NCBI GenBank assembly: GCA_002354055.1
Contig: DEKW01000006.1
Span: 1,864-65,863 of the forward strand
Direction of reading: 5' to 3'
Source: Bacteroidales bacterium UBA2712
GTDB taxonomy: Bacteria; Bacteroidota; Bacteroidia; Bacteroidales; Paludibacteraceae
Length of the DNA stretch: 64,000 bases
The notes under the pieces are model-generated. The model did not search any database and was not told the DNA's origin. It saw only the letters and a list, made by a program, of their open reading frames with translations. Of this stretch, positions 1-64,000 are shown piece by piece. The position numbers and the translations under genes were made by a program. The first letter of the stretch is position 1. The number at the start of each line of letters is the position of its first letter.

Positions 1-675
1 GGTTCTGCCGACGGCCGTACGGAGACCTGTCCGACCTGTAAGGGTTCCGGACGCGTCATCCGCCAGCAGCGAGGTATCTTCGGCATGATGCAGGTACAAT
101 CGGAATGCGACACCTGTGGCGGCGAGGGCACGATCATCAAGAACAAGTGTCCTAAATGCGGCGGCCAGGGCGTCATCCGCGATGAGGAGATCATCCCCAT
201 CACTATCCCTGCAGGCGTAGCGGGCGGCATGCAACTCACCGTACCCGGCAAGGGTAACGCAGCCCCGCGCGGCGGTGTTCCCGGTGACCTGCTCGTTCTC
301 ATCGAAGAGGAGGAGCACAAGGACTTCGTTCGTCAGGAGAGTGACCTGATCTATAACCTCCTGCTTGACATGCCGACAGCCGTCCTCGGTGGACAGGTAC
401 AGATACCGACCCTCACGGGAGACGTGAAGATCACCATCACCCCCGGTACCCAACCCGGTAAGGTGCTGCGTATGCGAGGAAAGGGACTGCCGCGTATCGA
501 CCAGTACGGACGCAACTACGGTGTAGGCGACCTGCTTATCAACGTAGGCGTCTATATCCCGGAGAAGCTCAACAAGGATGAGCGCAAACTCATCGAACAG
601 CTGCAGAGCAGCCCGAACATCGTCCCCGGTGCGGCGGATAAGAAGAACTTCTTCCGAAACCTCTTTGGCATTTAG
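1..675 (+). CDS. dnaJ: Molecular chaperone DnaJ, C-terminal part (5' end lies outside the window)
   Basis: Frame 1 is open from nt 1. It contains CxxCxGxG zinc-finger repeats (CPTCKGSG, CDTCGGEG, CPKCGGQG) followed by a DnaJ C-terminal client-binding region. Confidence 0.9.
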   Translation, partial: GSADGRTETCPTCKGSGRVIRQQRGIFGMMQVQSECDTCGGEGTIIKNKCPKCGGQGVIRDEEIIPITIPAGVAGGMQLTVPGKGNAAPRGGVPGDLLVLIEEEEHKDFVRQESDLIYNLLLDMPTAVLGGQVQIPTLTGDVKITITPGTQPGKVLRMRGKGLPRIDQYGRNYGVGDLLINVGVYIPEKLNKDERKLIEQLQSSPNIVPGAADKKNFFRNLFGI

Positions 676-742
676 ACCGCTTCGCTCAAAGTAGAAAGAA
701 GAAAGACCGCCCTACGGGCTCAAAGAAGAAAGACCGCTCGCC

Positions 743-1657
743 ATGCTCGCTAAAAGAATAAAGACTTGTATGCATCGACTAAAAGTATTTAGTCTTTACT
801 CCTTATTCCTTATTCTTTTCTCCTGCTTCCTTATTCCTTACTCCGTGAAGGCGGAAGTACCGATATCGAAACCCGATCTGAGCCAGCCTACGGGCATCGC
901 TCCGGCTTTCTTCGGGCCCAATGCCCTGCCGATCATCGACATGTCGGACGGACTGACGGATAACCATCTGCGCCTGGAACTGGCGGCGGATGGTTATATC
1001 GGTTTTCAGAACAACAATACCGTAGATATTTTTGCGCGCGTGCGCGTACCCCTCTTTACGCGCTGGGCGAACCTCTCCGTCTGGATGCCGGTCTATGGCT
1101 GGTACAAGCAGTATGACGGAACCGGCAGCGGTGCCGGAGATGTCTATATCTCTACCGACGTGCAGGTCCTGCATCACTCCTGGTTCCATTCTGACAACGC
1201 CAGATATATCCCGCAGATGACCGTCCGGTTGGGTATGAAGACCGCCTCCGGTGAGCAGTTTGAGCGCCGCCGTCATTACGACTGCCCGGCATATTTCTTC
1301 GACCTCGCCATGGGCCAGTCCATCCCCCTCAAGGCCCTCACTCTCCGTTTCGCGGGCTCGGTGGGCTTCCTATGTTGGCAGACCGATAACGGCCGTCAGA
1401 ACGACGCAGTCATGTACGGTCTGCAGGCGCAGCTGAGACACGAGTTCTTCTCCCTCCAGGCTACCTGGGGCGGCTACGTAGGGTGGGAGCGTCACGGCGA
1501 TGCACCCATGAGCATCAAAGCCCGTGCCGCGGGACACGTCAAGGGCTTCGAACCATACGTCCAGTATCAGTACGGTATCAAGGATTACCCCTTCCATCAG
1601 ATCCGTGTCGGACTCGTCTATAACCTTGATATCTTAGGCCGCGCTACCAAAAAATGA
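743..1657 (+). CDS. Hypothetical secreted / outer-membrane protein (beta-rich, family not recognised)
   Basis: 304-aa ORF with an ATG start. It has an N-terminal hydrophobic signal-like segment and alternating aromatic/polar C-terminal strands. Its stop overlaps the next start (ATGA at 1654-1657). Confidence 0.6.
   Translation: MLAKRIKTCMHRLKVFSLYSLFLILFSCFLIPYSVKAEVPISKPDLSQPTGIAPAFFGPNALPIIDMSDGLTDNHLRLELAADGYIGFQNNNTVDIFARVRVPLFTRWANLSVWMPVYGWYKQYDGTGSGAGDVYISTDVQVLHHSWFHSDNARYIPQMTVRLGMKTASGEQFERRRHYDCPAYFFDLAMGQSIPLKALTLRFAGSVGFLCWQTDNGRQNDAVMYGLQAQLRHEFFSLQATWGGYVGWERHGDAPMSIKARAAGHVKGFEPYVQYQYGIKDYPFHQIRVGLVYNLDILGRATKK
794..842. repeat. Tandem heptamer array, about 7 copies (CTTTACT CCTTATT CCTTATT CTTTTCT CCTGCTT CCTTATT CCTTACT)
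   Basis: Read directly from the sequence. It encodes the hydrophobic core of the signal peptide of the 743..1657 ORF (SLYSLFLILFSCFLIPYS). Confidence 0.8.
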
Positions 1658-4086
1658 AACGACTGATACGATATTGTCTTTTGTCCTTACTCTTTCTTCC
1701 ATACCCTGCAAAGGCCTTGGAGGTAAGTCACACAGCTATGGACGGCAGCGACAGTATTCCGGCGGAGTATTTCCGTAAATGGTATCATCGTACCGACCTG
1801 ATTTATTACCTCGAGGCACTCAACGACCATGTGATTGTAGAGAACCATACACCGGGGCAGTGGTGGCTTCCGGACAGGCTCAGTCTCGCCGTAGCGGGGC
1901 TCCCCTGCACGCAGACGAACTATACGATAGACGGCATGCGGACGGACGACCGTTTTGCTCCCGGCAACACGGTTTTTGTACCGAACATGCAGCAGTACAA
2001 CCTCCTGATCAATACCCATACGGGGCAACTGCAGTTTAGCTCCGATACCGCTGCGCGGGATTATGTGAGGGTGCAATACAATGTTGGTCAGGTAGGTAAC
2101 GGAGCTCCGGCTGCCGGTACTGCCGCGATTGTCAATATCACCCATCGTACCGCCATGCAGAGCGCCGAGACCTTCCGGCATGTCTCTGCCCGCCGCCATC
2201 TGCGAGGCGCGGGCAACGTAGAGGCGGCTTATACCTTCCGAGACAAAGAGGGAAATGCTTTCCGGCAGCACCTGTATGCCTCCTACGGTCAGCGACTCCT
2301 CACGCGCGAGAACGAGCGGGGACTCATCACCGAGGATCCTTATTATGCGGCGAACTACTACAAGGTGCAGGCGGATGGTTTGCTGCCGATGAAGCCGAAT
2401 ACCGTCTTTTCGAAACTCGCCTACCGTCTTAATTTCTCCGGCAAAGAGGATGGCGGAAGCGAGTACCTCTATAACTACAACGAGGTCTATGACCATAAGA
2501 ACTACACGGCGCAGGTATATGTACAACGCCCGTATCTGACTACCGGCCTGACATGGTCAACCAATGTGGTGCACCATCAAGACCTGTCCTTCCGCAGGAA
2601 TATACTGGATATCGACGGCGAGAGTTTCTCTCCATGGGTGGCGGACGGCAAGACGCACGAGTTGAGCTGGACGGTGAATTACGAGCAACCGGTATTATCG
2701 TGGCTCTCGGTGCACGTGCGTGCCCATAACTCCCTCATCCTCTTCCGCCCCGAGCAGAAGCATTTCTCCAACGAACTTTACTTCCGTTCTCCTGTCGCTA
2801 CGGCCGACACCGCGCTCTACCGCTATGAATGGACCAGCAGCGCTTTCGCCGGAGGTATATTGGAGAACACGATCGGCCTCAACGCAGACTACACAATCTG
2901 CCCTCAGCTGGACCTCCATGCGCATCTGGACTTTACGTTGGACGGCTTGATCCTCGGACACGGCAAGAGCAAGATTTCCCCGAACTTCCAAGCCGGTATC
3001 AACTTGGACCTACACCCCTGCCGGTGGTTTGAAATGGGGCTCTCCATCGCTCATCAGCGCATGCCCTACAACGCCGACTATCTGCGCTTCTTCTCCGATG
3101 AATACATGAATGCGGATATCTATCTGGCGGGAACCAACACCCTTTTTGCCACCACCGGAGGTAAGTACCATACCTACCAAAAAGGTCTCATGCAGACTTC
3201 CTATCTGGAGGTACATCTGCCAATCCGTTTTGTGTTCCGCGATAAGCAGGATGGTAAACACGAGATCGTACTGCAGAATGCCTACCGCAAGTTCTTCAAC
3301 GTATGGCATACCTATTATGCCGACGGCATCGAAGCCAACGGCTATTACACGGACGGAAACGGGTTGCCCTACTACCTGACTAACCCCGGCGCGAAATACT
3401 ACGAGGTGGCGCCGACGCCTGCTTTCAAAGGAAATATCCTGATGAACTCCCCATACTATTTCTCCCAACTCACGCGTTATACCTACACGGGCAAGAAAGT
3501 AACGGTAGGTATCTCCTGGCAGTCTATGCAGGCTGCGGGGTACACGGGATTAGGCAATGGACCGAACAGCAATACTATGGGTGTGCTCTCGGAAAGCACG
3601 GCAAACCCGAATACCCTCCGCGCTGCGGAGAATCTGCAAGGCAAAGATGCCGGGGTGGGACGCATGGATCTGGATAAAGGCTTTGTGGCGAGGTTCTATC
3701 TGGGATATAATATCTGCCGATGGGTGCAAGCGGGTCTGACAATCAAATGGACCGACGGCAAACCCTTCACCTCCTACTGCTATTATTATGACGATGCCTC
3801 CCGTCAGATGGCCATCATGCCTCGTACCTCGCGTGGCACGAACCCTACGGACGGTCATTTCGGACGAAGACACGGGGCGATCTACAACGTGGATCTGCAT
3901 CTGCAGGGCTCATGGGAGGTACGCGGCGTTCCGATGCGCCTCAATTTAGAGTGTTATAACATCTGGGATTTCTGTCATGACTTGGCGGAACTGTCCTTCG
4001 AGCAGGACACGCCGAAAGCCGACAGGGCCTCCATCATCATGGCTGTACCTACAGGAATACTGGTATCCTATGCGGTCGATTTATAA
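1654..4086 (+). CDS. Large outer-membrane beta-barrel-like protein (TonB-dependent-receptor-like size, family not recognised)
   Basis: 810-aa ORF with signal peptide MKRLIRYCLLSLLFLPYPAKA. It is rich in Y/G/N/T beta-strand patterns and is translationally coupled to the upstream ORF. Confidence 0.6.
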   Translation: MKRLIRYCLLSLLFLPYPAKALEVSHTAMDGSDSIPAEYFRKWYHRTDLIYYLEALNDHVIVENHTPGQWWLPDRLSLAVAGLPCTQTNYTIDGMRTDDRFAPGNTVFVPNMQQYNLLINTHTGQLQFSSDTAARDYVRVQYNVGQVGNGAPAAGTAAIVNITHRTAMQSAETFRHVSARRHLRGAGNVEAAYTFRDKEGNAFRQHLYASYGQRLLTRENERGLITEDPYYAANYYKVQADGLLPMKPNTVFSKLAYRLNFSGKEDGGSEYLYNYNEVYDHKNYTAQVYVQRPYLTTGLTWSTNVVHHQDLSFRRNILDIDGESFSPWVADGKTHELSWTVNYEQPVLSWLSVHVRAHNSLILFRPEQKHFSNELYFRSPVATADTALYRYEWTSSAFAGGILENTIGLNADYTICPQLDLHAHLDFTLDGLILGHGKSKISPNFQAGINLDLHPCRWFEMGLSIAHQRMPYNADYLRFFSDEYMNADIYLAGTNTLFATTGGKYHTYQKGLMQTSYLEVHLPIRFVFRDKQDGKHEIVLQNAYRKFFNVWHTYYADGIEANGYYTDGNGLPYYLTNPGAKYYEVAPTPAFKGNILMNSPYYFSQLTRYTYTGKKVTVGISWQSMQAAGYTGLGNGPNSNTMGVLSESTANPNTLRAAENLQGKDAGVGRMDLDKGFVARFYLGYNICRWVQAGLTIKWTDGKPFTSYCYYYDDASRQMAIMPRTSRGTNPTDGHFGRRHGAIYNVDLHLQGSWEVRGVPMRLNLECYNIWDFCHDLAELSFEQDTPKADRASIIMAVPTGILVSYAVDL
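1675..1702. repeat. Degenerate heptamer array, about 4 copies (TGTCTTT TGTCCTT ACTCTTT CTTCCAT)
   Basis: Read directly from the sequence. It lies in the signal-peptide coding part of the 1654..4086 ORF. Confidence 0.5.
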
Positions 4087-5878
4087 TTTCGCGAAATATT
4101 ACCTCTTCTGGCTTCTTCTCTTTATTCTGGAGAAACCGGTCTTCATGCTCTCTAACCGCTCCATGATGGGTGAAGTAAGATGGCAGGATTGGTTCTTGGT
4201 GCCGTACCATGCTTTTCCCATGGATCTGAGTGTGGCATCGTATATCATGGTATTCTTCGGCATACTGATGGTAGCTTCCTATTTCCTTCCGTCGCGCCTT
4301 ATTGCGCGGATAGCCGACGGCTATACAGGGCTGTTGTTACTGGTGGCGATGGTGGTTTTCGGTACGGACTTGGGCGTCTTTCCTGCATGGGGGTTCCATC
4401 CGGATAAGACTCTCTTTATCTACCTTGCTTCGCCCAAAGAAGTGCTGGCATGCGCGCCGTGGTGGGTGTGGGTCTTCGGCAGTTTGGGAATCCTCGCTGC
4501 GTGGGGATTGTCCTTCGTGGCTTATCGCTATTGGATGCGCGGTATAGAGGCCATGACGCACCCGGGTACATGGCCCAAGAGGGTAGGAGGTGCCGCCCTG
4601 ATGCTTCTGCTGACCGCAATCCTCTTCCTGCCTATCCGAGGCAGTGTAACCACATCGACGATGAATACCGGCCGCGTCTATTTCTCCGAAAACCAGATGC
4701 TGAACCAAGCTGCCGTGAACCCTATCTTCAATATCGTCGAGTCCATGAGCGTCTTGCAGTTTGATACTCGCCGATACACCTATATGCCCTCTGCCGAAGC
4801 AGAAACCCTCGTCGCAGATATTCTGCCGGCATCTGCTAAGGAAGAAACCTCACCTGAACTTCTGAAAACGAAACGTCCGGATATCGTCTTCTTCATCCTC
4901 GAGAGTTTCTCGCAAAACGCATGGGAAGCGATGCCTAACCTCCGCCGGTTGGCTGCGGAAGGGGTGTATTTCTCCCACGCAGTCGCCTCCTCTTTCCGCA
5001 CCGATAGAGGCGTCGTTGCTGCAATGAGCGGTTTTCCCGGACAGCCTACTTCCTCCGTCATGGTTGTGCCCGCCAAGTCCCGACACCTTCCCCAGATAGG
5101 TAAGTCCCTCTCGCGCGAGGGGTATCATCTGAAGTTCTGGTACGGCGGCGATGAAGACTTCACGAACATGCGCTCGTATCTCATCAGCGGGGGCTTCATC
5201 GACCGCGTCAACGACCATTCCTTCCCGGTGGCTCAACGGTTATCCAAATGGGGTGTGCCGGATCATATCCTCTTCTCCCGCGCAGCGGAAGAGATTGCTA
5301 CCCGCGGAAGTGACCATCCTACGCTCGATGTCATCCTCTCGCTTAGCAGCCATGAACCTTTCGAGGTGCCAACGGCAGACCGCTACCATCATCCATACAT
5401 GAATTCCATCGCCTATACCGACAGTTGTATCGGTGCTTTTGCGGATACTTTGCGCAGATGCGGGAAATGGGAGAATACCCTCTTGGTGTTCGTGCCGGAT
5501 CACGGTTACCCTTATCCCGCCGACGTGCAGAACCACGAGCCGCGGCGGTACGCCATACCGATGGTATGGGCAGGCGGTGCCATCGCGCAACCGCAGGAGG
5601 TGACTGCCCTCTGCTCGCAAATCGATCTCGTCCCTACGCTGCTCGCGCAGATGGGAATCGATCATTCAGAATATATTTTCGGAAAAGATATCTTCGCTCC
5701 GAACTCAGTGCCCTTCGCTTTCTATAGCTTCAACGACGGCTTTGCGCTCCTCACGGAGAGCGATACCGTAGTCGTAGATGCCAAGGCCGACAGACGCGTT
5801 ATCGGAACCGATGAGGACGTAGAGCGTCATGCCCGTGCGTTCGTGCAGCGCGTCTTGGAGAGTATAGAGCAGCTATAG
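4070..5878 (+). CDS. LTA-synthase / sulfatase-family membrane protein (alkaline-phosphatase superfamily, phosphoglycerol- or phosphoethanolamine-transferase-like)
   Basis: Multiple N-terminal TM segments are followed by a sulfatase-like domain (FFILESFSQ..., SSHEPF, FVPDHG). I chose the ATG at 4070 (MRSIYNF...) over the longer ORF start at 3977, which would overlap the upstream gene by more than 100 nt. Confidence 0.8.
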   Translation: MRSIYNFAKYYLFWLLLFILEKPVFMLSNRSMMGEVRWQDWFLVPYHAFPMDLSVASYIMVFFGILMVASYFLPSRLIARIADGYTGLLLLVAMVVFGTDLGVFPAWGFHPDKTLFIYLASPKEVLACAPWWVWVFGSLGILAAWGLSFVAYRYWMRGIEAMTHPGTWPKRVGGAALMLLLTAILFLPIRGSVTTSTMNTGRVYFSENQMLNQAAVNPIFNIVESMSVLQFDTRRYTYMPSAEAETLVADILPASAKEETSPELLKTKRPDIVFFILESFSQNAWEAMPNLRRLAAEGVYFSHAVASSFRTDRGVVAAMSGFPGQPTSSVMVVPAKSRHLPQIGKSLSREGYHLKFWYGGDEDFTNMRSYLISGGFIDRVNDHSFPVAQRLSKWGVPDHILFSRAAEEIATRGSDHPTLDVILSLSSHEPFEVPTADRYHHPYMNSIAYTDSCIGAFADTLRRCGKWENTLLVFVPDHGYPYPADVQNHEPRRYAIPMVWAGGAIAQPQEVTALCSQIDLVPTLLAQMGIDHSEYIFGKDIFAPNSVPFAFYSFNDGFALLTESDTVVVDAKADRRVIGTDEDVERHARAFVQRVLESIEQL

Positions 5879-7092
5879 ACCATCCCTACCGTCCATAACG
5901 CAATGCCGTCGAACTTGCCGAACATGCAATCCGTCAGCATATTCAGGCCGAAGAGGGTGACGAAAAGAGCAGCAAACCGCTTTCCTTCACCTTCTGTACA
6001 GAAGAGAATAGACAGCCATGCCAGGAGGAACAGCACTAGACCCGGTATGCCAATCTCCATCAGCTCCTCCAGATATTGGTTATGGGCATGATAATGTTTG
6101 GTATAATAATATTCAAACCCTTTTTCCTGGTACGTCTTCATCAGATAATTCGTACTTTGTCCGGCTCCCAGACCGTACGCGAGATAGTCCTCGGGGTGCT
6201 GCAACGCGCAGCCCCAGATATTAAACCGCACGTCGTGGTCCGTACTGACTTCGCGGATCTCGGTCGCCGCATGGATATCAAACTTACTCATTCGCGGATG
6301 GAACTTCAGTATGGTTCCGCTGATGACAGCGCCAAAGACGATAATCCCCAAACCATAACGCCAGCGATAGACCTTTGGTAACGCATAGATAAGCCAAACG
6401 ACTAATATAGCTGCGAAAGTGAGGATGGATTGCCGGGAACCCGTCAGCGGTATGGCACTCAGCATAATCGGCAGACACAGCGCCAACAACCATTTCTTAT
6501 CCCGCCATACCTGCAGTGCGATCACAGCGCCTAACATCTCCACCGAGCATAGAAAAAGACGGTGTTTCAAGACCGAGATATTATCCGAGAAGAAGCTATA
6601 CCAAGAGTGGACACCATAGTTCCAGTCGCCTTCCCATCGGAGATAATCAATAATCTCGCGATGGTAGTACAACGGTGACAGTACCACCAAGTAAAACGGA
6701 ACGGCGATGACACAACTGACAACCAGAATCCGACCGATTTGTTGCCAGTCATACCGCTCGTTGACGCCCCATATGCCTATCGGAATTACCAAGGCGAAGG
6801 TCATATATCGCTCCATCTGCCATGCCCATGCTTCATGATCCGGCGACCATATACCCGATACCGCTTTCCATCCGTACCAAAGGCCGAAAAGCAAGAACGG
6901 CAGGGCGGATCTGAACGTTGAATGTTGAATGTTGAATGTTGAATGTTGAAGCCACCGTCCCTCCAGCGCCCATGAGATGAACCAGAACACGCAGGCGTAC
7001 CGCAACCATAGCTGCGGGAAAGGCAACAACGCCACTACTGCTAGAAAGGCAATATAGTTAACCTGCTTAATGATGTCTTTGTACTTGCTCAT
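5827..7092 (-). CDS. O-antigen ligase / polymerase (Wzy_C-like) family membrane protein
   Basis: 421-aa polytopic membrane ORF with a central LTGSRQS loop motif typical of O-antigen ligase-like proteins. Its 3' end overlaps the convergent gene by 52 nt. Confidence 0.7.
   Translation of the reverse strand: MSKYKDIIKQVNYIAFLAVVALLPFPQLWLRYACVFWFISWALEGRWLQHSTFNIQHSTFRSALPFLLFGLWYGWKAVSGIWSPDHEAWAWQMERYMTFALVIPIGIWGVNERYDWQQIGRILVVSCVIAVPFYLVVLSPLYYHREIIDYLRWEGDWNYGVHSWYSFFSDNISVLKHRLFLCSVEMLGAVIALQVWRDKKWLLALCLPIMLSAIPLTGSRQSILTFAAILVVWLIYALPKVYRWRYGLGIIVFGAVISGTILKFHPRMSKFDIHAATEIREVSTDHDVRFNIWGCALQHPEDYLAYGLGAGQSTNYLMKTYQEKGFEYYYTKHYHAHNQYLEELMEIGIPGLVLFLLAWLSILFCTEGEGKRFAALFVTLFGLNMLTDCMFGKFDGIALWTVGMVYSCSILSKTRCTNARA
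6917..6951. repeat. Tandem heptamer array (GTTGAAT x4 plus GTTGAAG)
   Basis: Read directly from the sequence. On the coding (minus) strand it encodes HSTFNIQHSTF inside the O-antigen-ligase-like ORF. Confidence 0.9.
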
Positions 7093-8386
7093 ATCCTTCT
7101 TCTAAACATTTCAAACCCGCAGGACCGATTCGCTCCAGGCGTTTGAACGGATACCCCTGTACGTGTTTGCGCCATCGGATACGGTTCAGATCGATGACCT
7201 CGATATGAGAACCGTCTTCGTTAAATAATATATTTCCTTGCGAGTAGTCCGGATGCCAGATGCCGCGTTGGTGCAGATCCGCCGTAAACCGTCCGATAGC
7301 CCGTAATATCTGCGCCCTGTTTGGGAAATCCGGATGCTCGATGAGGTCGATGAACGTAAATGGACATTCCGATTGTCGGCATGCGTACCAACTCTCCCGT
7401 AATACTCCGCAGACCCGAACCTCGCGGTAGGCAACCGGCGCCGGGGTCAGTCCTTCCATCCTGAGCGCATACTCATAGCTCCGACGGGCTTTGCTCTTAC
7501 CGAAGATCCCGTACCAGATCCCGCGCCAGAGACTCGGCGTAGCAAATTGTTTGACGACCACACCTTTCGTCAGTCGTAGGATATTCCGCCGCGCATCAAT
7601 GATCTCGCCTTCCTCCCATCGGTCAAAATCACCGACTTGCTTTACAGAGCGGAAGAAATTAAGGAACCGGCTCCAGGAACGATGGTAATGCAGCGGTCCG
7701 CCCAAGTAGCGCTCCATATATGCCGGATGGCGGCGGTTGATAGCATCGACAATCAGGCGTTTCTGATCTTTGGCTTTCTTGCGCCGTGAGTGCGGCAGGA
7801 CGCGGTAGTAAAGACCGACTTCGTCCAAGCGGATGTATGTACCGCCTAACGCCATGATGGAGAGCCAGAAATCCCAATCTTCCCGATAGATCTCCTCTTC
7901 GCAGAACCCTCCTACGCGTTGCCAATCGGCTTTGCGGAAAAGGGAAGCGATGTGAATCATGTTTCTGCGCGCCAATAACTCAGGAGAGTACGGCGGGAGT
8001 TTCCATTCGCCCTCTTTGGCTCCGAAGAACTCGGCTTTGCAACTAATAACCCTCACCTCATCGGCTATTCTATCCATCGCGTGGGAGATATAGTCGGGGG
8101 CTATCTTGTCATCCGCATCGACAGGAAGTATCCATTCTCCCTTCGCCTCACGGATAGCATGGTTGCGCGCCGCAGAAACCCCGGCGTTCTCCTGGTGCAT
8201 GACAATCACCTCCGGATGAGCCTTGGCAAACGCCTCCGCTACCGCCCGGCTCTCGTCCTTCGAGCCGTCGTCCATGACGATCACCTCTATCGGCCGGTAG
8301 GAGGACGCAACAATGCTCTCCAGCGCTTCGCCGACGTACGGCGCAGCGTTATATAGGGGCACTATGACGGATACTAAGGGCTTCAT
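7067..8386 (-). CDS. Fusion protein: family-2 glycosyltransferase (N-terminal) plus Kdo/WaaP-type lipopolysaccharide kinase domain (C-terminal)
   Basis: The N-terminus VSVIVPLYNAAPYV...DDGSKD...DADD matches the GT2 signature. The C-terminus GIWHPDYSQGNILF...VIDLNRI resembles the catalytic and Mg-binding loops of LPS-kinase-family proteins. Confidence 0.75.
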   Translation of the reverse strand: MKPLVSVIVPLYNAAPYVGEALESIVASSYRPIEVIVMDDGSKDESRAVAEAFAKAHPEVIVMHQENAGVSAARNHAIREAKGEWILPVDADDKIAPDYISHAMDRIADEVRVISCKAEFFGAKEGEWKLPPYSPELLARRNMIHIASLFRKADWQRVGGFCEEEIYREDWDFWLSIMALGGTYIRLDEVGLYYRVLPHSRRKKAKDQKRLIVDAINRRHPAYMERYLGGPLHYHRSWSRFLNFFRSVKQVGDFDRWEEGEIIDARRNILRLTKGVVVKQFATPSLWRGIWYGIFGKSKARRSYEYALRMEGLTPAPVAYREVRVCGVLRESWYACRQSECPFTFIDLIEHPDFPNRAQILRAIGRFTADLHQRGIWHPDYSQGNILFNEDGSHIEVIDLNRIRWRKHVQGYPFKRLERIGPAGLKCLEEGYEQVQRHH

Positions 8387-9111
8387 ATCTTATCACGATG
8401 TTGGGTGATCTTACGCCAATAATAAAGCAAGGGGTTCGTATATTTGAGTTGTTTCCACGGCCGGCTGGAGTGGGGCTTGTGGAGCACCGGATTGCTGATG
8501 AGCAAGAGGTTCTCAAACCCTAATTCGGTTGACTTATGGCTGATGGTGACGTCGTACCAGTTCTTGCTGGTGTCCAGTTGCTCAAAATCAAAGGCTCTCA
8601 GGAACTCGACCGTCAGTAGCGTGCAGCAGAAGGAGAAACGCTTCTTACACGCGCCGTCCTCATGTATCTTCCGTGCGTACTCGTACGGGAAATTCACTTC
8701 CCCTTGTTCATTGACCGTCACGGCGGCAACCATGCCGGTTGGTTTCTCGCCGCGGGTTTTTCTTCCGGCTACTAACTTTGCTATGGTGTCCGGCCGGATG
8801 ATTACATCGCTCTCGATGATCACCAGATCTCTGCCTTGCTCCAGACACTCCCGCTGCGAACGAACCAGGACCCATCGGTAGTTAGGCGAGGGATGATCTG
8901 TCTCCCGACCGATATGCACCACGCGGATACCTAACTCCTCGCTCAGCGCATCTAACCGCGCTGCGTTCTCGTCTGTCGAGTTGTCGTCATAGACGGTCAT
9001 TGTGTGCCCAGACGCGACGATCGCGCGGATGGCTTCTTCTGCCGTCACGAGTGAGTCTTTGACAGGCATGATGATATGTACTATGGGGTCATGTGCCATT
9101 TTATTTACCAT
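8383..9111 (-). CDS. Family-2 glycosyltransferase
   Basis: IMPVKDSL...YDDNSTDE...ESD pattern. ATG starts exist at 9111 and 9099; the longer TTG-initiated ORF to 9216 would run into the upstream gene. ATGA overlap with the downstream gene. Confidence 0.7.
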   Translation of the reverse strand: MVNKMAHDPIVHIIMPVKDSLVTAEEAIRAIVASGHTMTVYDDNSTDENAARLDALSEELGIRVVHIGRETDHPSPNYRWVLVRSQRECLEQGRDLVIIESDVIIRPDTIAKLVAGRKTRGEKPTGMVAAVTVNEQGEVNFPYEYARKIHEDGACKKRFSFCCTLLTVEFLRAFDFEQLDTSKNWYDVTISHKSTELGFENLLLISNPVLHKPHSSRPWKQLKYTNPLLYYWRKITQHRDKI

Positions 9112-10619
9112 TTTGTGATGATACCTCTTTTGGCGATAGTGATTTGTGCTCCGAAGGTGTTTCCCCACTGCGAACCGAAATCGCCGGCTAACCGAAGCCC
9201 GAACTCTAATCCCCAAGCCTGCGGCACCGCTTTGACTACTTCTAACAACACTGCTGTGTTCGTACTGAGTACTGCGCGCGAGGAGTTATCATTGCCGTAG
9301 TTGCGGGCGTATGAGGTCTTGATGCGGTATTTGTATCCGTATATGTTTCCGCGCACGCCCACGTGATGTACGCGCGCACGACTGTTGAGCGTATGGATCG
9401 TGCCGTCCTCGTTATACAGCGGAGAGGTGATGAACGGCGTACCCATGGAGCGGTAGAAATAGTTCCAGCCGTTCTGAAAAACGAAATTCTGGTAGTAGTT
9501 GTCATTACCGGCAAAACATAATCCGTCCCGGTCGTGCCAAGGACCGGATTGATCGGTGGTGTTGAGAAACTCATACGTCACTCCCTCGATGAACGGCCAA
9601 CGGCTCTGTTTCATACCGATACCCCATAATCCGTCAGCGATATTCTGTCCCAAACCGATGAAGGAGAAATTGTCCTCAAAGAAATTCTGCCAATAGATAT
9701 TCACTTCCCATCCTTTGCCTTTGCCGGTAAGCATGAGTTGCTGGCTGCCTACATGATTGCCCTGTGCGTTCTGCTGGTCGTTTCGCATATTGCCGCCGGA
9801 TTTGGCCATAAGTACGTTTATGAAGGCATCGAGACCGCTGCCGATATCGCCCCAAATGGGACTGATACCGCCCCACTGCGCTGCGTGATGAAACTCATAA
9901 CTGATATTTACCGGCAGCCGTCCTCCGAACCGTACGCCGGCGAACTTATGGTGGAGAAAACTCCGGCGCATATATACATTATCCGCCATCCATGCATGGG
10001 TCAAACCGCCTTTGATCTCGAAATAACCGAAGAGCCCCGGGAAGGGGCGGTATTGATCAATGCCGATAGTCACGTGCGGCAAGGGTTGACTGTTTCCCGA
10101 GAAGATCATTGAACCCATCGTCAGTGCTGTGTCCTGCGTCTCGTAAATCATCGGTCGAATACCCGCGGTGATATCAAAGAGATAGAGTCTCACATGGGCG
10201 TATGCAAGATTGAAATAACCGGTGCCGTAGTTTTGCATCGGCTTGAACGGTGCACCCGGAATAGGCGATTGTACCCTTCCGGTCATTTGGACCGCAAAAT
10301 CAAAATCCCACCACCGCTCGGAGTGTACTGCTTCCTTATAGATTCCTGCGGTCAGGTTACCGCTGAAAGGCGACGCACTCACATCTCCGTGGGTACCGCT
10401 TTGCAGCCAGAACGGTGCATACTTTCCGCTGGAGGCTACGGCACTCACGCCGGCGCTCCAACGCAAGGTGTCCGCACCATGAGACACACTATCCCGGATG
10501 CCTGTAGGCCACCACCGCCAACTCAACTCCCGCGCCTGTAATGATACAGAGAAGAGCAGTACTATGAGTATAATCTTATTCTTCAAACCGATACAACTGA
10601 TTGTCTGTTTTCCATTCAT
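9105..10619 (-). CDS. Outer-membrane protein, possibly capsule-assembly Wzi-like
   Basis: Signal peptide (…KNKIILIVLLFSVSLQA) followed by beta-barrel-like composition. The Wzi assignment comes from recollection of Bacteroidales Wzi-family sequences and is not verified. Start is uncertain: ATG at 10619 or TTG at 10586. Confidence 0.45.
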   Translation of the reverse strand: MNGKQTISCIGLKNKIILIVLLFSVSLQARELSWRWWPTGIRDSVSHGADTLRWSAGVSAVASSGKYAPFWLQSGTHGDVSASPFSGNLTAGIYKEAVHSERWWDFDFAVQMTGRVQSPIPGAPFKPMQNYGTGYFNLAYAHVRLYLFDITAGIRPMIYETQDTALTMGSMIFSGNSQPLPHVTIGIDQYRPFPGLFGYFEIKGGLTHAWMADNVYMRRSFLHHKFAGVRFGGRLPVNISYEFHHAAQWGGISPIWGDIGSGLDAFINVLMAKSGGNMRNDQQNAQGNHVGSQQLMLTGKGKGWEVNIYWQNFFEDNFSFIGLGQNIADGLWGIGMKQSRWPFIEGVTYEFLNTTDQSGPWHDRDGLCFAGNDNYYQNFVFQNGWNYFYRSMGTPFITSPLYNEDGTIHTLNSRARVHHVGVRGNIYGYKYRIKTSYARNYGNDNSSRAVLSTNTAVLLEVVKAVPQAWGLEFGLRLAGDFGSQWGNTFGAQITIAKRGIITKW

Positions 10620-11550
10620 CCCCTGTCTCGCCAAGCCCTATATAAACCCGCTTGCCGATAGCGAAAGAGATATGATTGATTCTTCCTTCGGGCAGGTTTC
10701 CGATATATGTCCATCGGTCCGTCAGGGGATCGTAACGCCGGATATCCCGCAGGTTCTCCCCGGTTGTGTTCACGCCGCCGTAATGGGTGCCGCCGGAGAG
10801 ATAGATATACCGGTCTGTAGCGGTACTCGCCGCTAATGTGCGTTTGGGTCCGGGAACGTCGCTTCGTGGTTCCCATCGCTTGCCATCCACTAACTCGCCC
10901 CACCAGTTGAGGCTGAATCGGTAGTAGCCTGTTCCCATGAAATGCCGTCCCTGGCAGGTACACCCTGTGCCGCCGAACGAACGGGTAGGGAAATCAAACA
11001 TCCCGGCACCCACATCGATGCTGTCCCATCGGTCGGCAGCGATATCATAGCGGAACATGTCTCGCCGGTAGTTCCAGCAAAAACCATAGCCCACGTATAA
11101 CTCCCCTTCTCCGACAAACGCCGTTGCGCAGTCGGTATAATGGTTCGGGTAATTCGCTAACTGCTTCCATTGATTGCTCTCGGGAGTGTACTCCCAGAAA
11201 TCTCTGAGGTACGAGCTGTCACGTCCGTGCAGACCGCTGAAACCCAGACCGAGATAGACCTTGTCGTCCGCTACGCAGGCTGCAGGATTGACGCGTGCCT
11301 TCAGAGGCGTGGTGCCGAGGCAGGTCCATTGATCTGCCTCCGGGTTATACCGCCAGAGGTCGTTCTGAGCAACACCTGCGCTATCTCTGCCTGCGAAGAC
11401 ATATGCCTCGCCATGGATGACAAAACATGCCGCACTCGCACGGGCCGACGGCATCGGCGCGCAGGGGAGTAACGCCACCTCTATCTCCGGTTTCTCAGCG
11501 CTGCAGGCTATGAGAAACAGGCATAGTACTATGTACAGAAACTTACGCAT
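10576..11550 (-). CDS. Kelch-repeat lipoprotein (beta-propeller)
   Basis: Lipoprotein signal MRKFLYIVLCLFLIAC. Repeated Kelch-like units are present (GEAYVFAGRD...LWRYNPEADQW, DDKVYLGLGF..., GELYVGYGF..., RYIYLSGG...). Confidence 0.75.
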   Translation of the reverse strand: MRKFLYIVLCLFLIACSAEKPEIEVALLPCAPMPSARASAACFVIHGEAYVFAGRDSAGVAQNDLWRYNPEADQWTCLGTTPLKARVNPAACVADDKVYLGLGFSGLHGRDSSYLRDFWEYTPESNQWKQLANYPNHYTDCATAFVGEGELYVGYGFCWNYRRDMFRYDIAADRWDSIDVGAGMFDFPTRSFGGTGCTCQGRHFMGTGYYRFSLNWWGELVDGKRWEPRSDVPGPKRTLAASTATDRYIYLSGGTHYGGVNTTGENLRDIRRYDPLTDRWTYIGNLPEGRINHISFAIGKRVYIGLGETGDEWKTDNQLYRFEE

Positions 11551-11552
11551 AC

Positions 11553-13493
11553 TTATTTTTTCTCCTCGCTTACGGTCAACTCATCATGGATCATACGATG
11601 AATATATTGCTGGATATAAGCTTTCAGGTAGTCCTCTATGGGCGCTATCCGCTCCGGGGAGATAGTCTTTGCCAGATTGTTCTTGATATATCGGTCATTA
11701 CGATAGTCATAAACTCCGGTTATGTTCTCACCGTCAAACTGCAGCAGCAAGCTGTCCGAGAAGATCTGATAGACCGGCGCATTGTAGCATACGGCGTAGG
11801 GGTGTTTCTTCTTTTTGGTCAGCGCATTCTCGCCAAAGGCAAAATACGGTTCGTCGTAACCCAACCATCCCATGACGGACGGCATGATATCCGTTTGACT
11901 AATAACATCTTCTCGAAGCTCCGGCATTAACTGCGGGTGATAGAACGCAATAGGAATCTCGTATAAACCGCGGGAATTGGTATATTCCGGCAGACTCAGT
12001 TCATTCGTATGGTCAGCCATGATCACAAAGAGCGTATGCTCGAACCAAGGCTGCTTGCTCACGTTCTCAAAGAACCGCCGCAGGGCATGATCGGCATAGC
12101 CCAACGGTTCGTGGATAGGCAGATTACCTTTCGGGAAAGAATCTTTATACTGCGAAGGCACCTTAAACGGATGATGGCTCGAAGCGGTGAAGACCGCCGT
12201 CATGAACGGTTCTTGCATCGTGCTCATCGTATTGGCATAATATTGCAGGAACGGTTCGTCCCAGATAGCCCAAGTGCCGTCATACTGCGACTCGTCATTA
12301 AACTCCGTCATGCCGTAGTACGCACCGAATCCCGCCGAACGGGCGTATGCCTGAAATCCCATGCTTCCGTTGGGGGCACCATGGAAGAATGCCGTGGTGT
12401 AGCCTTTCTTGCCTAACCGCTCTGCAATGGAAGACACCTCGTTGGTCGAATAGGGGCTTACGATGTACGGCTCAATGAGCATCGGGATAGATGACAGCAC
12501 CGAGGGCATGGCATCTACGCTTTTACGCCCCGAAGCATAGGAGTAGCGGAATGTCACGCTCTGTGCCAGCAGGCTGTCCAAGAACGGCGTGTACCCCGCG
12601 TAACCCGGTATATCTTTGTTGAAGAATCCTATGTACTCTTTGCTGCACGACTCCCAGATGATCACTACCACGTTGTCCGGCCGCATCTTATCGCTCTCCG
12701 CCGGATGGATCGGACTCATGTGTCTCTCTACTTCGTCGGCAGGGAAATAGTTCTTCTCCACGTACGGGGCGCTCTCAATCGTCTTCATGAGCGAGAAAGG
12801 CGTATTCAGCACCAACGCACTCTCCCGCGGCGCATTGGTATATTGCAAGGCATTGCTGAGTGTGATCGGGCGGGTGTATGCGCCAAAACCGCCACGGATA
12901 CCGATGATAGAGAAATAGACGGCGGTAACGAAAACCAATGCCTCTACAGGATAATAGACATACGGTTTCACACGCGGCAGCGCAAACGTCCTGCGGGTGC
13001 AATAGAAGAAGGTCAATAGCACGGCGATACCCATCAGGACGACATACCAGTATTCGACGATGCCGTTAGCAAGGATGATACCGATGTTATCTTCATTCGA
13101 CAACTCCGTGAAGGACGCACAGGTAGCGCGGCGATCCGTAAAACGGATATAGACACTGTCCGCGGCATCCACAATCATGCCGATGGCATTTGGCACCCAG
13201 TACAACCAGAGTAAGACCTTCTGATAGACCGTATTCTCACGCCATGCAGCGGGGAAGGGCAGAAGCGAACCGATGATGTACAGCGAACTGAGATACAGGA
13301 TAGCCGTCAGGTCAAACCGTGTACCACCTAATAGGATCTCTACCAGATGCTGCGTGTCCATGTTGGGGAAAATACTCCGATCCATGTAGTAGCAAGAAAG
13401 GCGCAGGATGGAGTACAACACCATCACCAACGCGATATTACACGCTACGACGATCAAGGGGTGTTCCCAAAATGCTTGTAGTCGGTTCTTCAT
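11553..13493 (-). CDS. LTA-synthase / sulfatase-family membrane protein (second paralogue)
   Basis: N-terminal TM bundle followed by a sulfatase domain (VVIIWESCSKE, SSHHPF, IMADH). Same architecture as 4070..5878. Confidence 0.8.
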   Translation of the reverse strand: MKNRLQAFWEHPLIVVACNIALVMVLYSILRLSCYYMDRSIFPNMDTQHLVEILLGGTRFDLTAILYLSSLYIIGSLLPFPAAWRENTVYQKVLLWLYWVPNAIGMIVDAADSVYIRFTDRRATCASFTELSNEDNIGIILANGIVEYWYVVLMGIAVLLTFFYCTRRTFALPRVKPYVYYPVEALVFVTAVYFSIIGIRGGFGAYTRPITLSNALQYTNAPRESALVLNTPFSLMKTIESAPYVEKNYFPADEVERHMSPIHPAESDKMRPDNVVVIIWESCSKEYIGFFNKDIPGYAGYTPFLDSLLAQSVTFRYSYASGRKSVDAMPSVLSSIPMLIEPYIVSPYSTNEVSSIAERLGKKGYTTAFFHGAPNGSMGFQAYARSAGFGAYYGMTEFNDESQYDGTWAIWDEPFLQYYANTMSTMQEPFMTAVFTASSHHPFKVPSQYKDSFPKGNLPIHEPLGYADHALRRFFENVSKQPWFEHTLFVIMADHTNELSLPEYTNSRGLYEIPIAFYHPQLMPELREDVISQTDIMPSVMGWLGYDEPYFAFGENALTKKKKHPYAVCYNAPVYQIFSDSLLLQFDGENITGVYDYRNDRYIKNNLAKTISPERIAPIEDYLKAYIQQYIHRMIHDELTVSEEKK

Positions 13494-13500
13494 GATGCGG

Positions 13501-14247
13501 TTATTCCTCTACTCTCGTTTTGCGTTTTAACTCAAAGTCACGGCCCAGGTAGTTCTGTCTCACTACCGGATTGGCCGCTAACTCCTCCGGTGTACCGTGG
13601 AAGAGGATCTTTCCTTCAAACAGCAGGTACGCCCGGTCGGTGATCATCAGTGTCTCATCGACGTTATGGTCGGTGATGAGGATGCCGATGTTCTTGTCTT
13701 TGAGCCGCCAAACGACGTCCTGGATCTCCTGCACAGCGATCGGATCAACACCTGCGAAAGGTTCATCCAACATGACGAATTTCGGCTCGATTGCCAGACA
13801 CCGCGCGATCTCCGTACGCCGTCTCTCGCCACCGCTCAAGCGGTCACCGAGGTTCTTGCGTACGTGCGCTAGGTTAAACTCCTTGATCAGGCTCTCTAAC
13901 TTCTCTTCCTGATAGTCCTTGCTGAAATCCGTCAACTCCAGCACCGAGCGGATATTATCCTCTACGGTCATCTTGCGGAAGACACTCGCCTCCTGCGGTA
14001 GGTAGCCGATACCCATCTTCGCCCGTTTGTACATCGGGTACGAAGTGATATCCTGATCGTTGAGGAATATCTTACCGTTATTGGCGGCCACCAGACCGGT
14101 CGTCATGTAGAAAGTCGTGGTCTTGCCGGCTCCGTTTGGACCCAGCAGACCCACTATCTCCCCTTGCTCCAGCTGGATAGAGACGTCATCGACCACGGTT
14201 CTCTTGCCGTATTTCTTAACCAGATGTTCTGTACGTAATTTATCCAT
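13501..14247 (-). CDS. lptB: LPS export ABC transporter ATP-binding protein LptB
   Basis: Near-collinear match to the LptB hallmark sequence ([20 protein letters not shown]...[14 protein letters not shown]...LSGGERRR). Confidence 0.9.
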
Positions 14248-14336
14248 AAACTATGCATGTCCTTACTATGTCGTATGTATATCGTATCCTGCACCACCCT
14301 ATAATATACTATGTATATTATCCCGTGAAGTTTAAT

Positions 14337-15098
14337 TTATGCGATTTCTACCATCACCGGGCAGTGGTCGCTATGCACAGCGTCGGTCAGGATCTTTCCG
14401 TCTTTCAGTCTCCCGCGCAGACTCTCGCTGACCCATAGATAGTCGATACGCCATCCTACGTTTCTTGCTCTTGCACCTGCTCGCCACGACCACCAGCTAT
14501 ACCGCTCGGCACTCTGGTCAAAGACGCGGAAGGAGTCCACCAGACCGCTGGCTTCCCATCTGTCCATCCACTCGCGCTCTTCGGGTAAGAAACCCGACAC
14601 GCCGATCTGCCGCTCGGGGTGATTGATATCAATCGGCTTATGGCAGATATTATAATCGCCGCAGATGACGATGTTCGGTCGCTCTTTACGCAACTCATTG
14701 ACCCAGACGAGGAAATCCTCGAGAAACTCCATCTTAAACTCCTGACGGATATCTCCTGTTGTGCCGCTGGGGATATAGGCATCGACGATGGTCAAATCGC
14801 CGAAATCCACACGCAGTACGCGTCCCTCTCGGTCGTATTTTGGGTTGCTCATACCGACCACCACTTTGTCCGGCTCTTGCTTCGTGAAGATACACACGCC
14901 CGAGTAGCCTTTCTTTTCCGCGGAGTGGATATAACTATGATACCCCAACTCTTGAAACGCCATCACGTCAATCTGTTCCGGCTGCGCTTTGCTTTCCTGG
15001 ATGCAGAAGACATCAGGACTCTCACTCTGTAACCACTCCAGCAACCCTTTGCCGATTGCCGAACGGATACCGTTTAAATTATAACTGATGATTTTCAT
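14337..15098 (-). CDS. xth: Exodeoxyribonuclease III
   Basis: [14 protein letters not shown]...QESK...GDYNICH...SDHCPV are typical ExoIII/EEP motifs. 253 aa. Confidence 0.9.
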
Positions 15099-16549
15099 AA
15101 CACTCTGCCTAAAATATCATATTCTTTCTCTCCGCGCAGAATCACCACGCGGCCGTCGCGCAGTATTTTCCGTGGTTTGGAAAGGGCCCCCGTTTCCTGC
15201 GTATCCAGTTCGGTCGGTGTACCGCCGCCGTTCACTTTGAAGGTGATGAGGCCGTTTGCCTCGGCAATGTCTGTCACCTGATACTCAGTTACCCGAGTAA
15301 ACGAGGTACTGCCGGTAGGATACGCGTCACCGGACTTGCCGTACCAACTGGCGTTAGGATAGGCAGGGGCTGATCCGTCTGCCTCAAGGAGGTCGATACA
15401 TATAGCGCTAGCGCTATAATTAACTCTATTGTATTTCCATTTTTGGGAATCGTACGTCACTTTGGTGACAAGCATACCATGCCCGGGGAGGTATGCATCC
15501 CAACCTGCCTTCTGACGGTTCTCCAAGAGATAGAACACATTAGGATTCGGTGAGAGAATATCGGCTATCGCACTACCGTTAGCCGTTATATAAGCAGCGC
15601 TCTGTGTGGTGTTGATATCGCCTAATTGTACATCGTATGCTTGGTTTAGCAGCATCGGTTCGAGCCATCCCATAAACCACCGCTCATAGGCGGAATAAGC
15701 AGCAGGAGTCTTACCGTCGTTGCCGTAGCAATAATCCATAATATCCCAGTATCCGGAGGTCTTATGAGTGGCATTATCGTTGGTGGAATATACATCCGGC
15801 AAGCCCATGCCGTGACCGAACTCATGGCAAGCCAAACCTACACCGGCTATGACAGCAGTGGATGCATCACTGAGGAAACCGTCTAATTCGCTGCTTACTT
15901 CGTAATCGTTAATTGTCAGACCGTCAAAGACTGTCGGTTGTCCATGACTGCCGGCTTCGGCAATGGTCCAGTAATGCGGCCAAATCAAAGCATTCGGATT
16001 GTCGACCCACGTCGGACTATCGCTTGCAGGAGGACCGGCAAAGAGGCAATACATCAGATCGACTTTGTCGTCTCCATCCAGATTATACAGCGTGAAATCC
16101 AACGAGTCGTCCATCAGCGCGCAAGCTTCAAGAACTAATTTGGATGCGCAATCACTATATTGAGTGGAAGTCCCACTCACCGTCACCGGTCCGTAGATAT
16201 CGAACTGCGGATTATATTCTCCGTAGGACTGATCATAGAAATACTGCCTTACCGAGCCCGTAGCACCATCTTTGATGTAGTTGACGGCGTTGAACATCGA
16301 GTCCACATCGGCGCGGTCGATGCGATAACTCATGTCGGGATAATTCACCAAGATAACCGGCACGCGCAGAAAGGTCTTTCGTACGCCTACAGCCTGTTCG
16401 CGCATCGGGGCTTGCATGCCGGAAGCCTTTTGCATCAACCGCACTTGGCGGTTATAACCCACAGTATCTTCCCCACTGCGCGGAGGCACGATAGCCCACG
16501 CGGAGATGCTTAGACTGAATACTATCAAAAGGAAAAATGCTTTTCTCAT
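15095..16549 (-). CDS. Secreted zinc metalloprotease, M6 (immune inhibitor A)-like, with the short shared C-terminal motif
   Basis: Signal peptide, [11 protein letters not shown] zincin motif resembling InhA/M6, and C-terminus [25 protein letters not shown]. Confidence 0.7.
15098..15172 (-). other. Coding segment for the shared C-terminal motif ([25 protein letters not shown])
   Basis: Direct alignment by eye with four other C-termini in this window. Confidence 0.85.
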
Positions 16550-16560
16550 TTTGTACTGTA

Positions 16561-17319
16561 TTAACTGTTGGCTTGTTTCACTTTCTTGAATAACTCGCTG
16601 GCAAAAACAAAATCATTGAGCGCTTCGTTGTCGCTCGTCATAATCTCATGGCGTGAGCCTTGCCACTCTTTCTTACCGCCTTTGAGGAAGAGGATGTTAT
16701 CCCCGATCTCCATGATGGAGTTCATGTCGTGGCTGTTGACGATGGTGCAGATGTTGTACTCCTTCGTGATATCCTGTATCAGCGCATCAATCACCAGACT
16801 CGTTCGTGGATCCAGACCGGAGTTGGGCTCGTCGCAGAAGAGGTACTTAGGCTCCAAGACAATCGCCCGAGCAATTGCTACACGTTTCTGCTGACCGCCG
16901 CTGATCTCGCTTGGCATGAGGTTCCATACCCGCTCCGGCATCTCTACTCTGCGGAGGCAGAACTCCGCACGCTCCCGCATCTCCTCGCGGCTCTTTTGAG
17001 AGAACATCTCCATCGGAAAGAGCACATTCTCCATTACCGTCATGGAGTCGAATAAGGCACTGCCTTGAAACAACATTCCCACCTCGCGATGCAATAAACG
17101 GATATCCTTGCTCTTCATTTGCGCTAAGTCGCGACCATCGTATAAGATATGTCCGCTATCGACGTCGTGCAGACCGATCAGACTCTTCATTAGCACCGTC
17201 TTGCCGCTACCGGACTGACCGATGATCATGTTCACCTCGCCATCCCGCATCTCCGTACTCACGTGGTTTAGTACCACGTTTCCGTCGAAACTCTTCACTA
17301 CATCTTTGACTTCAATCAT
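16561..17319 (-). CDS. mlaF: MlaF-like ABC transporter ATP-binding protein
   Basis: Walker A GQSGSGKT, signature ISGGQQKRVAIARA, about 250 aa. ATGA-coupled to an MlaE-type permease. Confidence 0.8.
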   Translation of the reverse strand: MIEVKDVVKSFDGNVVLNHVSTEMRDGEVNMIIGQSGSGKTVLMKSLIGLHDVDSGHILYDGRDLAQMKSKDIRLLHREVGMLFQGSALFDSMTVMENVLFPMEMFSQKSREEMRERAEFCLRRVEMPERVWNLMPSEISGGQQKRVAIARAIVLEPKYLFCDEPNSGLDPRTSLVIDALIQDITKEYNICTIVNSHDMNSIMEIGDNILFLKGGKKEWQGSRHEIMTSDNEALNDFVFASELFKKVKQANS

Positions 17320-18053
17320 AGCAGTAACTTACTTAAAACCAGGTCGAGGAACAAAATCATAATATTGCTGTTGACCACCGCGTTCGTACTTGCGCGTCCC
17401 ACGTCCAGCGCGCCCCCGCGCGCAAAATAGCCATAGTAACTCGCCATACTCGTGATCACGAACGCAAACACTACACTCTTAATAATGCCGTACCATACAT
17501 AGTAAGGGTTGAAGGCGTATTGTACGCCTATGAGATAGTCATGCACTGTGATAATATCCGTGAACGCACCTACCGCCCATCCGCCTACCAATCCTACGGC
17601 GGTGGAGATGATGACCAGCATCGGCATCATCGTAACAAACGCTAAAATCTTCGGTAAAATCAGGTAATTGGCGCTGTTCACGCCCATAATCTCCATCGCG
17701 TCGATTTGCTCGGTAATACGCATCGTACCAATCTCCGAGGCAATATTCGAACCTACTTTACCCGCCAGAATGAGACACAGAATCGTACTAGAGAACTCTA
17801 ACAACAAGGTCTCTCTTGTCAGCAGACCGACCGTGTAGGTCGGCAACAAGGGATTTTCCGTATTTGTCTTCGCCTGAATAGTCAGGATAGCGCCGATAAA
17901 GACCGAGATAATCAATACGATTGGCAGACTTTGCAGACCCTGTTTCTCCAACTCCCTGCTATACTGCCGCCAAAACATCCGCTGCCGGTCCGGCAGACGC
18001 AATACTTTACCCATTAGGAGGGTGTATTCGCCTATGTGTTGAAATAAACGCAT
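17316..18053 (-). CDS. mlaE: MlaE-family ABC transporter permease
   Basis: Polytopic permease with the MlaE-like motif EIGTMRITEQIDAMEIMG. I chose the ATG at 18053 because the TAnnTTTG promoter box at 18076-18083 lies inside the longer GTG-initiated ORF. Confidence 0.8.
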   Translation of the reverse strand: MRLFQHIGEYTLLMGKVLRLPDRQRMFWRQYSRELEKQGLQSLPIVLIISVFIGAILTIQAKTNTENPLLPTYTVGLLTRETLLLEFSSTILCLILAGKVGSNIASEIGTMRITEQIDAMEIMGVNSANYLILPKILAFVTMMPMLVIISTAVGLVGGWAVGAFTDIITVHDYLIGVQYAFNPYYVWYGIIKSVVFAFVITSMASYYGYFARGGALDVGRASTNAVVNSNIMILFLDLVLSKLLL

Positions 18054-18075
18054 CGCTAAGTAATTAAAAAGCGTG

Positions 18076-18107
18076 CAAAGATACAACTTTTTTTGCACTT
18101 ACGCAAA
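18076..18107 (-). promoter_or_regulatory. Bacteroidota-type promoter (TTTG -33, TATCTTTG -7) for mlaE and the long downstream minus-strand gene array
   Basis: The reverse complement reads TTTG, about 20 nt, then TATCTTTG. It lies 23 nt upstream of the ATG at 18053. Confidence 0.7.
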
Positions 18108-18142
18108 TAAAAATTCTTTTTTTCGGTAAAAATAAAAAAAAA

Positions 18143-18174
18143 TTTGCGTATCTCAAAAAAAAGCAGTACCTTTG
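18143..18174 (+). promoter_or_regulatory. Bacteroidota-type promoter of pnp (TTTG, 20 nt spacer, TACCTTTG)
   Basis: TTTGCGTATCTCAAAAAAAAGCAGTACCTTTG, read directly. It shares the AAAAAAAAGCAGTANNTTTG module with other promoters in the window. Confidence 0.75.
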
Positions 18175-18241
18175 TCCGACTTTTTATGGGTCTTATCAAA
18201 TTAACCGGTCGCAAACGGCGGCCAAAAATGACGAATAAAGA

Positions 18242-20500
18242 ATGAATATTGTTACCAAAGAGATTGCTCTCCCCGATGGACGAGTAATCAAACTGGAGAC
18301 AGGCAAGTTGGCTAAACAAGCTGACGGCGCTGTGATGGCGACGCTCGGCAATACGATGATTCTCGCCACTGTCTGCTCCGCCAAAGATGCGGTTCCGGGT
18401 ACAGATTTTATGCCCCTGACCGTAGAGTACAAAGAGAAATTTGCGTCCGCAGGACGCTTCCCCGGCGGTTTTACTCGCCGCGAGGGCAAAGCATCGGATT
18501 ATGAGATCCTGATTGCGCGTCTCATCGACCGTGCCCTTCGCCCCCTCTTCCCTTCCAACTATCATGCAGAGACGTTTGTAAACGTCACGATGTATTCGGC
18601 TGACGGCATCGACATGCCGGAGAGCATTGCCGGACTCGCTGCAGGAGCTGCGTTGGCTTGTTCGGATATTCCTTTCGAGGGTCCGGTGAGTGAAGTACGT
18701 GTAGCACGTGTAGACGGTAAGATGGTCATCAACCCGACTTTCGAGCAATGCGAGCACGCTGATCTGGAGCTGATGGTGGCTGCTACGTATGACAACATCA
18801 TGATGGTCGAGGGCGAGATGAAAGAGGTGCCGGAGTCCGTTATGCTCGAGGCAATCAAGGCTGCACATGAGGCGATCAAACCGCAATGCCTCGCTATCAA
18901 CGAGATGATGAAGGCATATGGCAAGGAGACCAAACGTGAGTACTGCCACGAGGTGAACGATGATGAGTTGAAGCAGGCCGTGCATGATTACTCCTACGCA
19001 CGCGCTTATGCCCAGGCTACTGCAGCCGATACGGACAAGCATCACCGAGAGGAGATGTTTAGCCAGATTCGCGAAGATTTTAAGGCTGAGAAAGCAGAAT
19101 ATATGGCTGCCCGCGCAGAGGCACTGGGTATCGACATCGATGAAGTGGCTGCTCTTGTAGATCGTTACTATCACGATGTAGAGAAAGAGGCGATGCGTCG
19201 AGCGGTCCTCGATGAGGGCAAGCGTCTTGATGGCCGTAAGACCACGGAGATCCGTCCGATCTGGTGTGAGGTGGGTTACCTGCCCGGCCCTCACGGAAGT
19301 TCTATCTTCACCCGTGGTGAGACACAGTCTCTCTCGACCGTAACTCTCGGTACCAGCCGCGATGAGAAGATCGTCGATGAGGCATTGATCCAGGGCACCG
19401 ATAAGTTCCTGCTGCACTATAACTTCCCGCCGTTCTCGACGGGTGAGGCAAAAGCTCAGCGTGGTGTAGGACGTCGTGAGATTGGTCATGGTAACCTCGC
19501 TTGCCGTGCGCTCAAGAACATGATCCCGGAGGACTTCCCTTATACCGTACGTGTCGTTTCTGACATCCTCGAGTCCAACGGCTCCAGCTCGATGGCTACC
19601 GTTTGCGCAGGTACCCTCGCCCTCATGGACGCAGGTGTACCGATGAAGAAACCCGTTTCCGGTATTGCAATGGGTCTGATCTCCGAGAACCAAGGTAAGA
19701 ACTACGCTATCCTCTCCGATATCCTCGGCGATGAGGACCACCTCGGCGACATGGACTTCAAGACCACCGGTACGAAGGACGGTCTGACCGCTTGCCAGAT
19801 GGATATCAAGGTAGATGGTCTCTCCTATGAAATATTAGAGAACGCGCTCGCACAGGCGCACGAGGCACGTATGTACATCCTCGGTAAGATCCTCGAATGC
19901 ATGCCGGCTCCGCGTGCTGACCTCAAGCCGCACGCACCGCGTATCACCTCTTTCTATATCCCGAAAGATATGATCGGCGCTGTTATTGGCCCGGGCGGTA
20001 AGATTATCCAAGGCATCCAGGCTGAGACCGGAGCTGTCATCTCCATCGACGAAGATGAGAAGGGCGGCAAGGTGGAGGTAGCATCCAACAACGGTGAAGC
20101 AATGGCTGCGGCTATCGCGAAGATCAAAGCAATAGTAGCTCTGCCGGAGGTTGGCGAAGAGTACGACTCGGTCGTTAAGAGCCTCATGCCGTACGGCTGT
20201 TTCGTAGAGTTCATGCCGGGTAAGGAAGGTCTGCTCCATATCTCTGAGATCGACTGGAAGCGCTATGAGACCATGGAAGAGACCGGAATCAAAGAAGGTG
20301 ACCACATCCGTATCAAACTGCTGGAGGTGGATCCGAAGACCGGTAAGTTCCGCCTCTCTGCTCGCGCCCTCAAAGAGAAACCCGAAGGCTACGTAGAGCC
20401 GGAGAAGCGTGAGCGCGCTCCGCGTGGCGATCGTGACGGTGCACGCCTTGAGAGAGGTCCGCGCCCCGAACGTCGCGGCCCGAAACCCGAGCGGCACTAA
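18242..20500 (+). CDS. pnp: Polyribonucleotide nucleotidyltransferase (PNPase)
   Basis: 752 aa with two RNase PH domains, a KH domain and an S1 domain (…GAVIGPGGK…, …GCFVEF…GLLHISE…). Confidence 0.95.
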
Positions 20501-20502
20501 GC

Positions 20503-20534
20503 AAAAAAAGCAGCGCAATCGCGCTGCTTTTTTA
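20503..20534. terminator. Bidirectional rho-independent terminator shared by convergent pnp and the TIR-fusion gene
   Basis: A-run, stem AGCAGCGC, loop AATC, stem GCGCTGCT, T-run. It sits 2-3 nt from both stop codons. Confidence 0.85.
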
Positions 20535-20536
20535 TG

Positions 20537-21946
20537 TTATTCTTCCATGACTATCCGTAAGCCAAGCGAACAATATCGCAAGTCAGGTAGATCGTCACCA
20601 CGATAGGATACTCTGGCTCTATCCGGCTCTCTATTCCATCCGCCTCCTCTACAGATTCGTTCTTCCCCTTCTTGCGGTCCTGTTGGATTAATTTGGTCTA
20701 ATTCGGAGAAATCCGCTTTCCAATCTTGAACCCATTCCCACACATTTCCGCTCATATCAAACAAACCGAGTTCATTAGGTATTTTCTCCCCGGGAAGATG
20801 GGTCATACTTTCACTATTCTCATTATACCATCCTACCTCATCCAAATTGTTACTACCGCTGTACTTATAATGACCGCTACGATTACCTCCTCTTGCTGCG
20901 TACTCCCATTCTGCCTCTGTCGGCAGACGGAAGTGCCGTCCTGTTATGCGGCTTAACTGTGCCACAAACTCTTGACAGTCAGACCAATTGACACTCTCTA
21001 CGGGTAACTTAGGTCCCTTAAAATAAGCAGGATTTTTACCCATAACAGCCTCCCATTGTTCTTGTCTTATCGGATACTTACCGATATAAAAAGAAGAAAG
21101 AGTTACTTTATGAGCCGGCATCTCATCGTTGAAAGCATCCTCTCCCTGTTCTTCTGTTCCTCCCATTATAAAAGTTCCTCCTTCAACTTTGACCATATCG
21201 TGTATCAGTTCCTGGATAGGAAGAGGCAGATCAGTAACGTGGTCTTCCGATTTTTCAGGTGACACATCATTTGGTTTTGTTTTTTGCAAAGCGCGGAATG
21301 CTTTCAATCGTTTCTCATCCAATTTCGCGGATTGGAACGGTATATATGTCCATCCGCACGTGGGACAATATTGCAAAATAATATCATGCATGCTTCCGCA
21401 TACCGGACATTTACGCTCATTTTTGCCAATCTTTTTCCTCTTTGCATAGATCAAGTCTAAGATTCTTTTCTGTTCCGTGTATAATCTTATACCGTCTTTT
21501 TCCAAAGTGGCTATTTCTTCTTTTATTTTCTTGAAATCAATAGTGGATTCGTCTATATGGCTCTTTACTGATTTGATAAGTTCGTTCAGCCCCGTCTCCG
21601 GGTTTTTGTAGTAATCGATAAAACTCAGTCCGCCAAGATCAAAAAGGATAGAATCATCATATACAGCATCGTCCAGTTTCACAGGAAGAATAAATTTCTT
21701 GAGATAAACAGCAGTATTCACCTCCTTGACCGTCCATGGAGAATTATTGGAATTCTTGGATGAGAAGAATAGAAATAACTGCGCATTTTTTATCGCATTC
21801 ACGATGACCGATTTGAAAGCATCGCCACTCTCAACGCCATCTTTATCTATCCATACGGAAATGTTGTGTTGAGCCAGTGCCTTTACTATTTTATTGACTA
21901 TCTCACTATCTACACGCGAATAACTTACGAATACTTCATATTTCAT
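20537..21946 (-). CDS. TIR domain / coiled-coil / zinc-ribbon / FGE-sulfatase (SUMF1-like, 'FGS') domain fusion protein
   Basis: N-terminus YEVFVSYSRVD...WID...SPWTVKEV matches the TIR betaA motif, and the SxWxxxE motif retains the putative catalytic Glu (E75). CPVCG...CPTCGW forms a zinc ribbon. C-terminus HKVTLSSFYIGKYPIRQEQW...RLPTEAEWEYAARGG...GNVWEWVQDW...RGGGW matches the FGE/SUMF1 fold signature. Confidence 0.8.
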   Translation of the reverse strand: MKYEVFVSYSRVDSEIVNKIVKALAQHNISVWIDKDGVESGDAFKSVIVNAIKNAQLFLFFSSKNSNNSPWTVKEVNTAVYLKKFILPVKLDDAVYDDSILFDLGGLSFIDYYKNPETGLNELIKSVKSHIDESTIDFKKIKEEIATLEKDGIRLYTEQKRILDLIYAKRKKIGKNERKCPVCGSMHDIILQYCPTCGWTYIPFQSAKLDEKRLKAFRALQKTKPNDVSPEKSEDHVTDLPLPIQELIHDMVKVEGGTFIMGGTEEQGEDAFNDEMPAHKVTLSSFYIGKYPIRQEQWEAVMGKNPAYFKGPKLPVESVNWSDCQEFVAQLSRITGRHFRLPTEAEWEYAARGGNRSGHYKYSGSNNLDEVGWYNENSESMTHLPGEKIPNELGLFDMSGNVWEWVQDWKADFSELDQINPTGPQEGEERICRGGGWNREPDRARVSYRGDDLPDLRYCSLGLRIVMEE

Positions 21947-21984
21947 AGAATGCTATTTTAGAGATTCTTTATTATCTTATCGTA

Positions 21985-24900
21985 CTAGAAATCTTTCTTC
22001 CAGATGAAGCCGACACCTTGAATGGTGGAGGCTTGGCGGAGAGAATATTTATCGACGGTGTGGGTGTAGCCTTTCATACGGAGCTGACCATCCTCCGTCA
22101 GTTTGACCTCAACGTCCAGATCGCCGAAGAAAGGCTGGTTGGAGATATCGTTATACCTATATCCTACGTTACCGTTAATCACGAGTCGATCAACCGGCTG
22201 CAGTTGGAATTGCGCCTCGTATTCGGAACTGGCATTAGCCCCTTCGCCGTCCCGGCGGATAGCAACACCGAGTGTTAACATATCCGTTAGTTTGGAGAGC
22301 CAGGAGTTGATCTGGCTCGTCACGGTAGAGGAGAGCAACGAGTAGGTGGAGTTCAGCGTCGCGTACTGGGTGTTGGACATATAATCGGGCGTGAAGAAAC
22401 GGTTGAAGACCAAGAGGTAAATCACCTGCCTCATCAACATCTCGTCGGTGTTGATCACTTGCCGTACCTGTTGCTGGATCGCCTGATCGGACAGCGGGAA
22501 CTCCAGCGAGAAGGACAGGATGGGGTTATTAAGCGTTCCGGTCATGTGCAGGCAGGTCATCACGGGGATATTGCTTCGCGAGGTGGCTAATTGGTCGGCA
22601 TCGCTGCCAAATAAGTCACGCAGGTTCGCCGTCACGCGGTATTTCGCTGTGACGTTCAGTTGAGGGTTGGTCGCGTCGCCCGAGAAGGCAATCGTCGATC
22701 CTTCGCCTATGGTGAACTCCTTGCGAATCATGTTTGCAATGGTGTAGGACAGGGTTCCTTGGTCGATGTCGTACGTACCTAAGAGCGACACGTCGCCGGT
22801 CTGGGTGTCGTACGCTAACTGCAACGCGCCACTACCTCGTGCCTGGATGATGTCTCCGTTCCGTTCGCCTAAGACGAGTTGGAAATTGAGCATCGGGTTG
22901 ACTTCCAGATTCAGTTTTACCAGACATCGTCCGGCGCGCTTGAAGATCGTTGAGTCGATCTCATGTACCGGTGCTGCTACGTCTATATTGTCCAGATCGT
23001 TCTCCTGCGTAGTATCTACTTTGACTAACTCCGGGTGCTCCACGAAATGCACGAACGCGGACTCGTAGGCCGAGGACACATTATCGATGCTCAAGCGGAA
23101 GCGCGAGTTCTTGGAGGTCTTGGCGTCTGCGAAGACGAGGATATCATCTTCGTTACCCGTCACATCCACATGCCCCGAAGCATAAACCGTACCTTGCAGC
23201 ATCTCGCCTTTCTTGTTCTTCCCAAAGACTAACGCATCGTGGGCATCGACATGCAGGTCGAGCGTGAAATCCTTGAACTGGTCATGATAGACACCTCCGT
23301 TGACTTCCACCTTGTTGCCCTCTGCGTCCGTCAGATGGACATTGGGGAAGAGGATTGCCGTCGTATCCATGACGATGGTATCTTCTGCAATCGTATAGCG
23401 CGCGCCGGTCCAGGGCAGAGTGAGTGAAGCATTCTGCGCGGCGCAGCGAAGTAGCACATATGTCAGTCCTTTTCGTCCGCCTACTACCACGCGTCCGGTG
23501 CCGTTACCATCCAGATCGGTCAGCACGGAGGAGGTCCAGTGGTTGACGAAGGCCAGCGGTACGGAGTCCGCCATCATGTCGAGTTCCCATCGTCCGGAGC
23601 CGTTGAAGAGCGCCTTGCCGTTCAGGTCCACCACTTTGCGGTCCGGCCGATAGACATCGGCATGGAAAGCGAGGCTGTCGGTGATATGCAGATCAACCTC
23701 CGCATCGCCGAACCAGCAGTTATTCAGTCCCATCGAGTCGATATGTATCTGCGTATCGACTTTCGCTTGCTTGAGTGCCCCGGAGATACTGGCTTTGCCG
23801 GTCAAAAGACCATTGAACATAATCGTCTGCACCGGCAGCAGGAACGGCACGACGTACGATGCGTCTATCTTCTGGAGATCGACATGTAAGGTATCTTTGC
23901 TTCGTCGCGAGGCTAAACCATTTGCGCGGAGATGCTGTCCGCCGCCCTCGAAGGAGAACTGATTTACCTGTACCGACGTATCCGCGGCGCAGTAGGTCAG
24001 ACGGCTCTCGCCCAAGGTGTATATGGAGTCGCGCAAAAGCAGCGTGCCCGGCATGAAATGGAGGTCAATGAGCGGCTTATGGTTGTATTTCGAGAAATGG
24101 GTGATGAACTTCAGATCACCGCCGTAGTTACCTGCCCGTTGCGCTGCTAACAATGCTTTCTGCTTTTCCGAGAAAGAGAGGTCGTCACTTAACGCACGTT
24201 GTAACTCTCGCGGTGTGAGTTTCTCCCATCCTTCGGGTAATAACTCATTCATCTGTGCCTGCTGACGAAGCGTGATCTGGGTCAGCAGGGTATCCCGGAA
24301 GGCCAGGGTAGAGACTACTGTGTGCATCTGCATCGCCTCTGCGGAGACGCTCAGTGCCAAGCCCGAACCGGCTTCCTGTGTATGCCGCAGGGTGTCGATG
24401 GTGTTCAGCGTGATGGTCAGGTCATGCACGGGGGTATTGCCGGCGCGTACACCCGGCGCGAAGAACCGCATCGCAAAGGATGGCTCTTCGTCCGGCTCTA
24501 TTCGTCCCTCGGCGCGCAGAGTAGGGTGGTCACTCAATGTCAGCGGAGCTTTGAAGAGCCGCTGTACATCGCGCAAGCGATGACCGTCCGCCTTCATGGT
24601 GAACTCTACCGGCTGCCATTTTTTCTTCGGCGCTTCCACAGCTGTGGGCAAGTAATGATGCATCATCGCCTGCGCAGCAGGAACGATGTCTGCATATCGG
24701 AACGAACCGTCCAATTGGGCCTTCAGGTAGTCCGTCGTCAGTGAGATAGACTTATCTCGATCTCCGTCGGCTTCGGCTAATAGAATCATCTGCTGCATCG
24801 TCACGGAGTCTCGTGCGGTAGCGAGGAAGAGCGAGTCAATGACCATATAACCGCTGATCTCATCGGGCTTGGCACCGCTCATGTCCACAGCGATGGAGAA

Positions 24901-26496
24901 ATGCGTGCGCAGCTGGTCGCCTAACAGTTCTGATCCTAATGGAGCCGAGTCGAAATGTTTGCATTGCAGGTTGCAGTTGATCTCCGGGTTGACGTCATGC
25001 AGATTGACCACGCCGTCGAACGAAGCGTTCAGATGCGGGTCGTTGATCCATGCGGAACCTTTGTATCGTTTGGGCGCGTAGGTGCCGTCCAGATGGAGGT
25101 CGGCGTAGGTGTAATTGTTATACGTCAGTTTGCGCACATGCGCCTTCACGTCACCGCTCACTTGGCCGTCATTGATCTGACCTTTGGAGGCCACATCCAG
25201 CGTCACGGTGCCGATCTTGGAGTTGGCTAACAGGTGTCCCAGACGGAAGTTTTTCCCTTCTACGCGTGCGTCGTATTCCATGTGGTCAAAAGCGGAGTCG
25301 CTGCGCAGCGTGCCATCCGTCGTGATAGCGCCTAACGCCGTGCGGAAAGCGCCATGAAGCGTCATCTTCCGCAACTCGCCTTCCGCCAGACCTCGGTAAT
25401 GGATTGTGCCTAAGCGATGTACCTCTGCCGGCAGTTTGACAGGCCGTCCGTAGAACTGCGAGAGGAAATCCTGAATCTGTGCCGCCGAGGCGCGCAGGTC
25501 TGTGAGGTTGGCGCGTAGATAGGGGTTCTCTGTCTTCGTCAGACCGATAGCGGCGATGTCGCCTTCGAGGATTGTCTGACCGTTGTAACGCATCTCCATC
25601 TGACGAACAGAGAGTGAGTCTAACTCTCCGGCTATCTCGCCCGAGAGGGCCAGGGAGCGTTTGAAGCCGTTAAATCGCGGAACGAGCATGCGGATATCCG
25701 CAGGCACTAACCGTGCGTCGATATTAAAGGGCGAAGTCAGGCTCAGATCGTTCTCCGAGACGGCGATCTCTATGCTGCTTAGTTCAAGTTTGGACTGCGG
25801 CAGCTGCGCCAGCATCGTCGGTATCTGGATCAGGCTGTCCGTCAGGATGACATGCGCCTTGAGATCCTCTACGCTGAGTTCTGGCTCCTGAATCCTGGCT
25901 CCTGAATCCTGACTTCTGACTCCTGAATTCTTCCTCACGACCATCGCCAGATGGCTGATTTCCGCGTCTAACTTATCAGCGCTCAGCCCGTGCAAATCCA
26001 TCTCAGCGTGGCTCAGCAGCGCTTCGTACTCTTCGTACCGGAGACGGATATTGTCGAGTTGCACGTCCTTGACGGCGATGAGGCTTCGGAGCGGATCGCT
26101 CTTCTTTTTCTGATCGCTTTGGAAGGCATCGACGAGGAACTGGTAGTTCTTATCATGGATGTTGACCACTACGTCTTTGAGCCGCACGTGGCTGAATCGT
26201 ATCTCGCCATGCCGCAATGCCAGCGGCGCAAACTGCCCGTTCAGTTCGCCGATATATCCCAAGGTGTCGCCTTGCTGGTCTGCTAAATAGATATCCTTGA
26301 AGGCTATTTTTGCCGGGAATCGGTACTCGACAGCTCCTACATGTGCGTCGGTGCCTAAGATTTTTGAGAGTTCTTTGGTGGCTAACTGTACGGCTGCCGT
26401 CTCCACTTCATCGCTCATCAACGCACCCACAACCATGCCGCCCACCAGAGTCAGACTGACGAGCAAAACACCCAATATGTATAGCAATTGTTTCAT
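21985..26496 (-). CDS. tamB: Translocation and assembly module protein TamB-like (AsmA/DUF490 family)
   Basis: About 1500 aa with a single N-terminal TM anchor (MKQLLYILGVLLVSLTLVGGMVVG), a long beta-rich body and a TamB-type C-terminal domain. I chose the ATG at 26496 because the TACCTTTG promoter box lies inside the longer ORF. Confidence 0.75.
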   Translation of the reverse strand: MKQLLYILGVLLVSLTLVGGMVVGALMSDEVETAAVQLATKELSKILGTDAHVGAVEYRFPAKIAFKDIYLADQQGDTLGYIGELNGQFAPLALRHGEIRFSHVRLKDVVVNIHDKNYQFLVDAFQSDQKKKSDPLRSLIAVKDVQLDNIRLRYEEYEALLSHAEMDLHGLSADKLDAEISHLAMVVRKNSGVRSQDSGARIQEPELSVEDLKAHVILTDSLIQIPTMLAQLPQSKLELSSIEIAVSENDLSLTSPFNIDARLVPADIRMLVPRFNGFKRSLALSGEIAGELDSLSVRQMEMRYNGQTILEGDIAAIGLTKTENPYLRANLTDLRASAAQIQDFLSQFYGRPVKLPAEVHRLGTIHYRGLAEGELRKMTLHGAFRTALGAITTDGTLRSDSAFDHMEYDARVEGKNFRLGHLLANSKIGTVTLDVASKGQINDGQVSGDVKAHVRKLTYNNYTYADLHLDGTYAPKRYKGSAWINDPHLNASFDGVVNLHDVNPEINCNLQCKHFDSAPLGSELLGDQLRTHFSIAVDMSGAKPDEISGYMVIDSLFLATARDSVTMQQMILLAEADGDRDKSISLTTDYLKAQLDGSFRYADIVPAAQAMMHHYLPTAVEAPKKKWQPVEFTMKADGHRLRDVQRLFKAPLTLSDHPTLRAEGRIEPDEEPSFAMRFFAPGVRAGNTPVHDLTITLNTIDTLRHTQEAGSGLALSVSAEAMQMHTVVSTLAFRDTLLTQITLRQQAQMNELLPEGWEKLTPRELQRALSDDLSFSEKQKALLAAQRAGNYGGDLKFITHFSKYNHKPLIDLHFMPGTLLLRDSIYTLGESRLTYCAADTSVQVNQFSFEGGGQHLRANGLASRRSKDTLHVDLQKIDASYVVPFLLPVQTIMFNGLLTGKASISGALKQAKVDTQIHIDSMGLNNCWFGDAEVDLHITDSLAFHADVYRPDRKVVDLNGKALFNGSGRWELDMMADSVPLAFVNHWTSSVLTDLDGNGTGRVVVGGRKGLTYVLLRCAAQNASLTLPWTGARYTIAEDTIVMDTTAILFPNVHLTDAEGNKVEVNGGVYHDQFKDFTLDLHVDAHDALVFGKNKKGEMLQGTVYASGHVDVTGNEDDILVFADAKTSKNSRFRLSIDNVSSAYESAFVHFVEHPELVKVDTTQENDLDNIDVAAPVHEIDSTIFKRAGRCLVKLNLEVNPMLNFQLVLGERNGDIIQARGSGALQLAYDTQTGDVSLLGTYDIDQGTLSYTIANMIRKEFTIGEGSTIAFSGDATNPQLNVTAKYRVTANLRDLFGSDADQLATSRSNIPVMTCLHMTGTLNNPILSFSLEFPLSDQAIQQQVRQVINTDEMLMRQVIYLLVFNRFFTPDYMSNTQYATLNSTYSLLSSTVTSQINSWLSKLTDMLTLGVAIRRDGEGANASSEYEAQFQLQPVDRLVINGNVGYRYNDISNQPFFGDLDVEVKLTEDGQLRMKGYTHTVDKYSLRQASTIQGVGFIWKKDF
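25874..25929. repeat. Tandem heptamer array, 8 copies (CTGAGTT CTGGCTC CTGAATC CTGGCTC CTGAATC CTGACTT CTGACTC CTGAATT)
   Basis: Read directly from the sequence. On the minus strand it encodes NSGVRSQDSGARIQEPEL inside tamB. Confidence 0.9.
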
Positions 26497-26528
26497 GTAC
26501 GTACGCAAGTGTGCATACAAATAGCATG

Positions 26529-26560
26529 CAAAGGTACGAAAAATATTTCGTAACTGCAAA
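26529..26560 (-). promoter_or_regulatory. Bacteroidota-type promoter of tamB (TTTG, 20 nt spacer, TACCTTTG)
   Basis: Read from the reverse complement. The -7 box lies 33 nt upstream of the ATG at 26496. Confidence 0.7.
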
Positions 26561-26596
26561 TAAAATCGACAAAATTGCATTTTTTTGCAAAAATAT

Positions 26597-26628
26597 TTGG
26601 TCAATTCAAAAAAAAGCAGTACCTTTGC
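26597..26628 (+). promoter_or_regulatory. Bacteroidota-type promoter of rplS (TTTG, 20 nt spacer, TACCTTTG), followed by a leader hairpin GCACGC-TTTTTT-GCGTG
   Basis: CAATTCAAAAAAAAGCAGTACCTTTGCACGCTTTTTTGCG, read directly. The leader to the ATG at 26743 is about 105 nt. Confidence 0.75.
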
Positions 26629-26742
26629 ACGCTTTTTTGCGTGAAAAGCATCGTAGTAAGCCTCTGGCGATTGCATTAGGTTCGTCCGAATAGTAGTATA
26701 TGCTTATTAGGATTAGTATGAATCCATAAAAAAGAAACGAGA

Positions 26743-27096
26743 ATGGATTTGATTAAAGTAGCTGAGCAAGCATTTGCCGGCGAGAAAAAAGAGTTCCCGG
26801 CATTCAAGGCCGGCGATCAGGTAACCATCGGTTATCGTATTAAAGAGGGTAACAAAGAGCGTGTTCAGGAGTTCCGCGGTGATGTGATCTGCATTCATGG
26901 TAGCGGCGACAAGAAGCGCTTCACGGTTCGCAAGATGAGCGGCAACGTTGGTGTAGAGCGTATCTTCCCGATGGACAGCCCCTTCATCGAGAGCATTACG
27001 GTGAACAAGTACGGTAAAGTACGTCGTTCGAAACTGTATTACCTCCGCGAGCGTACGGGTAAGAAAGCCCGCATTCAAGAGCGCCGCGTTAAGTGA
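26743..27096 (+). CDS. rplS: 50S ribosomal protein L19
   Basis: 117 aa with typical L19 sequence (FKAGDQV...KEGNKERVQEFRGDVI...RRSKLYYLR). Confidence 0.95.
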   Translation: MDLIKVAEQAFAGEKKEFPAFKAGDQVTIGYRIKEGNKERVQEFRGDVICIHGSGDKKRFTVRKMSGNVGVERIFPMDSPFIESITVNKYGKVRRSKLYYLRERTGKKARIQERRVK

Positions 27097-27164
27097 GCTT
27101 AGACTAAGACTCGCGCGACTCGCGGCATAGCCGCTCAATGGCGCTACGTCTTGTCCTACGCTTT

Positions 27165-27204
27165 AAATCCAAGTGCACTACGTTAGCGCTTGGATTTATT
27201 TTTA
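27165..27204 (+). terminator. Hairpin plus T-run downstream of rplS (AAATCCAAG...CTTGGATTT ATTTTT)
   Basis: 9-bp stem read directly. It ends only 5 nt before the uvrB ATG, so it may act as an attenuator rather than a full terminator. Confidence 0.45.
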
Positions 27205-27209
27205 GAAGT

Positions 27210-29228
27210 ATGTTCCAGTTAGAATCTCCATATAAACCGACGGGCGATCAGCCGCAAGCGATTGAGGCCTTAGTCGAAGGAATCAAAGCCGGCGCTCCTG
27301 CGCAGGTGCTTTTGGGTGTGACCGGTTCGGGAAAGACCTTTACGGTCGCGAATGTTATTAAGGAACTGAACCGGCCGACGCTTATCATGAGCCATAACAA
27401 GACCCTCGCGGCGCAGTTGTACTCGGAGATGAAGGCGTTCTTTCCACATAATGCGGTGGAGTATTTCGTGAGTTACTATGACTACTACCAGCCCGAGGCG
27501 TATATCCCTTCGACCGACCTCTATATCGAGAAGGACCTCTCGATCAACGAGGAGATCGACCGACTGCGGCTCTCTGCCGTAGCGGCATTGCTGAGCGGAC
27601 GAAAAGATGTCATCATCGTCTCTTCGGTCAGTTGTATCTATGGTTTGGGCAGTCCGCAGGATTTCACGGCGAACGTGGTGTCGCTACGTCGCGGGGAGAA
27701 GATCCAGATGGACACCTTATTAAAATCGCTCGTGGGCGCGCAATACACGCGTAACGATATAGAACTCGCGCGCGGGCGGTTCCGCGTCAAGGGAGATACC
27801 ATCGATATTGCCCTTGCGTACGCGGATTACCTCGTGCGGGTGGAGTTTTTCGGCAATGAGATAGATGCCATTCTTACGGTCGATCCGATTTCCGGACAGG
27901 TGTTGGAGGAGTTTGATTCCTATAATCTCTCGCCGGCAACAATCTTCTTGACTTCCGCAGATCGTATAGCTGCAGCGAAAGAACAGATCAAAGCGGACTT
28001 GGCGAAACAGATCGAGTATTTCATCTCCATCGGCGAAGAGTTATACGCAAAGCGTATAGAAGAGCGCGTGAAGTACGATCTGGAGATGCTGGACGAACTC
28101 GGTTATTGTTCCGGAGTGGAGAACTACAGCCGTTATTTTGACGGCCGTGAAGAAGGCACACCGCCGTACTGTCTGCTCGATTATTTTCCGAAAGATATGC
28201 TGCTCGTCATCGACGAGAGCCACGTGACCGTGCCGCAAATCCGGGGCATGTACGGAGGTGATAAAGCGCGTAAGGAAAACCTCGTCAACTACGGATTTAG
28301 GCTTCCTGCGGCGCGCGACAACCGGCCGCTGAAATTCGATGAGTTCGAGGCGAAAGTGGGGCAGACCATTTTTGTTTCTGCGACGCCGGATGAGTACGAA
28401 CTGAATAAGAGCGAAGGCATCGTCATCGACCAGTTGATCCGACCGACAGGTCTGCTGGATCCGGAGATTGAAGTGAGACCGACGGAGAACCAGGTGGACG
28501 ACCTGATGGACGAGATCCGGTTCCGTATTCATCGCAACGAACGTATCCTCGTCACGACGCTGACCAAAAGGATGGCGGAGGAGTTGGATGAGTATCTCCG
28601 TCGCTATGGAGTCAAGTCCGCCTATATCCATTCGGATATAGATACTATCGAGCGCGTGAAGATTATGGAGGATTTGCGCAAAGGCGAGTACGATGTTCTG
28701 GTGGGTGTGAACCTGCTGCGTGAGGGACTCGATCTGCCGGAGGTGTCGCTCGTGGCGATTCTCGATGCGGATAAGTCCGGATTCCTGCGTGACCAGCGAA
28801 GTCTGACACAGACGGTAGGTCGTGCTGCGCGGCATGTGAACGGCAAGGCGATTCTCTACGGCGATAAGATCACGCCGGCGATGCAGGCAACCATTGATGA
28901 GACCAACCGCCGCCGAACCATCCAGATGCGGTATAACGCCGAGCATGGCATCACGCCGACGGCGATAAAGAAAGAGATCAACACCTCCGCGCTCGCGTCG
29001 CTCTACAAGGACCCGGAGGCGGAGAAACGGAAGGTAGAAGAAGCGATTCGCGAGAGCTGGAAAACCGCCGAGTGGCAGAAGATGAATGTGCAGACTCTGC
29101 AGAAAGCGATAGATAACAAACGCAAACAGATGCTCGCAGCGGCGAAAGCTACTGATTTTGAGATGGCTGCACGGCTTCGGGACGAGATGTTGGAGATGCA
29201 GAACAAGCTCCAGACGCTGCAAGATTAA
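27210..29228 (+). CDS. uvrB: Excinuclease ABC subunit B
   Basis: MFQLESPYKPTGDQPQAI is the canonical UvrB N-terminus. Helicase motifs (GVTGSGKT, DESH) and a C-terminal UVR domain are present. The longer ORF start at 27138 is rejected. Confidence 0.95.
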   Translation: MFQLESPYKPTGDQPQAIEALVEGIKAGAPAQVLLGVTGSGKTFTVANVIKELNRPTLIMSHNKTLAAQLYSEMKAFFPHNAVEYFVSYYDYYQPEAYIPSTDLYIEKDLSINEEIDRLRLSAVAALLSGRKDVIIVSSVSCIYGLGSPQDFTANVVSLRRGEKIQMDTLLKSLVGAQYTRNDIELARGRFRVKGDTIDIALAYADYLVRVEFFGNEIDAILTVDPISGQVLEEFDSYNLSPATIFLTSADRIAAAKEQIKADLAKQIEYFISIGEELYAKRIEERVKYDLEMLDELGYCSGVENYSRYFDGREEGTPPYCLLDYFPKDMLLVIDESHVTVPQIRGMYGGDKARKENLVNYGFRLPAARDNRPLKFDEFEAKVGQTIFVSATPDEYELNKSEGIVIDQLIRPTGLLDPEIEVRPTENQVDDLMDEIRFRIHRNERILVTTLTKRMAEELDEYLRRYGVKSAYIHSDIDTIERVKIMEDLRKGEYDVLVGVNLLREGLDLPEVSLVAILDADKSGFLRDQRSLTQTVGRAARHVNGKAILYGDKITPAMQATIDETNRRRTIQMRYNAEHGITPTAIKKEINTSALASLYKDPEAEKRKVEEAIRESWKTAEWQKMNVQTLQKAIDNKRKQMLAAAKATDFEMAARLRDEMLEMQNKLQTLQD

Positions 29229-29310
29229 CACAGTTAAAAGTACCAAAAATCGCTAATTTGTTAAATAAATTAGACAAATCGTAAATTTTTCAAAAAAAAG
29301 CTCTCTAACT

Positions 29311-29342
29311 ATTGCGCAATTCAAAAAAAAGTTGTAACTTTG
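29311..29342 (+). promoter_or_regulatory. Orphan Bacteroidota-type promoter (ATTG, 20 nt spacer, TAACTTTG), a near-duplicate of the rplS promoter cassette
   Basis: CAATTCAAAAAAAAGTTGTAACTTTGCAACGCTTTTTTG differs at about 5 of 40 positions from 26603-26642. There is no annotated plus-strand gene for more than 2.3 kb downstream. Confidence 0.6.
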
Positions 29343-29744
29343 CAACGCTTTTTTGAAAACAGAAGTACCAACGGTTAAGACACTACTTTTGCGCATGACG
29401 AAAGCTACTACATATCACTTATTTATATCCCGCAATGCTGAGTACAGCAGTGCAGAATGGGTGGCTGCGTAAAGAAGAGGTAATACCAAAATGGGTTTTG
29501 CCTTTTTTCTTTTTATGTATAAGCGGAAAAAATAGACATTTTAACGCGACCATCACGGGACCATCTCCCGAGAAGAAGCAAAATAGAACATAACCAACTC
29601 CCGAGATAAAGGAAAAAATAGTTCGGCTGTGGAACTGAAAAACATAGCAAAAAGATCTTTGACATAGTGAAACAAAAGAAATAGAGACACACTAATGCGC
29701 GTCTCTATGGAAGAATGATGTAAAACATGAGGTCGTATTCCGTG

Positions 29745-30938
29745 CTATACTTTTAGCATCCAATCAAGGACATACGTTTGGTGAATGCCGTCATGATCAA
29801 CGTCCGGTTGGTTGTCAAGCGTTAACAAGTATTTCGGATAATGATCTTTGATTGCTCGTAAGGAAGACAACTCTCGCTCTAATGTATCCGGTTCGATGAC
29901 ACTTTCTGCAACTTGATAGTATTCGACAGAACCATTACGTTGTGCGACAAAGTCCACCTCGGCGCCGTTTACGTATCCTACGAATACTTGGTACCCACGA
30001 CGACGTAACTCAAGGTAAACGACATTTTCCAAGACTCGGCCTCTATCTGCCACACGTCTTCCCAATAGTGTTTGGCGCAGTCCGACGTCGGCAAGATAAT
30101 ATTTCTGACCTATACGCAGTAATTCATTCCCTTTAACATCGAAGCGTCTAACCGGATAGAACAGAAAAGCATCACAGATATATTGCAAATACGTGTCGAT
30201 TGTATGTGAATTGGTTTTCATACCTGCAGAAGTGAGGGTATCCGCAATCCGTTTACTGCTATTCAGATTGCCGATGTTGTCGGCTAAGAAACGAGCAAGA
30301 CGCATAAGCGTATTGATGTTATCAATCTTATTATGCATCACCACATCGCGCATAACAATGGTGTTGAAGATGTCCTGCAAATAAACTTGCAGTTGGAACG
30401 AGTCCGATATCTGCAGCGCGTAGGGAAAAGACGATGTATCCGTATAACGTTTGAACACATCTAACGAATAGCCCTCATGGACGGATGCAAATTCCGAGAA
30501 AGAGAGCGGGAAGATGTGAATGGTGATATAGCGTCCTGATAGCAAAGTGGCCAATTCGCCGGAAAGCATGTGAGAATTACTTCCTGTGATGTAAATGTCC
30601 ACATTGGGTTGCAGGTATATACTATTTACAACGCGTTCAAAGCCATCAACGAGTTGCACTTCATCCAAGAAGATGTAATTTTGCTTATCCGCACAGAGGT
30701 GTTCTTTGAGGTAGGCATATAAAGATTTGGCATCAAGCAGATAATCATTATCCATTTCTTCGAATCGGATACTGATAATTTGCTCTTTGGATATGCCGGA
30801 AGCAAGCAACTCTTTTTGGAATTGCATTAGGAGTGTACTTTTTCCGGAACGGCGAATGCCGGTAATCACTTTGATGATTTGCTTATCCTTCCAACTCGCG
30901 AGTTGTTGCAGATAACTTTCACGTTTGATTTCGTTCAT
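29745..30938 (-). CDS. AAA+ ATPase with DUF4143-type C-terminal domain (ATP-binding protein of unknown function)
   Basis: MNEIKRESYLQQL...GIRRSGKST (Walker A)...IFLDEVQ (Walker B), with C-terminal ...AEVDFVAQ...YYQVAES. This architecture recurs in Bacteroidales. I chose the ATG at 30938 because TATCTTTG at 30966-30973 lies inside the longer ORF. Confidence 0.75.
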   Translation of the reverse strand: MNEIKRESYLQQLASWKDKQIIKVITGIRRSGKSTLLMQFQKELLASGISKEQIISIRFEEMDNDYLLDAKSLYAYLKEHLCADKQNYIFLDEVQLVDGFERVVNSIYLQPNVDIYITGSNSHMLSGELATLLSGRYITIHIFPLSFSEFASVHEGYSLDVFKRYTDTSSFPYALQISDSFQLQVYLQDIFNTIVMRDVVMHNKIDNINTLMRLARFLADNIGNLNSSKRIADTLTSAGMKTNSHTIDTYLQYICDAFLFYPVRRFDVKGNELLRIGQKYYLADVGLRQTLLGRRVADRGRVLENVVYLELRRRGYQVFVGYVNGAEVDFVAQRNGSVEYYQVAESVIEPDTLERELSSLRAIKDHYPKYLLTLDNQPDVDHDGIHQTYVLDWMLKV

Positions 30939-30965
30939 ATAGTCATGTGATTTTAAAATCGGCGG

Positions 30966-30973
30966 CAAAGATA
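30966..30973 (-). promoter_or_regulatory. -7 box TATCTTTG upstream of the AAA+ ATPase gene
   Basis: Read from the reverse complement. I saw no clean TTTG -33 element at the expected spacing. Confidence 0.45.
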
Positions 30974-31184
30974 CAAAATTATTTTGAATTGATGAAATAT
31001 ATTTCAAACTTTTTGTAAAAAACATGATTTTTTGAAGCAGATTTCAAAGTTTTTTACAGAATTGATGCATAAATTAATTGTTTCACTATGTATATGAAAG
31101 ATAAAAACTGAAAATGAAAAGGACTAAGTGAGAAGAGTCATATATAAAAACAATAATAGTTGTGCCCGACAGGGATGAGGGTGC

Positions 31185-31316
31185 AAAAAGACACAAGGTA
31201 GATAAAAAAGATACAAGCTTGTATAAAAAAATAGACAAGGAAGCATAAAATAGACAAGCAAAATTTATACAAGCCACCCCAAAAGGAACAAGTAAAGCAA
31301 AAAAGGAACAAGCTGG
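31185..31316. repeat. Iteron-like array: seven A-tract plus (A/G)NACAAG words at about 15-23 nt spacing
   Basis: AAAAAGACACAAGG / AAAAAAGATACAAGC / AAAAAAATAGACAAGG / AAAATAGACAAGC / TTTATACAAGC / AAAAGGAACAAGT / AAAAAAGGAACAAGC, read directly. Confidence 0.75.
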
Positions 31317-31469
31317 ATAAAAGAACATTAATAATGTCGCTATGTCGCTATTGAAAAGAAGAAAAAAGATGGAACTTTGAAACTTTGATGAGACTTTGTA
31401 AGAGCTTGTAAATGAGAGAGATATGTGCGAAAGTCTCAAAGTTTCAACAGTCTCACGCACAAAAAAAGA

Positions 31470-31498
31470 AAAGCGACAAAGCGACAAAGCGACACGAC
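31470..31498. repeat. Tandem octamer AAAGCGAC x3 (plus partial copy)
   Basis: Read directly; non-coding. Confidence 0.9.
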
Positions 31499-31509
31499 AT
31501 ATTTCGCAA

Positions 31510-31536
31510 AAAGTGCAGAAAGTGCAAAAAGTGCAA
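31510..31536. repeat. Tandem nonamer AAAGTGCA(G/A) x3
   Basis: Read directly; non-coding. Confidence 0.9.
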
Positions 31537-31685
31537 AGCCAATATTTGCGTTGAATGGGGTAGGTGACGGTAGTCTGTGGGTAGCTGAATATCTAACGAA
31601 TAACGAACGAATATCTAACTAATAACTAACGATTGGAAGGTAAGAATCTCGAAGTTGAGTTGGAAACAGACACAAGCTTAGTCCG

Positions 31686-31716
31686 AAAAGGAACAGGCTG
31701 AAAAAAGGAACAGGCT
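31686..31716 (+). repeat. Paired direct repeat AAAAGGAACAGGCT x2 immediately upstream of the wHTH gene start
   Basis: GAAAAGGAACAGGCTGAAAAAAGGAACAGGCTTG, read directly. The same pair recurs at 31976-32010. Confidence 0.85.
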
Positions 31717-31721
31717 TGAAT

Positions 31722-32051
31722 ATGAATACAAAAGTTAAAATAGAGGAGAGAGTGCAGAAATTGGTGGTGGTAATTGGGAGAGAGGCACATTCGAGACGTG
31801 AATTGATGGCTGTGTTGGGCTTACGACAAGAGTCTCGCAGGAACTTTTATGACAATTATATGAAGCCGGCGACAGCAAGAGGTTTGGTGACGATGCAATG
31901 TCCCGAACATCCAAGTATTCCGGAACAGGCTTACAGATTAACAGCGAAAGGTTTGGAGTATTTGGAAGAACTTTCAAAAAAGGAACAGGCTGTCAAAAAA
32001 GGAACAGGCTATGAGAGATTGGGTTATCTCTTGGTCACAAAAATTGAATAA
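31722..32051 (+). CDS. Small winged-helix DNA-binding protein resembling the C-terminal wHTH module of Fic- or AlbA_2-type proteins
   Basis: ...SRRELMAVLGLRQESRRNFYDNYMKPATARGLVTMQCPEHPSIPEQAYRLTAKG resembles the recurrent '...NYL.PAL..GLIEMT.PDKP.S..QKYRLT.KG' tail. I chose the ATG at 31722; the ORF-track start at 31716 is TTG. Confidence 0.55.
   Translation: MNTKVKIEERVQKLVVVIGREAHSRRELMAVLGLRQESRRNFYDNYMKPATARGLVTMQCPEHPSIPEQAYRLTAKGLEYLEELSKKEQAVKKGTGYERLGYLLVTKIE
31976..32010 (+). repeat. Paired direct repeat AAAAAGGAACAGGCT x2 at the 3' end of the wHTH gene
   Basis: AAAAAGGAACAGGCTGTCAAAAAAGGAACAGGCT, read directly. The two copies are read in different codon phases, so the conservation is at DNA level, not protein level. 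Confidence 0.85.
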
Positions 32052-32093
32052 TGAACAACAACAAAGATAAGTGAAATAAAAAACAACAAAGAT

Positions 32094-34082
32094 ATGAAGA
32101 CAAAAATCATGAATTTGTTTAGAACGATTGGGAAGAATTACAAAATGGGAAAGAGTCTCAAGAGTCTCAAGAGTCTCATGCAAATTTTTGCCACTTTTGC
32201 CACTTTTGCCAGTGCAATTTTTGTAGGCAAAGAGTCATGCAAGAGTACGGTGAGGTATGCTCTATGGTCTAGGATTAGTCTTATAAAACCCTTACAAAAC
32301 CCTTACTTAACCCTTACTCGCTTCCGACTTAGTCTCGGTTCGAATCTCTCTCGTTCTCGGTCGGCTTGTGCTCCCCGCACGCCTTCCCTGTTCAAAGACA
32401 AAAGTCAATTGTCTTTTCCATCTCTCGCCAGTCTGATTTGCCTATGTATGCTGACTGTCGGAGTTGGGAATGCGTGGGCAGATTACACCATTATTTTCAA
32501 AGATGGGTCTGGAACCGACCCAATTAATGCGTCTACATTAAGTAATTTTATTAATTCTGGCACATCGTATGTCACAAGTGCATCAAGTTCGTATATGTAT
32601 CCAAGTGCCACAACTGGATATGGAATACGTTTAGCTTCTGGTAGTTATGCTGGCAACTTAACATTAAATCTATCAGCGACAGGACAAATAAAGGCCTCAA
32701 AAATAACTTTCAACGCAGCCTATTATAGTTCTGATGAATCTACAATGCCTTATACAATCACTTATACCGATAATACTACCACAACGGGCACAATCTCAAC
32801 TTTATCTACATCATTAGCAGATAAGGAGGTCTCTTTAACTTCTACAAAAACGATTAAAACTATATACATTGGTACCACGGCTAAGAAGAAACGAGTTTAT
32901 GTACATTCCATTAAAGTTACTGCAGCCGCTGCCACTTCTGTTACTGCAAGTCCGAGCAGTATTGCGTTCCCAGACAATACTGTTGAGGTCGGAACAGATG
33001 AAGCAACGAGTACTATAACGCTTTCTAATGGATACGCATCATACGGGAATTATTTATATGGTTGGTTCGAGGACTTGAGTGATGAAGATCATTGTGAGTT
33101 CTTTGTCAATGATGGCAGTACATATAGTTACAGCACATCTGGTAGTGCAACACCTACTTTAACTTTCTCCTATTTGGCAGATGCGGCAGGAACTTTTACT
33201 GGAAAGTTTATCATACAAGGCTATAATTCCAGTTATACTGCTGTAAACTGTACAATTCCATTAAGTGTAACGTTAACGTCCAGCTGTACCAATAGTGTCA
33301 GTATTGAAACGGGCACTCCGACAAACTGCACGCTTAGCGCGAGTGCAGCGAGTGTGTCAACATGTAGTGGGACAAGGCAAGTGACAATAAGCGTTACACC
33401 GAACTCTTGTTATGCTGCACCGGAGGATGCAAGTATAATAAGTAAAAGCGGTACTACTGCAACATTGGTTAGTGGTCCGACGCTGAATGCCGGTCATTAT
33501 GATTATGTATATAGTTTTGCTGAGAATGCGACAGGGACAGCGACATTCAATGCCAGCCTTTCGACAAAAACGACATATACCGTTCAGTATAATGCAGGAG
33601 CGACCACTTGTACGGGAGGTAACGCTATTACAGGATCACATGACAATGACACAAAGACTTGTGGCACTAACTTGACTTTGCCGGGTGAGACATTCCATAC
33701 AACCGGTTATACGCAGACTGGTTGGACAAAGACACCTTGTGGAAGTCAGACAAACAGTTTAGGAGGTAGTTATAGCTCTAACGCTGCGCAGACATTCTAT
33801 CCGGTATGGACCCCAAACAACTATACGGTGACATGGAAAGTGAACAATGAAAACTATTCGGCAGGAGGTTCGTCGAGTGTTACTCACGGAAATCATATTA
33901 CGACATTACCTTCGGCGCCGAATCCTCCGACATACGGATGTGGAGATGTGTTTGTAGGGTGGACAGATGTGCAGAATTATGTGCATGGCACATCACCATT
34001 GTACACCACAGCTGCTGAATTCCCGAATGCGACGGGTGATCAAGTGTTTTATGCCGTATATGCGGATTATACAACGGATTAA
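32094..34082 (+). CDS. Secreted surface protein with Listeria-Bacteroides (InlB B-type / Flg_new) repeats; paralogue of the N-terminal part of the giant protein; 5' end uncertain
   Basis: A signal-peptide-like ...LICLCMLTVGVGNAWA appears about 120 codons into the ORF and matches the giant protein's LTVLGVGNAWG. The C-terminal modules YTVQYNAG...GYTQTGWT...FYPVW and YTVTWKVN...FVGWTD...FYAVY fit the Flg_new pattern. The first ~120 codons consist of short tandem DNA repeats. Confidence 0.6.
   Translation: MKTKIMNLFRTIGKNYKMGKSLKSLKSLMQIFATFATFASAIFVGKESCKSTVRYALWSRISLIKPLQNPYLTLTRFRLSLGSNLSRSRSACAPRTPSLFKDKSQLSFPSLASLICLCMLTVGVGNAWADYTIIFKDGSGTDPINASTLSNFINSGTSYVTSASSSYMYPSATTGYGIRLASGSYAGNLTLNLSATGQIKASKITFNAAYYSSDESTMPYTITYTDNTTTTGTISTLSTSLADKEVSLTSTKTIKTIYIGTTAKKKRVYVHSIKVTAAAATSVTASPSSIAFPDNTVEVGTDEATSTITLSNGYASYGNYLYGWFEDLSDEDHCEFFVNDGSTYSYSTSGSATPTLTFSYLADAAGTFTGKFIIQGYNSSYTAVNCTIPLSVTLTSSCTNSVSIETGTPTNCTLSASAASVSTCSGTRQVTISVTPNSCYAAPEDASIISKSGTTATLVSGPTLNAGHYDYVYSFAENATGTATFNASLSTKTTYTVQYNAGATTCTGGNAITGSHDNDTKTCGTNLTLPGETFHTTGYTQTGWTKTPCGSQTNSLGGSYSSNAAQTFYPVWTPNNYTVTWKVNNENYSAGGSSSVTHGNHITTLPSAPNPPTYGCGDVFVGWTDVQNYVHGTSPLYTTAAEFPNATGDQVFYAVYADYTTD
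32153..32179. repeat. Tandem nonamer GAGTCTCAA x3 (last copy GAGTCTCAT)
   Basis: Read directly. It translates as SLKSLKSL in the 32094 ORF. Confidence 0.9.
32184..32210. repeat. Tandem nonamer A(C/T)TTTTGCC x3
   Basis: Read directly. It translates as FATFATFA. Confidence 0.9.
32285..32317. repeat. Tandem 11-mer (NNAACCCTTAC) x3
   Basis: AAAACCCTTAC AAAACCCTTAC TTAACCCTTAC, read directly. Confidence 0.85.
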
Positions 34083-34129
34083 AGATATTCAATAATGTTT
34101 AAAGTTTAATGTTTAAAGAATTAGAGATT

Positions 34130-37100
34130 ATGAAAACGAATATCTTGACAAATATACGAGTTTGGGCAATCATGATGGTTTGCCTGACAGTGCTGGGCGT
34201 TGGAAATGCGTGGGGTGCTGTTGTTAGTGGGACAACATACAACACCAACAGTGGTAATACACCTACTGGTTGGACGATAAGTGGAGGAACCGGAACAGGA
34301 GGCACTTACATCGGTTTGACATACGATGACAAGTATATTCAGACGGATGAGTTTTGTGTCAGTTCTTTCAGTAGCATAACTTTAAGTGCAAGAAAGTATG
34401 GTGGTCCGTCAGATGCAGAAGCATTGATAACTGTATCGTGGTGGGTCGGAGGTGTAGAAACCGTATTAGGAACAGTGGCTCCAACCGGTACGTCATTAAG
34501 CAATTATACAATTAGTTCTCCGGCATCTGTTTCGGCGAATTCAGAAGGGTATGTCAAAATATCATGTAAATCATCGGCCAGCGGTAAAGGCTCAGGTGTT
34601 GGGGCTGTTACCATTAGTTATACAGCGGGAACACCGACGCCTCACACTGTGACATTTAATGCAGAAGGAGGAACATGTGGGACGAGTAGTTTAACCGGTA
34701 CAAGTGTAACACTACCTGCAGCGACAGGATGTCCTTCGGAGGGTTGGGAATTTTACGGATGGGCGACGGCGCGATGTGCTTCATCTACCCCTACAGCTCC
34801 GACAATTGTTGGTAAAGCAGGTGATACGTATAAGCCAGCCGCCGACATTGAATTACATGCCGTATATGCAACAGGTGAGTACACGAAAATTACCAGTACC
34901 GGCGCAATAACAAGCGGTGGAAAATATATAATAGCTGGAGAGTATAGCGGAGATAATTATGTAATGACTAACACGACTACGACAGATGCGTATGGCACGT
35001 GGTTAGTGGGAACCGTAATAAGTGAAGATCCTACCAATAAGTACCATGCAGCAAAAATTAATGCCGCATGGCTTTGCACTATTACTGCTACTAGTGACAA
35101 ATACTATATACAAAATGCAAGCGGAGGATGGATAGATACTTATTACCAGAGCAGCGATTGGTATAATCACACACCTCAGGATACATATGATAAATACACC
35201 ATTGATTTTAGTGCCGGGGATGGGACTTGTACTATTAATAACTCATATGGAACGAAGTCCTATCTTACTTTGTTTACTGATGGGACATTTGGACCTAATG
35301 ATGATGGATATGCATTGTATCTATACAAACAAACCACCACTCCTGCCTATTGGAGTGATCCTCCATGTTGTTCGAACAAAGTGGCAGTGAGCTATAATTC
35401 GGCGGGGAGTACGCATGTATCGGCAATGACATTCTCGGCGGCAAGTATTGCGACTTGTGGAGGAGCGTCTACAAGACAAGTGACGGTATCTGTGACGCCG
35501 ATTTCGGGATATCTCTTCAAAGCGGGAGATGAGTTGACTTGGACCAAGAGCAGTGGAACGATTCCTGCCGCTCCGACATTGGTAAGTGGTCCAACACTCA
35601 ATGCCGGTAAATATGAGTTTGTTTATGAATTTGCGCAGAACGATAATGGCGCAGGTACGTTTGCTGCAACCGCTTCGACATTGATCAATTATCGTACGGT
35701 ATGTTGTACGGAGTATGATATAGCATTGAATAATAGCGGTAGTGCTACAGGCGGAACATTCAGCGCAAGCAAGGCAAGAGCCTGCGAGGGAAATGAGGTG
35801 ACCTTGACGGCGACACCGGATGCATGTTATGTATTCGGCAGTTGGACGATAAAGAAACATTCCGACAATTCCGACGTAACAACAAGCGTATTAGCCGGAA
35901 ATACACTTACGATGCCGGACTACGCTGTAGATGTATATGCCACATTTACCAGCAAGACTGTTTCCGCACTCAGTCTAAGCATGACCGGCGGACATCAGAA
36001 TCTGGATATAGGAGAGACGAATCAATTGTTAGTTTCATACACTCCGGCAGATGCTATCTGCGATAATGCAATCGATACATGGTCCAGCAGCAACAGTCTG
36101 ATACTTGATGTAAACAGTAGTGGTTTAGTGACTGCAGTAAGTGCCGGAAGTGCGACTATAACTGCGACTACAGAGGGAGGCGTTAGTAATACATACACTA
36201 TTACTGTCAATTCACCGGCTTGCGATTCATGGTTCATGCATCACTGGAACAACTCGACGAATGGCGATGAGTGCTTCTATCAGTATAGCGGCACAGACTG
36301 GCGTACGAACAATATCTCATTGCCGAGCAGCAGCAGTGAGGAGAAGTTCAATGTCAACAATGCAGCCGGCAACCCTGATGCCAAGAAGAAAGATGTTGAG
36401 TTTAATACATTGGGTTTTGCAGACATCCAACGTGGTGGTAATAGCTGCGGAAGTAATCCATACCCCGGACAAAATGCCTATGGAAAGATGGGCATTTATA
36501 CCAATTCGGGCGACAATAACCGTTTTGTGGCTTTCTATCCGGACAAATACATGGTGACATACGGAAAAGAGGGCCAAGCATGGAGTACATTGACATTCAG
36601 CAATACCACAGGTTATGAATATGAGAGTCCCGTATTCCAAGTACCAAGCGGATACAAGAACGACAATACCTATAAATACTATGTAGGTATTAACAATAGT
36701 AGCGATGCCATTCTGTTCGTTACTGGCAAGAGTAGTACCGACGCTATGAACGGCGTGAGCGGTTTGAGTAGCAGCGACATGGGAGGCAAATGGGGTAAAT
36801 GGCATATCTATTCAAACTCATGTGCCAACAACTGGTATTGTGAGTTCATCCGCTACTATCAAGTTGACTTTGCTCTAAATGGCGGAGAGGGTAGTATCGC
36901 ACCGCGTTATGGCAAGACAACTACTCCTTATGTCACATTCAACACAAGCGAGATAACTCCTCCGACAAAATCCGGTTACACATTCCTCGGCTGGAGTGAT
37001 GGAGTGAACACATACGCGCCTTCCGGTGCTACTGTGACTATTGACGGTGACAAGACGCTGACCGCTCAGTGGGCAGCGAACCACACCTTATCTTATAATT

Positions 37101-40100
37101 ATAACGGCGGTGACGGTTCGAGTTGCGTAGGCGGCACGAAATATACAGGCGAGTCGTTCACGGCTTGCTCGAGTGCCGGAGATAAGGAAGGTCACACCTT
37201 TACCGGCTGGTTGGGCAGCAACAGCGTAAGTTATACGGCAGGTTCAAGTTATTCGATGCCGGATGCTGATTTGACGCTGACCGCACAATGGAATCCGGAT
37301 GAATATAACATCACGTATAAGGATCAAGGTGACGCGGCTTATTCCGGAAACAAGACGGATGGTCGTCCGACAGGCAACCCCGCAACGCATACATATGGCT
37401 CTGCGACTGCGTTAGTGGATGGTGTCAAAGCAGGTTACCGTTTTGACGGTTGGTACACGAATAGTACTTGCACCGAAGGACCGGTAACATCTATTGGCGC
37501 AACGGCTAAAACGGCGGACTTCACGCTGTATGCTAAATGGACGCAAGTTTGGACTATTTCGTGGAAGATTTGGAACAACGCTGAAAGTCGTTATGACGAG
37601 TATGCAGGTGACGGCACTCATACAACAGAGGTTGTCGCCGGCGGTACCATCAGCAAGATACCGACTAATCCGGCAGACAATGCATTAAGCAGTTGCGCAA
37701 GCAAGTTCATGGGGTGGAGCGAGACATGTTTAGGCTCCGATGTAGGACAGAGCGCACCGGGTGACTTGTTTACCACGACACCGGTCGGAAGCATTACAGC
37801 CGATAAGACCTATTATGCGGTGTATGCGAGTGTTGATGATCCGGAATCATGGACCAAAACAGCACTTGGAAGTGTTACTGCCGGTACCTATGTTTTATTG
37901 GATGCTAACGATTATGCATTCAACGGAACTATCAATAATAGTGGACATGGAGAGATTACCGAGTCGGCATTTAGTTTTTCCGCAGGAGTTGCTACATCAG
38001 CGCCAGAGGGTATTTGTGAGATGGAATTCCAAGCAGTAAGCGGAGGTTTCAAGATGTATAATCCGAAAACAGAGAGATACCTCTATGCTACTGCGGCTTC
38101 ATCTGGTAAATTGGCATGGGCAGTTTCCGATGATGATTACTGGTATCTTAATAATAGTAACTGGACATATAGTGCGACATATAGTGGCAATCACCCAATT
38201 GTTCGTACATACAATAACTTGATGAGGTCCTATGCTCCTTCGACCACTAATGGTATAGCCTTAGTGGTAGCGAAGAAGACTCCGGGTACTTGGAAAGATT
38301 ATGTCACTTCTTGCTGTGGTACAGCGGCTGTGACGAACGGCGGTTATACTAATGTGACTGGTTCGGGAAGTACGATGTCTGCCAAGGTTACTTGGACCGA
38401 TGCGGCTAACACTAACCGTTATCGCGTTGTATGTGAGGACTTGAGCATTGATGCTATTTCTACTAATAAATATTACACGACTGCCGGCGTAATGACCTCG
38501 TGTACGGACTATACGTTCAATGTATATGCTGCGCCCGAAGGCGGATGTCAGTCTGCGCCGTTAGAGATAACCGTTTCGCCTGTGGAGGCAGCGAGGACAG
38601 TAACGTTCAACTACAATGGAAGCGGACAAGCAACCGGATCTTTCACAACCGATTGTACGCATAGTTCAACTAACTTGCCGACGCCGGACGCTTATGCCGG
38701 TCACCGTTTTGACGGTTGGTGGACATTATCCAGCGGAGGTAGTTCGGTTGGCGCTGCAGGAGCAGAATATACTCCTACTGCGTCAATAGAGATATTTGCA
38801 CATTGGATCGCTATAGCCGACTTGACCTATGACGGCGATGTAACGGGTACTTGTACGGGCACGAGCAGTACGGATGTAGGTTCTTCCGTAACGGCTTGTA
38901 CTCCAGCAAGTCGCGACCATTACACCTTTGATTATTGGATTCGTAGCGATAATAGCGCACATGTTAATGCAGGTGCAACGTTCACAATGCCGGCATCCGC
39001 ATTGACTCTTACCGCACATTGGACTGCAGATTCATATACCATCAATTATTATGATCAGGGTGGCAGTGCTTACTCTGGTTCAAATAGTGGTTCACTTCCT
39101 AGTACGCACTCATATGGAATAGCGTCTATTCTTCCGAATGGTGTGAAAGAAGGCTATCGCTTCGATGGCTGGTTCACCTCGAGCGCGTGCACGGGTGATC
39201 CTATTACATCTATTGCATCTGATGCAGAAGGACCGTTTATATTATATGCAAAGTGGACTGCATCCCACACGTTTACGTTCAGCAAGAACGGCGTTGTGGA
39301 TGGTACGTTGACACTCGGTCAGGTAGAAGGCGGCAATGTGATCATGCCGAATACGACTGTAGATTGCGGTCTGTGGACAACTTTCGAAGGCTGGGTTATT
39401 GGTGATGTAGCAGAGACGACTACCGAACCGGCGACGATTTACAAGCCGGGTGATATCTATGTTGCGGGAAATAGCGACCAAGAGTTTAAGGCGGTTTACT
39501 CGAAGCACGAAGGGGATGCAAGTGTATATTACGAGAAAGTGACCAGTGGTCCGAAGAGTGGCGATTATATATTGGTATCTTCAGCGAAGAGCGATGTGTA
39601 TTATACTACTACAGGTTGGAATAGTGGCTCAAGTATCTATTCTACCGCAGCAATTACTCTGTCATTAGAGGGAACAATTAGTTCTGCTAGCGCTACTTCT
39701 GCTGGCGCTAATACATTTACTATTCACTCCGGACACAATGGTGCAAATGTAGGTAAGTTTGCTATGTACGACGGAACTAAATACATGGAAAGCGGTAGTA
39801 GCATTACTCGTCAGGATGGACAAAGTTATAGCTGGGAGTTACTAGATGGAAGCACTAAGGTTAATGACAAAGATTATATACCAGGAGCAGGCGCTATCCA
39901 TTCTACTGCCTCAACTACGTATGTATTGCAATTGCGCAACCATAGTAATGCAGACCGTTTCAGTATGTATGCCAATACGCAGAATCTGGACGTTTACCTC
40001 TATCGCAAGAAAATAGCAGGAACGACGTATTATACGACGGCACCGGGAAGTTGTGACGTGCCGACAGAGATCACAGTAAGTTACAACGACAACAAAGCGC

Positions 40101-43100
40101 ACGCCGGCGACCAGACTATCAGCGGCATGCCGAGCGGAACAACGTTAACGTTTACTTCGTATCCTAACTTTGTAAGTTATACTATAGGAGCAGCACCGAC
40201 TGACCCGACGGGTTATCATTTCGCAGGCTGGAACACTCAGGCGGATGGTAACGGCGATGACTATGCAGCAGGCGCAAGCGTGACGACATTCGGCTATAGA
40301 GAAACGATTACGTTGTATGCTAAGTGGGAGCGCGTATATACGGTAACGCTGTATGATAATGGTGTTGAGCGGACGAGACTGACGCAGGCGAGTGCCGGAG
40401 CAAATGTGACGCTTCCGAGCGGAAACAACTGTGGTGTTGGTAGCGCATTTACATTTGTTGGATGGACGGATAGTCCTGTACAATTAAATGCGGAGCCTGT
40501 TCGCCCGAACATTGTATCTGGTGCCGGCGAATGGGGCGATGACGAGTTGACAGATGATATTACGCTGTACTCCGTTTATTCGAAGTCCGTAGCCGGTTGC
40601 GATGATTTCGCAGCAGGTGTCAGCGGAGCGTATAAGTTTACTGATAAAGCATCCGAAGAATATGCTCTTGCAGCCGGAGGAACTTCAAGTAGTTATGCAA
40701 GAGGTTCATCGGGTGATGCAGAAGTATTCTATATAGGATACTCACCCGCTAAGAGTGCTTATACCATCCGCACGTCTACAGGATATTTAGGTTGGTTTGG
40801 GGCTTCCGGTTCTGAAGCATTGACGAAGGGCAATACTACGCCATATTATTGGAATATCACGGCAGGTACCGGTGCTAATTCTGGTTATTGGTACTTTGAG
40901 CCGGTTGGAATTTCAGGAAAGCAATTTAGTGGTAATAGCGGTAGTAAATTCCAAGTACATGGTAACAGCACGAAGTACTACATTCAATTGACCAAAATTG
41001 CCATGACGTACTACTATAACACGGCTATTTGTGGAGAGAATAGCATTACTTTCCATGACGGAGGCGGTACGATTAGCGGTACGCCGACGATGCCGGATGG
41101 CGCAAGTTGGAATAGTGGCACGCACGTATTGAGCGGATTGGATGACTGCGACAAGATTACCGAGTTCCCGACGGCCAATTATGACGGATGGACGTTTGTC
41201 GGCTGGAGTACAGAGGACTATAGCAATAGTGGAAAGCATATAGCAGATTATGCGGAAGAGAATGCCAGCACGGATGAACCTGATGCCTCCATAATCTATA
41301 AGACCGGCGGTAATCCGTATGTGGTTCGTGGTGGTAGTATTGATCTGTATCCTGTCTTTACCCGCTTCCCGGACAACGAACCGTTTGACTTGGAAAACGG
41401 AGGTACTTACTATATGTATTATCTTGATCCAGCTTCAGATGATGGTTATGGTGCTCCTCAACGCAGATACGCAGGTGAATGGGATGGTACCAAACGGTAT
41501 AAAGCTGTGACTAATTGTGCAGAAGCAACCGCGTTTGTATTCTCTAAAGAAGGCGATATATGGCATATTCGGAATGTAAGCACAAGCAAATGGCTCGGAG
41601 GTAAGAGTAGCGACGACTGGTTGATAGAGAACTCATCCCTTGGTACGTTGACCGATTGGACCATTACGATTCGTAGCGGAAACCAGTTCAATGTAAGTTG
41701 TCAGAGCGGACGTCAAATCATTGTATATGATAATTTCTTCATGGACTATGCATCTACGAATCTGGATAATAACCCTGGCTACCATTGTGTCTATCTGGGT
41801 AGTTGCGAGGAGCGTATCTTCTCGTCTGAGCCTCACGCCGTACCGACAATTGACTTGATAGGTTCTCCGATAATAACCTCCAGTGTAGGTCAGCGTGTAC
41901 GTGCCACGGAGGCCATGACGCTGAGCGGTTCACACTTGGCGGGTGCAACGAAGATCACATTGTCCAGTACCAACCTGACATTTGCGACAAGTGCGACTGC
42001 TACTCCGGCTGCTAACTTGGAAGTCACGGTAACATCCGGAAGTGTAGCTGAAACGAACATTTATGTATATTACACACCTGGAGTAGGCGACACCAGCGAT
42101 GGTATAGAGAGTATCATCGTAACCGCCACGGATAACGGAACGGTACCTGCTGAGGCGAAAGCGAATGTCAGTGTTCGTCACCTGCCGGCAGACTTTGTGA
42201 TTGCTGCTAAGTGGGGCGACAAGTGGTACGCGTTGCCAAACACCTGTAATGATAGTAAGAGTTCGACGACCGGCGTGGTGATCACCGTGGATAACGACAA
42301 TGACCCGACCTGTGCAACGGCTGCGCCGAGTACTGCCAAGTGGGGATTGCGTCAGACGAAACAGCCGGCACGTATCACTGCAGGCTATGCCGATCGTCTT
42401 ACTTTCACGGAGCGCGGTACAACCGCCACAGCGGACAATCAGCAAGCGTTGTATAACTACAACAGCGCGGATGTCTATACCAATGCGCAGTGGACCAATT
42501 ACGCGAATACGAATCCGGATCGCTATGAGTGGATTCCGGTGACGGCAGACTTCAAGGATTATACATTGACGAATGCAAGTGAAAGCAAGCCGCTGATCCT
42601 GCGTAATGACGGTGAGTTTAAGGCGCAGACTACTAATCAGGCATATAACGGAAAGGTTCGTCTGTTGCCGGCTACATTCTATGAAGAAGCACCTGTGCAG
42701 ATTGTAGAATGGAAGGCCAACAGCGTAGTAGTCATGTACACAGGAACTGAGACATCGGCAACAACAAAAGTAGGTACTAACAGCGCAAGTGCATCACAGA
42801 CATTGAGCACACACAAACTGACACATGGTATCTACGAGTTGACGACAGGACAAAGTCTTGCTTCAAATGACGGAAAGAATCTCTTATTGACATTCGGTTC
42901 TATGAAGAAAGTATTTGAGATACCTGTAATTATTACCGGCAACTCAACTGCATACTCCGGTCATGAAAAACAAGATGTAGTGATTGTAAACGGAGGTAAA
43001 CTGTCAGCGGCTGCCACCAAATATAGTTATCACAATATTTATGTATATGGCGGTGGTAAGTTGAAGATAGCGAGTGAAACGAATCTTGGTGTGAATAATA

Positions 43101-44551
43101 TCATTCTGCGTGCGGGTGGTATCACCACCAGTGGCATCGGTTCTTCGCCTTCGGCAACGTACGAGTACGTTTATCCGCAAGTAGAATTAGGCGGAACGCT
43201 AACCAGTACAAAGACGGATATCAAGTACGAATACATCACCGACTATGACCATTGGTATCAGCTCTGTTTACCGTTCAATGCTACGCTGAGCAGTATTCAT
43301 TACCCGCAAGAGTATTACGGCGATAATGTGACAGCCTCCAATACCGGCAGTTGGGTTATCAAACGCTACGCCGGTGAGGTTCGTGCGACGGGTAACTACG
43401 ACGCATGGAAAGATATAGAAACCGAAAGTGCAACCTCTGTAACCGCCGGTCATGGATATATCTATTGGGGCGCTCCGAAGAAAGTATCTGTAGGAGGTGC
43501 CGCTAAACAACGTCAGCAATGGGGTATCCAGCGTATCACCATGCCTATTACGGCAACGGCAGCTACTACTGCGGAGACGGCGGACAAGAACATATCCGTT
43601 GATTCCTATAGTGAAGTGGCGACAAGCGATAAACCGAATGACCAAGGATGGAACCTCGTCGGTAACCCGTATATGGTGGACTTGACCGACTTGAGCAGCA
43701 ACAGTATGATTGCCGGTCAGTTGGTTCATACAGAGATTGTTCCTTGGGACGGCAAATGGAGGAATAACGGTGATGGTGTACGTTATGTAACGATCCCGGA
43801 TAATCACTTTGATTCCTATGTGGCAAAGACGGCTTCTGTGGCATCCGGAGAAGGAGACTTTATGCCGGGTCGTGCATTCTTCGTACAGATTGCAGGAGGC
43901 GCAAGCACGTTGACCTTCGCTGCCGCTAACCGCGCATCGTTGACACCTGCACGCTTTGCACAAACCGCTCAATCGGTGGATATAGAAACAGGTATCGTCA
44001 TGAGCGATGAGTCCAAACACGATGAAGTGAACTTCTGGATCAAGGAAGATAAGACGGCAGAGTACGAATACAATGCTGATTATCCGAAGACGCCGAACAA
44101 TACGAACTTCAATATCTATGGCGTCCACAGTCATGGAGACCTGAGCTGGATTGCTATCAGTCCGGAGATCGCAGAGGGTTCAATGGCTATCGGTTATCAA
44201 GTACCGACGGCAGGAGAATACCGATTGAGTTTGAGCGAGACGTATGTTTCGGATAAGATAGACCAACTGCTCGTCACCGACCATGAGATGAGTCCGGAGA
44301 TTACGACAAACCTGTTAACCGAAGATTATGTCTTCCATGTTAATCAGGCAGAGACGAACAATACTCGTTTCACCGTTTCTATCCATCTGGCTCCGCAGAC
44401 ACCGACAGATATCGGAAATGTGCCGAGCGAAGGAATGAATGCGGATCATGCGAAACCGCAGAAGTTCATCTATCACGACAAGTTGTACATCTTGCGAAAC
44501 GGCGTGATTTATGACGCAACGGGTAAAAAAGTGAAAGGAGGCCTGAAATGA
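34130..44551 (+). CDS. Giant (about 3473 aa) secreted surface protein / putative adhesin
   Basis: Signal peptide MKTNILTNIRVWAIMMVCLTVLGVGNAWG. Flg_new-type units are present (e.g. HTVTFNAEGG...GWEFYGWAT, YQVDFALNGG...GYTFLGWSD...LTAQW, YNITYKDQG...GYRFDGWYT...LYAKW). A Big_2 domain lies at about 35950-36215 (…LVTAVSAGSATITATT…). A novel ~150-aa module recurs. The C-terminal motif QKFIYHDKLYILRNGVIYDATGKKV is present. I chose the ATG at 34130. Confidence 0.85.
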   Translation: MKTNILTNIRVWAIMMVCLTVLGVGNAWGAVVSGTTYNTNSGNTPTGWTISGGTGTGGTYIGLTYDDKYIQTDEFCVSSFSSITLSARKYGGPSDAEALITVSWWVGGVETVLGTVAPTGTSLSNYTISSPASVSANSEGYVKISCKSSASGKGSGVGAVTISYTAGTPTPHTVTFNAEGGTCGTSSLTGTSVTLPAATGCPSEGWEFYGWATARCASSTPTAPTIVGKAGDTYKPAADIELHAVYATGEYTKITSTGAITSGGKYIIAGEYSGDNYVMTNTTTTDAYGTWLVGTVISEDPTNKYHAAKINAAWLCTITATSDKYYIQNASGGWIDTYYQSSDWYNHTPQDTYDKYTIDFSAGDGTCTINNSYGTKSYLTLFTDGTFGPNDDGYALYLYKQTTTPAYWSDPPCCSNKVAVSYNSAGSTHVSAMTFSAASIATCGGASTRQVTVSVTPISGYLFKAGDELTWTKSSGTIPAAPTLVSGPTLNAGKYEFVYEFAQNDNGAGTFAATASTLINYRTVCCTEYDIALNNSGSATGGTFSASKARACEGNEVTLTATPDACYVFGSWTIKKHSDNSDVTTSVLAGNTLTMPDYAVDVYATFTSKTVSALSLSMTGGHQNLDIGETNQLLVSYTPADAICDNAIDTWSSSNSLILDVNSSGLVTAVSAGSATITATTEGGVSNTYTITVNSPACDSWFMHHWNNSTNGDECFYQYSGTDWRTNNISLPSSSSEEKFNVNNAAGNPDAKKKDVEFNTLGFADIQRGGNSCGSNPYPGQNAYGKMGIYTNSGDNNRFVAFYPDKYMVTYGKEGQAWSTLTFSNTTGYEYESPVFQVPSGYKNDNTYKYYVGINNSSDAILFVTGKSSTDAMNGVSGLSSSDMGGKWGKWHIYSNSCANNWYCEFIRYYQVDFALNGGEGSIAPRYGKTTTPYVTFNTSEITPPTKSGYTFLGWSDGVNTYAPSGATVTIDGDKTLTAQWAANHTLSYNYNGGDGSSCVGGTKYTGESFTACSSAGDKEGHTFTGWLGSNSVSYTAGSSYSMPDADLTLTAQWNPDEYNITYKDQGDAAYSGNKTDGRPTGNPATHTYGSATALVDGVKAGYRFDGWYTNSTCTEGPVTSIGATAKTADFTLYAKWTQVWTISWKIWNNAESRYDEYAGDGTHTTEVVAGGTISKIPTNPADNALSSCASKFMGWSETCLGSDVGQSAPGDLFTTTPVGSITADKTYYAVYASVDDPESWTKTALGSVTAGTYVLLDANDYAFNGTINNSGHGEITESAFSFSAGVATSAPEGICEMEFQAVSGGFKMYNPKTERYLYATAASSGKLAWAVSDDDYWYLNNSNWTYSATYSGNHPIVRTYNNLMRSYAPSTTNGIALVVAKKTPGTWKDYVTSCCGTAAVTNGGYTNVTGSGSTMSAKVTWTDAANTNRYRVVCEDLSIDAISTNKYYTTAGVMTSCTDYTFNVYAAPEGGCQSAPLEITVSPVEAARTVTFNYNGSGQATGSFTTDCTHSSTNLPTPDAYAGHRFDGWWTLSSGGSSVGAAGAEYTPTASIEIFAHWIAIADLTYDGDVTGTCTGTSSTDVGSSVTACTPASRDHYTFDYWIRSDNSAHVNAGATFTMPASALTLTAHWTADSYTINYYDQGGSAYSGSNSGSLPSTHSYGIASILPNGVKEGYRFDGWFTSSACTGDPITSIASDAEGPFILYAKWTASHTFTFSKNGVVDGTLTLGQVEGGNVIMPNTTVDCGLWTTFEGWVIGDVAETTTEPATIYKPGDIYVAGNSDQEFKAVYSKHEGDASVYYEKVTSGPKSGDYILVSSAKSDVYYTTTGWNSGSSIYSTAAITLSLEGTISSASATSAGANTFTIHSGHNGANVGKFAMYDGTKYMESGSSITRQDGQSYSWELLDGSTKVNDKDYIPGAGAIHSTASTTYVLQLRNHSNADRFSMYANTQNLDVYLYRKKIAGTTYYTTAPGSCDVPTEITVSYNDNKAHAGDQTISGMPSGTTLTFTSYPNFVSYTIGAAPTDPTGYHFAGWNTQADGNGDDYAAGASVTTFGYRETITLYAKWERVYTVTLYDNGVERTRLTQASAGANVTLPSGNNCGVGSAFTFVGWTDSPVQLNAEPVRPNIVSGAGEWGDDELTDDITLYSVYSKSVAGCDDFAAGVSGAYKFTDKASEEYALAAGGTSSSYARGSSGDAEVFYIGYSPAKSAYTIRTSTGYLGWFGASGSEALTKGNTTPYYWNITAGTGANSGYWYFEPVGISGKQFSGNSGSKFQVHGNSTKYYIQLTKIAMTYYYNTAICGENSITFHDGGGTISGTPTMPDGASWNSGTHVLSGLDDCDKITEFPTANYDGWTFVGWSTEDYSNSGKHIADYAEENASTDEPDASIIYKTGGNPYVVRGGSIDLYPVFTRFPDNEPFDLENGGTYYMYYLDPASDDGYGAPQRRYAGEWDGTKRYKAVTNCAEATAFVFSKEGDIWHIRNVSTSKWLGGKSSDDWLIENSSLGTLTDWTITIRSGNQFNVSCQSGRQIIVYDNFFMDYASTNLDNNPGYHCVYLGSCEERIFSSEPHAVPTIDLIGSPIITSSVGQRVRATEAMTLSGSHLAGATKITLSSTNLTFATSATATPAANLEVTVTSGSVAETNIYVYYTPGVGDTSDGIESIIVTATDNGTVPAEAKANVSVRHLPADFVIAAKWGDKWYALPNTCNDSKSSTTGVVITVDNDNDPTCATAAPSTAKWGLRQTKQPARITAGYADRLTFTERGTTATADNQQALYNYNSADVYTNAQWTNYANTNPDRYEWIPVTADFKDYTLTNASESKPLILRNDGEFKAQTTNQAYNGKVRLLPATFYEEAPVQIVEWKANSVVVMYTGTETSATTKVGTNSASASQTLSTHKLTHGIYELTTGQSLASNDGKNLLLTFGSMKKVFEIPVIITGNSTAYSGHEKQDVVIVNGGKLSAAATKYSYHNIYVYGGGKLKIASETNLGVNNIILRAGGITTSGIGSSPSATYEYVYPQVELGGTLTSTKTDIKYEYITDYDHWYQLCLPFNATLSSIHYPQEYYGDNVTASNTGSWVIKRYAGEVRATGNYDAWKDIETESATSVTAGHGYIYWGAPKKVSVGGAAKQRQQWGIQRITMPITATAATTAETADKNISVDSYSEVATSDKPNDQGWNLVGNPYMVDLTDLSSNSMIAGQLVHTEIVPWDGKWRNNGDGVRYVTIPDNHFDSYVAKTASVASGEGDFMPGRAFFVQIAGGASTLTFAAANRASLTPARFAQTAQSVDIETGIVMSDESKHDEVNFWIKEDKTAEYEYNADYPKTPNNTNFNIYGVHSHGDLSWIAISPEIAEGSMAIGYQVPTAGEYRLSLSETYVSDKIDQLLVTDHEMSPEITTNLLTEDYVFHVNQAETNNTRFTVSIHLAPQTPTDIGNVPSEGMNADHAKPQKFIYHDKLYILRNGVIYDATGKKVKGGLK
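44459..44548 (+). other. Coding segment for the shared C-terminal motif (QKFIYHDKLYILRNGVIYDATGKKVKGGLK)
   Basis: Aligned by eye with four other C-termini in the window. This is the most divergent copy. Confidence 0.7.
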
Positions 44552-44934
44552 AAACATTGAGATATATGTTGATTGTAGCAGCCTTGCTGAGCGTCATGAG
44601 CATTGAGGCGCATATGTTTGACAAGACTTGGGGGCAAAAGCCCGTGGTAGAAATGCACTCTACTTCAGCGATGGCTTATTCGGGTTCGACCCTTCCGCAG
44701 GCTGCGGCTACCGGAGTTACTCTGGCAACAGTAGCAGACGTAGAAACCAGCACCAGACCCTATCACCCCGGACGTATTCGCAGAGCTGAGGATGATGAAG
44801 ATGATGATACACCTCCTACAGATCCCCACGGACCTAATGAGGATCCCTTAGGTGACGTCCTCTGGCCGCTGATGCTGATGGCACTGGCTTATGTGGTGTA
44901 CCTTAAGACTCGAAAAAAGAAAGAAAATATATAA
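44548..44934 (+). CDS. Small secreted/anchored protein: signal peptide, acidic Pro-rich stretch, C-terminal TM helix and basic tail
   Basis: ATGA start/stop overlap with the giant gene. Sequence elements: MKTLRYMLIVAALLSVMSIEA; ...RRAEDDEDDDTPPTDPHGPNEDPLGD; VLWPLMLMALAYVVYL; KTRKKKENI. Confidence 0.6.
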   Translation: MKTLRYMLIVAALLSVMSIEAHMFDKTWGQKPVVEMHSTSAMAYSGSTLPQAAATGVTLATVADVETSTRPYHPGRIRRAEDDEDDDTPPTDPHGPNEDPLGDVLWPLMLMALAYVVYLKTRKKKENI

Positions 44935-44947
44935 TAATCAATCTATC

Positions 44948-47536
44948 ATGAGAAAAATATTCATTTTGTTGGCGGCAACGATATGCGCTGTGGGTGCATA
45001 TGCCGCATCTATCACTGCTTCGGACGTGGATTTCGGAATAGTAAGTATCAAAGGGCAGAGTTCCGTAACGGCTACCGAAGAAATCCCTGTTTCGTGGAAC
45101 GGGCTGAGTAATCAAGGCTATTATATCTATGCGGAAATTACTTCCGGAGATGATAATTTCTTCATCAGCGGAGAGAGTTCCTATTACATGGGTTATGGAG
45201 CAAGCATGACCTATTCTACTACCTTTACGATTGGCTACTATGCTGAGACCGCGGGTTCCTTTACCGGTACGCTCCGTTTCTATAGTTACGACATCAATTA
45301 TAATGAGGTGGAGAAGATAGTCAACCTCAGTGTTGTTGTCAGTTCGGATGCTATAGTGGCCAACACCACTCCGTACGTGCGCATCAACTCTACCAGTGAG
45401 TTACACGAAGGCGATACTGTTGTGTTTGTGAATGAGGCAGCCGGAGCAGTCAGCGGTCCGCTGAACGGCACTTATCTGACGGCGATCACCGAAGGTGTGA
45501 CCATCAATGCCACTGCCGGAACAGCAGAGATGCCGGAAGGCGTAAGGGCATTTAAGATGCATAAATACAGCGGCAACTGGCAGTTCCTCTTCATCGAAGA
45601 TGAGACGACCGCCTTGCTCTTGGATTATGTATCGAATAATGCCAAGGGTGCTTTTGCAACAGTTTATGCCGCCGGGCAGACGGTTAAGACATGGGAGATC
45701 AGTATCAGCAACGGCGAGGCAGCAGTCTTCCGTCCCAACGATGCGGATCCTGCTTACCCGGTTCGGTTTAACAGCGACCGCTTTAAACCCTATAAGACCG
45801 AAGCTACCGGCACTTCGTTCGCGCTCTACAAGAAAGCCGGAGAAGCACAAGAAGTAAGCAGCTCTTTAGAGATCGAGGCTATCCAGTTTGGCGATGTGGA
45901 GTTGGGCGAGAGCGCTGAGGTGACGGTCAATTATACTGCCGAGAACCTGACGGATGATATCATCTGGGAGGTGGAAGGAACGGACGCTGCGTTGTTCAGC
46001 GTAACGGAGCAAGGCGACCGTACCGGCGGAACAGTGACCATCACTTATCTCGGTACCGGCACGCAGCTTGGTACGGTAGATGCGCATCTGAGTTACTTGA
46101 CGCAAGATATCCATCTGGAGATAATGGAAGGTACCGCGCCCATCACCATCAATCTCATACCGACGACTACCAAACTGACGAATCTGGCATTTGTGGGTGC
46201 TCCTTCCTCCATCGACCAGGGACAGTCCATCGACCTCAGTTCGTATATCGTCTATACGCCGAATGACGCGGCAGATAAGTCTTTGGTATGGAGCGTTGAT
46301 CATACGTATCAAGGTGAAGTTAGTGAAGCAGGTGTGCTGACTGCCAAGCATGTAGGCGGTACCGTGACGGTGACTGCGACCTCGGTGCGCGTGCCGAGCG
46401 TGAGCGCCAGCCATACCCTGACCATCACCGAACCGGTCGTCACGGATTTCACGCTCTCGCACAGCGAGATGACGATGCACAAAGGCGATACGCAGACGCT
46501 ATATGTGACGGCTATTGTGCCGGATTATGCAAGCGTGAGTCCTGCTTTCTCCAGCAATAACACCGCCGTAGCGACCATCAGTAACAGAGGTCTGGTGACG
46601 GCAAGAGGAATCGGTGAGGCGGTTATCACGGCTACTATCGGCAGCGTGGAACGGATTTGTACGGTACATGTGCAGCCGGTGGATGTAACCAGCGTCAGCT
46701 TTGATCCTGCTACCGTGAGTCTGACGGTGGGCTCGTACCTGCAGCTGAATCCGGTCGTGCTGCCTGCGCAAGCCAAGGACGAATACCCCATGACGTATGT
46801 CTCCGACAACGAGGCTGCGGCTACTGTGAGCGAGAGCGGTCTGGTTACCGGCATCGCAGAAGGCCAAGCCGTCATCACCGCTACTATCGGCGGCATGAGC
46901 GGGCAGATAACGGTAAACGTAGTTGCGGCATCGATGTTCACCAAAGTGACGGACGCTTCTACGCTGGCGGCGAAAGATACGATCGTTCTGGCTACTATTT
47001 ATAACAACAGCGGCGTGATTGCCGGTCCGCGCGGTACAGACAATGCCGGAAAGAAGAAACTGAGTGTTCTGACCGAAGGTGTAACCGTTACAGAGACAGA
47101 GGCATATGCTGATGAGGCTTGCCGTTTGGTACTGGGAACGGAGAAGAACAAAGAAGGCTTCACGCTGACAATCGTAGGCGGAAAGACGATAGCCGTAACC
47201 TCTACAGGCAACGATATCGTTGATGCAAACACGCAGAATTGCAAGTTCTGGGAGTTCGTAGAAGATGGCAATAACGGCTATTTCGTACGCAACCTCGGTA
47301 ACACGAACGCGATGTTCAAATACCACTCGGGTAATGCGGCTATCAAGCCATACAAGCTCAATACCACCGGTGCTGTGTACGTTTATGCCTATGTGCGCAA
47401 GTACGTAGATCCGATAGTGACCGGCATGGATGAGACGCAGGCTCCTTCGATCGAAAGCCGGAAGATTCTTCGCGACGGACAGGTGCTGATTCTCCGCAAC
47501 GGCGAGGTCTATACCGCCACCGGAATGAAGTTATAA
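44948..47536 (+). CDS. Secreted surface protein with three Big_2 (bacterial Ig-like group 2) domains, two copies of the novel module and the shared C-terminal motif
   Basis: Signal peptide MRKIFILLAATICAVGAYA. Big_2 signatures: ...GVLTAKHVGGTVTVTATS, ...GLVTARGIGEAVITATIG, ...GLVTGIAEGQAVITATIGG. C-terminus RKILRDGQVLILRNGEVYTATGMKL. Confidence 0.8.
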   Translation: MRKIFILLAATICAVGAYAASITASDVDFGIVSIKGQSSVTATEEIPVSWNGLSNQGYYIYAEITSGDDNFFISGESSYYMGYGASMTYSTTFTIGYYAETAGSFTGTLRFYSYDINYNEVEKIVNLSVVVSSDAIVANTTPYVRINSTSELHEGDTVVFVNEAAGAVSGPLNGTYLTAITEGVTINATAGTAEMPEGVRAFKMHKYSGNWQFLFIEDETTALLLDYVSNNAKGAFATVYAAGQTVKTWEISISNGEAAVFRPNDADPAYPVRFNSDRFKPYKTEATGTSFALYKKAGEAQEVSSSLEIEAIQFGDVELGESAEVTVNYTAENLTDDIIWEVEGTDAALFSVTEQGDRTGGTVTITYLGTGTQLGTVDAHLSYLTQDIHLEIMEGTAPITINLIPTTTKLTNLAFVGAPSSIDQGQSIDLSSYIVYTPNDAADKSLVWSVDHTYQGEVSEAGVLTAKHVGGTVTVTATSVRVPSVSASHTLTITEPVVTDFTLSHSEMTMHKGDTQTLYVTAIVPDYASVSPAFSSNNTAVATISNRGLVTARGIGEAVITATIGSVERICTVHVQPVDVTSVSFDPATVSLTVGSYLQLNPVVLPAQAKDEYPMTYVSDNEAAATVSESGLVTGIAEGQAVITATIGGMSGQITVNVVAASMFTKVTDASTLAAKDTIVLATIYNNSGVIAGPRGTDNAGKKKLSVLTEGVTVTETEAYADEACRLVLGTEKNKEGFTLTIVGGKTIAVTSTGNDIVDANTQNCKFWEFVEDGNNGYFVRNLGNTNAMFKYHSGNAAIKPYKLNTTGAVYVYAYVRKYVDPIVTGMDETQAPSIESRKILRDGQVLILRNGEVYTATGMKL
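47459..47533 (+). other. Coding segment for the shared C-terminal motif (RKILRDGQVLILRNGEVYTATGMKL)
   Basis: Direct alignment by eye. Confidence 0.85.
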
Positions 47537-49495
47537 CTTTGCGCGGAGGAGCAGATGAAGATCGGTTCTGGTTTGTGGGCGGCTGTGTGAGGCCGCCCAC
47601 TGCTTTGCATAAACGGTCTCGGAGACGCGGAAGTAAAGTGCGAGCTGCGGGATAATCTGCCATCTGAGGCACAGGTAAGCGCGACCGCCCAGACCATAAG
47701 TCGCAGGGATAGAAAAGGCGTACAGCACATCGTGCTCGTAGGTATAGATGCGGTTCGCCCATTCGCGCGCGTCGAAGCCCTGAAGCCGGAAGCGAAGGCT
47801 GAGAGGTGTATGGTGTACGGTGTAGGGTGTCAAATCAATGGCTATATCTTGCGCCAGACTTACGCCGTAGGTTAGTTGAGGGGTTAGAGGATTAGTGGTT
47901 AGGGGGTTAGTGGTGAGGTTGGCTTCCGCGGTGGTACGCAGCGACCAGCTGCCTTGAGACCAATCGAACTGCGCACGGGTGGAGTAGGTGGCATCACCTT
48001 TCTGCCGCGCGCGGAGACGGAGAAAAAGCCGCCATGCATTGCGGCTGTACTGCAGCTCTGCCATGGCATCATATCCCAGAGTCTTAACAGCATCCCCTAA
48101 ACCATACTTGTAGCCGCTGAAATAGAACACATCCCCGTAACCCGAAATCCGCCAGTTGCGCCAGCGGGTAATCTCAAAACCCAAGTACCCGCCGTTCTCG
48201 TCGTTGATGCGCGAGGTCTCGGAGAAAGCGTAGCCCAAGGCGTTATCGAAATACGGCGAGTAGTAGCGGTATAACGCCACAAGCGAGAGACCTTGAGTTG
48301 GGTAGAAACGGCTGCCGACGAGAACACCGAGACCCCAACTATCATTTTGCGTTGTGGCGACCTCGCCGAAGGCATCGAACCAGCCGTGGTTGTACCGGAA
48401 CGAAGCGCCTATGACTGCCTGATTGCGGCCGCGGAAATAATGGCGGTTGTATTTGGCGTTGCGGTAGGGGTGAATACTGTCCGACCAGAGGTTCTCTATC
48501 GCCGTCAGTTGGACTTCCAGCCGTTTATGTCGCAGCGTGAGGTTGGCGCCCAACAGGTGATGCCAAGTGGAGTCATTCGCGCGGCGCATGGAGTAGAGTG
48601 CCGAAGCGTCCAGACGTGTCTGAGACGAGAAAGCATGGCGGATGGTAGCTCCTACGCCGTGCAGTCCTTCGCCATCGACCGACGAGTAATACCGCAAGCC
48701 CTGCTGCTGCATGCCAACTGAAGAGACATACGAACTCTTGCCGGAATGAAAGACCGGTGCGAGCACCAGACCCTGCCCGAAAGAGGCCTGGAAATTGCCA
48801 CCGACGACCGTGTGCAGATGGGGCGTTATGTCGCGCAGTTGCAGATATGCACCGTATTGCAGATCCTTCGCTACACCTCCCACCGGCCGTCTCAACTGTG
48901 CGCCGAAAGTGACCTTCCTTTGATAATCAAACCTGTAGCGTCCCTGCACGTACATCGGGTCCGTACCTTCCATTCCTTCTATATTACGCGCATCCACGCG
49001 CGTGATAACCTCATGTGTCGCGTGGGCAAAGACCTCGCGGGGATGCAATTTTTGATTTATGATTTCTGATTTATGATTTCTGATTTGGACGAACGGCAAC
49101 AGGTCGCGGATCTCGTACTCCGTCAGCGACGGGATGAGCCGTAGCTCGTATAGCGACTCAAACGGGTGTCTGCCGGCATAGGCGAGGATATCATCAATCT
49201 GCTGCGGCGAGAGAAAATATAGTTGCGAGAGTTCTTCATCCGAAGTGTGGTTCAGGTCTATCGGCGCGTCATGCAGCGCGTACAGATCCGTCTGCAACTG
49301 CTCATAATCCACTTCGCTGAACTCCGTAACGGCATTGTAGATGTCCAGTACGATTTCGTCTAAGGTGAACGTTGAAGGTTGAAGGTTTACAGGGGCATCC
49401 TCGGCCCTTCCCTGAAAGGAAGTGAGGATGAATAAAATGATTATTATGACTCGTAATTGTCGTTTCACGGCACAAAAGTACAAAATATTTTGCAT
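47531..49495 (-). CDS. Helix-hairpin-helix (ComEA-like) domain protein fused to a large outer-membrane beta-barrel-like region
   Basis: The N-terminal region ...LNHTSDEELSQLYFLSPQQIDDILAYAGRHPFESLYELRLIPSLTEYEIRDLLPFV matches a tandem HhH pattern. The C-terminal ~450 aa are rich in Y/G/R beta strands. Start is uncertain: ATG at 49495 or GTG at 49468, because a promoter box lies between them. Confidence 0.6.
   Translation of the reverse strand: MQNILYFCAVKRQLRVIIIILFILTSFQGRAEDAPVNLQPSTFTLDEIVLDIYNAVTEFSEVDYEQLQTDLYALHDAPIDLNHTSDEELSQLYFLSPQQIDDILAYAGRHPFESLYELRLIPSLTEYEIRDLLPFVQIRNHKSEIINQKLHPREVFAHATHEVITRVDARNIEGMEGTDPMYVQGRYRFDYQRKVTFGAQLRRPVGGVAKDLQYGAYLQLRDITPHLHTVVGGNFQASFGQGLVLAPVFHSGKSSYVSSVGMQQQGLRYYSSVDGEGLHGVGATIRHAFSSQTRLDASALYSMRRANDSTWHHLLGANLTLRHKRLEVQLTAIENLWSDSIHPYRNAKYNRHYFRGRNQAVIGASFRYNHGWFDAFGEVATTQNDSWGLGVLVGSRFYPTQGLSLVALYRYYSPYFDNALGYAFSETSRINDENGGYLGFEITRWRNWRISGYGDVFYFSGYKYGLGDAVKTLGYDAMAELQYSRNAWRLFLRLRARQKGDATYSTRAQFDWSQGSWSLRTTAEANLTTNPLTTNPLTPQLTYGVSLAQDIAIDLTPYTVHHTPLSLRFRLQGFDAREWANRIYTYEHDVLYAFSIPATYGLGGRAYLCLRWQIIPQLALYFRVSETVYAKQWAASHSRPQTRTDLHLLLRAKL
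47870..47920. repeat. Tandem 7-8-nt array (TTAGNGG-type, about 5-6 copies)
   Basis: GGTTAGTTGAGGGGTTAGAGGATTAGTGGTTAGGGGGTTAGTGGTGAGG, read directly. On the minus strand it encodes NLTTNPLTTNPLTPQL. Confidence 0.75.
49053..49087. repeat. Tandem heptamer array, 5 copies (TGATTTA TGATTTC TGATTTA TGATTTC TGATTTG)
   Basis: Read directly. On the minus strand it encodes part of QIRNHKSEIINQKLH. Confidence 0.9.
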
Positions 49496-49504
49496 TAATG
49501 CAAA
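49473..49504 (-). promoter_or_regulatory. Bacteroidota-type promoter (TTTG, 20 nt spacer, TACTTTTG) for the HhH/OMP gene
   Basis: Read from the reverse complement. It overlaps the divergent promoter. Confidence 0.6.
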
Positions 49505-49520
49505 ATTTTTCGTAACTTTG
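49489..49520 (+). promoter_or_regulatory. Bacteroidota-type promoter (TTTG, 20 nt spacer, TAACTTTG) for the 49531 gene
   Basis: Read directly. The -7 box ends 10 nt before the ATG, implying a very short leader. Confidence 0.65.
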
Positions 49521-49530
49521 CAGCGTTTTT

Positions 49531-50415
49531 ATGAACCAAAAGACGTTTTATCATATCATTGAGTGGGCTGTGGCGCTCGCAGCGTGCGTATTTCTGGGCT
49601 ACAAACTGGTCACGTTCGAGGACTATCCTGCCTTGTGGGAGAGTCTTCGTGGCATGGCATGGCAGCACTATCTGGCGCTCGGCCTGTGTGTGGCGCTGAT
49701 GCCGGTGAACATGGCGATCGAGGCGTGGCGGTGGCAGACGTTAATGAATGAAGGAGTGAACGAATTAACGAGTGAACGAATGGCGTTCAGCGAGGCGCAG
49801 CGGCAGGTCTATTATTCCAAACTCGCCGGACTCATTACCCCTTGGCGGCTGGGTGAGTACCCCGCGAGAGGGGTGTTAATGGGTGAACCTGTCTGGCCGC
49901 GGGTGTTGAGTATGGGGGCGGTAGGCAGTGCCACGATGACGGCGGCAATCGTCATCGCCGGCGTGGTAGCATTGGCGTTCAGCCCATCGGTCATGGCGCA
50001 GTTAGGCGATAGTTATCTCTACGCCCTCGCAGCGGTTATTCTGCTCTTGGCGATTGCTTTTGCGTTGGCACCCAAAGCCCTGAAGAAATTCGCCGAAGTG
50101 AACCAGCAACTGCTCTTCCGTAGCTTAGCCCAGAGCCTCATTCGGTTGCTCTGTTGGTGCGTCCAGCTCGCATTGGTGCTTTGGGCGCTGGGAGCGGTTA
50201 CTGGTGATGGGTTACTGGTGATGGGTTACGGATTACCGATTTATTATCTGCTGGTGACCATCACGCCGAATGTGCCGATTGCGGAAGTAGGCGTACGCGG
50301 CGCATGGGCGATTGTAGTATTCGGGTCGATGAACGCAGCCTTGGCTGGCGTCCTGCTATGGGTGATAAACACCCTGCTACCCTGCCTCGGATGGTTCTTT
50401 TTTAGGAAAAAATAA
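49531..50415 (+). CDS. Polytopic membrane protein, lysylphosphatidylglycerol-synthase-TM / UPF0104 (flippase-like)-type
   Basis: 294 aa with about 8 hydrophobic segments. The family call rests on general resemblance only. Confidence 0.5.
   Translation: MNQKTFYHIIEWAVALAACVFLGYKLVTFEDYPALWESLRGMAWQHYLALGLCVALMPVNMAIEAWRWQTLMNEGVNELTSERMAFSEAQRQVYYSKLAGLITPWRLGEYPARGVLMGEPVWPRVLSMGAVGSATMTAAIVIAGVVALAFSPSVMAQLGDSYLYALAAVILLLAIAFALAPKALKKFAEVNQQLLFRSLAQSLIRLLCWCVQLALVLWALGAVTGDGLLVMGYGLPIYYLLVTITPNVPIAEVGVRGAWAIVVFGSMNAALAGVLLWVINTLLPCLGWFFFRKK
50197..50238. repeat. Tandem heptamer array, 6 copies with 14-nt super-period (GGTTACT GGTGATG GGTTACT GGTGATG GGTTACG GATTACC)
   Basis: Read directly. 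It encodes VTGDGLLVMGYGLP inside the membrane protein. Confidence 0.9.
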
Positions 50416-50422
50416 CAAAACC

Positions 50423-50454
50423 CTTGCGTATGTCGCAAAAAAGCAGTAATTTTG
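50423..50454 (+). promoter_or_regulatory. Bacteroidota-type promoter of malQ (CTTG, 20 nt spacer, TAATTTTG)
   Basis: CTTGCGTATGTCGCAAAAAAGCAGTAATTTTG. It shares the CTTGCGTATGTC module with the promoter at 56631. Confidence 0.7.
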
Positions 50455-50492
50455 TAGCCGAAAGTGAAAAATATAAAAAACACCATTATACC

Positions 50493-53096
50493 ATGAACAT
50501 TAATTTTCAGATTCATTATCGTGCCGAGTACGGCCAGAGTCTCTGCGTGATTGAGACGCAGGAGTCGATTTTAGGCTGGTCTGAGAAAGACCCGTTGGTG
50601 CTGAATTGCCAAGGAACCGATTTCTGGCAGGCAAACGTCCCCATTAGCGATTTTGCCGGCAGTATTCAGTACAAATATGCGATTCGTCTGCAGGACGGAC
50701 GATATATCTATGAGGCAGGCGAACCCCGTACCTTGGCTCTCAAAGCCGCTGACAAGAAACTCGTCGTTCGCGACGCTTGGCAGGCAAGCACCTATGAGGA
50801 CAGTTTCTATACGACCGCCTTCCTCAAGTCCCTTTTTATGCGCCATAACCCCGCTAAGGTGAAGGTCCCAAAGGGTAACGTCCGTTTCTCCATCGACCTG
50901 CCGCAGATCCTGCCGACACAGGGCGTAGCGATCGTCGGTAACTGCCCGGAGTTAGGCGACTGGAATGTCGATAACAAGCTCGTTATGAGCGATGCGGAGT
51001 TCCCGGTTTGGAAAGCAGATATCAAGGTCTCGGAGGCGCAGATCATCGAATATAAATACCTCGTTTATGACCTCAAGACCGGCGCGCAGGTAGATATGGA
51101 GTGGGGTGAGAACCGCCAGATCTGGGGCATCGAGAAGGGTATGGTCATCTGCCAGAACGACCGTGGTTTCCGCCGCACGCAACCGCGATGGAAAGGTGCC
51201 GGCGTAGCTGTTCCGGTCTTCTCGCTCCGTACGGAGGAGGGCTTCGGTATCGGTGAGTTCCAGGACCTCAAGAAGATGGCAGACTGGGCTGCGGCTACGG
51301 GTCAGAAGATGATCCAGACCCTGCCGATCAACGATACCACGCTCCGTCATAATAACCTCGACAGTTATCCTTACAACGCTGTTTCCGTTTTCGCGCTTCA
51401 TCCGATATATATCAATATCGAGAAGATGGGTCGCCTGACGCCGGCGCAGAAGAAGAAATACGAAGCGCAGAAAGCGGAGTTCAACGCCCTCAAGATCGCT
51501 GATTACCAGAACGTCTATGACGCCAAGACCGTCTTCTTCAAGGCGCTCTTCAAGCAGGACAAGGATGCGCTCTTCTCCTCCGAGGAGTATAAGGCGTTCT
51601 TTGCGAAGAACCGTGAGTGGCTCGAGCCCTATGCCGAGTTCCTCCACAAGCGCGACAAGCAGCCGAAGGAGTACTACTATTTTCTGCAGTTCCATGCCGA
51701 CAAACAGCTGGCGGACGCAGTGGCTTATGCTCACTCAATCGGCGTGGCGATGAAAGGAGATATACCTATCGGTATCAGCCCCGACTCCGTCGATGCAGCC
51801 GTTTATCCGGAGCTCTTTAACCTGGACGCTTCCGCAGGAGCACCGCCCGATGACTTCTCTATCTCCGGCCAGAACTGGGGATTCCCGACCTATAACTGGG
51901 ATAAGATGGCAGAGGATAACTTCGCTTGGTGGCAGAAACGGTTCCGTAAGATGCAGGACTATTTCGATGCTTACCGTGTAGATCATATCCTTGGTTTCTT
52001 CCGTATCTGGCAGATGCGCAAGACGGACGTGTGGGGTCTCTGCGGTCATTTCGTTCCGGCGCTGCCGTACAGCTACGACGACCTCTGTGCGCAAGGCGTT
52101 TGCCTCGACTGGGACCGTATGACCAAGCCCTATATCCGCTCGAATTTCTTAGGTGATGTCCTGGGTTATGATACCGAGTGGGCGAAGAAGAATGCCCTTC
52201 AGACCCGCGATGGATACGTCTATTGGTTCCGTCCGGAGTTTGATACGCAAGTCAAAGTGCAGGAGTGGTACGACCGCCTGATGGAAGATCCGAAGCAACT
52301 CAAAGCAGCAGGCTTGAGCAAAGAGGCTGCGAAGAATATCTGCAACGGCTTGATTTATCTCCATTGCGAGGTGCTGATGGTAGAAGACCAGCGTCGTCCT
52401 GGATGGCTCCATCCGCGTATCTCGATCTACCAGAGCCACTCTTTCAACGAGCTCTACTCCGACCAGAAAGAGGTGCTCATGCGAATCTACAATGAGTATT
52501 TCTATCGCCGTCATACGCAGTTCTGGCGTGATTCCGCGATGCGCAAACTGCCGACGCTTATCGGCGCAACGAAGATGCTCTGCTGCGGCGAGGATCTCGG
52601 TATGGTGCCCGCTTGTGTGCCTGACGTGATGCATGAGTTGCAGATCCTCAGTCTCGAGATCCAGCGTATGCCGAAAGACCCGACGGTGAAGTTTGCACAC
52701 CCTGCCGACGCTCCGTATCAGTCTGTCTGCACCACCGGTACGCACGACATGAACCCGCTCCGCGCGTGGTGGGAAGAAGACCGCGCGGTAACGCAACAGT
52801 TCTACAATGAGCAAATGGGCTGGTGGGGCGATGCCCCCAAAGAGATGACGCCGGAGATCGCAGAGTTCATCATCAACCAGCATATGTATTCACCTGCGAT
52901 GTGGACCATCCTGCCGCTGCAAGACTGGCTCGCTATCGACGGCGACGTACGTATCAAAGACCAGTTCTCGGACCGCATCAATGTGCCCGCTAACCCGCGC
53001 CATTTCTGGAACTACCGCATGCACCTGTCCATCGAACAGCTGCTAAAGGAGAAGAAACTGAATGAGAAAATAAAGAAACTCACGTCGGTGAGATAA
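50493..53096 (+). CDS. malQ: 4-alpha-glucanotransferase (GH77, amylomaltase) with N-terminal starch-binding (CBM20-like) domains
   Basis: GVAVPVFSLRTEEGFGIGEF...YPYNAVSVFALHPIY...RVDHILGFFRIW...CGEDLG...TGTHD are GH77 catalytic signatures. I chose the ATG at 50493, downstream of the promoter. Confidence 0.9.
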   Translation: MNINFQIHYRAEYGQSLCVIETQESILGWSEKDPLVLNCQGTDFWQANVPISDFAGSIQYKYAIRLQDGRYIYEAGEPRTLALKAADKKLVVRDAWQASTYEDSFYTTAFLKSLFMRHNPAKVKVPKGNVRFSIDLPQILPTQGVAIVGNCPELGDWNVDNKLVMSDAEFPVWKADIKVSEAQIIEYKYLVYDLKTGAQVDMEWGENRQIWGIEKGMVICQNDRGFRRTQPRWKGAGVAVPVFSLRTEEGFGIGEFQDLKKMADWAAATGQKMIQTLPINDTTLRHNNLDSYPYNAVSVFALHPIYINIEKMGRLTPAQKKKYEAQKAEFNALKIADYQNVYDAKTVFFKALFKQDKDALFSSEEYKAFFAKNREWLEPYAEFLHKRDKQPKEYYYFLQFHADKQLADAVAYAHSIGVAMKGDIPIGISPDSVDAAVYPELFNLDASAGAPPDDFSISGQNWGFPTYNWDKMAEDNFAWWQKRFRKMQDYFDAYRVDHILGFFRIWQMRKTDVWGLCGHFVPALPYSYDDLCAQGVCLDWDRMTKPYIRSNFLGDVLGYDTEWAKKNALQTRDGYVYWFRPEFDTQVKVQEWYDRLMEDPKQLKAAGLSKEAAKNICNGLIYLHCEVLMVEDQRRPGWLHPRISIYQSHSFNELYSDQKEVLMRIYNEYFYRRHTQFWRDSAMRKLPTLIGATKMLCCGEDLGMVPACVPDVMHELQILSLEIQRMPKDPTVKFAHPADAPYQSVCTTGTHDMNPLRAWWEEDRAVTQQFYNEQMGWWGDAPKEMTPEIAEFIINQHMYSPAMWTILPLQDWLAIDGDVRIKDQFSDRINVPANPRHFWNYRMHLSIEQLLKEKKLNEKIKKLTSVR

Positions 53097-53100
53097 ATTT

Positions 53101-53126
53101 CGTAATCCCGTAATAACGTAATTACG
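53101..53126. repeat. Tandem octamer (CGTAATNN) x3 plus partial copy
   Basis: CGTAATCC CGTAATAA CGTAATTA CG, read directly. It spans the malQ-ispH intergenic gap and the ispH stop. Confidence 0.8.
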
Positions 53127-54021
53127 ATTGGTAAAAGTCCGTGAGTAGATCGCGGACTTTTTCCATTAACCATAACGGTGTACTTGTCGCACCGCAGATA
53201 CCGACTTTTAGAGTTGAAAGTTGAAAGTTGAAAGTTGAAAGTTTTTCCTCCAACTCGTCCGGCGACGAGACAAAGATCGTCTTCGGGTTCGCCTCTAAAC
53301 AGTGGTTGTATAGCACTTTTGCGTTGGAGCTCTTACCGCCGCCGACGAAGATCACGAGGTCCTGTGCCTTCGCGAAAGCCTGCAATTGCGCCACCCTGTT
53401 CGCTACCGACCGGCAGATGGTGTCATGCGCTTCCAGCGCAATTTGAGATTTAAGATTTGAGATTTGAGATTTTATCGCCTTGACAAGACTCTGAAAGCCT
53501 TCCACGCTCTTTGTGGTCTGCGAGAAGAGGTAGATTGCTCTCGAGAAATCGAGTTGGTCCAACTCCTCCTCGTGCTCGATGACGATGGCGGTGTTGTTCG
53601 TCTGCCCCTGCAGCCCGATGACCTCGGCATGGCCGCGTTTGCCGTAGATGACGATCTGCGGCGGGACGGCTTCGTCGTTCTTATGCAAGTCGTAGCAGGC
53701 GCGGATACGGTCCTGTAGCTTCTTCACCACCGGACAGGTCGCGTCGATGACCTCTATCCCCCGCTGCTCGGCAATCCAGTACGTGCTCGGCGGTTCGCCG
53801 TGAGCCCTGAGCAACACTCGCGAGTGGGGTGGTAACGAACGCAGGTCGTCGTTGTCGATCGTCTGCAAGCCCAAACCCTCTAACCGCGCTACCTCCTGAC
53901 CGTTATGCACGATGTCCCCCAAGCAACAAAGAGCCCCTTTTCGGAGCTCTTCTTCCGCTGTCCGGATGGCGCGCGTCACGCCGAAACAAAAACCGCTATT
54001 AGAGTCTATCGTACAGATCAT
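53122..54021 (-). CDS. ispH: 4-hydroxy-3-methylbut-2-enyl diphosphate reductase
   Basis: The N-terminus ...SGFCFGVTRAI matches the IspH/LytB Cys motif. ...DATCPVV..., ...NTICRSV... and GICGATSTP are also present. Confidence 0.9.
   Translation of the reverse strand: MICTIDSNSGFCFGVTRAIRTAEEELRKGALCCLGDIVHNGQEVARLEGLGLQTIDNDDLRSLPPHSRVLLRAHGEPPSTYWIAEQRGIEVIDATCPVVKKLQDRIRACYDLHKNDEAVPPQIVIYGKRGHAEVIGLQGQTNNTAIVIEHEEELDQLDFSRAIYLFSQTTKSVEGFQSLVKAIKSQISNLKSQIALEAHDTICRSVANRVAQLQAFAKAQDLVIFVGGGKSSNAKVLYNHCLEANPKTIFVSSPDELEEKLSTFNFQLSTLKVGICGATSTPLWLMEKVRDLLTDFYQS
53133..53162. terminator. Bidirectional hairpin (AAAAGTCCG...CGGACTTTT) with flanking A/T runs, lying inside the last codons of ispH
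   Basis: 9-bp stem read directly. It sits 37 nt downstream of the malQ stop. Confidence 0.55.
53213..53247. repeat. Tandem heptamer array (GTTGAAA x4 plus GTTTTTC)
   Basis: Read directly. On the minus strand it encodes STFNFQLSTL just upstream of the conserved GICGATSTP motif of IspH. Confidence 0.9.
53441..53475. repeat. Tandem heptamer array, 5 copies (ATTTGAG ATTTAAG ATTTGAG ATTTGAG ATTTTAT)
   Basis: Read directly. On the minus strand it encodes KSQISNLKSQI in IspH. Confidence 0.9.
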
Positions 54022-54676
54022 AGATGATTTTCATTTGCTCGTCCGGCGTCATGTCGCTGTTATCTACGACGATGGCATCTTCGGCCTGCCGCAACGGGCT
54101 CTCCGCACGATGCGTATCGCGGTAGTCGCGGTCGTTGACATCCGCCAATACCTCTTCATAGACGGGCTTCTCGCCTTTGGCTACCAGCTCGTCGTACCGC
54201 CGTTGCGCGCGAACCTCCGGCCGAGCCGTGAGGAACAACTTGAGATCCGCCTTCGGGAAGACTACCGTACCGATGTCGCGACCGTCCATGACGATGCTCT
54301 GGTTAGCACCCATCGCCTGTTGCTGGGCAACGAGAAAAGCACGCACCTCTTTGATCTGCGAGATCTCCGAAGCGCGGTTGCCGACCTCGAGTGTCCGTAT
54401 CTGACTCTCTACATCTTCGCCGTTCAGCGTCACGTGCTGCGCATCGCCAACCCGCACAAAACCTACCTTGATCTTGGGCAAGAGCGCAATGATCTCCTCG
54501 TCGCTCAGTCTTTCGACTTTCGACTTTCGACTTTCGGCTAATACGTATAACGCAATAGCGCGATACATGGCGCCGGTATCTACATAGGTCGCATGCGCAT
54601 GCTTCGCCAGCGCCTTGGCTATCGTCGATTTCCCGCACGACGAATATCCGTCTATAGCAACAATGATCTTTTTCAT
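53999..54676 (-). CDS. cmk: Cytidylate kinase
   Basis: IVAIDGYSSCGKST P-loop, ...VDTGAMYR..., ...VMDGRDIGTVVFP... 225 aa. It overlaps the ispH start by 23 nt. Confidence 0.9.
   Translation of the reverse strand: MKKIIVAIDGYSSCGKSTIAKALAKHAHATYVDTGAMYRAIALYVLAESRKSKVERLSDEEIIALLPKIKVGFVRVGDAQHVTLNGEDVESQIRTLEVGNRASEISQIKEVRAFLVAQQQAMGANQSIVMDGRDIGTVVFPKADLKLFLTARPEVRAQRRYDELVAKGEKPVYEEVLADVNDRDYRDTHRAESPLRQAEDAIVVDNSDMTPDEQMKIIYDLYDRL
54504..54538. repeat. Tandem heptamer array (CTCAGTC TTTCGAC TTTCGAC TTTCGAC TTTCGGC)
   Basis: Read directly. On the minus strand it encodes AESRKSKVERL in Cmk. Confidence 0.9.
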
Positions 54677-55770
54677 TTTAGTAACGAGTTTATATCTAAT
54701 GTCAGTCCGACCTGGTACGAGAAGTTGGACTTGGTCATCTGGCTGATGGCGAAATCCACATGCGCCTGTTTGATTCGTACGCCGAGGCCCAACGCGAATC
54801 CAGCTAACGACCGCTGATCGGCGAGGTTCAACTCCGCGCGGCGGCGGTGGTTATATGAGAAAGCGATGTAGAACCGCTCGCGTTTATCTACTACCTCTAT
54901 TGTCCATATCGTGTGTCGGAACAGCATGTCGTACCATTTGACGTTATGGGGGATGATATCTCCGGTCGTCACGTTCTTGTCCATACCCGTCCATTCGTAG
55001 TTCAGGTACCAGGTCTGCAGGTTATGCGCCTGCAGGTGAAACCGCAACGGTGCGTGCTTCACTCGGTAAGTCAGACCCAACTGCAGGTTCAGCGGCAGCA
55101 TCTCGTGGTTCGAACCGCCTTCCTCCGAGTAAAAACCCTTCAACTGCCATCCTATGTTCTGCAGCACCAGCCCCATCTGGAAGGTCGAGTCGGGGCTTTG
55201 GAAATGCGCTCCTACGTCCGCGCCTAACGCAAACGAACTATAACTCTCGTAGATCGAATAGACCGGCTTGAGTGTCACGCCGACCTTGAACATCCGTCCT
55301 AACTGGCGCGCGTACATCACGTCTATCAAGATGTCCCGAGCGCCAAACGAACCACCGGTCTTGTTGCCGTCTTTGTCGGCGTAGTACATCTTGCCGTAGT
55401 CCAAGTAATGGATACCCACTGCGAAATAGTTCGGCTTGTCGGGCTCACCCTCTGGCGGCTTCTCGATCTTCGACCGTCCGAAATTATGCCCGTATAACAC
55501 GCTGCCGAACATCGTTCCCGGCAGGTAGTAGCTGTAGTTGAGTTGCAGCATCATGTGGCTGTTAGCATGCAGCAACGCCGGGTTGCACATGCCCATCGCG
55601 ATATCCCCGTCGCTGAGCGAGACGTTCGACCCGCCCAAGGCGTTGATGCGCGACGATACCGGCAGACTCATAAATGAGAACACCGACCGCCCTGCATTCG
55701 ACACCTGACCAAAGGAACAAAGGGACAAAGTACAAAGTACAAGGGTTACTATTTTTTTTCTTATAGCCAC
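54673..55770 (-). CDS. porQ: Type IX secretion system membrane protein PorQ-like
   Basis: Signal peptide followed by ...SVFSFMSLPVSSRINALGGSNVSL.DGDI....NPALL, which is characteristic of the PorQ family. About 340-aa beta-barrel-like body. GTG start at 55770. Adjacent to and upstream of cmk. Confidence 0.65.
   Translation of the reverse strand: MAIRKKIVTLVLCTLSLCSFGQVSNAGRSVFSFMSLPVSSRINALGGSNVSLSDGDIAMGMCNPALLHANSHMMLQLNYSYYLPGTMFGSVLYGHNFGRSKIEKPPEGEPDKPNYFAVGIHYLDYGKMYYADKDGNKTGGSFGARDILIDVMYARQLGRMFKVGVTLKPVYSIYESYSSFALGADVGAHFQSPDSTFQMGLVLQNIGWQLKGFYSEEGGSNHEMLPLNLQLGLTYRVKHAPLRFHLQAHNLQTWYLNYEWTGMDKNVTTGDIIPHNVKWYDMLFRHTIWTIEVVDKRERFYIAFSYNHRRRAELNLADQRSLAGFALGLGVRIKQAHVDFAISQMTKSNFSYQVGLTLDINSLLK
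55709..55745. repeat. Tandem 7-8-nt array (NACAAAG-type, about 5 copies)
   Basis: CCAAAGGAACAAAGGGACAAAGTACAAAGTACAAGGG, read directly. On the minus strand it encodes the PorQ signal-peptide core LVLCTLSLCSF. Confidence 0.8.
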
Positions 55771-55794
55771 ACTACGGCATTTTAAAATCGGCTA

Positions 55795-55826
55795 CAAAAT
55801 TACTGCTTTTTTTTGAATTGTGCAAA
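55795..55826 (-). promoter_or_regulatory. Bacteroidota-type promoter (TTTG, 20 nt spacer, TAATTTTG) for porQ-cmk-ispH
   Basis: The reverse complement reads CACAATTCAAAAAAAAGCAGTAATTTTG, the same cassette as at 26603 and 29317. Confidence 0.7.
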
Positions 55827-55830
55827 TTTA

Positions 55831-55862
55831 TTTGCATATATGCATTTTTTTTCGTACCTTTG
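55831..55862 (+). promoter_or_regulatory. Bacteroidota-type promoter (TTTG, 20 nt spacer, TACCTTTG) for the acid phosphatase gene
   Basis: TTTGCATATATGCATTTTTTTTCGTACCTTTG, read directly. It sits back-to-back with the porQ promoter. Confidence 0.7.
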
Positions 55863-55887
55863 CAGCCGGATAAATTGAAAACCCATT

Positions 55888-56607
55888 ATGAAACGTACAC
55901 TTATTATTCCTCTTCTTCTGGTCGCGATCTGTCTTTTTGCAGAGGACGTGACTCCGTATTTTACGACCCCGGAGATGCCGAACGCGCTGCGTTACCTGCC
56001 GGCGCCGCCTAAGACCAACGAGATGCGTTATGCTTACGACACCGCCCAATACCAATGGGGCAAAAGTGTCCGCAACACCCCGCGCGGGCAGAAAGCACGC
56101 CTCGATGCCACTTATAGCGTCCAGCGGATGGCGGAGATATTCTCGCCGATCATGGGTGTGGCTATCTCGAAGACCAATACTCCCCAACTGTGGAAACTGC
56201 TGATGGACGCAACGAAGACAACCAGTTTCGCATGCGACAGCGCGAAGATCACTTACATGCGTAAGCGTCCGTATATGGTCTTCCATGAGCCTACGCTCGT
56301 GCCCGAAGATGAGGAGGAGTTGAGCCATAACGGTTCGTATCCTTCCGGCCATACAACCTTGGGATGGAGCACGGCGCTCATCTTATGCGAGATCAATCCT
56401 GCGGCGCAAGATGCGCTTCTGAAAGAGGGATTCGAATACGGTCAGAGCCGAGTTATTGCCGGATTTCATTGGCAGAGCGATGTCGATGCTGCACGCGTAG
56501 TGGCGAGTGCCGCCTTTGCCAAACTCCATACCAGCAAGGCTTATCTCAAACAACTGAAGAAGGCACAGAAAGAATTTCGATGCAAAAATCGAGCGAATAT
56601 TAAATAA
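55888..56607 (+). CDS. Class A non-specific acid phosphatase (PAP2 family), secreted
   Basis: Signal peptide plus the tripartite PAP2 motif KRPY..., YPSGHT, SRVIAGFHWQSD. Confidence 0.85.
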   Translation: MKRTLIIPLLLVAICLFAEDVTPYFTTPEMPNALRYLPAPPKTNEMRYAYDTAQYQWGKSVRNTPRGQKARLDATYSVQRMAEIFSPIMGVAISKTNTPQLWKLLMDATKTTSFACDSAKITYMRKRPYMVFHEPTLVPEDEEELSHNGSYPSGHTTLGWSTALILCEINPAAQDALLKEGFEYGQSRVIAGFHWQSDVDAARVVASAAFAKLHTSKAYLKQLKKAQKEFRCKNRANIK

Positions 56608-56630
56608 TTCTTAAGAAAATGACGTGCGCG

Positions 56631-56662
56631 CTTGCGTATGTCATTTTTTTTTAGTAATTTTG
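56631..56662 (+). promoter_or_regulatory. Bacteroidota-type promoter (CTTG, 20 nt spacer, TAATTTTG) for the sdh/frd operon, overlapping a hairpin that may terminate the phosphatase gene
   Basis: CTTGCGTATGTCATTTTTTTTTAGTAATTTTG, read directly. AAAATGAC...GTCATTTT can pair across 56617-56648. Confidence 0.7.
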
Positions 56663-56724
56663 CAGCCGAAATACGAATCAGCATTAATTAACAATAATAT
56701 TTATCTAAAAACACAAACAATTCT

Positions 56725-57420
56725 ATGTGGTTAAAAGATTCTTCTATTGGCCGTAAGTTCGTCATGGCGCTTAGTGGAGCAGCGTTGGTTTTCTTCCTGC
56801 TTTTCCACGGCTGCATGAACCTTGCGCTGGTCTTCAGCGAGGAGGCTTACAACGCCATCTGCCGTTTCCTCGGCGCTAACTGGTACGCAGTAATCGGTTC
56901 GCTCGGTATCGCGTTCCTCGTATTGGTGCATTTCTGCTATGGTCTGTATCTGACTATTCAGAACCGTGCTGCACGTGGTAACGACCGCTATGCGGTAACC
57001 GACAAGAAACCCGGTGTGACCTGGGAGAGTGAGAATATGCTCGTCCTCGGCTTCACCATCCTCGGTTTCCTCTGCTTGCACCTCTACAACTTCTGGTTCA
57101 AGATGCAGTTTGCGGAGCTCTCCGGCATCGAGACCGGTGCGTTTGACCCGCAGAACGGTGCGGCTTACGTCAAGGAGCTGTTCACTACTCCGGTTTGGGG
57201 ACAGATCTACTGCGTGCTCTACCTCCTTTGGCTCGTTGTTCTCTGGCTCCACCTCAATCACGGTGTGGGCTCGGCGATGACCTCTATGGGACTCAACAAC
57301 CTCAAATGGCAGAAACGCGTTGAGGTGATCAGCACGGTCGTAGCAACCCTCGTGGTACTGCCGTTCACTATTGTTGTATTGTATTACCTGGGCATGGGCA
57401 TCGGGATGCTCTGCGCTTAA
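56725..57420 (+). CDS. sdhC: Succinate dehydrogenase / fumarate reductase cytochrome b subunit (Bacteroidota type)
   Basis: 231 aa with 5 TM segments and conserved His residues. First gene of a C-A-B operon. Confidence 0.85.
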   Translation: MWLKDSSIGRKFVMALSGAALVFFLLFHGCMNLALVFSEEAYNAICRFLGANWYAVIGSLGIAFLVLVHFCYGLYLTIQNRAARGNDRYAVTDKKPGVTWESENMLVLGFTILGFLCLHLYNFWFKMQFAELSGIETGAFDPQNGAAYVKELFTTPVWGQIYCVLYLLWLVVLWLHLNHGVGSAMTSMGLNNLKWQKRVEVISTVVATLVVLPFTIVVLYYLGMGIGMLCA

Positions 57421-57432
57421 TGATTGACAACT

Positions 57433-59541
57433 ATGGCAACTAAGAAACAAGAAGATATTATCGAAACAGCTAAAAAGACTGTTAAGAAAGTAGCAGTAGC
57501 GGCTGCGCAGGCGGCTGTAGAAGCTGCTGAGGTAGTGGTGGATAAGGCCGCAAAAGCGATGAAAGAGGCTGCTACGCCGGTCATCACACCGGAGATGGCG
57601 AAGATCCCTGCAGGCCCGTTAGAGCTGAAGTGGACCAACTATAAGAACCATCAGAAACTCGTTAACCCTGCTAACAAACGTCGTCTCGACGTCATCGTCA
57701 TCGGTACCGGTCTGGCTGGTGCTTCGGCTGCTGCCTCCCTTGCAGAGATGGGATTTAACGTCCTCAACTTCTGTATCCAAGATTCTCCGCGTCGTGCGCA
57801 CTCGATTGCAGCACAGGGCGGTATCAACGCAGCGAAGAACTACCAGAACGACGGCGACTCCGTGTATCGTCTCTACTACGATACGATCAAAGGTGGTGAC
57901 TACCGCGCTCGTGAGGCGAACGTTTATCGTCTGGCGGAGGTTTCCAATAACATCATCGACCAGTGTGTAGCACAGGGCGTTCCTTTCGCACGTGAGTACG
58001 GAGGTCTGCTGGACAACCGTTCGTTCGGTGGCGCACAGGTAAGCCGTACCTTCTACGCAAAGGGTCAGACCGGTCAGCAGTTGTTGCTCGGCGCATATAG
58101 TGCTCTGAGCCGCCAGATCGGTAAAGGCAAAGTGAAGATGTACACCCGTTATGAGATGCTCGATATCGTGCTCATCAAAGATGAGAACGGCGAGCAACGA
58201 GCTCGCGGTATCATCGCCCGTAACCTCGTTACCGGCCGCATCGAGCGCTTCTTCGCTCACGCAGTAGTCGTAGGTTCCGGCGGATACGGAAACACCTTCT
58301 TCCTCTCTACCAACGCGATGGCCTCCAACGGTTCGGCTGCTATGCAGATGTACCGCCACGGCGCTTATTTTGCTAACCCCTGCTACGCACAGATCCACCC
58401 GACCTGTATCCCGAAGCACGGTGACTTCCAGTCGAAACTGACGCTGATGTCGGAGTCACTGCGTAACGATGGACGTATCTGGGTGCCGAAGAAACTCGAG
58501 GACGCTAAACGTCTGCAAGCCGGCGAAATCAAGGGTCGCGACATCCCTGAGGAAGACCGCGATTACTATCTCGAGCGTCGCTATCCGGCATTCGGTAACC
58601 TCGTTCCGCGTGACGTCGCTTCTCGTGCTGCCAAAGAGCGTTGCGACAAAGGCTACGGCGTGAACAACACCGGCCTCGCTGTGTTCCTCGACTTCTCCGA
58701 CGCTATTCAGCGTCTGGGCAAGGACGTAGTGGCGCAGAAATACGGCAACCTCTTCCAGATGTACGAGAAGATCGTCGATGAGAACCCGTACGAGAATCCG
58801 ATGATGATCTTCCCGGCTATCCACTATACGATGGGTGGTATCTGGGTGGACTACGAGCTCCAGACGAGTGTCAAGGGTCTGTTCTGTATCGGCGAGGCGA
58901 ACTTCTCCGACCACGGTGCTAACCGTCTCGGTGCTTCTGCCCTCATGCAGGGTCTCGCTGATGGCTATTTCGTACTGCCTTATACTATCCAGAACTACCT
59001 CGCAGACCAGATCGGCGTACCGCGTATGTCCACCGACCTGCCTGAGTTCGCAGAGGCAGAGAAAGCTGTTCAGGACAAGATTGACAAACTGATGGCTATC
59101 AAGGGTAACCGTTCCGTAGATTCGATTCATAAGGAACTGGGTCTTATCATGTGGGATTTCGTTGGCATGGGTCGTACCGCTGAGGGCCTCAAGGAAGGTA
59201 TCGCGAAGATCGATGCTATCAAGAAAGAGTTCTGGACCAACGTCTATATCCCGGGTGAGGCTAACGCCCTCAATAACGAGTTGGAGAAAGCCCTCCGTTT
59301 GGCGGACTTCATCGAGATTGGCCGTCTGATGGCTGTCGATGCCCTCCATCGTGAGGAGAGCTGCGGTGGTCACTTCCGCGAGGAGTACCAGACACCGGAA
59401 GGCGAGGCACTCCGTCAGGATGACAAGTTCTCTTACGTAGGCTGCTGGAAATACATGGGTGAGGACAAGGAACCGCAACTCATCAAAGAGCCGCTTGACT
59501 ACGAATTCACGGAACGTAAAACACGTAACTACAAAAACTAA
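57433..59541 (+). CDS. sdhA: Succinate dehydrogenase / fumarate reductase flavoprotein subunit, with an unusual ~54-aa Ala/Lys/Glu-rich N-terminal extension
   Basis: [14 protein letters not shown]...[15 protein letters not shown] (FAD fold)...HPTC...HYTMGG... ATG at 57433; the track start at 57424 is TTG. An alternative start at 57595 would remove the extension. Confidence 0.9.
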
Positions 59542-59543
59542 TC

Positions 59544-60299
59544 ATGGATCAATATATTGATATTAAGGTTCGTGTTTGGAGACAAGCAGGACCTAAGGCA
59601 CAAGGTCATTTCGAGACATACGACCTGAAGCATGTATTCCAAGGCGCATCGTTCCTGGAGATGATCGATATTCTCAACGAGCAACTCGTTGCGGAGCACA
59701 AAGACCCGGTTACCTACGATCACGACTGCCGTGAGGGTATCTGCGGTATGTGCTCGATGTACGTCAACGGTCACCCCCATGGACCCGACTCCGCCATCAC
59801 TACTTGCCAGCTCCATATGCGTAAGTTCAAAGACGGCGAGACCATAACCGTAGAGCCGTGGCGCAGCCGTGCGTTCCCGGTAATCAAGGACCTGATGGTT
59901 GATCGCGGCGCGTACGACAAGATCATGCAAGCCGGTGGTTTTGTTTCCGTCAACACCGGTGGTGTACCCGACGCCAATGCTATACCTATTCCGAAACCGG
60001 TAGCTGATGAGGCAATGGATGCAGCGTCCTGTATCGGCTGCGGCGCTTGTGCGGCGGCTTGTAAGAATGGTTCGGCAATGCTCTTCGTGGCTGCCAAGGT
60101 TTCGCAACTCGCTCTCCTGCCGCAAGGTAAGGTAGAGGCGGCTGCCCGCGCGAAAGCAATGGTGGCAAAGATGGACGAGCTCGGTTTCGGTAACTGTACC
60201 AACACCGGTGCATGTGCTGCTGAGTGTCCGAAATCTGTTTCGCTCGCGAACATCGCTCGCCTCAACCGCGAGTTCCTCGCTGCGAAGTTCAAAGACTAA
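59544..60299 (+). CDS. sdhB: Succinate dehydrogenase / fumarate reductase iron-sulfur subunit
   Basis: [20 protein letters not shown] and [12 protein letters not shown] cysteine clusters. Confidence 0.9.
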
Positions 60300-61336
60300 T
60301 GAAGAAGATCCTTCTGATAGTATGCGTGGCGGCTGCGTGTTTGGCGCAAGCCGCCACGGCGTTTCCAAACCTCGGTAATGCCCGTATAGTCGTTCTGGCG
60401 AATAACCTCCAGAACTACTATATCAACTACGACGAGTCCGACCGGCCTTCCTATGACGATGAACAAGGTCTCGCGCTCAAGACTCAACGGATAGCCGATA
60501 TGATGATTGCCTCCAACGCAGACATCTTTGCTTTCTGCGAACTGGAAGCCAAACCTGTGACCCTCGATTATCTGGTGACAGCGCTGAATACGCAGTTGGG
60601 GCAGGAGGTGTACGCCGCGGTCTCGGACGGCATCAATGTGCAAACCGATTCGTATGACAATGCCATCAAGTCCGGCTTCGTATATAAGGTAGCGACGGTG
60701 GCACCGTACGGCTCTGACTACGCGACTACGAACGTCACCTACTACAAGAACGTCATGCGTATTCAAGCCTGGACAGAACTGGCTACCGGCGAGCGGTTCA
60801 CGCTCTCGATGAACCATTTTAAGGCCAAGTCGGACGCTGCGTCACAAGCCAAACGTGTAGATAACGCCAACTGGCTTCTCTCCGGACTGAATACGTCCTA
60901 CAAAGTGCAGGATACGGACATTCTTATCATGGGAGACCTTAATGCCGAGATGGATGAGGATTGTATTGCCGTGATCGAGGATGGAGGCTACACAGAGCAA
61001 CTCCTTCGCTTTGATGCGAACGCCTATTCATATATCTATCAGGGTTCCCATGAGTTAATTGATCACGCTTTTGCTAACAGCACTATGGCGGATCAGATTA
61101 CCGGCGCGGCTGTGTGGCATACCAACACCTCGGTCTCATACAGCAACCGTTATTCGGACCATGATGCCGTGGTAGTGGGGTTGCGTTTAGGAGAGGATCA
61201 AGGAGAAAGTCTTGACCAAACTCCCTTCCCTTCAGGGGAGGGCCGGGGTGAGGCTTACAAAGAAATCCGCCACGGACAAATCATTATTATCCGCGGCGGA
61301 GTGGAATACACCATTACGGGGCAGCGTCTTTACTAA
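60299..61336 (+). CDS. Secreted endonuclease/exonuclease/phosphatase (EEP) family protein with the shared C-terminal motif
   Basis: Signal peptide [21 protein letters not shown] motifs ...FAFCELE..., ...GDLNA..., ...DHA..., ...SDHDAV. C-terminus YKEIRHGQIIIIRGGVEYTITGQRLY. The ATG overlaps the sdhB stop (TAATG). Confidence 0.75.
   Translation: MKKILLIVCVAAACLAQAATAFPNLGNARIVVLANNLQNYYINYDESDRPSYDDEQGLALKTQRIADMMIASNADIFAFCELEAKPVTLDYLVTALNTQLGQEVYAAVSDGINVQTDSYDNAIKSGFVYKVATVAPYGSDYATTNVTYYKNVMRIQAWTELATGERFTLSMNHFKAKSDAASQAKRVDNANWLLSGLNTSYKVQDTDILIMGDLNAEMDEDCIAVIEDGGYTEQLLRFDANAYSYIYQGSHELIDHAFANSTMADQITGAAVWHTNTSVSYSNRYSDHDAVVVGLRLGEDQGESLDQTPFPSGEGRGEAYKEIRHGQIIIIRGGVEYTITGQRLY
61256..61333 (+). 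other. Coding segment for the shared C-terminal motif (YKEIRHGQIIIIRGGVEYTITGQRLY)
   Basis: Direct alignment by eye. Confidence 0.8.
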
Positions 61337-62982
61337 TTGACGCGCCTGCCGGTAATATCGAAGGTCTTATTGTCGCGAAGGATGAGCAATCGTCCTTCGC
61401 GAATTATTTTACGCGCTGCCGGTTTGGAAACTACCGGGCTAATACTCTCCGTCGGACTATTGCCCTCAATCTGGAAGCATACCTGACTGATACGCGTGCC
61501 TGTACCGGCAGTACGTTGGATAGTGAAGGACTTGGCTCCTTCCGGTGCAGTCAACCGTACCATTTCTTTGGCCGCGCTGGAGATAGTATAGGTGGTGTTA
61601 GCGTTTCCGTTCCAGTGGTAGGCGATGGTGTTCTTGTTTTCTGCCCAATTCGGGATAGTGACATCGAACTCTACCGCTTCTATAGACGCAGCATAAGCAG
61701 AGAAATCAAAGATGATATAATCCGCATTCTTACCCATGTTGAAGTAGCCGGCCTCCCAGGTACTGCCGGTGTTATTGACCGTGATGGCCAATTGGGCAAA
61801 GTCCGTGGGGATTCCTCCGTTCTCCACACTCGGTTCTGCGCCTTTCGCTAAGCTGACACAGCAGTCTCCATCAACGATGATAGGGTCGCCTCCTTCGCCT
61901 CCGCCTTCACCGCCGCCTTCGCCGCCACCTTCTCCACCGCCGCCTTCACCGCTATCGCAGGAAGAGGACACTTCGGCGCTGCTCGTGACGCTCAGCGTGG
62001 CACCTGCGCCACAGGTGCTGTTAACCACATAATTCTTTGCCGTTGCCGCACTTAATGCGTCATACGTGTATGTTGGAGCCGACACACTTCCGCTGTTGCT
62101 CGGTAAATTACCCGCGCAGTTGACGAACTTGCAGGAGTTGGTAGAGCCGCCATAGACACTCCAAATCTTGGACGCTTTATTTGCTTTGCCGGCAAACGTA
62201 CAGCCTTCAAAATAGCATTTTGCATTCTCCGGACCAACGTAATAGTCGGCTACGGAGCTGTTCCAATAGCAATTCAAAAAATGCAACTCGCAGTTGCGGC
62301 ATCTCGTCATACGCTGTTTGCAGCCCTCGTCCCACCAGCAATAGCCGTAGGTGATATTATATGTGCCATCAGCCGGTTTGTCGCTACTGCCGGAGCCCAC
62401 AAGGTTGGAGAAACGATGGTCGTCAGAACCTCCGGATCCGCCGGCTTTGGGAGTTTTCAGATAGCGGAAACGACACCAGGTGACAGAGATATTATCGGAT
62501 TTGCCTTTAATATCGAAATTACCATCCATGCCATCTTGGAAATCGCAGTGATCTACCCACACGTTCTTCGCACCATCCAAGGTCAGCAAATCCTTGCCGT
62601 CGCAGTCATACGCGCCCGGACCTTCAAAGGTAATATTGCGCAGAATAATATTCGAGCCTTTGAGGTACAAAATACCCGATTTGTCTTGCGTCTGGCTATT
62701 GGAGATCAAGCGTTTGCCGGGCAATGCCATAATGGTCAGATTCCATTTGTCAGTACTGATCTGATCATCAATGGTGATGTTTTGCGTGATAATAATCACT
62801 TTGTTACTGCTCTTAAGGGCATTCTTGAAATCAGAAGCAGAGCTAACCAAAGTAGGTGTGACATTTCCGCCACCGGTCACATTCGTACCGGCGTAGCCCC
62901 ATGACGAACTTGCGCAATAATTGACTGCGCTTACGGATGAAATCATCCCAAACAGACTAAAAACAAGTAATACCTTTTTCAT
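61333..62982 (-). CDS. Secreted pectate-lyase-like right-handed beta-helix protein, then a (GGGE)n linker, a C-terminal beta-sandwich-like domain and the shared C-terminal motif
   Basis: Signal peptide. ...NVWVDHCDFQDGMDGNFDIKG.SDNISVTWCRF... resembles the PL1 vWiDH motif. SGEGGGGEGGGEGGGEGGGEGG linker. C-terminus RKIIREGRLLILRDNKTFDITGRRVN. Confidence 0.65.
   Translation of the reverse strand: MKKVLLVFSLFGMISSVSAVNYCASSSWGYAGTNVTGGGNVTPTLVSSASDFKNALKSSNKVIIITQNITIDDQISTDKWNLTIMALPGKRLISNSQTQDKSGILYLKGSNIILRNITFEGPGAYDCDGKDLLTLDGAKNVWVDHCDFQDGMDGNFDIKGKSDNISVTWCRFRYLKTPKAGGSGGSDDHRFSNLVGSGSSDKPADGTYNITYGYCWWDEGCKQRMTRCRNCELHFLNCYWNSSVADYYVGPENAKCYFEGCTFAGKANKASKIWSVYGGSTNSCKFVNCAGNLPSNSGSVSAPTYTYDALSAATAKNYVVNSTCGAGATLSVTSSAEVSSSCDSGEGGGGEGGGEGGGEGGGEGGDPIIVDGDCCVSLAKGAEPSVENGGIPTDFAQLAITVNNTGSTWEAGYFNMGKNADYIIFDFSAYAASIEAVEFDVTIPNWAENKNTIAYHWNGNANTTYTISSAAKEMVRLTAPEGAKSFTIQRTAGTGTRISQVCFQIEGNSPTESISPVVSKPAARKIIREGRLLILRDNKTFDITGRRVN
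61336..61413 (-). other. Coding segment for the shared C-terminal motif (RKIIREGRLLILRDNKTFDITGRRVN)
   Basis: Direct alignment by eye. Confidence 0.85.
61886..61950. repeat. 12-nt-period in-frame repeat encoding a (GGGE)n linker
   Basis: GCCTCCGCCTTCACCGCCGCCTTCGCCGCCACCTTCTCCACCGCCGCCTTCACC, read directly. Confidence 0.85.
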
Positions 62983-63001
62983 ATTTGAGTCAATTGTGTT
63001 C

Positions 63002-63415
63002 TTATTTATACATCGCCAAAGCGTGTTCTTCTTTGGCGGTCATCTGTACCTTTGTCTCCGGTGTTTTGTCTCCTTGACCGGTCAGATGTAGCACGCCGTG
63101 GATAATAATTCGCCGCAACTCATCCCCAAACGCCGCACCGACCATCTCTGCATTCGAACGGACGGTATCAAGGGAAATAAAAATATCGCCGTTCAAGGTC
63201 TTTCCTGCCGTATAGTCAAAGGTGATGACATCCGTGTAGTAGTCGTGCCCGAGGAATTGGCGATTGACCTCTAACTCCCGCTCATCGGAGCAGAAGATAT
63301 AGTTGATGTTGCCCACACTAAAACCATAATACGCTGCTACCGCCCGAATCCATCGGCTCACCTTGTGCTCATCGAGCGCAGGCATGGCTATACTATCTGT
63401 CGTAAACACTATCAT
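63002..63415 (-). CDS. ybeY: rRNA maturation endoribonuclease YbeY
   Basis: ...IIHGVLHLTGQGDKTPE... metal-binding motif. I chose the ATG at 63415; the longer TTG-initiated ORF overlaps the upstream gene. Confidence 0.85.
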   Translation of the reverse strand: MIVFTTDSIAMPALDEHKVSRWIRAVAAYYGFSVGNINYIFCSDERELEVNRQFLGHDYYTDVITFDYTAGKTLNGDIFISLDTVRSNAEMVGAAFGDELRRIIIHGVLHLTGQGDKTPETKVQMTAKEEHALAMYK

Positions 63416-63416
63416 A

Positions 63417-64000
63417 CTATCCAAAGAATATCGGGGCGATGGCAAAAGCCGCAATAGCTCCTGCTAAGTCTGCTAACAAACAACATGCCACGGCGTGACG
63501 CGTATCCTTGATGTTCACGGAGCCGAAATAGACGGCCAGTACATAGAACGTCGTATCCGTCGTGCCTTGCAGTATGCAACATAGGCGTCCTACGAGACTG
63601 TCTGCGCCATGAGTGGTCATCGCTTCGAGCATCAGTCCGCGTGCTCCGCTGCCGGAGAGGGGTTTCATTAATGCCGTAGGCACGGCACCCGCCAAGTCGG
63701 GATTGATGCCACATGCCGCAAAGCACCATGCGATACCTCGCTCCAACAAATCCATCGCGCCACAAGCACGAAACATACCGACCGCAACCAAAATGGCAAT
63801 GAGGTACGGAATAATGCCGATAGCCGTTTGGAAACCGCCTTTTGCTCCGTCAATAAAGGCATCATAGACGTTAATCTTCTTGCACATGGCTTGAATGACA
63901 AACCAGCATATGACACCTAACAGCAGGATCGCTGCGATAGCTGCGGAAACGACAGAGAGCGCGTGCGGAGAGAGTAGGGTGGCTGCCCAAACTAAGAGTC
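63417..64000 (-). CDS. Nucleoside-recognition (SpmA/SpmB-like) membrane protein; 5' end outside the window
   Basis: Hydrophobic gate-domain-like sequence. The frame stays open upstream of the first Met through nt 64000 (...LLVWAATLLSPHALSVVSAAIAAILLLGVICWFVIQAMCKK...). Confidence 0.65.
   Translation of the reverse strand, partial: LLVWAATLLSPHALSVVSAAIAAILLLGVICWFVIQAMCKKINVYDAFIDGAKGGFQTAIGIIPYLIAILVAVGMFRACGAMDLLERGIAWCFAACGINPDLAGAVPTALMKPLSGSGARGLMLEAMTTHGADSLVGRLCCILQGTTDTTFYVLAVYFGSVNIKDTRHAVACCLLADLAGAIAAFAIAPIFFG

Follow-up and report, generated by a model that had tools for sequence, protein, structure and literature searches.

Tandem repeats with a 7-nt unit are known from several bacterial groups. 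STRR sequences of Calothrix and Nostoc are built from a few defined units, lie mostly between genes and often form long arrays. The palindromic elements of Rickettsia (RPEs), which Ogata and colleagues reportedly described in 2000 as in-frame selfish insertions, and the small dispersed repeats (SDRs) of Nostoc, which Elhai and colleagues are said to have found in 2008 embedded in heptamer arrays, each possess a conserved sequence and a hairpin. An excess of heptanucleotides is a general feature of some prokaryotic genomes, according to the accounts of Mrazek et al. (2007) given in PMC4679880 and PMC4692102, and PMC4692102 also mentions Calothrix PCC 7601 as having three heptanucleotides repeated in tandem. 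G-rich GGGNATC/GGGGAYT repeats with a preference for about four units and variable copy number are found in Xanthomonas and Nostoc (PMC4692102). TAACTGA repeats (2–6 copies of a single unit, located mostly a few nucleotides upstream of start codons and proposed to be a regulator site) occur in Beggiatoaceae, cyanobacteria and five Bacteroidetes, including Paludibacter propionicigenes; other heptamer repeats were noted near them, and cold-shock or S1-type OB folds were proposed as their binders (PMC4679880). The phase-variable contingency loci of Haemophilus and Neisseria contain long intragenic tetra- to heptanucleotide repeats, some near the 5′ ends of envelope genes, which vary in copy number among strains and switch genes off by frameshift (PMC2651432, PMC3315296).

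The DNA analysed here, a window of 64,000 nucleotides, derives from an uncultured rumen lineage of Paludibacteraceae (order Bacteroidales). The signal of short period-7 arrays in this window is real and lies far above chance: six exact period-7 runs of at least 2.5 copies were observed, compared with 0.06 ± 0.24 expected from 100 dinucleotide-preserving block shuffles. In total, 12 period-7 or period-14 arrays were identified in the window by TRF. Array lengths range from 18 to 51 nt (mostly 26–39 nt) and thus do not agree with the original prediction that many arrays are exactly 35 nt. The arrays are as follows.

789–844 (TRF, 796–844), plus strand: period-7/21 array of TTATTCC/TTACTCC, about seven copies with 73% match (TRF and translation), encoding aa 16–34 (FSLYSLFLILFSCFLIPYS), a signal-peptide-like hydrophobic core, of a 304-aa ORF (743–1657) for which no Pfam match was found.
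1675–1710, plus strand: degenerate period 7 (TTGTCTT TTGTCCT TACTCTT TCTTCCA), recognized by eye, encoding aa 8–19 of an 810-aa ORF (1654–4086).
6912–6950, minus strand: (GTTGAAT)5.6 as read on the plus strand (sense, ATTCAAC), TRF score 71, encoding aa 48–61 (LQHSTFNIQHSTFR) of a Wzy_C O-antigen-ligase-like membrane protein (5827–7092).
25881–25931, minus strand: about 6.6 copies of (CTGRMTC), showing a 14-nt super-period and encoding aa 249–266 of a TamB-like 1563-aa protein (21985–26676).
31185–32317, no strand assigned: at least 10 differing short arrays with units of 8, 9, 11 and 19–22 nt in an AT-rich leader/intergenic region upstream of a giant surface-protein operon.
34093–34118, plus strand: (TAAAGTT)3.7, covering an intergenic gap and the start codon of a 3480-aa surface-protein ORF (34109–44551).
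47805–47830, minus strand: (GGTGTAC)3.7, encoding aa 556–564 of a 654-aa ORF (47531–49495), kept in strains L081, L082 and L001.
47880–47914, minus strand: GGTTAGN with 7/8/15-nt periodicity, encoding aa 528–539 (TTNPLTTNPLTP) of the same 654-aa ORF.
49048–49086, minus strand: (TGATTTM)5.6 with a 14-nt super-period, encoding aa 137–150 of the 654-aa ORF.
49362–49387, minus strand: (AAGGTTG)3.9, encoding aa 37–45 of the 654-aa ORF.
49746–49782, plus strand: 8/16-nt array (GAATGAAC GAGTGAAC), encoding aa 72–84 of a 294-aa membrane ORF (49531–50415).
50196–50229, plus strand: 14-nt unit (GGTTACT+GGTGATG), 2.4 copies, encoding aa 222–233 of the same membrane ORF.
53101–53126, no strand assigned: 8-nt array (CGTAATNN)3.2 located in the 25 nt that separate the convergent GH77 (50424–53096) and IspH genes, entering the 3′ end of the IspH ORF (53122–54021) by 5 nt.
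53212–53243, minus strand: perfect (AGTTGAA)4.6 (sense, TTTCAAC), encoding IspH aa 260–270 (KLSTFNFQLST).
53441–53472, minus strand: (ATTTGAG)4.6, encoding IspH aa 184–194 (KSQISNLKSQI), at a helix end and the next loop.
54510–54536, minus strand: perfect (CTTTCGA)3.9 (sense, GAAAGTC), encoding aa 47–56 (AESRKSKVER) of cytidylate kinase (Cmk).
55710–55742, minus strand: 8-nt array of CAAAGGAA (TRF, 55710–55730) adjoining a 7-nt array of ACAAAGT (TRF, 55725–55742), together encoding aa 10–21 (LVLCTLSLCSFG) in the signal-peptide-like N-terminus of a 365-aa ORF (54673–55770).

The array positions originally predicted were reproduced by TRF to within a few bases, except for 1675–1710, where TRF called nothing and only a degenerate period-7 pattern of about 70% identity is present; this is the weakest member of the set. 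The arrays at 34093, 47805, 49362 and 49746 were added by TRF. The arrays with 8–11-nt units noted earlier at 31 kb and 53101 were recovered as the 8–22-nt cluster at 31185–32317 and the 8-nt array at 53101–53126; the cluster resembles the other arrays in kind, yet none of its members is heptameric. The expected 14-nt super-period is present at 25881, 49048 and 50196. Every host ORF reads through its array, in line with the claim that intragenic arrays are in frame, and this is clear for IspH and Cmk because homology to solved structures resumes on both sides of the arrays. The AT-rich segment at 28–47 kb was considered as a mobile element, and this was rejected; its genes encode an AAA_14/DUF4143 ATPase, a Fic-like_C protein and giant surface proteins with Listeria-Bacteroides repeats and Big_2 domains. 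Exact-protein look-ups returned no record for the 174-aa ORF at 55828–56352, Cmk or the TTG-start form of the Fic-like ORF, and the ATG-start form of the latter yielded one 100% identical contig only.

The array trait is genome-wide and clade-wide, as the original prediction had supposed for the genome. In 2.1 Mb of non-redundant related DNA, 584 arrays with a period of 7 were found, and the numbers of arrays with periods of 5, 6, 8, 9, 10, 11, 14 and 15 were 0, 7, 123, 63, 14, 83, 71 and 56, respectively, whereas about 0 arrays were found after shuffling of the same DNA. The array density is about 3 per 10 kb. Scans of genome and metagenome contigs gave matches from this same clade only, and the homologue search comprised the best 120 matches, all with ≥80% identity. 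Segments of 50 kb from Escherichia coli and from the Bacteroides phage crAss001, used as method controls only, each contained 0 period-7 arrays. Rumen phage contigs with terminase, portal and DnaB genes carry arrays as well. All related sequences are metagenome assemblies and a few strains show odd frameshifting deletions (20, 34 and 86 nt), but the probability that the arrays are assembly or sequencing artefacts is close to nil, given that the arrays reappear in assemblies produced independently, by different studies and with different assemblers (RUG, UBA, RGIG and metaWRAP MAGs, JGI contigs, ENA and Logan), preserve the reading frame and show variation that is coherent with phylogeny.

The heptanucleotide excess itself is known and the arrays are not new in kind; their largely intragenic form is new. 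The original prediction was aware of no equivalent in Bacteroidota, and this has to be corrected, as heptamer repeats were noted in a few Bacteroidetes, including P. propionicigenes (PMC4679880); a literature search on rumen or Bacteroidales heptamer repeats gave nothing relevant. The closest likeness is to LSSR5-11 (Mrazek, Guo & Shah 2007), described in PMC4679880 and PMC4692102 as over-represented arrays with many different units, heptamers being commonest, in non-pathogen hosts, for which slippage rather than function was invoked. The rumen arrays likewise show an excess over composition, a predominance of heptamers and whole-unit variation among strains (+21, +24 and +30 nt; from assemblies). 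In these descriptions, however, LSSR5-11 whose unit length is not divisible by three are found mostly outside genes, whereas about 60% of the heptamer arrays of the rumen clade lie in ORFs and in frame. Rumen Paludibacteraceae are not covered there, and essentially no 5- or 6-mers are present in the rumen clade.

The 589 period-7 TRF rows fall into 130 canonical unit classes. The heptamer units are 68% A+T, and 63% of them contain a homopolymer run of ≥3 nt, compared with 31–44% expected. No conserved motif was found in the sequences flanking the arrays (≤0.07 bit per position), on which ground site-specific insertion was rejected; the diversity of units and the lack of a flanking motif together uphold the earlier view that the arrays reflect a process rather than one mobile sequence. 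STRR sequences share with the rumen arrays a 7-nt tandem unit, genome-wide dispersal and restriction to a lineage, but they have few units, whereas the rumen clade has at least 130 units in 3–6 copies, mostly in coding sequence. The units that we take to be STRR1, STRR2 and STRR3 were found 0, 2 and 0 times, respectively, among the 589 rows. Unlike the Xanthomonas and Nostoc repeats, the rumen units are AT-rich, mostly coding and without G-tracts; the G-tract of ≥3 nt per unit required for a G-quadruplex (G4) is lacking, with GGGAATC and GGGGATT both at 0 among the 589 rows. The 4–5-copy mode is common to both groups, which suggests that G4 formation may not be needed to account for it. TAACTGA arrays also numbered 0 among these rows, and most arrays lie more than 11 nt from a start codon. 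The rumen arrays resemble RPEs and SDRs as short DNA of non-coding origin tolerated in frame at surface positions of conserved proteins, with sequence families recurring at unlinked sites. They differ in that, in place of a conserved element with defined ends or a hairpin, the rumen inserts have diverse units and unconserved flanks, being themselves tandem repeats of locally varying units.

Among 284 arrays, 170 are located inside ORFs, 38 at ORF edges and 76 in intergenic DNA, which makes up about 10% of the sequence and holds 27% of the arrays (about 2.7-fold per-base enrichment). The main selective filter, missed by the original prediction, is a unit without stop codons in all three sense frames. 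The sense unit is of this type in 240 of the 276 genic arrays (87%); the antisense strand reaches 32% and intergenic units 47%, and the composition-based expectation is 46%. The strand bias and some of the alternating unit variants are consequences of this filter. As the G-poor bias of the sense strand vanishes once both strands are stop-free, an RNA-level or transcription-coupled orientation bias was rejected.

Copy numbers peak at 4–5 (about 30–32 nt), and the intergenic arrays, counted by floor copies, number 18, 22, 24 and 6 for two, three, four and five copies, respectively, a distribution without a monotonic fall. The size peak, together with the four arrays in the 654-aa ORF, which is highly polymorphic among strains, and the several arrays in N-terminal signal-peptide-like segments, could be taken to indicate a selected function. 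The arrays would then serve as evolvability or contingency sites for surface loops and signal peptides, or as targets of an oligomeric protein that binds nucleic acids with a footprint of 7 nt (a cold-shock or S1-type OB fold). Xanthomonas heptamers also favour four units (PMC4692102), and CspB, as reviewed in PMC4679880, binds one heptamer per protein. We nevertheless regard a selected function as quite unlikely. The cytoplasmic housekeeping enzymes IspH and Cmk, in which peptide variation has no obvious value, are equally hit, no sequence-specific binder would fit units of such diversity, stop-codon avoidance fully accounts for the orientation bias, and many lineages are repeat-free at the same sites. 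In contrast to the repeats of contingency loci, moreover, the rumen arrays keep the frame, also in essential housekeeping genes: length differences located at arrays among seven same-species strains are all multiples of three and do not switch genes on and off, the one possible exception being gene F, a split ORF in L170.

These strains are about 96% identical, and most of their in-gene length differences fall at arrays, with sizes such as 21 nt (3 × 7), 24 nt (3 × 8) and 30 nt (2 × 15). In the 654-aa ORF, the array at 47880–47914 is shorter by 24 nt in L170, L171 and L173 and by 15 nt in L001 and is replaced in L082; the array at 49048–49086 gives way to a 15-mer (ATAAACCGCGAAGCG) present in one copy in L174 and three copies in L081 and L168; and the array at 49362–49387 sits in a 51-nt segment missing from L081 and L168. 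The site at 49746–49782 has 24, 30 or 39 extra nucleotides in strains. A few exceptions lie outside arrays: L173 and L174 have deletions that shift the frame (20, 34 and 86 nt), and L170 and L171 carry a gene insertion of 1.25 kb. An intergenic 30-nt insertion, (TTTTCAA)4.3, is present in L082, with an empty site in all other strains.

At IspH site 2 and at the Cmk site, most relatives show a baseline sequence that lacks repeats, and at the site of IspH aa 260–270 other species carry either heptamers of another sequence or a baseline of 57 nt without repeats. Compared with solved (PDB) homologues, the arrays add a net 4–6 residues to IspH and Cmk at indel-prone sites, and in the AF2 model these sites are helix ends and the loops after them. 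The arrays are thus lineage-specific additions at tolerant sites, as had been proposed. At the site of IspH aa 184–194, at least six unrelated alleles were found among proteins that are at least 80% identical. The interpretation originally offered is partly supported overall, and its claim that only three-unit gains survive holds for some comparisons. Steps of 21 nt are seen between alleles of IspH site 2 (63 vs 84 nt and 51 vs 72 nt), P0118 and P0114 differ by 7 aa (+7 aa, P0114 vs P0118), Cmk has a +24-nt (3 × 8) allele, and the 15-mer at the 49048–49086 site is in one or three copies among strains. Differences from the repeat-free baseline, however, are often +3, +6, +9, +12, +15, +18 or +27 nt; because these are not multiples of 21, a three-unit gain is not the sole route. 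Orthologous arrays with different units are often of exactly equal total length, and alleles are shuffled between the two IspH sites. AAATCAN units resemble the adjoining conserved ACAAATCCCGAC flank, and the array unit is clearly the exact ancestral local heptamer for the AAATCAN class at IspH site 2, but not clearly so at Cmk and gene F.

Several observations could be explained by tiny mobile or gene-conversion cassettes, i.e. pre-formed arrays of about 30 nt copied between loci via ectopic conversion or an RNA/DNA intermediate, in a manner reminiscent of SDRs or RPEs. One unit family can be found at unlinked sites in a strain. The GAACGAGT/TAACGAAT family is present in gene F, at a second gene F site and in Cmk of L081, L168, L173 and L174 (the unit family of the 49746–49782 array recurs at the Cmk site of the same four strains), the CGTAATNN family of the GH77/IspH spacer is also found inside IspH in L001, and the 15-mer TAAACGGCGAAGCC occupies two sites of gene E. 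In Cmk of same-species strains, the heptamer array is swapped for an 8-mer array within flanks that are near-identical, with one substitution, over >150 nt on each side. Arrays within a genome have units in common more often (5.4% identical) than arrays of different genomes (2.3%), a 2.4-fold difference that could also reflect a unit preference and hints at copying between arrays or a strain-specific bias, and a few units dominate (GTTGAAA, 50 of the 589 rows). We still consider such cassettes unlikely, since neither ends nor a target motif are conserved across the 130 unit classes, units often resemble the local flank, as AAATCAN does, copy-number steps within alleles look slippage-like, and the window shows neither a transposase nor a reverse transcriptase associated with the arrays. 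The shuffling of IspH alleles also shows that ordinary interstrain homologous recombination can move alleles.

The arrays are probably the footprint of a lineage-wide slippage/realignment process with a 7–8-nt register, filtered by selection, and suggest an uncommon type of copying error in the lineage, not a new genetic device. The nascent strand would realign on its template during replication or repair in a 7-nt or, less often, 8-nt register, and a local AT-rich heptamer, present initially as one copy, would become a short tandem array that is later expanded or contracted. This process would act on all DNA in the cell, including resident or infecting phage genomes, and purifying selection would set which arrays remain visible. 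A genic array would survive if the segment tolerates an arbitrary peptide (a signal-peptide core, helix end or loop), if all three sense frames of the unit are free of stops or the copy with a stop has mutated, and if the net length change is a multiple of three, which would favour steps of three units (21 or 24 nt) and composite units of 14/15 nt. Rounds of contraction and re-expansion would homogenize the units, so that orthologous sites drift to different heptamers, and the encoded peptides would be by-products. Predominance of the smallest loops able to escape repair would give the sharp onset at 7 and the decay from 7 to 10.

Classical slipped-strand mispairing requires at least two copies, and its step is limited to units able to mispair. 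Polymerase slippage with a 7-nt contact length has already been proposed for the heptanucleotide excess (Mrazek et al. 2007, as related in PMC4679880). Several observations argue against slippage. Arrays of about 4–5 units are found where close relatives have 0–2 units, copy number peaks instead of declining monotonically, even in intergenic DNA, whole arrays are replaced by arrays of an unrelated unit and period between same-species strains, orthologous arrays with different units often keep equal total length, units are shared more within than between genomes, a few strain length differences fall outside arrays, and nothing in the data accounts for 7 in place of 5 or 6. Intermediates with one or two additional units would frameshift the essential IspH and Cmk genes, so that one has to suppose a burst of several units, shelter from additional chromosome copies, or indels that compensate.

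It is conceivable, if unlikely on balance, that a distinct replication or repair activity overwrites about 30 nt in one event with 4–5 iterations of a local 7–8-nt template, the arrays being the scar of a specific enzyme or pathway, or of serial slippage sheltered by polyploidy, and not of generic slippage. If true, such single-event overwriting would both generate arrays and substitute one for another, essential genes included, would explain the mode of about four units common to Xanthomonas and cyanobacteria, and perhaps would apply to other heptamer-rich lineages. That a dedicated lineage-specific enzyme (a repair polymerase, primase-polymerase or reverse-transcriptase-like enzyme) adds about 3–5 iterations of a 7–8-nt template at breaks or gaps in one event is very unlikely. 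Arrays of about 4–5 units apparently without intermediates, including the L082 insertion, the peaked copy number, the sharp cut-off below 7 nt and overwritten patches whose net length change is far below the array length would all be in keeping with such an enzyme, but no candidate gene was found within the 64-kb window and the 20-kb loci, stepwise copy-number alleles exist, and the heptamer excess in unrelated phyla (PMC4679880, PMC4692102) speaks for a general replication property.

The heptanucleotide excess has been known since 2007, and this clade represents a natural experiment on its mechanism. It contains hundreds of independent and recently turned-over arrays, many of them in conserved single-copy genes from which the ancestral state, reading frame and structural tolerance can be read off, so that the step size, the birth of arrays and the reasons for 7 nt and about four copies become testable by comparative genomics combined with read-level population data. 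For the organisms themselves, the arrays produce hypervariable peptide segments in housekeeping and envelope proteins. In these abundant rumen MAGs, they also disrupt alignments and strain-level read mapping and may find use as strain markers.

Heptamer arrays in the window are real and form a strong signal. Period-7 exact self-matches of at least 2.5 copies numbered 6, against 0.06 ± 0.24 in 100 dinucleotide-preserving shuffles of the window, which bears out the anticipated excess over shuffled sequence. The heptamer units given in the original prediction were confirmed by reading the sequence, and nearly all of the arrays it listed were recovered by TRF, the exception being 1675-1710, which is weak, degenerate and without a TRF call. 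Its description of many arrays as exactly 35 nt did not hold, as lengths range from 18 to 51 nt, with most at 26-39 nt.

Arrays called by TRF in the window
796-844, period 7 or 14
6912-6950, period 7 or 14
25881-25931, period 7 or 14
34093-34118, period 7 or 14
47805-47830, period 7 or 14
49048-49086, period 7 or 14
49362-49387, period 7 or 14
50196-50229, period 7 or 14
53212-53243, period 7 or 14
53441-53472, period 7 or 14
54510-54536, period 7 or 14
55725-55742, period 7 or 14
47880-47914, mixed 7/8/15-nt periodicity
49746-49782, 8-nt array
53101-53126, 8-nt array
55710-55730, 8-nt array
31185-32317, dense cluster of 8-22-nt arrays

The cluster at 31185-32317 is a 1.1-kb AT-rich stretch in which arrays are packed ~100 times as densely as elsewhere in the window. 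Its short tandem arrays are of at least 10 kinds (units ATGTCGCT, AACTTTGA, AAAGTCTC, AAAGCGAC, GCAAAAAGT, GAATAACTAAC, AAGAGTCTC, TTTTGCCAC and CTTACAAAACC, together with 19-22-nt AAAAAGGAACAGGCT-type repeats). The stretch encloses a small Fic-like_C gene and lies upstream of a 662-aa ORF, the first ~100 codons of which look like a leader rather than protein, and of a Listeria-Bacteroides-repeat surface protein of 3480 aa. An imperfect, GC-rich repeat of 12/27 nt (CGCCGCCTTCAC) is found at 61887-61952 inside the minus-strand ORF 61333-62982; its unit length is divisible by three, which makes it a repeat at the protein level and sets it apart from the heptamer arrays. The sign of the GC skew reverses near 24-28 kb (24000-28000), where genes likewise switch from the minus to the plus strand, and reverses once more near 52 kb (~52000); this may mark a replication landmark or simply follow gene strand.

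Upon translation, every host ORF in the window reads through its array(s), in line with the predicted conservation of reading frame.

Host ORFs in the window (the first four assigned by Pfam and PDB searches)
53122-54021, IspH/LytB, two arrays
53999-54676, cytidylate kinase (Cmk)
21985-26676, TamB-like protein
5827-7092, Wzy_C O-antigen-ligase-like protein
47531-49495, 654-aa ORF (gene E), four arrays
49531-50415, 294-aa membrane ORF (gene F), two arrays
743-1657, array encoding a hydrophobic, signal-peptide-like N-terminus
1654-4086, array encoding a hydrophobic, signal-peptide-like N-terminus
54673-55770, array encoding a hydrophobic, signal-peptide-like N-terminus

Aligned to the Aquifex structure 3dnf, the IspH arrays coincide with indel positions (net +6 and +5 residues), and the Cmk array corresponds to +4 residues relative to 3r8c. 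In the AlphaFold2 model of IspH (mean pLDDT 82.5), one array lies at the C-terminal end of helix 173-190 and in the loop after it and the other at the helix end 254-262 and its loop; block 261-270 has a confidence of 70, among the lowest in the model. The proposal that arrays sit in tolerant positions appears reasonable for IspH and Cmk on these alignments and this model, with the correction that the model places one array in an extended helix, not in a loop.

Translation of a heptamer array passes through every one of the three frames. For 240 of 276 genic arrays (87%), the sense consensus unit had no stop in any of the three; the antisense strand of genic arrays was stop-free in 32%, and intergenic arrays were stop-free on a given strand in 47%, versus a composition expectation of 46%. 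The sense strand of genic arrays is G-poor (9% G), but this bias vanishes in the subset with both strands stop-free; it is therefore a consequence of the stop filter, and a transcription- or RNA-level signal was ruled out on the same ground. Copies falling in a stop-giving frame are altered, e.g. in AAATCAT arrays, AAATCAC, AAATCAA or AAATCAG stands at precisely those places where TCA-TAA would result. Stop avoidance accounts for part of the alternating unit variants, whose existence had been correctly noted.

The trait is clade-wide among the rumen Paludibacteraceae-type loci sampled. IspH-anchored loci in species-representative genomes all came from uncultured rumen Bacteroidales/Paludibacteraceae MAGs (protein identity 65-88%), and with rumen metagenome contigs the identity rises to 99%. 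Almost all sub-lineages contain ~3 period-7/14 arrays per 10 kb, and a few 21-kb loci are without any; none was found in control sequences of 50 kb from E. coli K-12 and 50 kb from Bacteroides phage crAss001. The shuffled 2.1-Mb set gave 0 TRF arrays at periods up to 8.

Arrays by smallest period in the non-redundant DNA (2.1 Mb) of 157 related loci (TRF score of at least 40)
Period 4, 2 arrays
Period 5, 0 arrays
Period 6, 7 arrays
Period 7, 584 arrays
Period 8, 123 arrays
Period 9, 63 arrays
Period 10, 14 arrays
Period 11, 83 arrays
Period 12, 62 arrays
Period 14, 71 arrays
Period 15, 56 arrays

The 589 period-7 TRF rows from the related loci were classified into 130 canonical unit classes of uneven abundance (GTTGAAA, 50; GTCGAAA, 30; GGTGATT, 30). 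Units are 68% AT, and 63% contain a homopolymer run of at least 3 nt, compared with 31-44% expected. None of these rows contains TAACTGA, GGGAATC, GGGGATT or the STRR1/3 units, and a search for a flanking motif yielded none (information content of at most 0.07 bit per position). The median copy number was 4.6 by TRF, with a modal array length of 30-32 nt; floor-copy counts from our own detector were 8, 50, 86, 20 and 3 for 2, 3, 4, 5 and 6 copies in genic arrays and 18, 22, 24 and 6 for 2, 3, 4 and 5 copies in intergenic arrays. Approximately 60% of arrays lie inside ORFs, 13% at ORF edges and 27% in intergenic DNA, which makes up ~10% of the sequence.

Alleles differ extensively between species and strains. 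At the C-terminal IspH site (53212-53243), some species have a 57-nt repeat-free sequence, and others have CTTTCAA, CTCTCCA, AAATCAN, ACTCATT, AATTTCA, GATTGAA or CAATCAG arrays. At the Cmk site (54510-54536), a repeat-free 'TLRHNLTxxADIIAALP' segment is conserved in most of the clade; six or more sub-lineages carry arrays, each independently distinct (GAAAGTC, CCAAGAG, GTCAGCR, ATCAGAN, GTTGAGA and GGTTACR). Three-unit (21-nt) gains, as originally proposed, were seen in IspH (63 vs 84 nt and 51 vs 72 nt; +7 aa between the relatives P0114 and P0118), and a Cmk 8-mer allele shows a three-unit step of +24 nt (3 × 8); however, net differences from the repeat-free baseline are often +3 to +27 nt, and not every change is a multiple of 21. 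A 15-mer allele is present in one or three copies between strains.

Orthologous arrays with quite different units frequently share an identical total length (the IspH 72-nt class; the window and locus L084 at Cmk), a pattern that we read as concerted evolution. In a comparison of seven strains (identity ~96% over 8.5 kb), the majority of length differences within genes fell at arrays, and several array sites carry unrelated alleles. The Cmk array was swapped inside flanks essentially identical for >150 nt on each side, with one substitution. An identical unit is shared by arrays within one locus in 5.4% of cases versus 2.3% between loci. Among the best 120 IspH relatives, with proteins at least 80% identical (P0001-P0120), alleles at the two sites occur in many combinations, e.g. 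KSQISNLKSQ at site 1 (53441-53472) with LSTFNFQLST, LAEYREQIQTNPDW, FQSEGRSFSETVFQR or LIQQCRATE at site 2, which indicates frequent homologous recombination among strains and species of the clade.

Other differences were also observed in the strain alignments. A 15-nt unit family, ATAAAC(C/G)GCGAAGC(G/C), occurs at two sites of the gene E orthologue in L081/L168 (aligned to window ~49054-49082 and 48338), in 1 or 3 copies and within a 69-nt insert, and is present in some same-species strains and absent from others; it includes the GCGAAGC motif, a known DNA mini-hairpin of high stability. Two same-species strains, L170 and L171, carry at window ~47546 a 1.25-kb insertion, absent from the window, that is bounded by a direct repeat of CGCGCGAAGT and contains a 375-aa ATPase_2/AAA_14 gene related to the AAA_14/DUF4143 gene at 29745-31025. 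Frameshifting deletions of 34, 86 and 20 nt in L173 and L174 (window 51242-51275, 52859-52944 and 55666-55685) lie away from arrays, and some strain contigs have split ORFs: GH77 is split in L173 and gene F in L170. Pseudogenes or errors in metagenome assembly may account for these differences.

(TTTCAAC)4 was found in seven IMG/VR contigs. The examined ones have genes for terminase, portal, DnaB-like helicase, replication initiator or anti-repressor, and carry several more heptamer arrays with other units, typically of ~4.6 copies. Arrays in phages fit a property of the cell where the DNA replicates, with the caveat that these contigs were picked via one array. The low-GC (36.5%) phage contig L164 (IMG/VR UViG 3300007142_000090, 1-3475), which has a portal gene, contains eight heptamer arrays in 3.5 kb (TTTCAAC/GTTGAAA and AATTGAA, up to 10 copies); the phenomenon therefore also occurs in phages of a compositionally different host.

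The best-supported reading, which we consider somewhat probable, combines a slippage or realignment process with selective filtering of coding sequence. Throughout the lineage, mutation by slippage or primer realignment would act on AT-rich local sequence in a 7-nt, less often 8-nt, register; in coding DNA, a strict sieve would pass only arrays at sites that tolerate indels, with all sense frames free of stops and a net length that is a multiple of 3, and repeated contraction and expansion would homogenise the units. Because E. coli MutS handles loops only up to ~4 nt, the sharp onset at 7 and decay to 10 would match a process dominated by the shortest loops able to evade mismatch repair. An explanation of the slippage type has already been put forward for the surplus of heptanucleotide repeats in other prokaryotes (Mrazek et al. 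2007, as related in PMC4679880).

Plain slippage does not easily explain the origin, in essential genes, of ~4-5-unit arrays out of 0-2 copies, the peak in copy number (intergenic DNA included), array swaps within identical flanks, the conserved total length, or the sharing of units within a genome. Three rivals therefore stay alive: arrays could be small copied cassettes; they could be kept for a selected function; or they could be made by a dedicated writing activity.

The rumen arrays behave like the LSSR5-11 heptanucleotide simple-sequence-repeat enrichment and the cyanobacterial STRRs; like the Xanthomonas/Nostoc GGGNATC repeats (PMC4692102), they have a mode of ~four units, but they lack G-tracts. 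What sets them apart from all three is their mostly intragenic, in-frame placement, the diversity of their units and the taxon. A contingency-locus system was ruled out because frame-preserving differences are the rule and hosts include housekeeping genes, and an RPE/SDR-type element because the arrays have no conserved sequence. Heptamer direct repeats are known from five Bacteroidetes, including Paludibacter (PMC4679880), and no account of the phenomenon described here turned up in the searchable literature. The arrays are thus a known kind of repeat in a largely intragenic form that is new, and the finding would be weightier if their burst or overwrite behaviour reflects a specific enzyme.

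Follow-up and report, generated by a model that had tools for sequence, protein, structure and literature searches.

A short C-terminal tail shared by unrelated secreted proteins of Paludibacteraceae is a candidate condensed, type-A-derived T9SS signal

Exactly five open reading frames (ORFs) of the 64,000-nucleotide stretch of DNA analyzed here (the window) end in the pattern K-[IF]-[IL]-R-x-G-x-h-h-I-h-R-x-G-x-x-Y-x-h-x-G-x-x-h, where h denotes a hydrophobic residue. The carriers are mutually unrelated, comprising an M6 protease, a Listeria-Bacteroides-repeat/Big_2 adhesin, a Big_2 protein, an EEP nuclease and a pectate-lyase-fold protein, and by inspection all five present Sec-type N-terminal signal peptides. 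A first-pass annotation of the window had placed a shared tail on five unrelated proteins with signal peptides and had pointed to a PorQ-like T9SS gene in the same window. Translation locates the tails at the coordinates listed below, each followed directly by a stop codon, and the porQ assignment scores above the equivalog cut-off.

15098..15211, minus strand: putative C-terminal signal of the M6 metalloprotease (gene 15095-16549; translation)
15098-15172, minus strand: 25-aa predicted folded tail of the M6 metalloprotease, preceded by a 13-residue linker after TPT
44408..44548, plus strand: putative C-terminal signal of the 3480-aa adhesin (gene 34109-44551; translation and HMM match)
44459-44548, plus strand: variant tail QKFIYHDKLYILRNGVIYDATGKKVKGGLK of the 3480-aa adhesin, preceded by DIGNVPSEGMNADHAKP after TPT
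47423..47533, plus strand: putative C-terminal signal of the Big_2 protein (gene 44891-47536; translation)
47459-47533, plus strand: tail RKILRDGQVLILRNGEVYTATGMKL of the Big_2 protein, preceded by GMDETQAPSIES after IVT
54673..55770, minus strand: porQ (NCBIfam equivalog NF033711, T9SS_PorQ; 299.5 bits versus a cut-off of 220, E = 2.8e-89)
61208..61333, plus strand: putative C-terminal signal of the ExeM/NucH-like EEP nuclease (gene 60299-61336; translation)
61256-61333, plus strand: tail YKEIRHGQIIIIRGGVEYTITGQRLY of the EEP nuclease, preceded by the linker SLDQTPFPSGEGRGEA (cleavage motif uncertain)
61336..61449, minus strand: putative C-terminal signal of the pectate-lyase-fold protein (gene 61333-62982; translation)
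61336-61413, minus strand: tail RKIIREGRLLILRDNKTFDITGRRVN of the pectate-lyase-fold protein, preceded by ESISPVVSKPAA after SPT

The individual tails are retained beyond the window. A word-index search with the tail alignment yielded 36 candidates, all of them short ORF fragments, which added sequences to the set but do not serve as a measure of distribution. The variant tail of the adhesin recurs in metagenome fragments (P0017, P0018), that of the Big_2 protein is kept in its orthologues (L008, L053, P0001, P0002), and that of the EEP nuclease in orthologue fragments (P0005, P0009, P0010, P0014-P0016). Among the 120 best pectate-lyase homologues listed (66-98% identical), 117 match the tail pattern and the other three are slight variants.

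To describe the tail as a profile, we used a hidden Markov model (HMM) trained on 66 sequences, the five window tails among them. When run on all 1433 six-frame segments of the window, it returned exactly these five matches (38.7-49.3 bits), compared to 5.9 bits for the next best segment and 10.5 bits for the best of 20 shuffles. Since the window tails formed part of the training set, independent related loci carry more weight. In 118 related genome loci the HMM produced 151 matches, all of them within 8 residues of a stop codon and none internal, and all 128 regex matches (128/128) lay 23-29 aa from the stop. A profile search of 1.84 billion proteins matched the tail in 13,141 clusters. Its best 150 hits included 147 newly retrieved sequences, and in 144 of these the anchor K was located 22-30 aa from the end. 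At the DNA level, column identity among the five window tails is only ~60%, indicating conservation of the protein sequence instead of recent DNA duplication; an origin by DNA cassette or gene conversion is ruled out on the same grounds.

Signal-peptide-like N-termini, as called by a hydrophobicity heuristic, are present in 72 of 86 complete carriers (84%) versus 138 of 617 other ORFs. The first-pass annotation had described the motif as the extreme C-terminus, suggested scanning related genomes with an HMM of the tails, and reasoned that internal or cytoplasmic occurrences would speak against a tag; the scan of the window and related loci bears out the terminal position, and the N-termini of the carriers point to export. 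The Pfam content of the carriers includes BspA leucine-rich repeats (LRR), M6, S8 and M4 peptidases, Big_2, InlB-B/Listeria-Bacteroides repeats and pectate lyase, as well as amylase, Endonuclease_1, EEP and CotH, and judged by these domains the carriers resemble typical T9SS cargo. The hosts are, with few exceptions, Paludibacteraceae or uncultured gut MAGs of Bacteroidales. Counts in unselected flanks give 30 tails to 2 classic type-A C-terminal domains (CTDs), which makes the tail proteins the main candidate T9SS cargo of these organisms if the system is active there. A literature search with the tail peptide strings found them in no paper.

To explore the fold of the tail, we relied on AF2 predictions, which yield a confident three-stranded β-meander after a flexible, lower-confidence linker. 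In the M6 protease the predicted strands are RKILR, RVVILR and KEY, with block-mean pLDDT values of 93-96 over residues 31-53; in a second AF2 model the block-mean values over the tail are 79-89. The single β-hairpin first proposed for the motif thus gives way to a meander. The tail is amphipathic and β-structured, with no hydrophobic helix, and presents no match to an NCBIfam sorting tag, which sets it apart from transmembrane sorting tags such as PEP-CTERM, LPXTG and GlyGly-CTERM. A Foldseek search of the AF2 model against the PDB gave nothing at E <= 0.001, the best matches being unrelated hairpins, and the only PDB match of the tail profile at the sequence level was L31, a chance match with E = 0.8.

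The tail was also compared with known CTD models. Neither TIGR04183, PF18962 nor the type B (TIGR04131) and type C (ChiA-like) models matched the 28-, 50- or 100-aa C-termini at E <= 10, the type B and type C models were likewise without tail matches in whole-NCBIfam scans, and NCBIfam and Pfam scans of the full proteins and of their 28-100-aa C-termini placed no model of any kind on the tail. This negative result weighs little, because the same models miss the classic short CTDs of the clade, the only match being that of L109 to PF18962 (E = 0.35). The initial description of a non-canonical tag much shorter than the ~80-aa CTD is nevertheless consistent with a 25-aa core that no T9SS CTD model matches; the TIGR04183 and TIGR04131 comparisons suggested there found nothing, and the ordinary CTD score that might have emerged over some 80 residues did not appear in stretches of 100, 50 or 28 aa.

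Like the canonical type-A CTD (TIGR04183/PF18962), the tail is C-terminal on Sec-dependent proteins of a T9SS-bearing member of the Bacteroidota. The two differ in size and fold, since the canonical CTD is a 70-100-aa, seven-stranded Ig-like β-sandwich and the tail a 25-aa, three-stranded meander (AF2). They also appear to differ in motif order: every described type-A CTD presents motifs B, D and E in that order, whereas the tail has a D-like element followed by a B-like element and lacks a separate motif E strand with its conserved Lys. Profile comparisons nevertheless detect local similarity of the tail to classic motif B (hhalign E 7.6e-4; P 5e-6) and to motif D/E (P 6e-5), both over 12-14 columns, for which these statistics are poorly calibrated, and the matches of an HMM of the classic CTDs are dominated by tail-bearing ORFs. 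Structures of the RgpB CTD (5AG8, 5HFS) offer a reference for both elements. The Lβ3β4 loop (motif B), which is essential in RgpB, reads IFDMNGRRV and resembles tail endings such as TFDITGRRV and EYDILGRVL. The RgpB β6-β7 hairpin, whose aligned part is GVYAVRIATEGKTY, is locally similar to GQLLILR-DGKTYTVTGQEVK of the tail; the last seven residues of RgpB are TEKVIVK.

Upstream of the tail, at ~12-14 residues, many carriers present P-T/[GA]-[IV]-[ED], a motif reported as the cleavage consensus of PorU in Prevotella intermedia and here a putative site; by the description in PMC11969387, the CTD cleavage consensus of that species is PT/GI, with Ile at +2. In the logo anchored on this site, T occupies -1 in 79% of cases, G/A +1 in 67%, I/V +2 in 80% and E/D +3 in 79%. 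Of 145 tails, 44 have the strict form T-[GA]-[IVL]-[ED], usually 12-14 aa upstream, compared to none of 145 control windows. Only ~30-55% of tails show a clear PT/G-I-E motif, and in roughly half it is absent or degenerate. Measured from the cleavage motif to the C-terminus, the putative signal has a median length of 38 aa (range 27-47; 37-47 for the five in the window), and one 38-aa example ends in ...PTGIENVQSDKVQCTKILRDGQIYILRGDKTYTVTGQEVK. The estimate of ~25 aa in the first-pass annotation holds for the predicted folded core, and the functional unit probably takes in a further 12-17 linker residues upstream of it.

PorQ is an outer-membrane component of the T9SS attachment complex, and its gene in the window indicates that the organism has a T9SS. 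It is the only component seen there, PorV, PorU, Sov and PorK-N being absent from the 64 kb, and it is physically unlinked to any single tail gene. The clade has classic type-A CTDs as well (L041, L109, L121), and the one in L121 starts with GT/GIEDV, the same motif that is found upstream of the tails. Furthermore, the positional M6 orthologue P0073 ends, where the tail would be, in a short type-A CTD of the classic kind that comprises motifs B, D and E, within a conserved MlaE-ABC-M6-xth-ABC context; the 90%-identity cluster of P0073 includes a protein labelled Paludibacteraceae by NCBI. A profile of the classic CTDs has three PDB matches, all weak, led by the arabinanase 4kca (E 0.08) and including the RgpB CTD (5hfs, 7pq4; E ~0.3). 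No second swap was present among the 120 best pectate-lyase homologues listed, since all 120 are close orthologues that keep the tail. Forms reading ...NGQIYIRKGNKTYNLFGHETTL may be intermediates between classic CTD and tail.

Taken together, these data make it quite probable that the tail is the folded core of a minimal, rearranged and lineage-specific T9SS signal derived from type A. The upstream cleavage-site motif shared with type-A CTDs, the syntenic orthologue in which a classic short type-A CTD takes the place of the tail and the local profile similarity to motifs B and D/E all argue for such a derivation, and we regard the tag as probably a condensed type-A CTD and not a new system, on the strength of these sequence comparisons. 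The label "non-canonical" is right, and "unrelated to T9SS" would not be. The sorting or anchoring role with a possible T9SS link that was proposed at the outset draws support from the C-terminal position, the carriers, PorQ and the CTD swap.

Under this model, carriers would cross the inner membrane by means of their Sec signal peptides, and the last ~25 residues would fold in the periplasm into a small three-stranded β-meander. Strand 1, (R/Q)K-I-L-R, would be joined by a D/N-G turn to strand 2, Q-h-h-I-h-R, and this by a G/D-G/D-K turn to strand 3, x-Y-[TDN]-h-x-G-x-x-[VLI]-(K/R). The meander would thereby present type-A-like recognition elements: a G-x-h-h-I-h-R strand similar to motif D, a Y-[DT]-h-x-G-[basic/Q]-x-V loop similar to motif B, and a basic C-terminus. 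These would be recognized by the Sov/SprA translocon and the PorV shuttle, and the PorU sortase of the PorU-PorV-PorQ-PorZ attachment complex would cut the linker at the cell surface within P-T/[GA]-[IV]-[ED], 12-14 residues upstream of the tail, whereupon the cargo would be either released or joined to surface glycan. We infer T9SS dependence, PorV binding, cleavage and anchoring for the tail proteins.

The nearest natural counterparts are the short T9SS CTDs of P. intermedia, which Veith et al. 2013 were the first to note and which Ye et al. describe (Open Biol 2025; PMC11969387). According to the latter paper, they form a predicted single three-stranded β-sheet, and their cleavage and glycan attachment were shown by mass spectrometry. 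Our comparison rests on that description together with the classic short CTDs found here. On this basis, both signals are C-terminal, follow a flexible linker, are predicted to form a three-stranded β-sheet and share the PT/GI consensus with Ile at +2, putative in the tails; the cargo is similar as well, with LRR proteins, proteases, pectin-lyase-fold proteins and adhesins (PMC11969387). Library models built for long CTDs largely miss short ones, as scans of the clade's own classic short CTDs show, and miss the tails likewise. The P. intermedia CTDs are described as 43-55 aa long, compared to a median of 38 aa (range 27-47) for the tag, and as ordered from motif B (Y..G) through a gap of 1-6 aa to motif D (GxY-I) and a basic motif E (K). 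In the tag, by contrast, the D-like G-Q-h-h-I-h-R strand comes first, L, V or I stands in place of the Tyr of GxY, the extreme C-terminus is formed by the B-like Y-[DT]-h-x-G-x-x-V, and a separate motif E strand is lacking. In size, the natural tail is comparable to the minimal HBP35 signal of P. gingivalis: according to work cited in PMC11969387 and PMC10202324, the last 22 residues of HBP35, comprising the last two strands, are enough for GFP to be secreted by the T9SS. By those accounts the HBP35 signal is an engineered truncation that keeps motifs D and E, whereas the tail is natural, dominant in its clade and ends in a motif-B-like element.

Other explanations of the tail can be weighed against these results. 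A separate, lineage-specific sorting or anchoring system that is merely CTD-like and exports independently of the Sov translocon, for instance through a dedicated outer-membrane receptor using β-strand augmentation (a PorV/PorQ paralogue or an unrelated barrel), would fit the lack of T9SS CTD model matches, the motif order different from type A and the confinement of a very abundant tag to one clade. We judge it unlikely, given that the upstream cleavage motif is that of type-A CTDs, that a syntenic orthologue has a classic type-A CTD where the tag would be, that the cargo repertoire is typical of T9SS, and that no candidate alternative machinery was seen beside the five genes. The small β-meander with its conserved aromatic residue and Gly, and weak, non-significant Foldseek matches that included glucansucrase repeat regions, could also point to a functional module kept on the mature protein, such as a glycan- or cell-surface-binding β-hairpin of the choline/glucan-binding kind, or an oligomerization or dockerin-like peg. 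Such a module appears improbable for a tail that is always single-copy and always at the extreme C-terminus, that occurs on enzymes, adhesins and nucleases alike, that follows a sortase-type cleavage motif and that is replaced by a known cleavable CTD in one orthologue; choline/glucan-binding repeats (PF01473, CW_binding_1) and dockerins are rejected by the lack of any such Pfam match at E <= 10.

Chance, low complexity, an assembly or annotation artefact, or a recently spread DNA cassette would have in its favor the shortness of the motif and nothing else. The HMM scores (39-49 bits, with no shuffle above 10.5 bits), the 13,141 clusters retrieved from an independent library, the ~60% of identical DNA columns among the five tails and the conservation among the pectate-lyase homologues listed rule this reading out, leaving it practically no probability. 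A more far-reaching version of the type-A-derived signal, tentative and on balance doubtful, would place the tag in a class of its own among T9SS signals, as a naturally occurring minimal CTD of 25 residues produced when a short type-A CTD was rearranged (permutation or fusion). The β6-like strand would then come first, the essential Lβ3β4/motif-B loop would have become the C-terminus, and the basic K-I-L-R strand would stand in for motif E, and the geometry in which the whole docks into PorV, or into a lineage-specific PorV/PorQ paralogue, would be unlike that of all CTDs studied. If true, the tag would rank as the smallest T9SS signal in nature and as the principal one in an entire family of gut and rumen Bacteroidales.

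Should the condensed type-A-derived tag indeed be a T9SS signal, cargo prediction with TIGR04183/PF18962 would overlook nearly everything secreted by a Bacteroidales family that is widespread in rumen and gut; a paper on the rumen T9SS of Ca. Paraporphyromonas used TIGR04183 only. The tag also bears on how small a structure the T9SS translocon, PorV and PorU can still recognize, a question approached to date only through engineered truncations and the P. intermedia CTDs of 43-55 aa. Furthermore, a natural signal of ~38 aa with a defined cleavage motif would provide a compact secretion and surface-display tag for Bacteroidota engineering, and an HMM from the tail alignment would immediately improve rumen metagenome annotation. 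The NCBI labels of tail carriers give the name of the catalytic domain only, or "hypothetical protein".

Five C-terminal tails had been recorded by the first-pass annotation, and translation of the window reproduces each of them exactly, with a stop codon directly after each. Family scans of the five proteins bear out that the carriers are unrelated, and Sec-type signal peptides are present on all five as judged by inspection. The tail carriers are:

15095-16549, minus strand: M6 metalloprotease
34109-44551, plus strand: 3480-aa adhesin with Listeria-Bacteroides/InlB-B repeats and Big_2
44891-47536, plus strand: Big_2 protein
60299-61336, plus strand: ExeM/NucH-like EEP nuclease
61333-62982, minus strand: pectate-lyase-fold protein

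A tail HMM run on every six-frame segment of the window yields exactly five matches (38.7-49.3 bits), with a runner-up at 5.9 bits and a maximum of 10.5 bits across 20 shuffled controls; the window tails were included in the training set of this HMM, so independent loci weigh more than these scores. Only ~60% of DNA columns are common to the five tails, which argues that their conservation is selective and acts on the protein.

The tail core spans ~25 aa and reads, from sequence logos, [RQ]-K-[IV]-[LI]-R-[DN]-G-Q-h-h-I-[LI]-R-[GD]-[GD]-K-x-Y-[TND]-h-x-G-x-x-[VLI]-[KR] (h, hydrophobic). AF2 predictions from two different alignments agree on a fold of three short β-strands, at RKILR, xhhIhR and KxY, to which the final tail residue adds one further bridge; tail residues have block-mean pLDDT values of 93-96 (first model) and 79-89 (second model), and the 25-30 residues ahead of it are predicted to be unstructured (59-76). 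This linker carries a second conserved element, P-x-T-[PA]-T/[GA]-[IV]-[ED]-N-[VI], usually 12-14 residues upstream of the invariant K. Of 145 non-redundant tails, 44 contain this motif in its strict form, T-[GA]-[IVL]-[ED], compared with 0/145 control windows taken farther upstream. The motif matches the cleavage-site consensus PT/GI, with Ile at +2, reported for P. intermedia CTDs (PMC11969387). The full signal element, measured from the T/[GA] site, has a median length of 38 aa (range 27-47), with 38, 47, 37, ~42 and 38 aa in the window proteins.

One genome per GTDB species was scanned for K-I-L-R-[DN]-G-x-h-h-I-h-R with a degenerate DNA pattern, which returned at least 118 loci; 115 of these carry the label Paludibacteraceae, Ca. 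Colicola or (uncultured) Bacteroidales and derive from rumen, horse, deer and human gut MAGs. One further locus (L032, CAVHGD010000016.1), labelled Dialister sp. CAG:486, encodes a tail protein 37-39% identical to one in a Paludibacteraceae MAG (L058) and is probably a Bacteroidales contig that was wrongly binned into a Firmicutes MAG. Two of the 120 matches listed, L063 and L103 (a Heimdallarchaeota MAG), lie off the C-terminus and were rejected as chance DNA matches. The matches listed suggest that the tag is absent from other taxa.

All 128 relaxed-regex matches sit 23-29 aa from the stop codon. An HMM whose training set was limited to metagenome proteins and the window identified 151 tail-bearing ORFs among the 1529 ORFs of these loci, with every match <=8 aa from the C-terminus and internal occurrences in 0/151, upholding the proposal that the motif forms the extreme C-terminus. 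Flanks outside the pattern selection hold ~30 tail ORFs and only 2 classic CTDs, the type-A T9SS domains with motifs B, D and E in that order. Searched with a tail profile, a library of 1.84 billion representative proteins yielded 13,141 clusters at E <= 1e-3; among the best 150 of these, 147 sequences were newly retrieved, and 144 of the 147 have the anchor K 22-30 aa from the end. The UBA3717 MAG contig DFHS01000017 carries M6 and Big_2 orthologues ~32 kb apart, the same as in the window, which places the window in this group.

Signal-peptide-like N-termini, scored by a heuristic, are found in 72 of 86 complete carriers, compared to 138 of 617 other ORFs. BspA LRR is present in 14 of 78 carriers, and other carrier domains include M6, S8 and M4 peptidases, Big_2, InlB-B repeats, pectate lyase, amylase, Endonuclease_1, EEP and CotH, a repertoire similar to that of P. 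intermedia T9SS cargo given by Ye et al. (PMC11969387). The C-terminal 22 residues of HBP35 are enough for T9SS export of GFP, as cited in PMC11969387 and PMC10202324. The PorQ-like T9SS gene noted earlier is indeed encoded in the window (NF033711, 299.5 bits against a cut-off of 220) and is the only T9SS machinery component seen in these 64 kb.

The tails match no NCBIfam or Pfam library model, in agreement with the initial view that they are not ordinary T9SS CTDs; these models likewise miss the classic short CTDs of the clade, and the missing matches therefore carry little weight. Among 120 M6 homologues the majority retain the tail; in ten, its place is taken by a classic short CTD of 45-55 aa, in which motif B reads hYTLTGxxV, motif D HGVFIV and motif E NGKTYKIxK. 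One of the ten, P0073, shares the MlaE-ABC-M6-xth-ABC gene order of the window and is therefore a positional orthologue of the window M6 gene; its 90%-identity cluster contains a protein labelled Paludibacteraceae by NCBI. A profile of these CTDs gave three matches in the PDB, all weak: the C-terminus of an arabinanase (4kca, E 0.08) and the RgpB CTD (7pq4, 5hfs, E ~0.3), the latter alignment spanning motifs B and D. In the related locus L121, the syntenic M6 gene (3072-6223, plus strand) bears a classic short CTD, and the CTD of the tandem M6 paralogue that follows begins with GT/GIEDV, the same motif as in the tail linker. Minus-strand ORFs of 1047 and 1187 aa in loci L109 and L041 also end in classic type-A CTDs. 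Some lineages bear such CTDs, so the family contains both tail and classic forms.

The classic CTDs of L109 and L041 rank 1 and 3 in the match list of a classic-CTD HMM, which consists mostly of tail-bearing ORFs and places their terminal (K)xYTLTGQEVK on motif B. With hhalign, the tail end again falls on motif B (E 7.6e-4; P 5e-6) and the segment hhIhR-GxKxYxI on the motif D/E hairpin IFIVRSNGKTTMI (P 6e-5), these alignments covering 12-14 columns only, so that their statistics are rough. RgpB ends in TEKVIVK, and GVYAVRIATEGKTY, the portion of its last hairpin that aligned, resembles the tail segment GQLLILR-DGKTYTVTGQEVK. The essential Lβ3β4 loop of RgpB, IFDMNGRRV (PMC11285876), likewise resembles the ends of tails, for example TFDITGRRV and EYDILGRVL. 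Judged from these alignments, the tail looks like a basic K-I-L-R strand, a motif-D-like strand and a merged strand that appears to join the start of motif E (NGKTY) to the motif B loop (Y-[DT]-x-x-G-x-x-V). Shared descent from a type-A CTD is likely, and the exact motif mapping, possible permutation included, is put forward as a hypothesis.

Chance or artefact is excluded as the source of the tail pattern. A separate sorting system would be consistent with both the absent model matches and the reversed motif order, but it leaves unexplained the common cleavage motif and the in-place exchange with the classic CTD, and we consider it unlikely. Even less probable is a binding or oligomerisation module kept on the protein, which fits poorly with the strictly single C-terminal copy, the cleavage motif and the orthologue swap.

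The tail is probably a minimal T9SS signal derived from a type-A CTD. On this reading, the Sec pathway would carry the protein into the periplasm, where the 25-aa meander would fold after export. We infer that the Sov translocon and the PorV shuttle would then recognise this meander by its G-x-h-h-I-h-R strand, its Y-[DT]-x-x-G loop and its basic residues, and that PorU would cut the linker at PT/G-I-E, the cargo being released or attached to surface glycan.

To our knowledge, short CTDs have been described in P. intermedia only. The tag dominates another family than these do, and it is shorter and differs in motif order from the 43-55-aa CTDs described there (PMC11969387). It is without a Pfam or NCBIfam model, a literature search for the tail sequence found no match, and NCBI names for the carriers give the catalytic domain only or "hypothetical protein".

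Several neighbouring features were also observed. Directly 5' of the giant adhesin, a 662-aa ORF (32094-34082, plus strand) with a hydrophobic N-terminus and without a tail has no Pfam or NCBIfam match and may be an adhesin partner. The start of a 128-aa ORF (44548-44934, plus strand) overlaps the adhesin stop; its product, without a match in the family scan, carries a signal peptide, is acidic and rich in Pro in its middle part and has at the C-terminus a hydrophobic helix with KTRKKK after it, resembling a TM-type C-terminal anchor. An N-terminal TIR domain is fused to a C-terminal FGE-sulfatase (formylglycine-generating-enzyme-like) domain at 20537-21946 (minus strand), and this fusion weakly resembles PorK/GldK-type and Thoeris/TIR defence models.

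The EEP nuclease and pectate-lyase genes are convergent, with overlapping stop codons (61333-61336), and the antisense of each of their tail-coding regions folds into a strong hairpin with a U-run after it (61266-61402, both strands). These hairpins (minus strand, 61300..61266, 14 bp, z = -3.8; plus strand, 61373..61402, 13 bp, z = -2.6) each lie just 3' of the partner gene's stop, as if the terminator of each gene sat within the tail codons of its partner. No comparable hairpin was found in the Big_2 and adhesin tail regions, and the M6 tail region shows moderate sense-strand folding (z = -2.3). Directly downstream of the M6 gene lies a glycan/LPS-type cluster (5827-14247, minus strand) encoding a Wzy_C O-antigen-ligase-like protein, GT2 glycosyltransferases, a Kelch β-propeller lipoprotein, a sulfatase-family protein and an ABC ATPase.

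Follow-up and report, generated by a model that had tools for sequence, protein, structure and literature searches.

The 64-kb window, i.e., the whole stretch of DNA analyzed here, derives from an uncultured rumen/gut bacterium of the Bacteroidales (Paludibacteraceae) and bears four consecutive open reading frames (g1 to g4, Table 1), whose tight junctions had been part of the original prediction and are confirmed by the ORF coordinates. As also predicted, the stop of g2 and the start of g3 overlap as ATGA and a 13-nt spacer precedes g4, while the short gap between g1 and g2 measures 47 nt instead of the 48 nt given before. For the giant gene g2, the start leading to the 3473-aa version is the one chosen by gene callers. 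In agreement with the postulated lack of a promoter box upstream of g2, the Bacteroidetes-type -7 box (TAnnTTTG) is present neither at any junction nor anywhere between positions 31000 and 33511, and a promoter for the operon was likewise not identified at the junctions or in this region. The impression of an AT-rich 5' part drifting toward backbone composition is reflected by GC contents of 0.38-0.42 (29-33 kb), about 0.45-0.49 (g2) and 0.53-0.55 (g4), the latter being equal to the backbone value of 0.53-0.55. Annotation also agrees with the upstream neighbors described earlier, with the wHTH gene corresponding to a Fic-like_C fragment and the AAA+ ATPase to AAA_14/DUF4143. The dense repeats form a leader that reaches as far as codon ~75 of g1, with five copies of AAGGAACARGCT at positions 31303-32010. 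Involvement of a tRNA or ncRNA was dropped, as none was detected.

Table 1. Features of the giant-protein locus and of further tail-bearing genes in the 64-kb window.
Feature	Position	Strand	Remarks
M6-like peptidase, 484 aa	15095-16549	-	signal peptide and tail of the g2/g4 type (24 residues)
Repeat-rich leader	31185-32320	+	dense 8-22-nt tandem repeats
g1	32094-34082	+	662 aa
g2 (giant)	34130-44551	+	3473 aa; 3480 aa from alternative ATG at 34109
Conserved C-terminal module of the giant, ~860 aa	41825-44458	+	g2 aa ~2573-3450
g2 tail	44462-44548	+	KFIYHDKLYILRNGVIYDATGKKVKGGLK; modeled as three short beta-strands
g3	44548-44934	+	128 aa
Cassette junction	44840-44860		identity to the UBA3717 site jumps from ~55% to 93-100%
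g4	44948-47536	+	862 aa
g4 tail	47459-47533	+	RKILRDGQVLILRNGEVYTATGMKL
Pectate lyase, 549 aa	61333-62982	-	signal peptide and tail of the g2/g4 type, KIIREGRLLILRDNKTFDITGRRVN

The proteins g1, g2 and g4 each possess a Sec signal peptide, and g1 and g2 share its core (LICLCMLTVGVGNAWA versus MMVCLTVLGVGNAWG) as had been noticed before, although in g1 it is located at residues 114-129 following a repeat-laden N-terminal extension of ~110 aa. The internal modules reported to be common to these two proteins correspond to g1 398-495 and g2 421-528 (48-51% identity), and an Ig-like module connects g1 (277-396) with g4 (9-133; 30% identity, E 4e-10). According to the family profile, g1 has two Flg_new-like repeats; it ends with ...FYAVYADYTTD, i.e., without a C-terminal tag, and does not match any family in Pfam, NCBIfam, PADLOC or PDB sequence searches. 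Above curated cut-offs, g2 is hit by Flg_new (162.7 bits, cut-off 27), Flg_new_2 (76.5) and TIGR02543 (104.2), and the family profile resolves 12 Flg_new repeats interleaved with five copies of an unnamed module of ~150 aa (modA). Pfam annotation supports the claim that g2 and g4 have Big_2 in common (PF02368), with one domain in g2 (29.2 bits) and three in g4 (85.3 bits over three stretches), both passing the cut-off, and it is to the Big_2 region that PDB sequence matches of g4 are limited. The novel ~150-aa module, said to be shared by these two proteins as well, is real but remote: an iterative profile search within the family's loci links the two copies in g4 to the five in g2 at iteration 2 (E 5e-5 to 1.5e-9), whereas direct HMM or jackhmmer searches starting from the g4 module did not retrieve any of the g2 copies. 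A MAFFT alignment of the seven copies in the window was of poor quality. Altogether, g4 is composed of a signal peptide, the Ig-like module also found in g1, two modA, three Big_2 and the tail; lipoprotein anchoring was rejected in view of the non-canonical context.

With the Listeria-Bacteroides repeats (Flg_new, InlB B-repeat) in g2, the Big_2 domains in g2 and g4 and a modular, adhesin-like build, these proteins resemble internalins and BspA-type adhesins, which, however, have no counterpart of the ~860-aa C-terminal module, of modA, of the tail and of an obligatory small partner. From the initial proposal of an adhesin or surface-layer-type system, the part on Sec-exported, modular adhesin-like proteins can thus be retained, whereas the S-layer reading is rejected, as nothing supports it.

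The C-terminal module of the giant is predicted to comprise, in this order, an Ig-like domain, a beta-trefoil-like domain, a short beta-helix-like segment, an alpha/beta domain bearing a GWN(L)(I/V)GNPYM motif and a beta-sandwich. Two AlphaFold2 (AF2) models of the module are confident (pLDDT 84.7 and 83.0), and Foldseek comparison of both with the PDB gave domain-level (Ig-like arrays, beta-trefoil) or non-significant matches only, so that a global PDB neighbor is missing. By hhalign, no relationship was seen between the beta-trefoil region and modA. At the sequence level, the C-terminal 911 aa of g2 do not match any family in Pfam, NCBIfam, PADLOC and PDB searches, apart from a weak, sub-threshold G8 signal. 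The BFVD search revealed one strong match, an uncharacterized "putative hemin binding protein" in the record of an uncultured marine phage, which points to no function. A phage tail-fiber module was rejected, as viral structural neighbors beyond this one record were not found. The giant may be described as a lectin-like surface protein.

The small protein g3 is indeed built like a membrane anchor or adaptor, as had been proposed, with a predicted cleavable signal peptide (aa 1-21, bearing an AxA site), a conserved motif (aa 32-58, PVVEMHSTSAMAYSGSTLPQAAATGV), an acidic linker, PLGD (aa 100-103), a single predicted TM helix (aa 104-120) and the basic tail TRKKKENI. Lipoprotein anchoring was rejected because of the missing lipobox cysteine. 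The same layout is characteristic of the whole family (signal peptide, STS..SGS.LP.AA, acidic linker, P(L/I)GD, TM helix, basic tail), with the motif in g3 taking the longer form M-x-S-T-S-x-M-x-x-S-G-S-x-L-P-x-A-A-x-x-G. Invariant are S38, S45-G46-S47, L49-P50, A52-A53 and G102-D103, the latter being followed by a hydrophobic stretch and a K/R tail. Most of the protein is disordered and acidic and its conserved part is a short linear motif. There are 182 close homologues, and a profile search extends the family to 663 clusters at 50% identity, nearly all with 110-170 aa; the two long matches that were read (P0328 and P0365) are in-frame fusions of g3- and g4-like sequences. No match to Pfam, NCBIfam, PADLOC or PDB was obtained, the sole name given to family members by their sources is "hypothetical protein," and in the literature no description was found of the giant-g3 gene pair or of the C-terminal tail. 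With 663 clusters, unannotated and strictly syntenic, the g3 family is a candidate for an accessory factor dedicated to particular cargo, namely proteins of ~1,400-3,500 residues.

This synteny defines what can be regarded as the unit. Among 60 loci with a visible ORF upstream of the g3 homologue, this ORF bears the ~860-aa C-terminal module in every case (E ≤ 1e-143), at a spacing of -4 to 153 nt and with a protein size of 1,370-3,480 aa, and all 60 proteins match the ~860-aa profile over its full length unless cut by a contig end, just as all partners match one profile. Hence, while homologues of the giant and g3 do co-occur as the original prediction demanded, the four-gene unit that it envisaged is only partly conserved: a g1-class protein is frequent upstream of the giant (38/47 loci) and a g4-like gene is facultative, being adjacent in 11 of 48 loci and located within 7 kb in 24 of them. 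Invariant are g3 and the ~860-aa module at the giant's C-terminus, which together form the core. In GTDB species representatives, 45 loci were found, all in rumen/gut MAGs of Paludibacteraceae or other Bacteroidales, with several genomes holding more than one copy. The loci lie in accessory islands together with toxin-antitoxin genes and candidate defense ATPases. For the AAA_14 ATPase, single-sequence phmmer was too insensitive to gauge an association across loci.

Comparison with a close relative, Bacteroidales bacterium UBA3717 (locus L017), reveals how the core evolves. Flanking genes are 86-98% identical and g4 reaches 92%, whereas values drop to 61% for g3 and to 42% for the giant's C-terminus; therefore, giant and g3 represent a swapped cassette. 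In the Paludibacteraceae lineage of the window, g4 accordingly evolves with the backbone while giant and g3 are replaced. The breakpoint of the cassette coincides with the PLGD codons of g3; between close relatives, the giant is replaced jointly with the ectodomain part of g3, and the TM/tail part of g3 is constant, as is g4. Divergence in g3 correlates with that in the C-terminal module (Mantel r = 0.30, 0/2000 permutations as high), which is a modest value that linkage alone would yield. With flanks being ~90% identical, the locus is a hotspot of strain-level surface variation, which would bear on how the bacteria interact with phages, protozoa or substrates in the rumen. That it is an accessory, hypervariable operon for giant modular cell-surface binding proteins, presumably with an adhesin function, is a reading we consider about evenly balanced.

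Which enzymes and adhesins of Bacteroidota arrive at the cell surface is determined by C-terminal sorting signals, and the accepted rule is that a complete CTD fold of ~70-100 residues is needed. Seven strands, packed as a compact 3+4 beta-sandwich of 67-108 residues, make up the type A CTD, the C-terminal strands of which are reported to be essential for T9SS recognition in P. gingivalis (PMC11285876). The C-terminal motif shared by g2 (KFIYHDKLYILRNGVIYDATGKKV) and g4 (KILRDGQVLILRNGEVYTATGMKL) had been taken as a signal of this locus; the similarity of both ends is correct but the specificity is not, as the same tail terminates the M6-like peptidase and the pectate lyase encoded elsewhere in the window, which had escaped notice earlier. 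An N-terminal Sec signal peptide was read in all four proteins, and is present in every tail-bearing protein checked, with carriers in related loci including alpha-amylases and other proteins. Read from these sequences, the tail is a general, genome-wide C-terminal tag also employed on secreted enzymes. AF2 predicts it as ~25 residues forming three short strands (pLDDT 66-79) behind a disordered, flexible linker of the PT/TGIE type.

The tails of g2, g4, the M6-like peptidase and the pectate lyase did not match any of the CTD models (TIGR04183 / PF18962, type B, type C), even at E ≤ 10. As positive controls for TIGR04183 (cut-off 23), the giant of locus L014 and protein P0148 scored 30.3 and 26.7 bits, respectively, and in both a type A CTD replaces the tail at the same junction. 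The CTD-ending giants of loci L014-L016 are still followed by a g3 homologue at a distance of 13 nt, one contig (L037) carries both tail types, and relatives possess complete type A CTDs on similar contigs. Moreover, the tail profile is collinear with the first half of these CTDs, with an hhalign score of 17.5 versus 8.6 ± 1.9 (maximum 14.3) for 60 column shuffles. The tail thus looks like a cut-down T9SS type A signal and might be a T9SS-related sorting tag. As it fails the CTD models, is short and lacks the C-terminal strands, it is only the positional exchange that points to T9SS dependence. Genes for T9SS components are not present within the 64-kb window. When compared with a large protein database, a 42-aa tail profile retrieved short fragment ORFs only, none of them named. 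With type A CTD cargo such as the gingipains and HBP35 of P. gingivalis, the tail-bearing proteins have in common the combination of a Sec signal with a C-terminal sorting element on diverse enzymes and adhesins, and some members of the giant family even bear, at the tail position, a CTD passing the TIGR04183 cut-off, whereas the ~25-aa tail with its three strands differs from the CTD of 67-108 aa and seven strands (PMC11285876) in size, in escaping the CTD models and in missing the C-terminal strands reported as essential.

From these data, a mechanism may be outlined in which Sec-exported giant adhesins carry a lineage-specific, T9SS-related tag and are served by a dedicated inner-membrane tether or escort, a scheme to which we assign an even chance of being correct. 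The proteins g1, g2 and g4 would reach the periplasm via Sec, because all of them carry Sec signal peptides. Since the tail occupies the position of the CTD and resembles its first half, it would direct outer-membrane translocation or surface retention via T9SS or a derivative thereof. After cleavage of its signal peptide, g3 would reside in the inner membrane with the C-terminal helix as anchor and the basic tail in the cytoplasm, and would display its conserved peptide in the periplasm on an acidic, disordered tether of ~50 residues. This peptide may bind the conserved module at the C-terminus of the cognate giant, and g3 would thereby serve as a dedicated escort or tether, retaining the very large cargo at the inner membrane and passing it on to the export machinery. 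An inner-membrane g3 is, admittedly, an odd partner for a protein ending up outside the outer membrane. For g1-class proteins, a route beyond the periplasm, if there is any, would not be explained by the tag model, as they carry no tag.

In encoding a dedicated partner directly downstream of a giant surface adhesin, and in that several paralogous pairs can occur per genome, the locus is reminiscent of SprB/SprF and other type B CTD cargo of F. johnsoniae, where cognate PorP/SprF-like partners are encoded alongside (PMC9143113). In contrast to these outer-membrane beta-barrels, members of the g3 family are single-pass proteins of 110-170 aa with a disordered ectodomain, and the locus shows neither a type B CTD nor a sequence relationship to the SprB/SprF system. 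More speculatively, and with considerable doubt on our side, tag and g3 could constitute a new export and anchoring route, in which a "half-CTD" of ~25 aa, descended from the initial strands of a T9SS type A signal, would be enough for sorting many enzymes and adhesins, while g3 inner-membrane tethers escort their cognate giants and would be specifically required for them, reaching the translocon via the short periplasmic peptide, with the recognition part being exchanged together with the cargo as a cassette. The tag of 25 residues is swappable with a full CTD on homologues and marks peptidases, lyases, amylases and giant adhesins. If the tail is functional, views on either the minimal signal or how many routes exist would need revision for an abundant, uncultured group of rumen fiber-associated bacteria.

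The tail could also be a mini-domain that binds non-covalently to the surface or to glycans, like cell-wall-binding or SLH-type repeats, and holds secreted proteins on LPS or capsule without being an export signal. Its ~25-aa, three-strand beta-meander after a flexible PT/TGIE-type linker would suit such a function, as would its occurrence on enzymes and adhesins that profit from surface retention, and the coexistence with complete T9SS CTDs in one genome suggests that the two tails are not simply redundant. We nevertheless regard this as unlikely, as the tail replaces the T9SS CTD at the same junction in homologous proteins, aligns with the N-terminal half of the CTD above shuffled controls and is found on carriers that have no other recognizable outer-membrane export signal. 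Somewhat further down in probability is an effector-immunity pair, in which the C-terminal module is an envelope-active enzyme or toxin directed against competitors and g3 is a membrane-tethered, periplasm-facing immunity protein or inhibitor protecting the producer. In polymorphic toxins, unrelated toxin folds replace one another at the extreme C-terminus, and immunity proteins come from unrelated families. The likeness to such systems (CdiA-CT/CdiI, Rhs) lies in a giant exported protein with a small cognate gene, which is situated directly 3' of the giant in every locus, and in the joint replacement of both as a cassette at a conserved breakpoint between close relatives; more than one copy in several genomes, a location in accessory islands with toxin-antitoxin genes and candidate defense ATPases, and the weak but recurrent G8 and beta-helix-like signals in the C-terminal module fit as well. 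However, the 60 giants share one homologous module of ~860 aa in which no toxin or enzyme family was detected by Pfam, NCBIfam and PDB searches, and the partners all belong to one family with signal peptide and TM anchor, whose conserved part is not a globular inhibitor but a short linear motif, most of the protein being disordered and acidic.

Two further alternatives concern single genes and are less probable still. The order of P(L/I)GD, hydrophobic TM helix and extreme C-terminal K/R cluster in g3 is of the kind known from LPXTG/sortase, PEP-CTERM/exosortase and GlyGly-CTERM/rhombosortase substrates, G102 and D103 are invariant, and the cassette breakpoint lies exactly at this motif, so g3 might itself be a sorted substrate that is cleaved by a dedicated enzyme, with its ectodomain becoming covalently attached to the envelope or to the giant. 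Yet, the tripartite signal is confined to a single small-protein family, nearly all members of which have 110-170 aa, and a gene resembling a sortase, exosortase or rhombosortase is not present in the annotated loci; this is the most improbable of the readings considered here. Only slightly better placed, and very unlikely as well, is the view that g1 is a pseudogene or a fragment split from a longer giant, its N-terminal extension being non-coding repeat DNA in frame by chance. It is true that the repeat field upstream continues into the first ~110 codons as tandem repeats of 9 nt and 11 nt, that no conventional start is found just 5' of the hydrophobic core, and that the end of g1-class proteins coincides exactly with a Flg_new repeat boundary, as would be expected from a giant cut at this point. 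However, a separate ORF that has a signal peptide of its own and shares the same end (...FYAVWA followed by acidic residues) recurs in 35 of the 38 loci having a g1-class ORF, and the split is therefore ancient and maintained. Furthermore, long N-terminal regions with SRSA-like motifs ahead of the hydrophobic core recur in other family members. Although the ~110-aa extension of g1, partly made of tandem DNA repeats, is not similar to the ESPR motif, such long extensions in front of the signal-peptide core of several family members, including g1, are reminiscent of the ESPR of autotransporters and two-partner secretion systems.

In all 60 of the loci with a visible upstream region, a homologue of the small gene g3 lies directly 3' of a gene for a protein of 1,370–3,480 aa, with a gap of –4 to 153 nt, and each of these upstream proteins matches the last ~860 aa of the giant protein g2 (E ≤ 1e-143), making the giant-g3 pairing obligatory in this set. 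For these counts, ORFs were called in every fetched locus and scored with profiles; the relatives are without exception MAG or metagenome contigs. The two outer genes of the locus are variable. A g1-class ORF precedes the giant on the same strand in 38 of 47 loci; 35 of these 38 terminate in (F/Y)YA(V/I)(W/F) followed by a small number of residues, most of them acidic. Of 48 loci, 11 have an adjacent g4-like protein, defined by an unnamed ~150-aa module (modA) and a ~25-aa C-terminal tail, and 24 have one within 7 kb. Hence, the invariant core consists of the C-terminal module of the giant (g2 aa ~2573-3450, henceforth the conserved module) and g3. The original prediction of a four-gene unit thus holds for this pair but not for g1 and g4, and, judged by gene order, several arrangements exist, among them the four-gene layout.

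Features of the locus and its surroundings (window positions; residue numbers where marked aa)
Feature	Position	Strand	Description
g1	32094-34082	+	662 aa (ORF call)
g2 (giant)	34109-44551	+	3480 aa; 3473 aa from ATG at 34130, the start chosen by gene callers
modA copies in g2	aa 257-408, 1251-1384, 1808-1966, 2174-2292, 2430-2551		
g3	44548-44934	+	128 aa
g4	44948-47536	+	862 aa
M6-like peptidase	15095-16549	-	signal peptide and same ~25-aa tail as g2 and g4
Pectate lyase	61333-62982	-	signal peptide and same ~25-aa tail as g2 and g4
TIR/FGE-sulfatase fusion	20537-21946	-	468 aa
AAA_14/DUF4143 ATPase	29745-31025	-	
Tandem-repeat field	31185-32320		units of 8, 9, 11 and 19-22 nt
Fic-like_C fragment	31716-32051		111 aa
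Convergent ORF	47531-49495	-	654 aa

ORF calls, GC profile and annotation agree with the four ORFs, the GC gradient and the upstream neighbours previously described and, as the junctions match as well, this description is correct, save that the g1-g2 gap comprises 47 instead of 48 nt (ORF starts of g1-g4 and relatives are provisional). The stop of g2 and the start of g3 overlap by ATGA, while g3 and g4 are separated by 13 nt. No Bacteroidetes-type –7 box (TAnnTTTG) was found at any g1-g4 junction, including the one before the giant gene for which this had been claimed, or anywhere in 31000-33511. GC content is 0.38–0.42 at 29–33 kb, increases to about 0.45–0.49 over the length of g2 and, at 0.53–0.55 in g4, equals that of the backbone. 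Housekeeping genes (PNPase, TamB, rplS, uvrB) flank the locus on one side, a convergent 654-aa ORF and a GH77 enzyme on the other, and directly upstream of g1 an AAA_14/DUF4143 ATPase, a Fic-like_C fragment and a field of 8–22-nt tandem repeats are located. The stop codons of g4 and the convergent ORF overlap by 6 nt (47531-47536), hence no terminator is possible between these two genes; the related locus L002 has the identical overlap.

All four proteins bear Sec signals. In g2, the signal peptide is followed by 12 Flg_new (Listeria-Bacteroides) repeats interleaved with the five modA copies, and the protein further contains a single Big_2 domain, as well as a ~100-aa module common to g1 (48–51% identity). 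Together with the signal-peptide core of g1 (LICLCMLTVGVGNAWA, aa 114-129), which is similar to that of g2, this module substantiates the predicted sharing of signal peptide and internal modules by both proteins. Ahead of this core, g1 has an extension containing 9-nt and 11-nt tandem repeats; at its end, two Flg_new-like repeats are present and the protein stops right past one, in ...FYAVYADYTTD, without the tail. A signal peptide, two modA copies, three Big_2 domains, the tail and an Ig-like module common to g1 (30% identity, E 4e-10) make up g4. Big_2, the ~150-aa module and the C-terminal motif do indeed recur in g2 and g4, albeit with a remote modA homology: a direct HMM search gave no link, and the copies were connected (E 5e-5 to 1.5e-9) by iterative profile search over the ORFs of related loci. 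The peptide MFKELEIMKTN, encoded from an alternative upstream ATG of g2 (34109-34135), is near-unchanged in many family members (among them P0167, P0183, P0188 and L030-L032), which points to a conserved 5' leader or alternative start.

The tail was expected to be common to g2 and g4, and is, but it is not confined to the locus, since four proteins in the window carry it, including the M6-like peptidase and the pectate lyase. As it also ends alpha-amylases and other proteins in related loci, it represents a general C-terminal tag of exported proteins of this lineage. Nearly all giants of the family end in KFIYxDKxYILxNGVIYDATGKxV, the g4-like proteins in K(I/V)LRxGQ(L/V)LIxRNGxxY(T/D)xxGxxV. 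Exchange with a full T9SS type A C-terminal sorting domain (CTD) is evident among the giants, as five homologues (P0148, P0201, P0209, P0226, and P0228) and the second giant on contig L037 have the classical CTD in place of the tail, starting at the same junction past the conserved module; two of these CTDs were scored against the NCBIfam model, both exceeding the curated TIGR04183 cut-off. Downstream of P0226 and P0209 (loci L014-L016, contigs fetched), the g3 homologue still follows after 13 nt. On L037, a Paludibacteraceae contig, two giants with the conserved module (2431-9954 and 12619-20202) occur, one with the short tail and then g3, the other with the canonical CTD and then a different small ORF with a signal peptide, of which only the start is included before the locus end.

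The tails in the window did not match CTD models, even at E ≤ 10, and form a ~25-residue, three-strand element in AF2 models, whereas CTDs of P. gingivalis are seven-strand sandwiches of 67–108 residues (PMC11285876). In a profile-profile alignment, the tail is collinear with the first half of the family CTDs, with KILRDGQVLILRNG paired to VQLAVSGNTLLLNNL and VYTATGMKL to TIYDAVGHLI, at a score of 17.5 versus 8.6 ± 1.9 (maximum 14.3) for 60 column shuffles, the CTD profile comprising five sequences from the same protein family. The tail fails the defining tests for a CTD, yet is positionally interchangeable with one, and we read it as a truncated type A derivative that would act as a sorting tag. 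That it is instead a non-covalent surface-binding mini-domain and not an export signal seems doubtful.

The small protein g3 is composed of a cleavable-looking signal peptide, the conserved motif PVVEMHSTSAMAYSGSTLPQAAATGV, a variable segment, an acidic segment ending in PLGD, a hydrophobic helix and the terminal TRKKKENI. It has 182 close homologues, and a profile search gave a family of 663 clusters at 50% identity, nearly all members being 110–170 aa long; their sole name in any source is 'hypothetical protein [Paludibacteraceae bacterium]'. The 45 g3 loci in species-representative genomes all belong to rumen/gut Paludibacteraceae or unclassified Bacteroidales MAGs, several of which possess two copies. 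Two single ORFs, P0328 (904 aa) and P0365 (637 aa), fuse the whole of a g3-like protein, from signal peptide and motif to TM helix and basic cluster, in frame to the signal peptide of a g4-like protein, which has the tail as well as Big_2 domains. The g3 motif occurs twice in each of P0248 and P0364.

Parts of the system belong to known kinds, i.e., Flg_new and Big_2 adhesins and Bacteroidota C-terminal sorting signals, and the closest functional analogy to the giant-g3 pairing is a type B CTD adhesin with its cognate PorP/SprF-like partner (PMC9143113), although g3 is a member neither of that family nor of any other described one. A description of the pair or of the tag was not found in the literature searched. 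With about evenly balanced confidence, we propose that the giants may be surface adhesins or lectin-like binders, whose tag would mediate outer-membrane translocation or surface retention via T9SS or a derivative, while g3 would be located in the inner membrane, hold its conserved peptide on a tether in the periplasm and, as escort or tether, bind the conserved module of the giant it is paired with. Our confidence is higher for the class of system than for the role of g3. One homologous module across the giants and one partner family make an effector-immunity pair unlikely. It is very improbable that g3 is itself a substrate sorted via a PLGD-CTERM signal, since this motif is restricted to a single family and nearby genes include none for a sorting enzyme. 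Similarly, the tailless g1 is hardly a decaying fragment, given that its class is recurrent and has its own signal peptide.

At the orthologous site of a close relative, Bacteroidales bacterium UBA3717 (L017), flanking genes are 86–98% and g4 is 92% identical at the amino-acid level, but g3 only 61% and the conserved module 42%. At 44840-44860, where g3 encodes PLGD, nucleotide identity jumps from ~55% to 93–100%; replacement has thus affected the giant jointly with the g3 ectodomain part, whereas g4 and the TM and tail part of g3 remained constant. Such a cassette replacement fits the GC gradient. The g3 3' end and g4 5' end (44920-45100 versus 10380-10560 of L017) show 98–100% nucleotide identity, above the surrounding backbone and adjoining the ~55% segment, which looks like a recent recombination anchor. 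Across 51 loci, divergence of g3 and of the module is modestly correlated (Mantel r = 0.30, 0/2000 permutations as high), which could be explained by linkage alone.

AF2 models of the conserved module built with family alignments are confident, with pLDDT 84.7 and pTM 0.74 for g2 aa 2570-3480 and pLDDT 83.0 for aa 2859-3480. Its N-terminal part has PDB matches at the domain level only, to Ig-like arrays and a beta-trefoil (ThreeFoil, TM 0.68 on target), and weak, sub-threshold G8 matches recur at a short beta-helix-like segment; for the last 620 aa of g2, no significant PDB structure match was obtained (best E 7e-3). Only one strong structural neighbor of aa 2859-3480 emerged, BFVD A0A8D9C8P8, recorded for an uncultured marine phage as a 'putative hemin binding protein' of 587 aa; the alignment spans 611 columns at E 1.7e-17 and gives no function. 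Hence, the module exists outside this clade, and the match suggests a ~600-aa stand-alone version in marine Bacteroidota or their phages.

The upstream ATPase matches the PADLOC phage-defence candidate PDC-S01 (E 1.4e-155), and ATPases of this type adjoin giant/g3 pairs in several contexts unrelated to each other (L005, L011, L014, L016, L040, and L054). Elsewhere in the window, the N-terminal TIR domain of the FGE-sulfatase fusion matches PADLOC models of TIR defence proteins, ThsB-like ones among them (E 1e-8 to 7e-12). The unusually dense short repeats upstream of g1, e.g., AAAGCGAC (x3), GCAAAAAGT (x3.6), GAATAACTAAC (x4.2), AAGAGTCTC (x3), TTTTGCCAC (x3), and CTTACAAAACC (x3.5), extend into its first ~75 codons, where copy-number change of the 11-nt repeat could shift the frame. 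AAGGAACARGCT occurs in five exact plus-strand copies clustered at 31303-32010, although only 0.43 would be expected in the entire window; two pairs of these copies bracket the Fic-like_C fragment ORF, and among the fetched loci the cluster is present only in the same strain.
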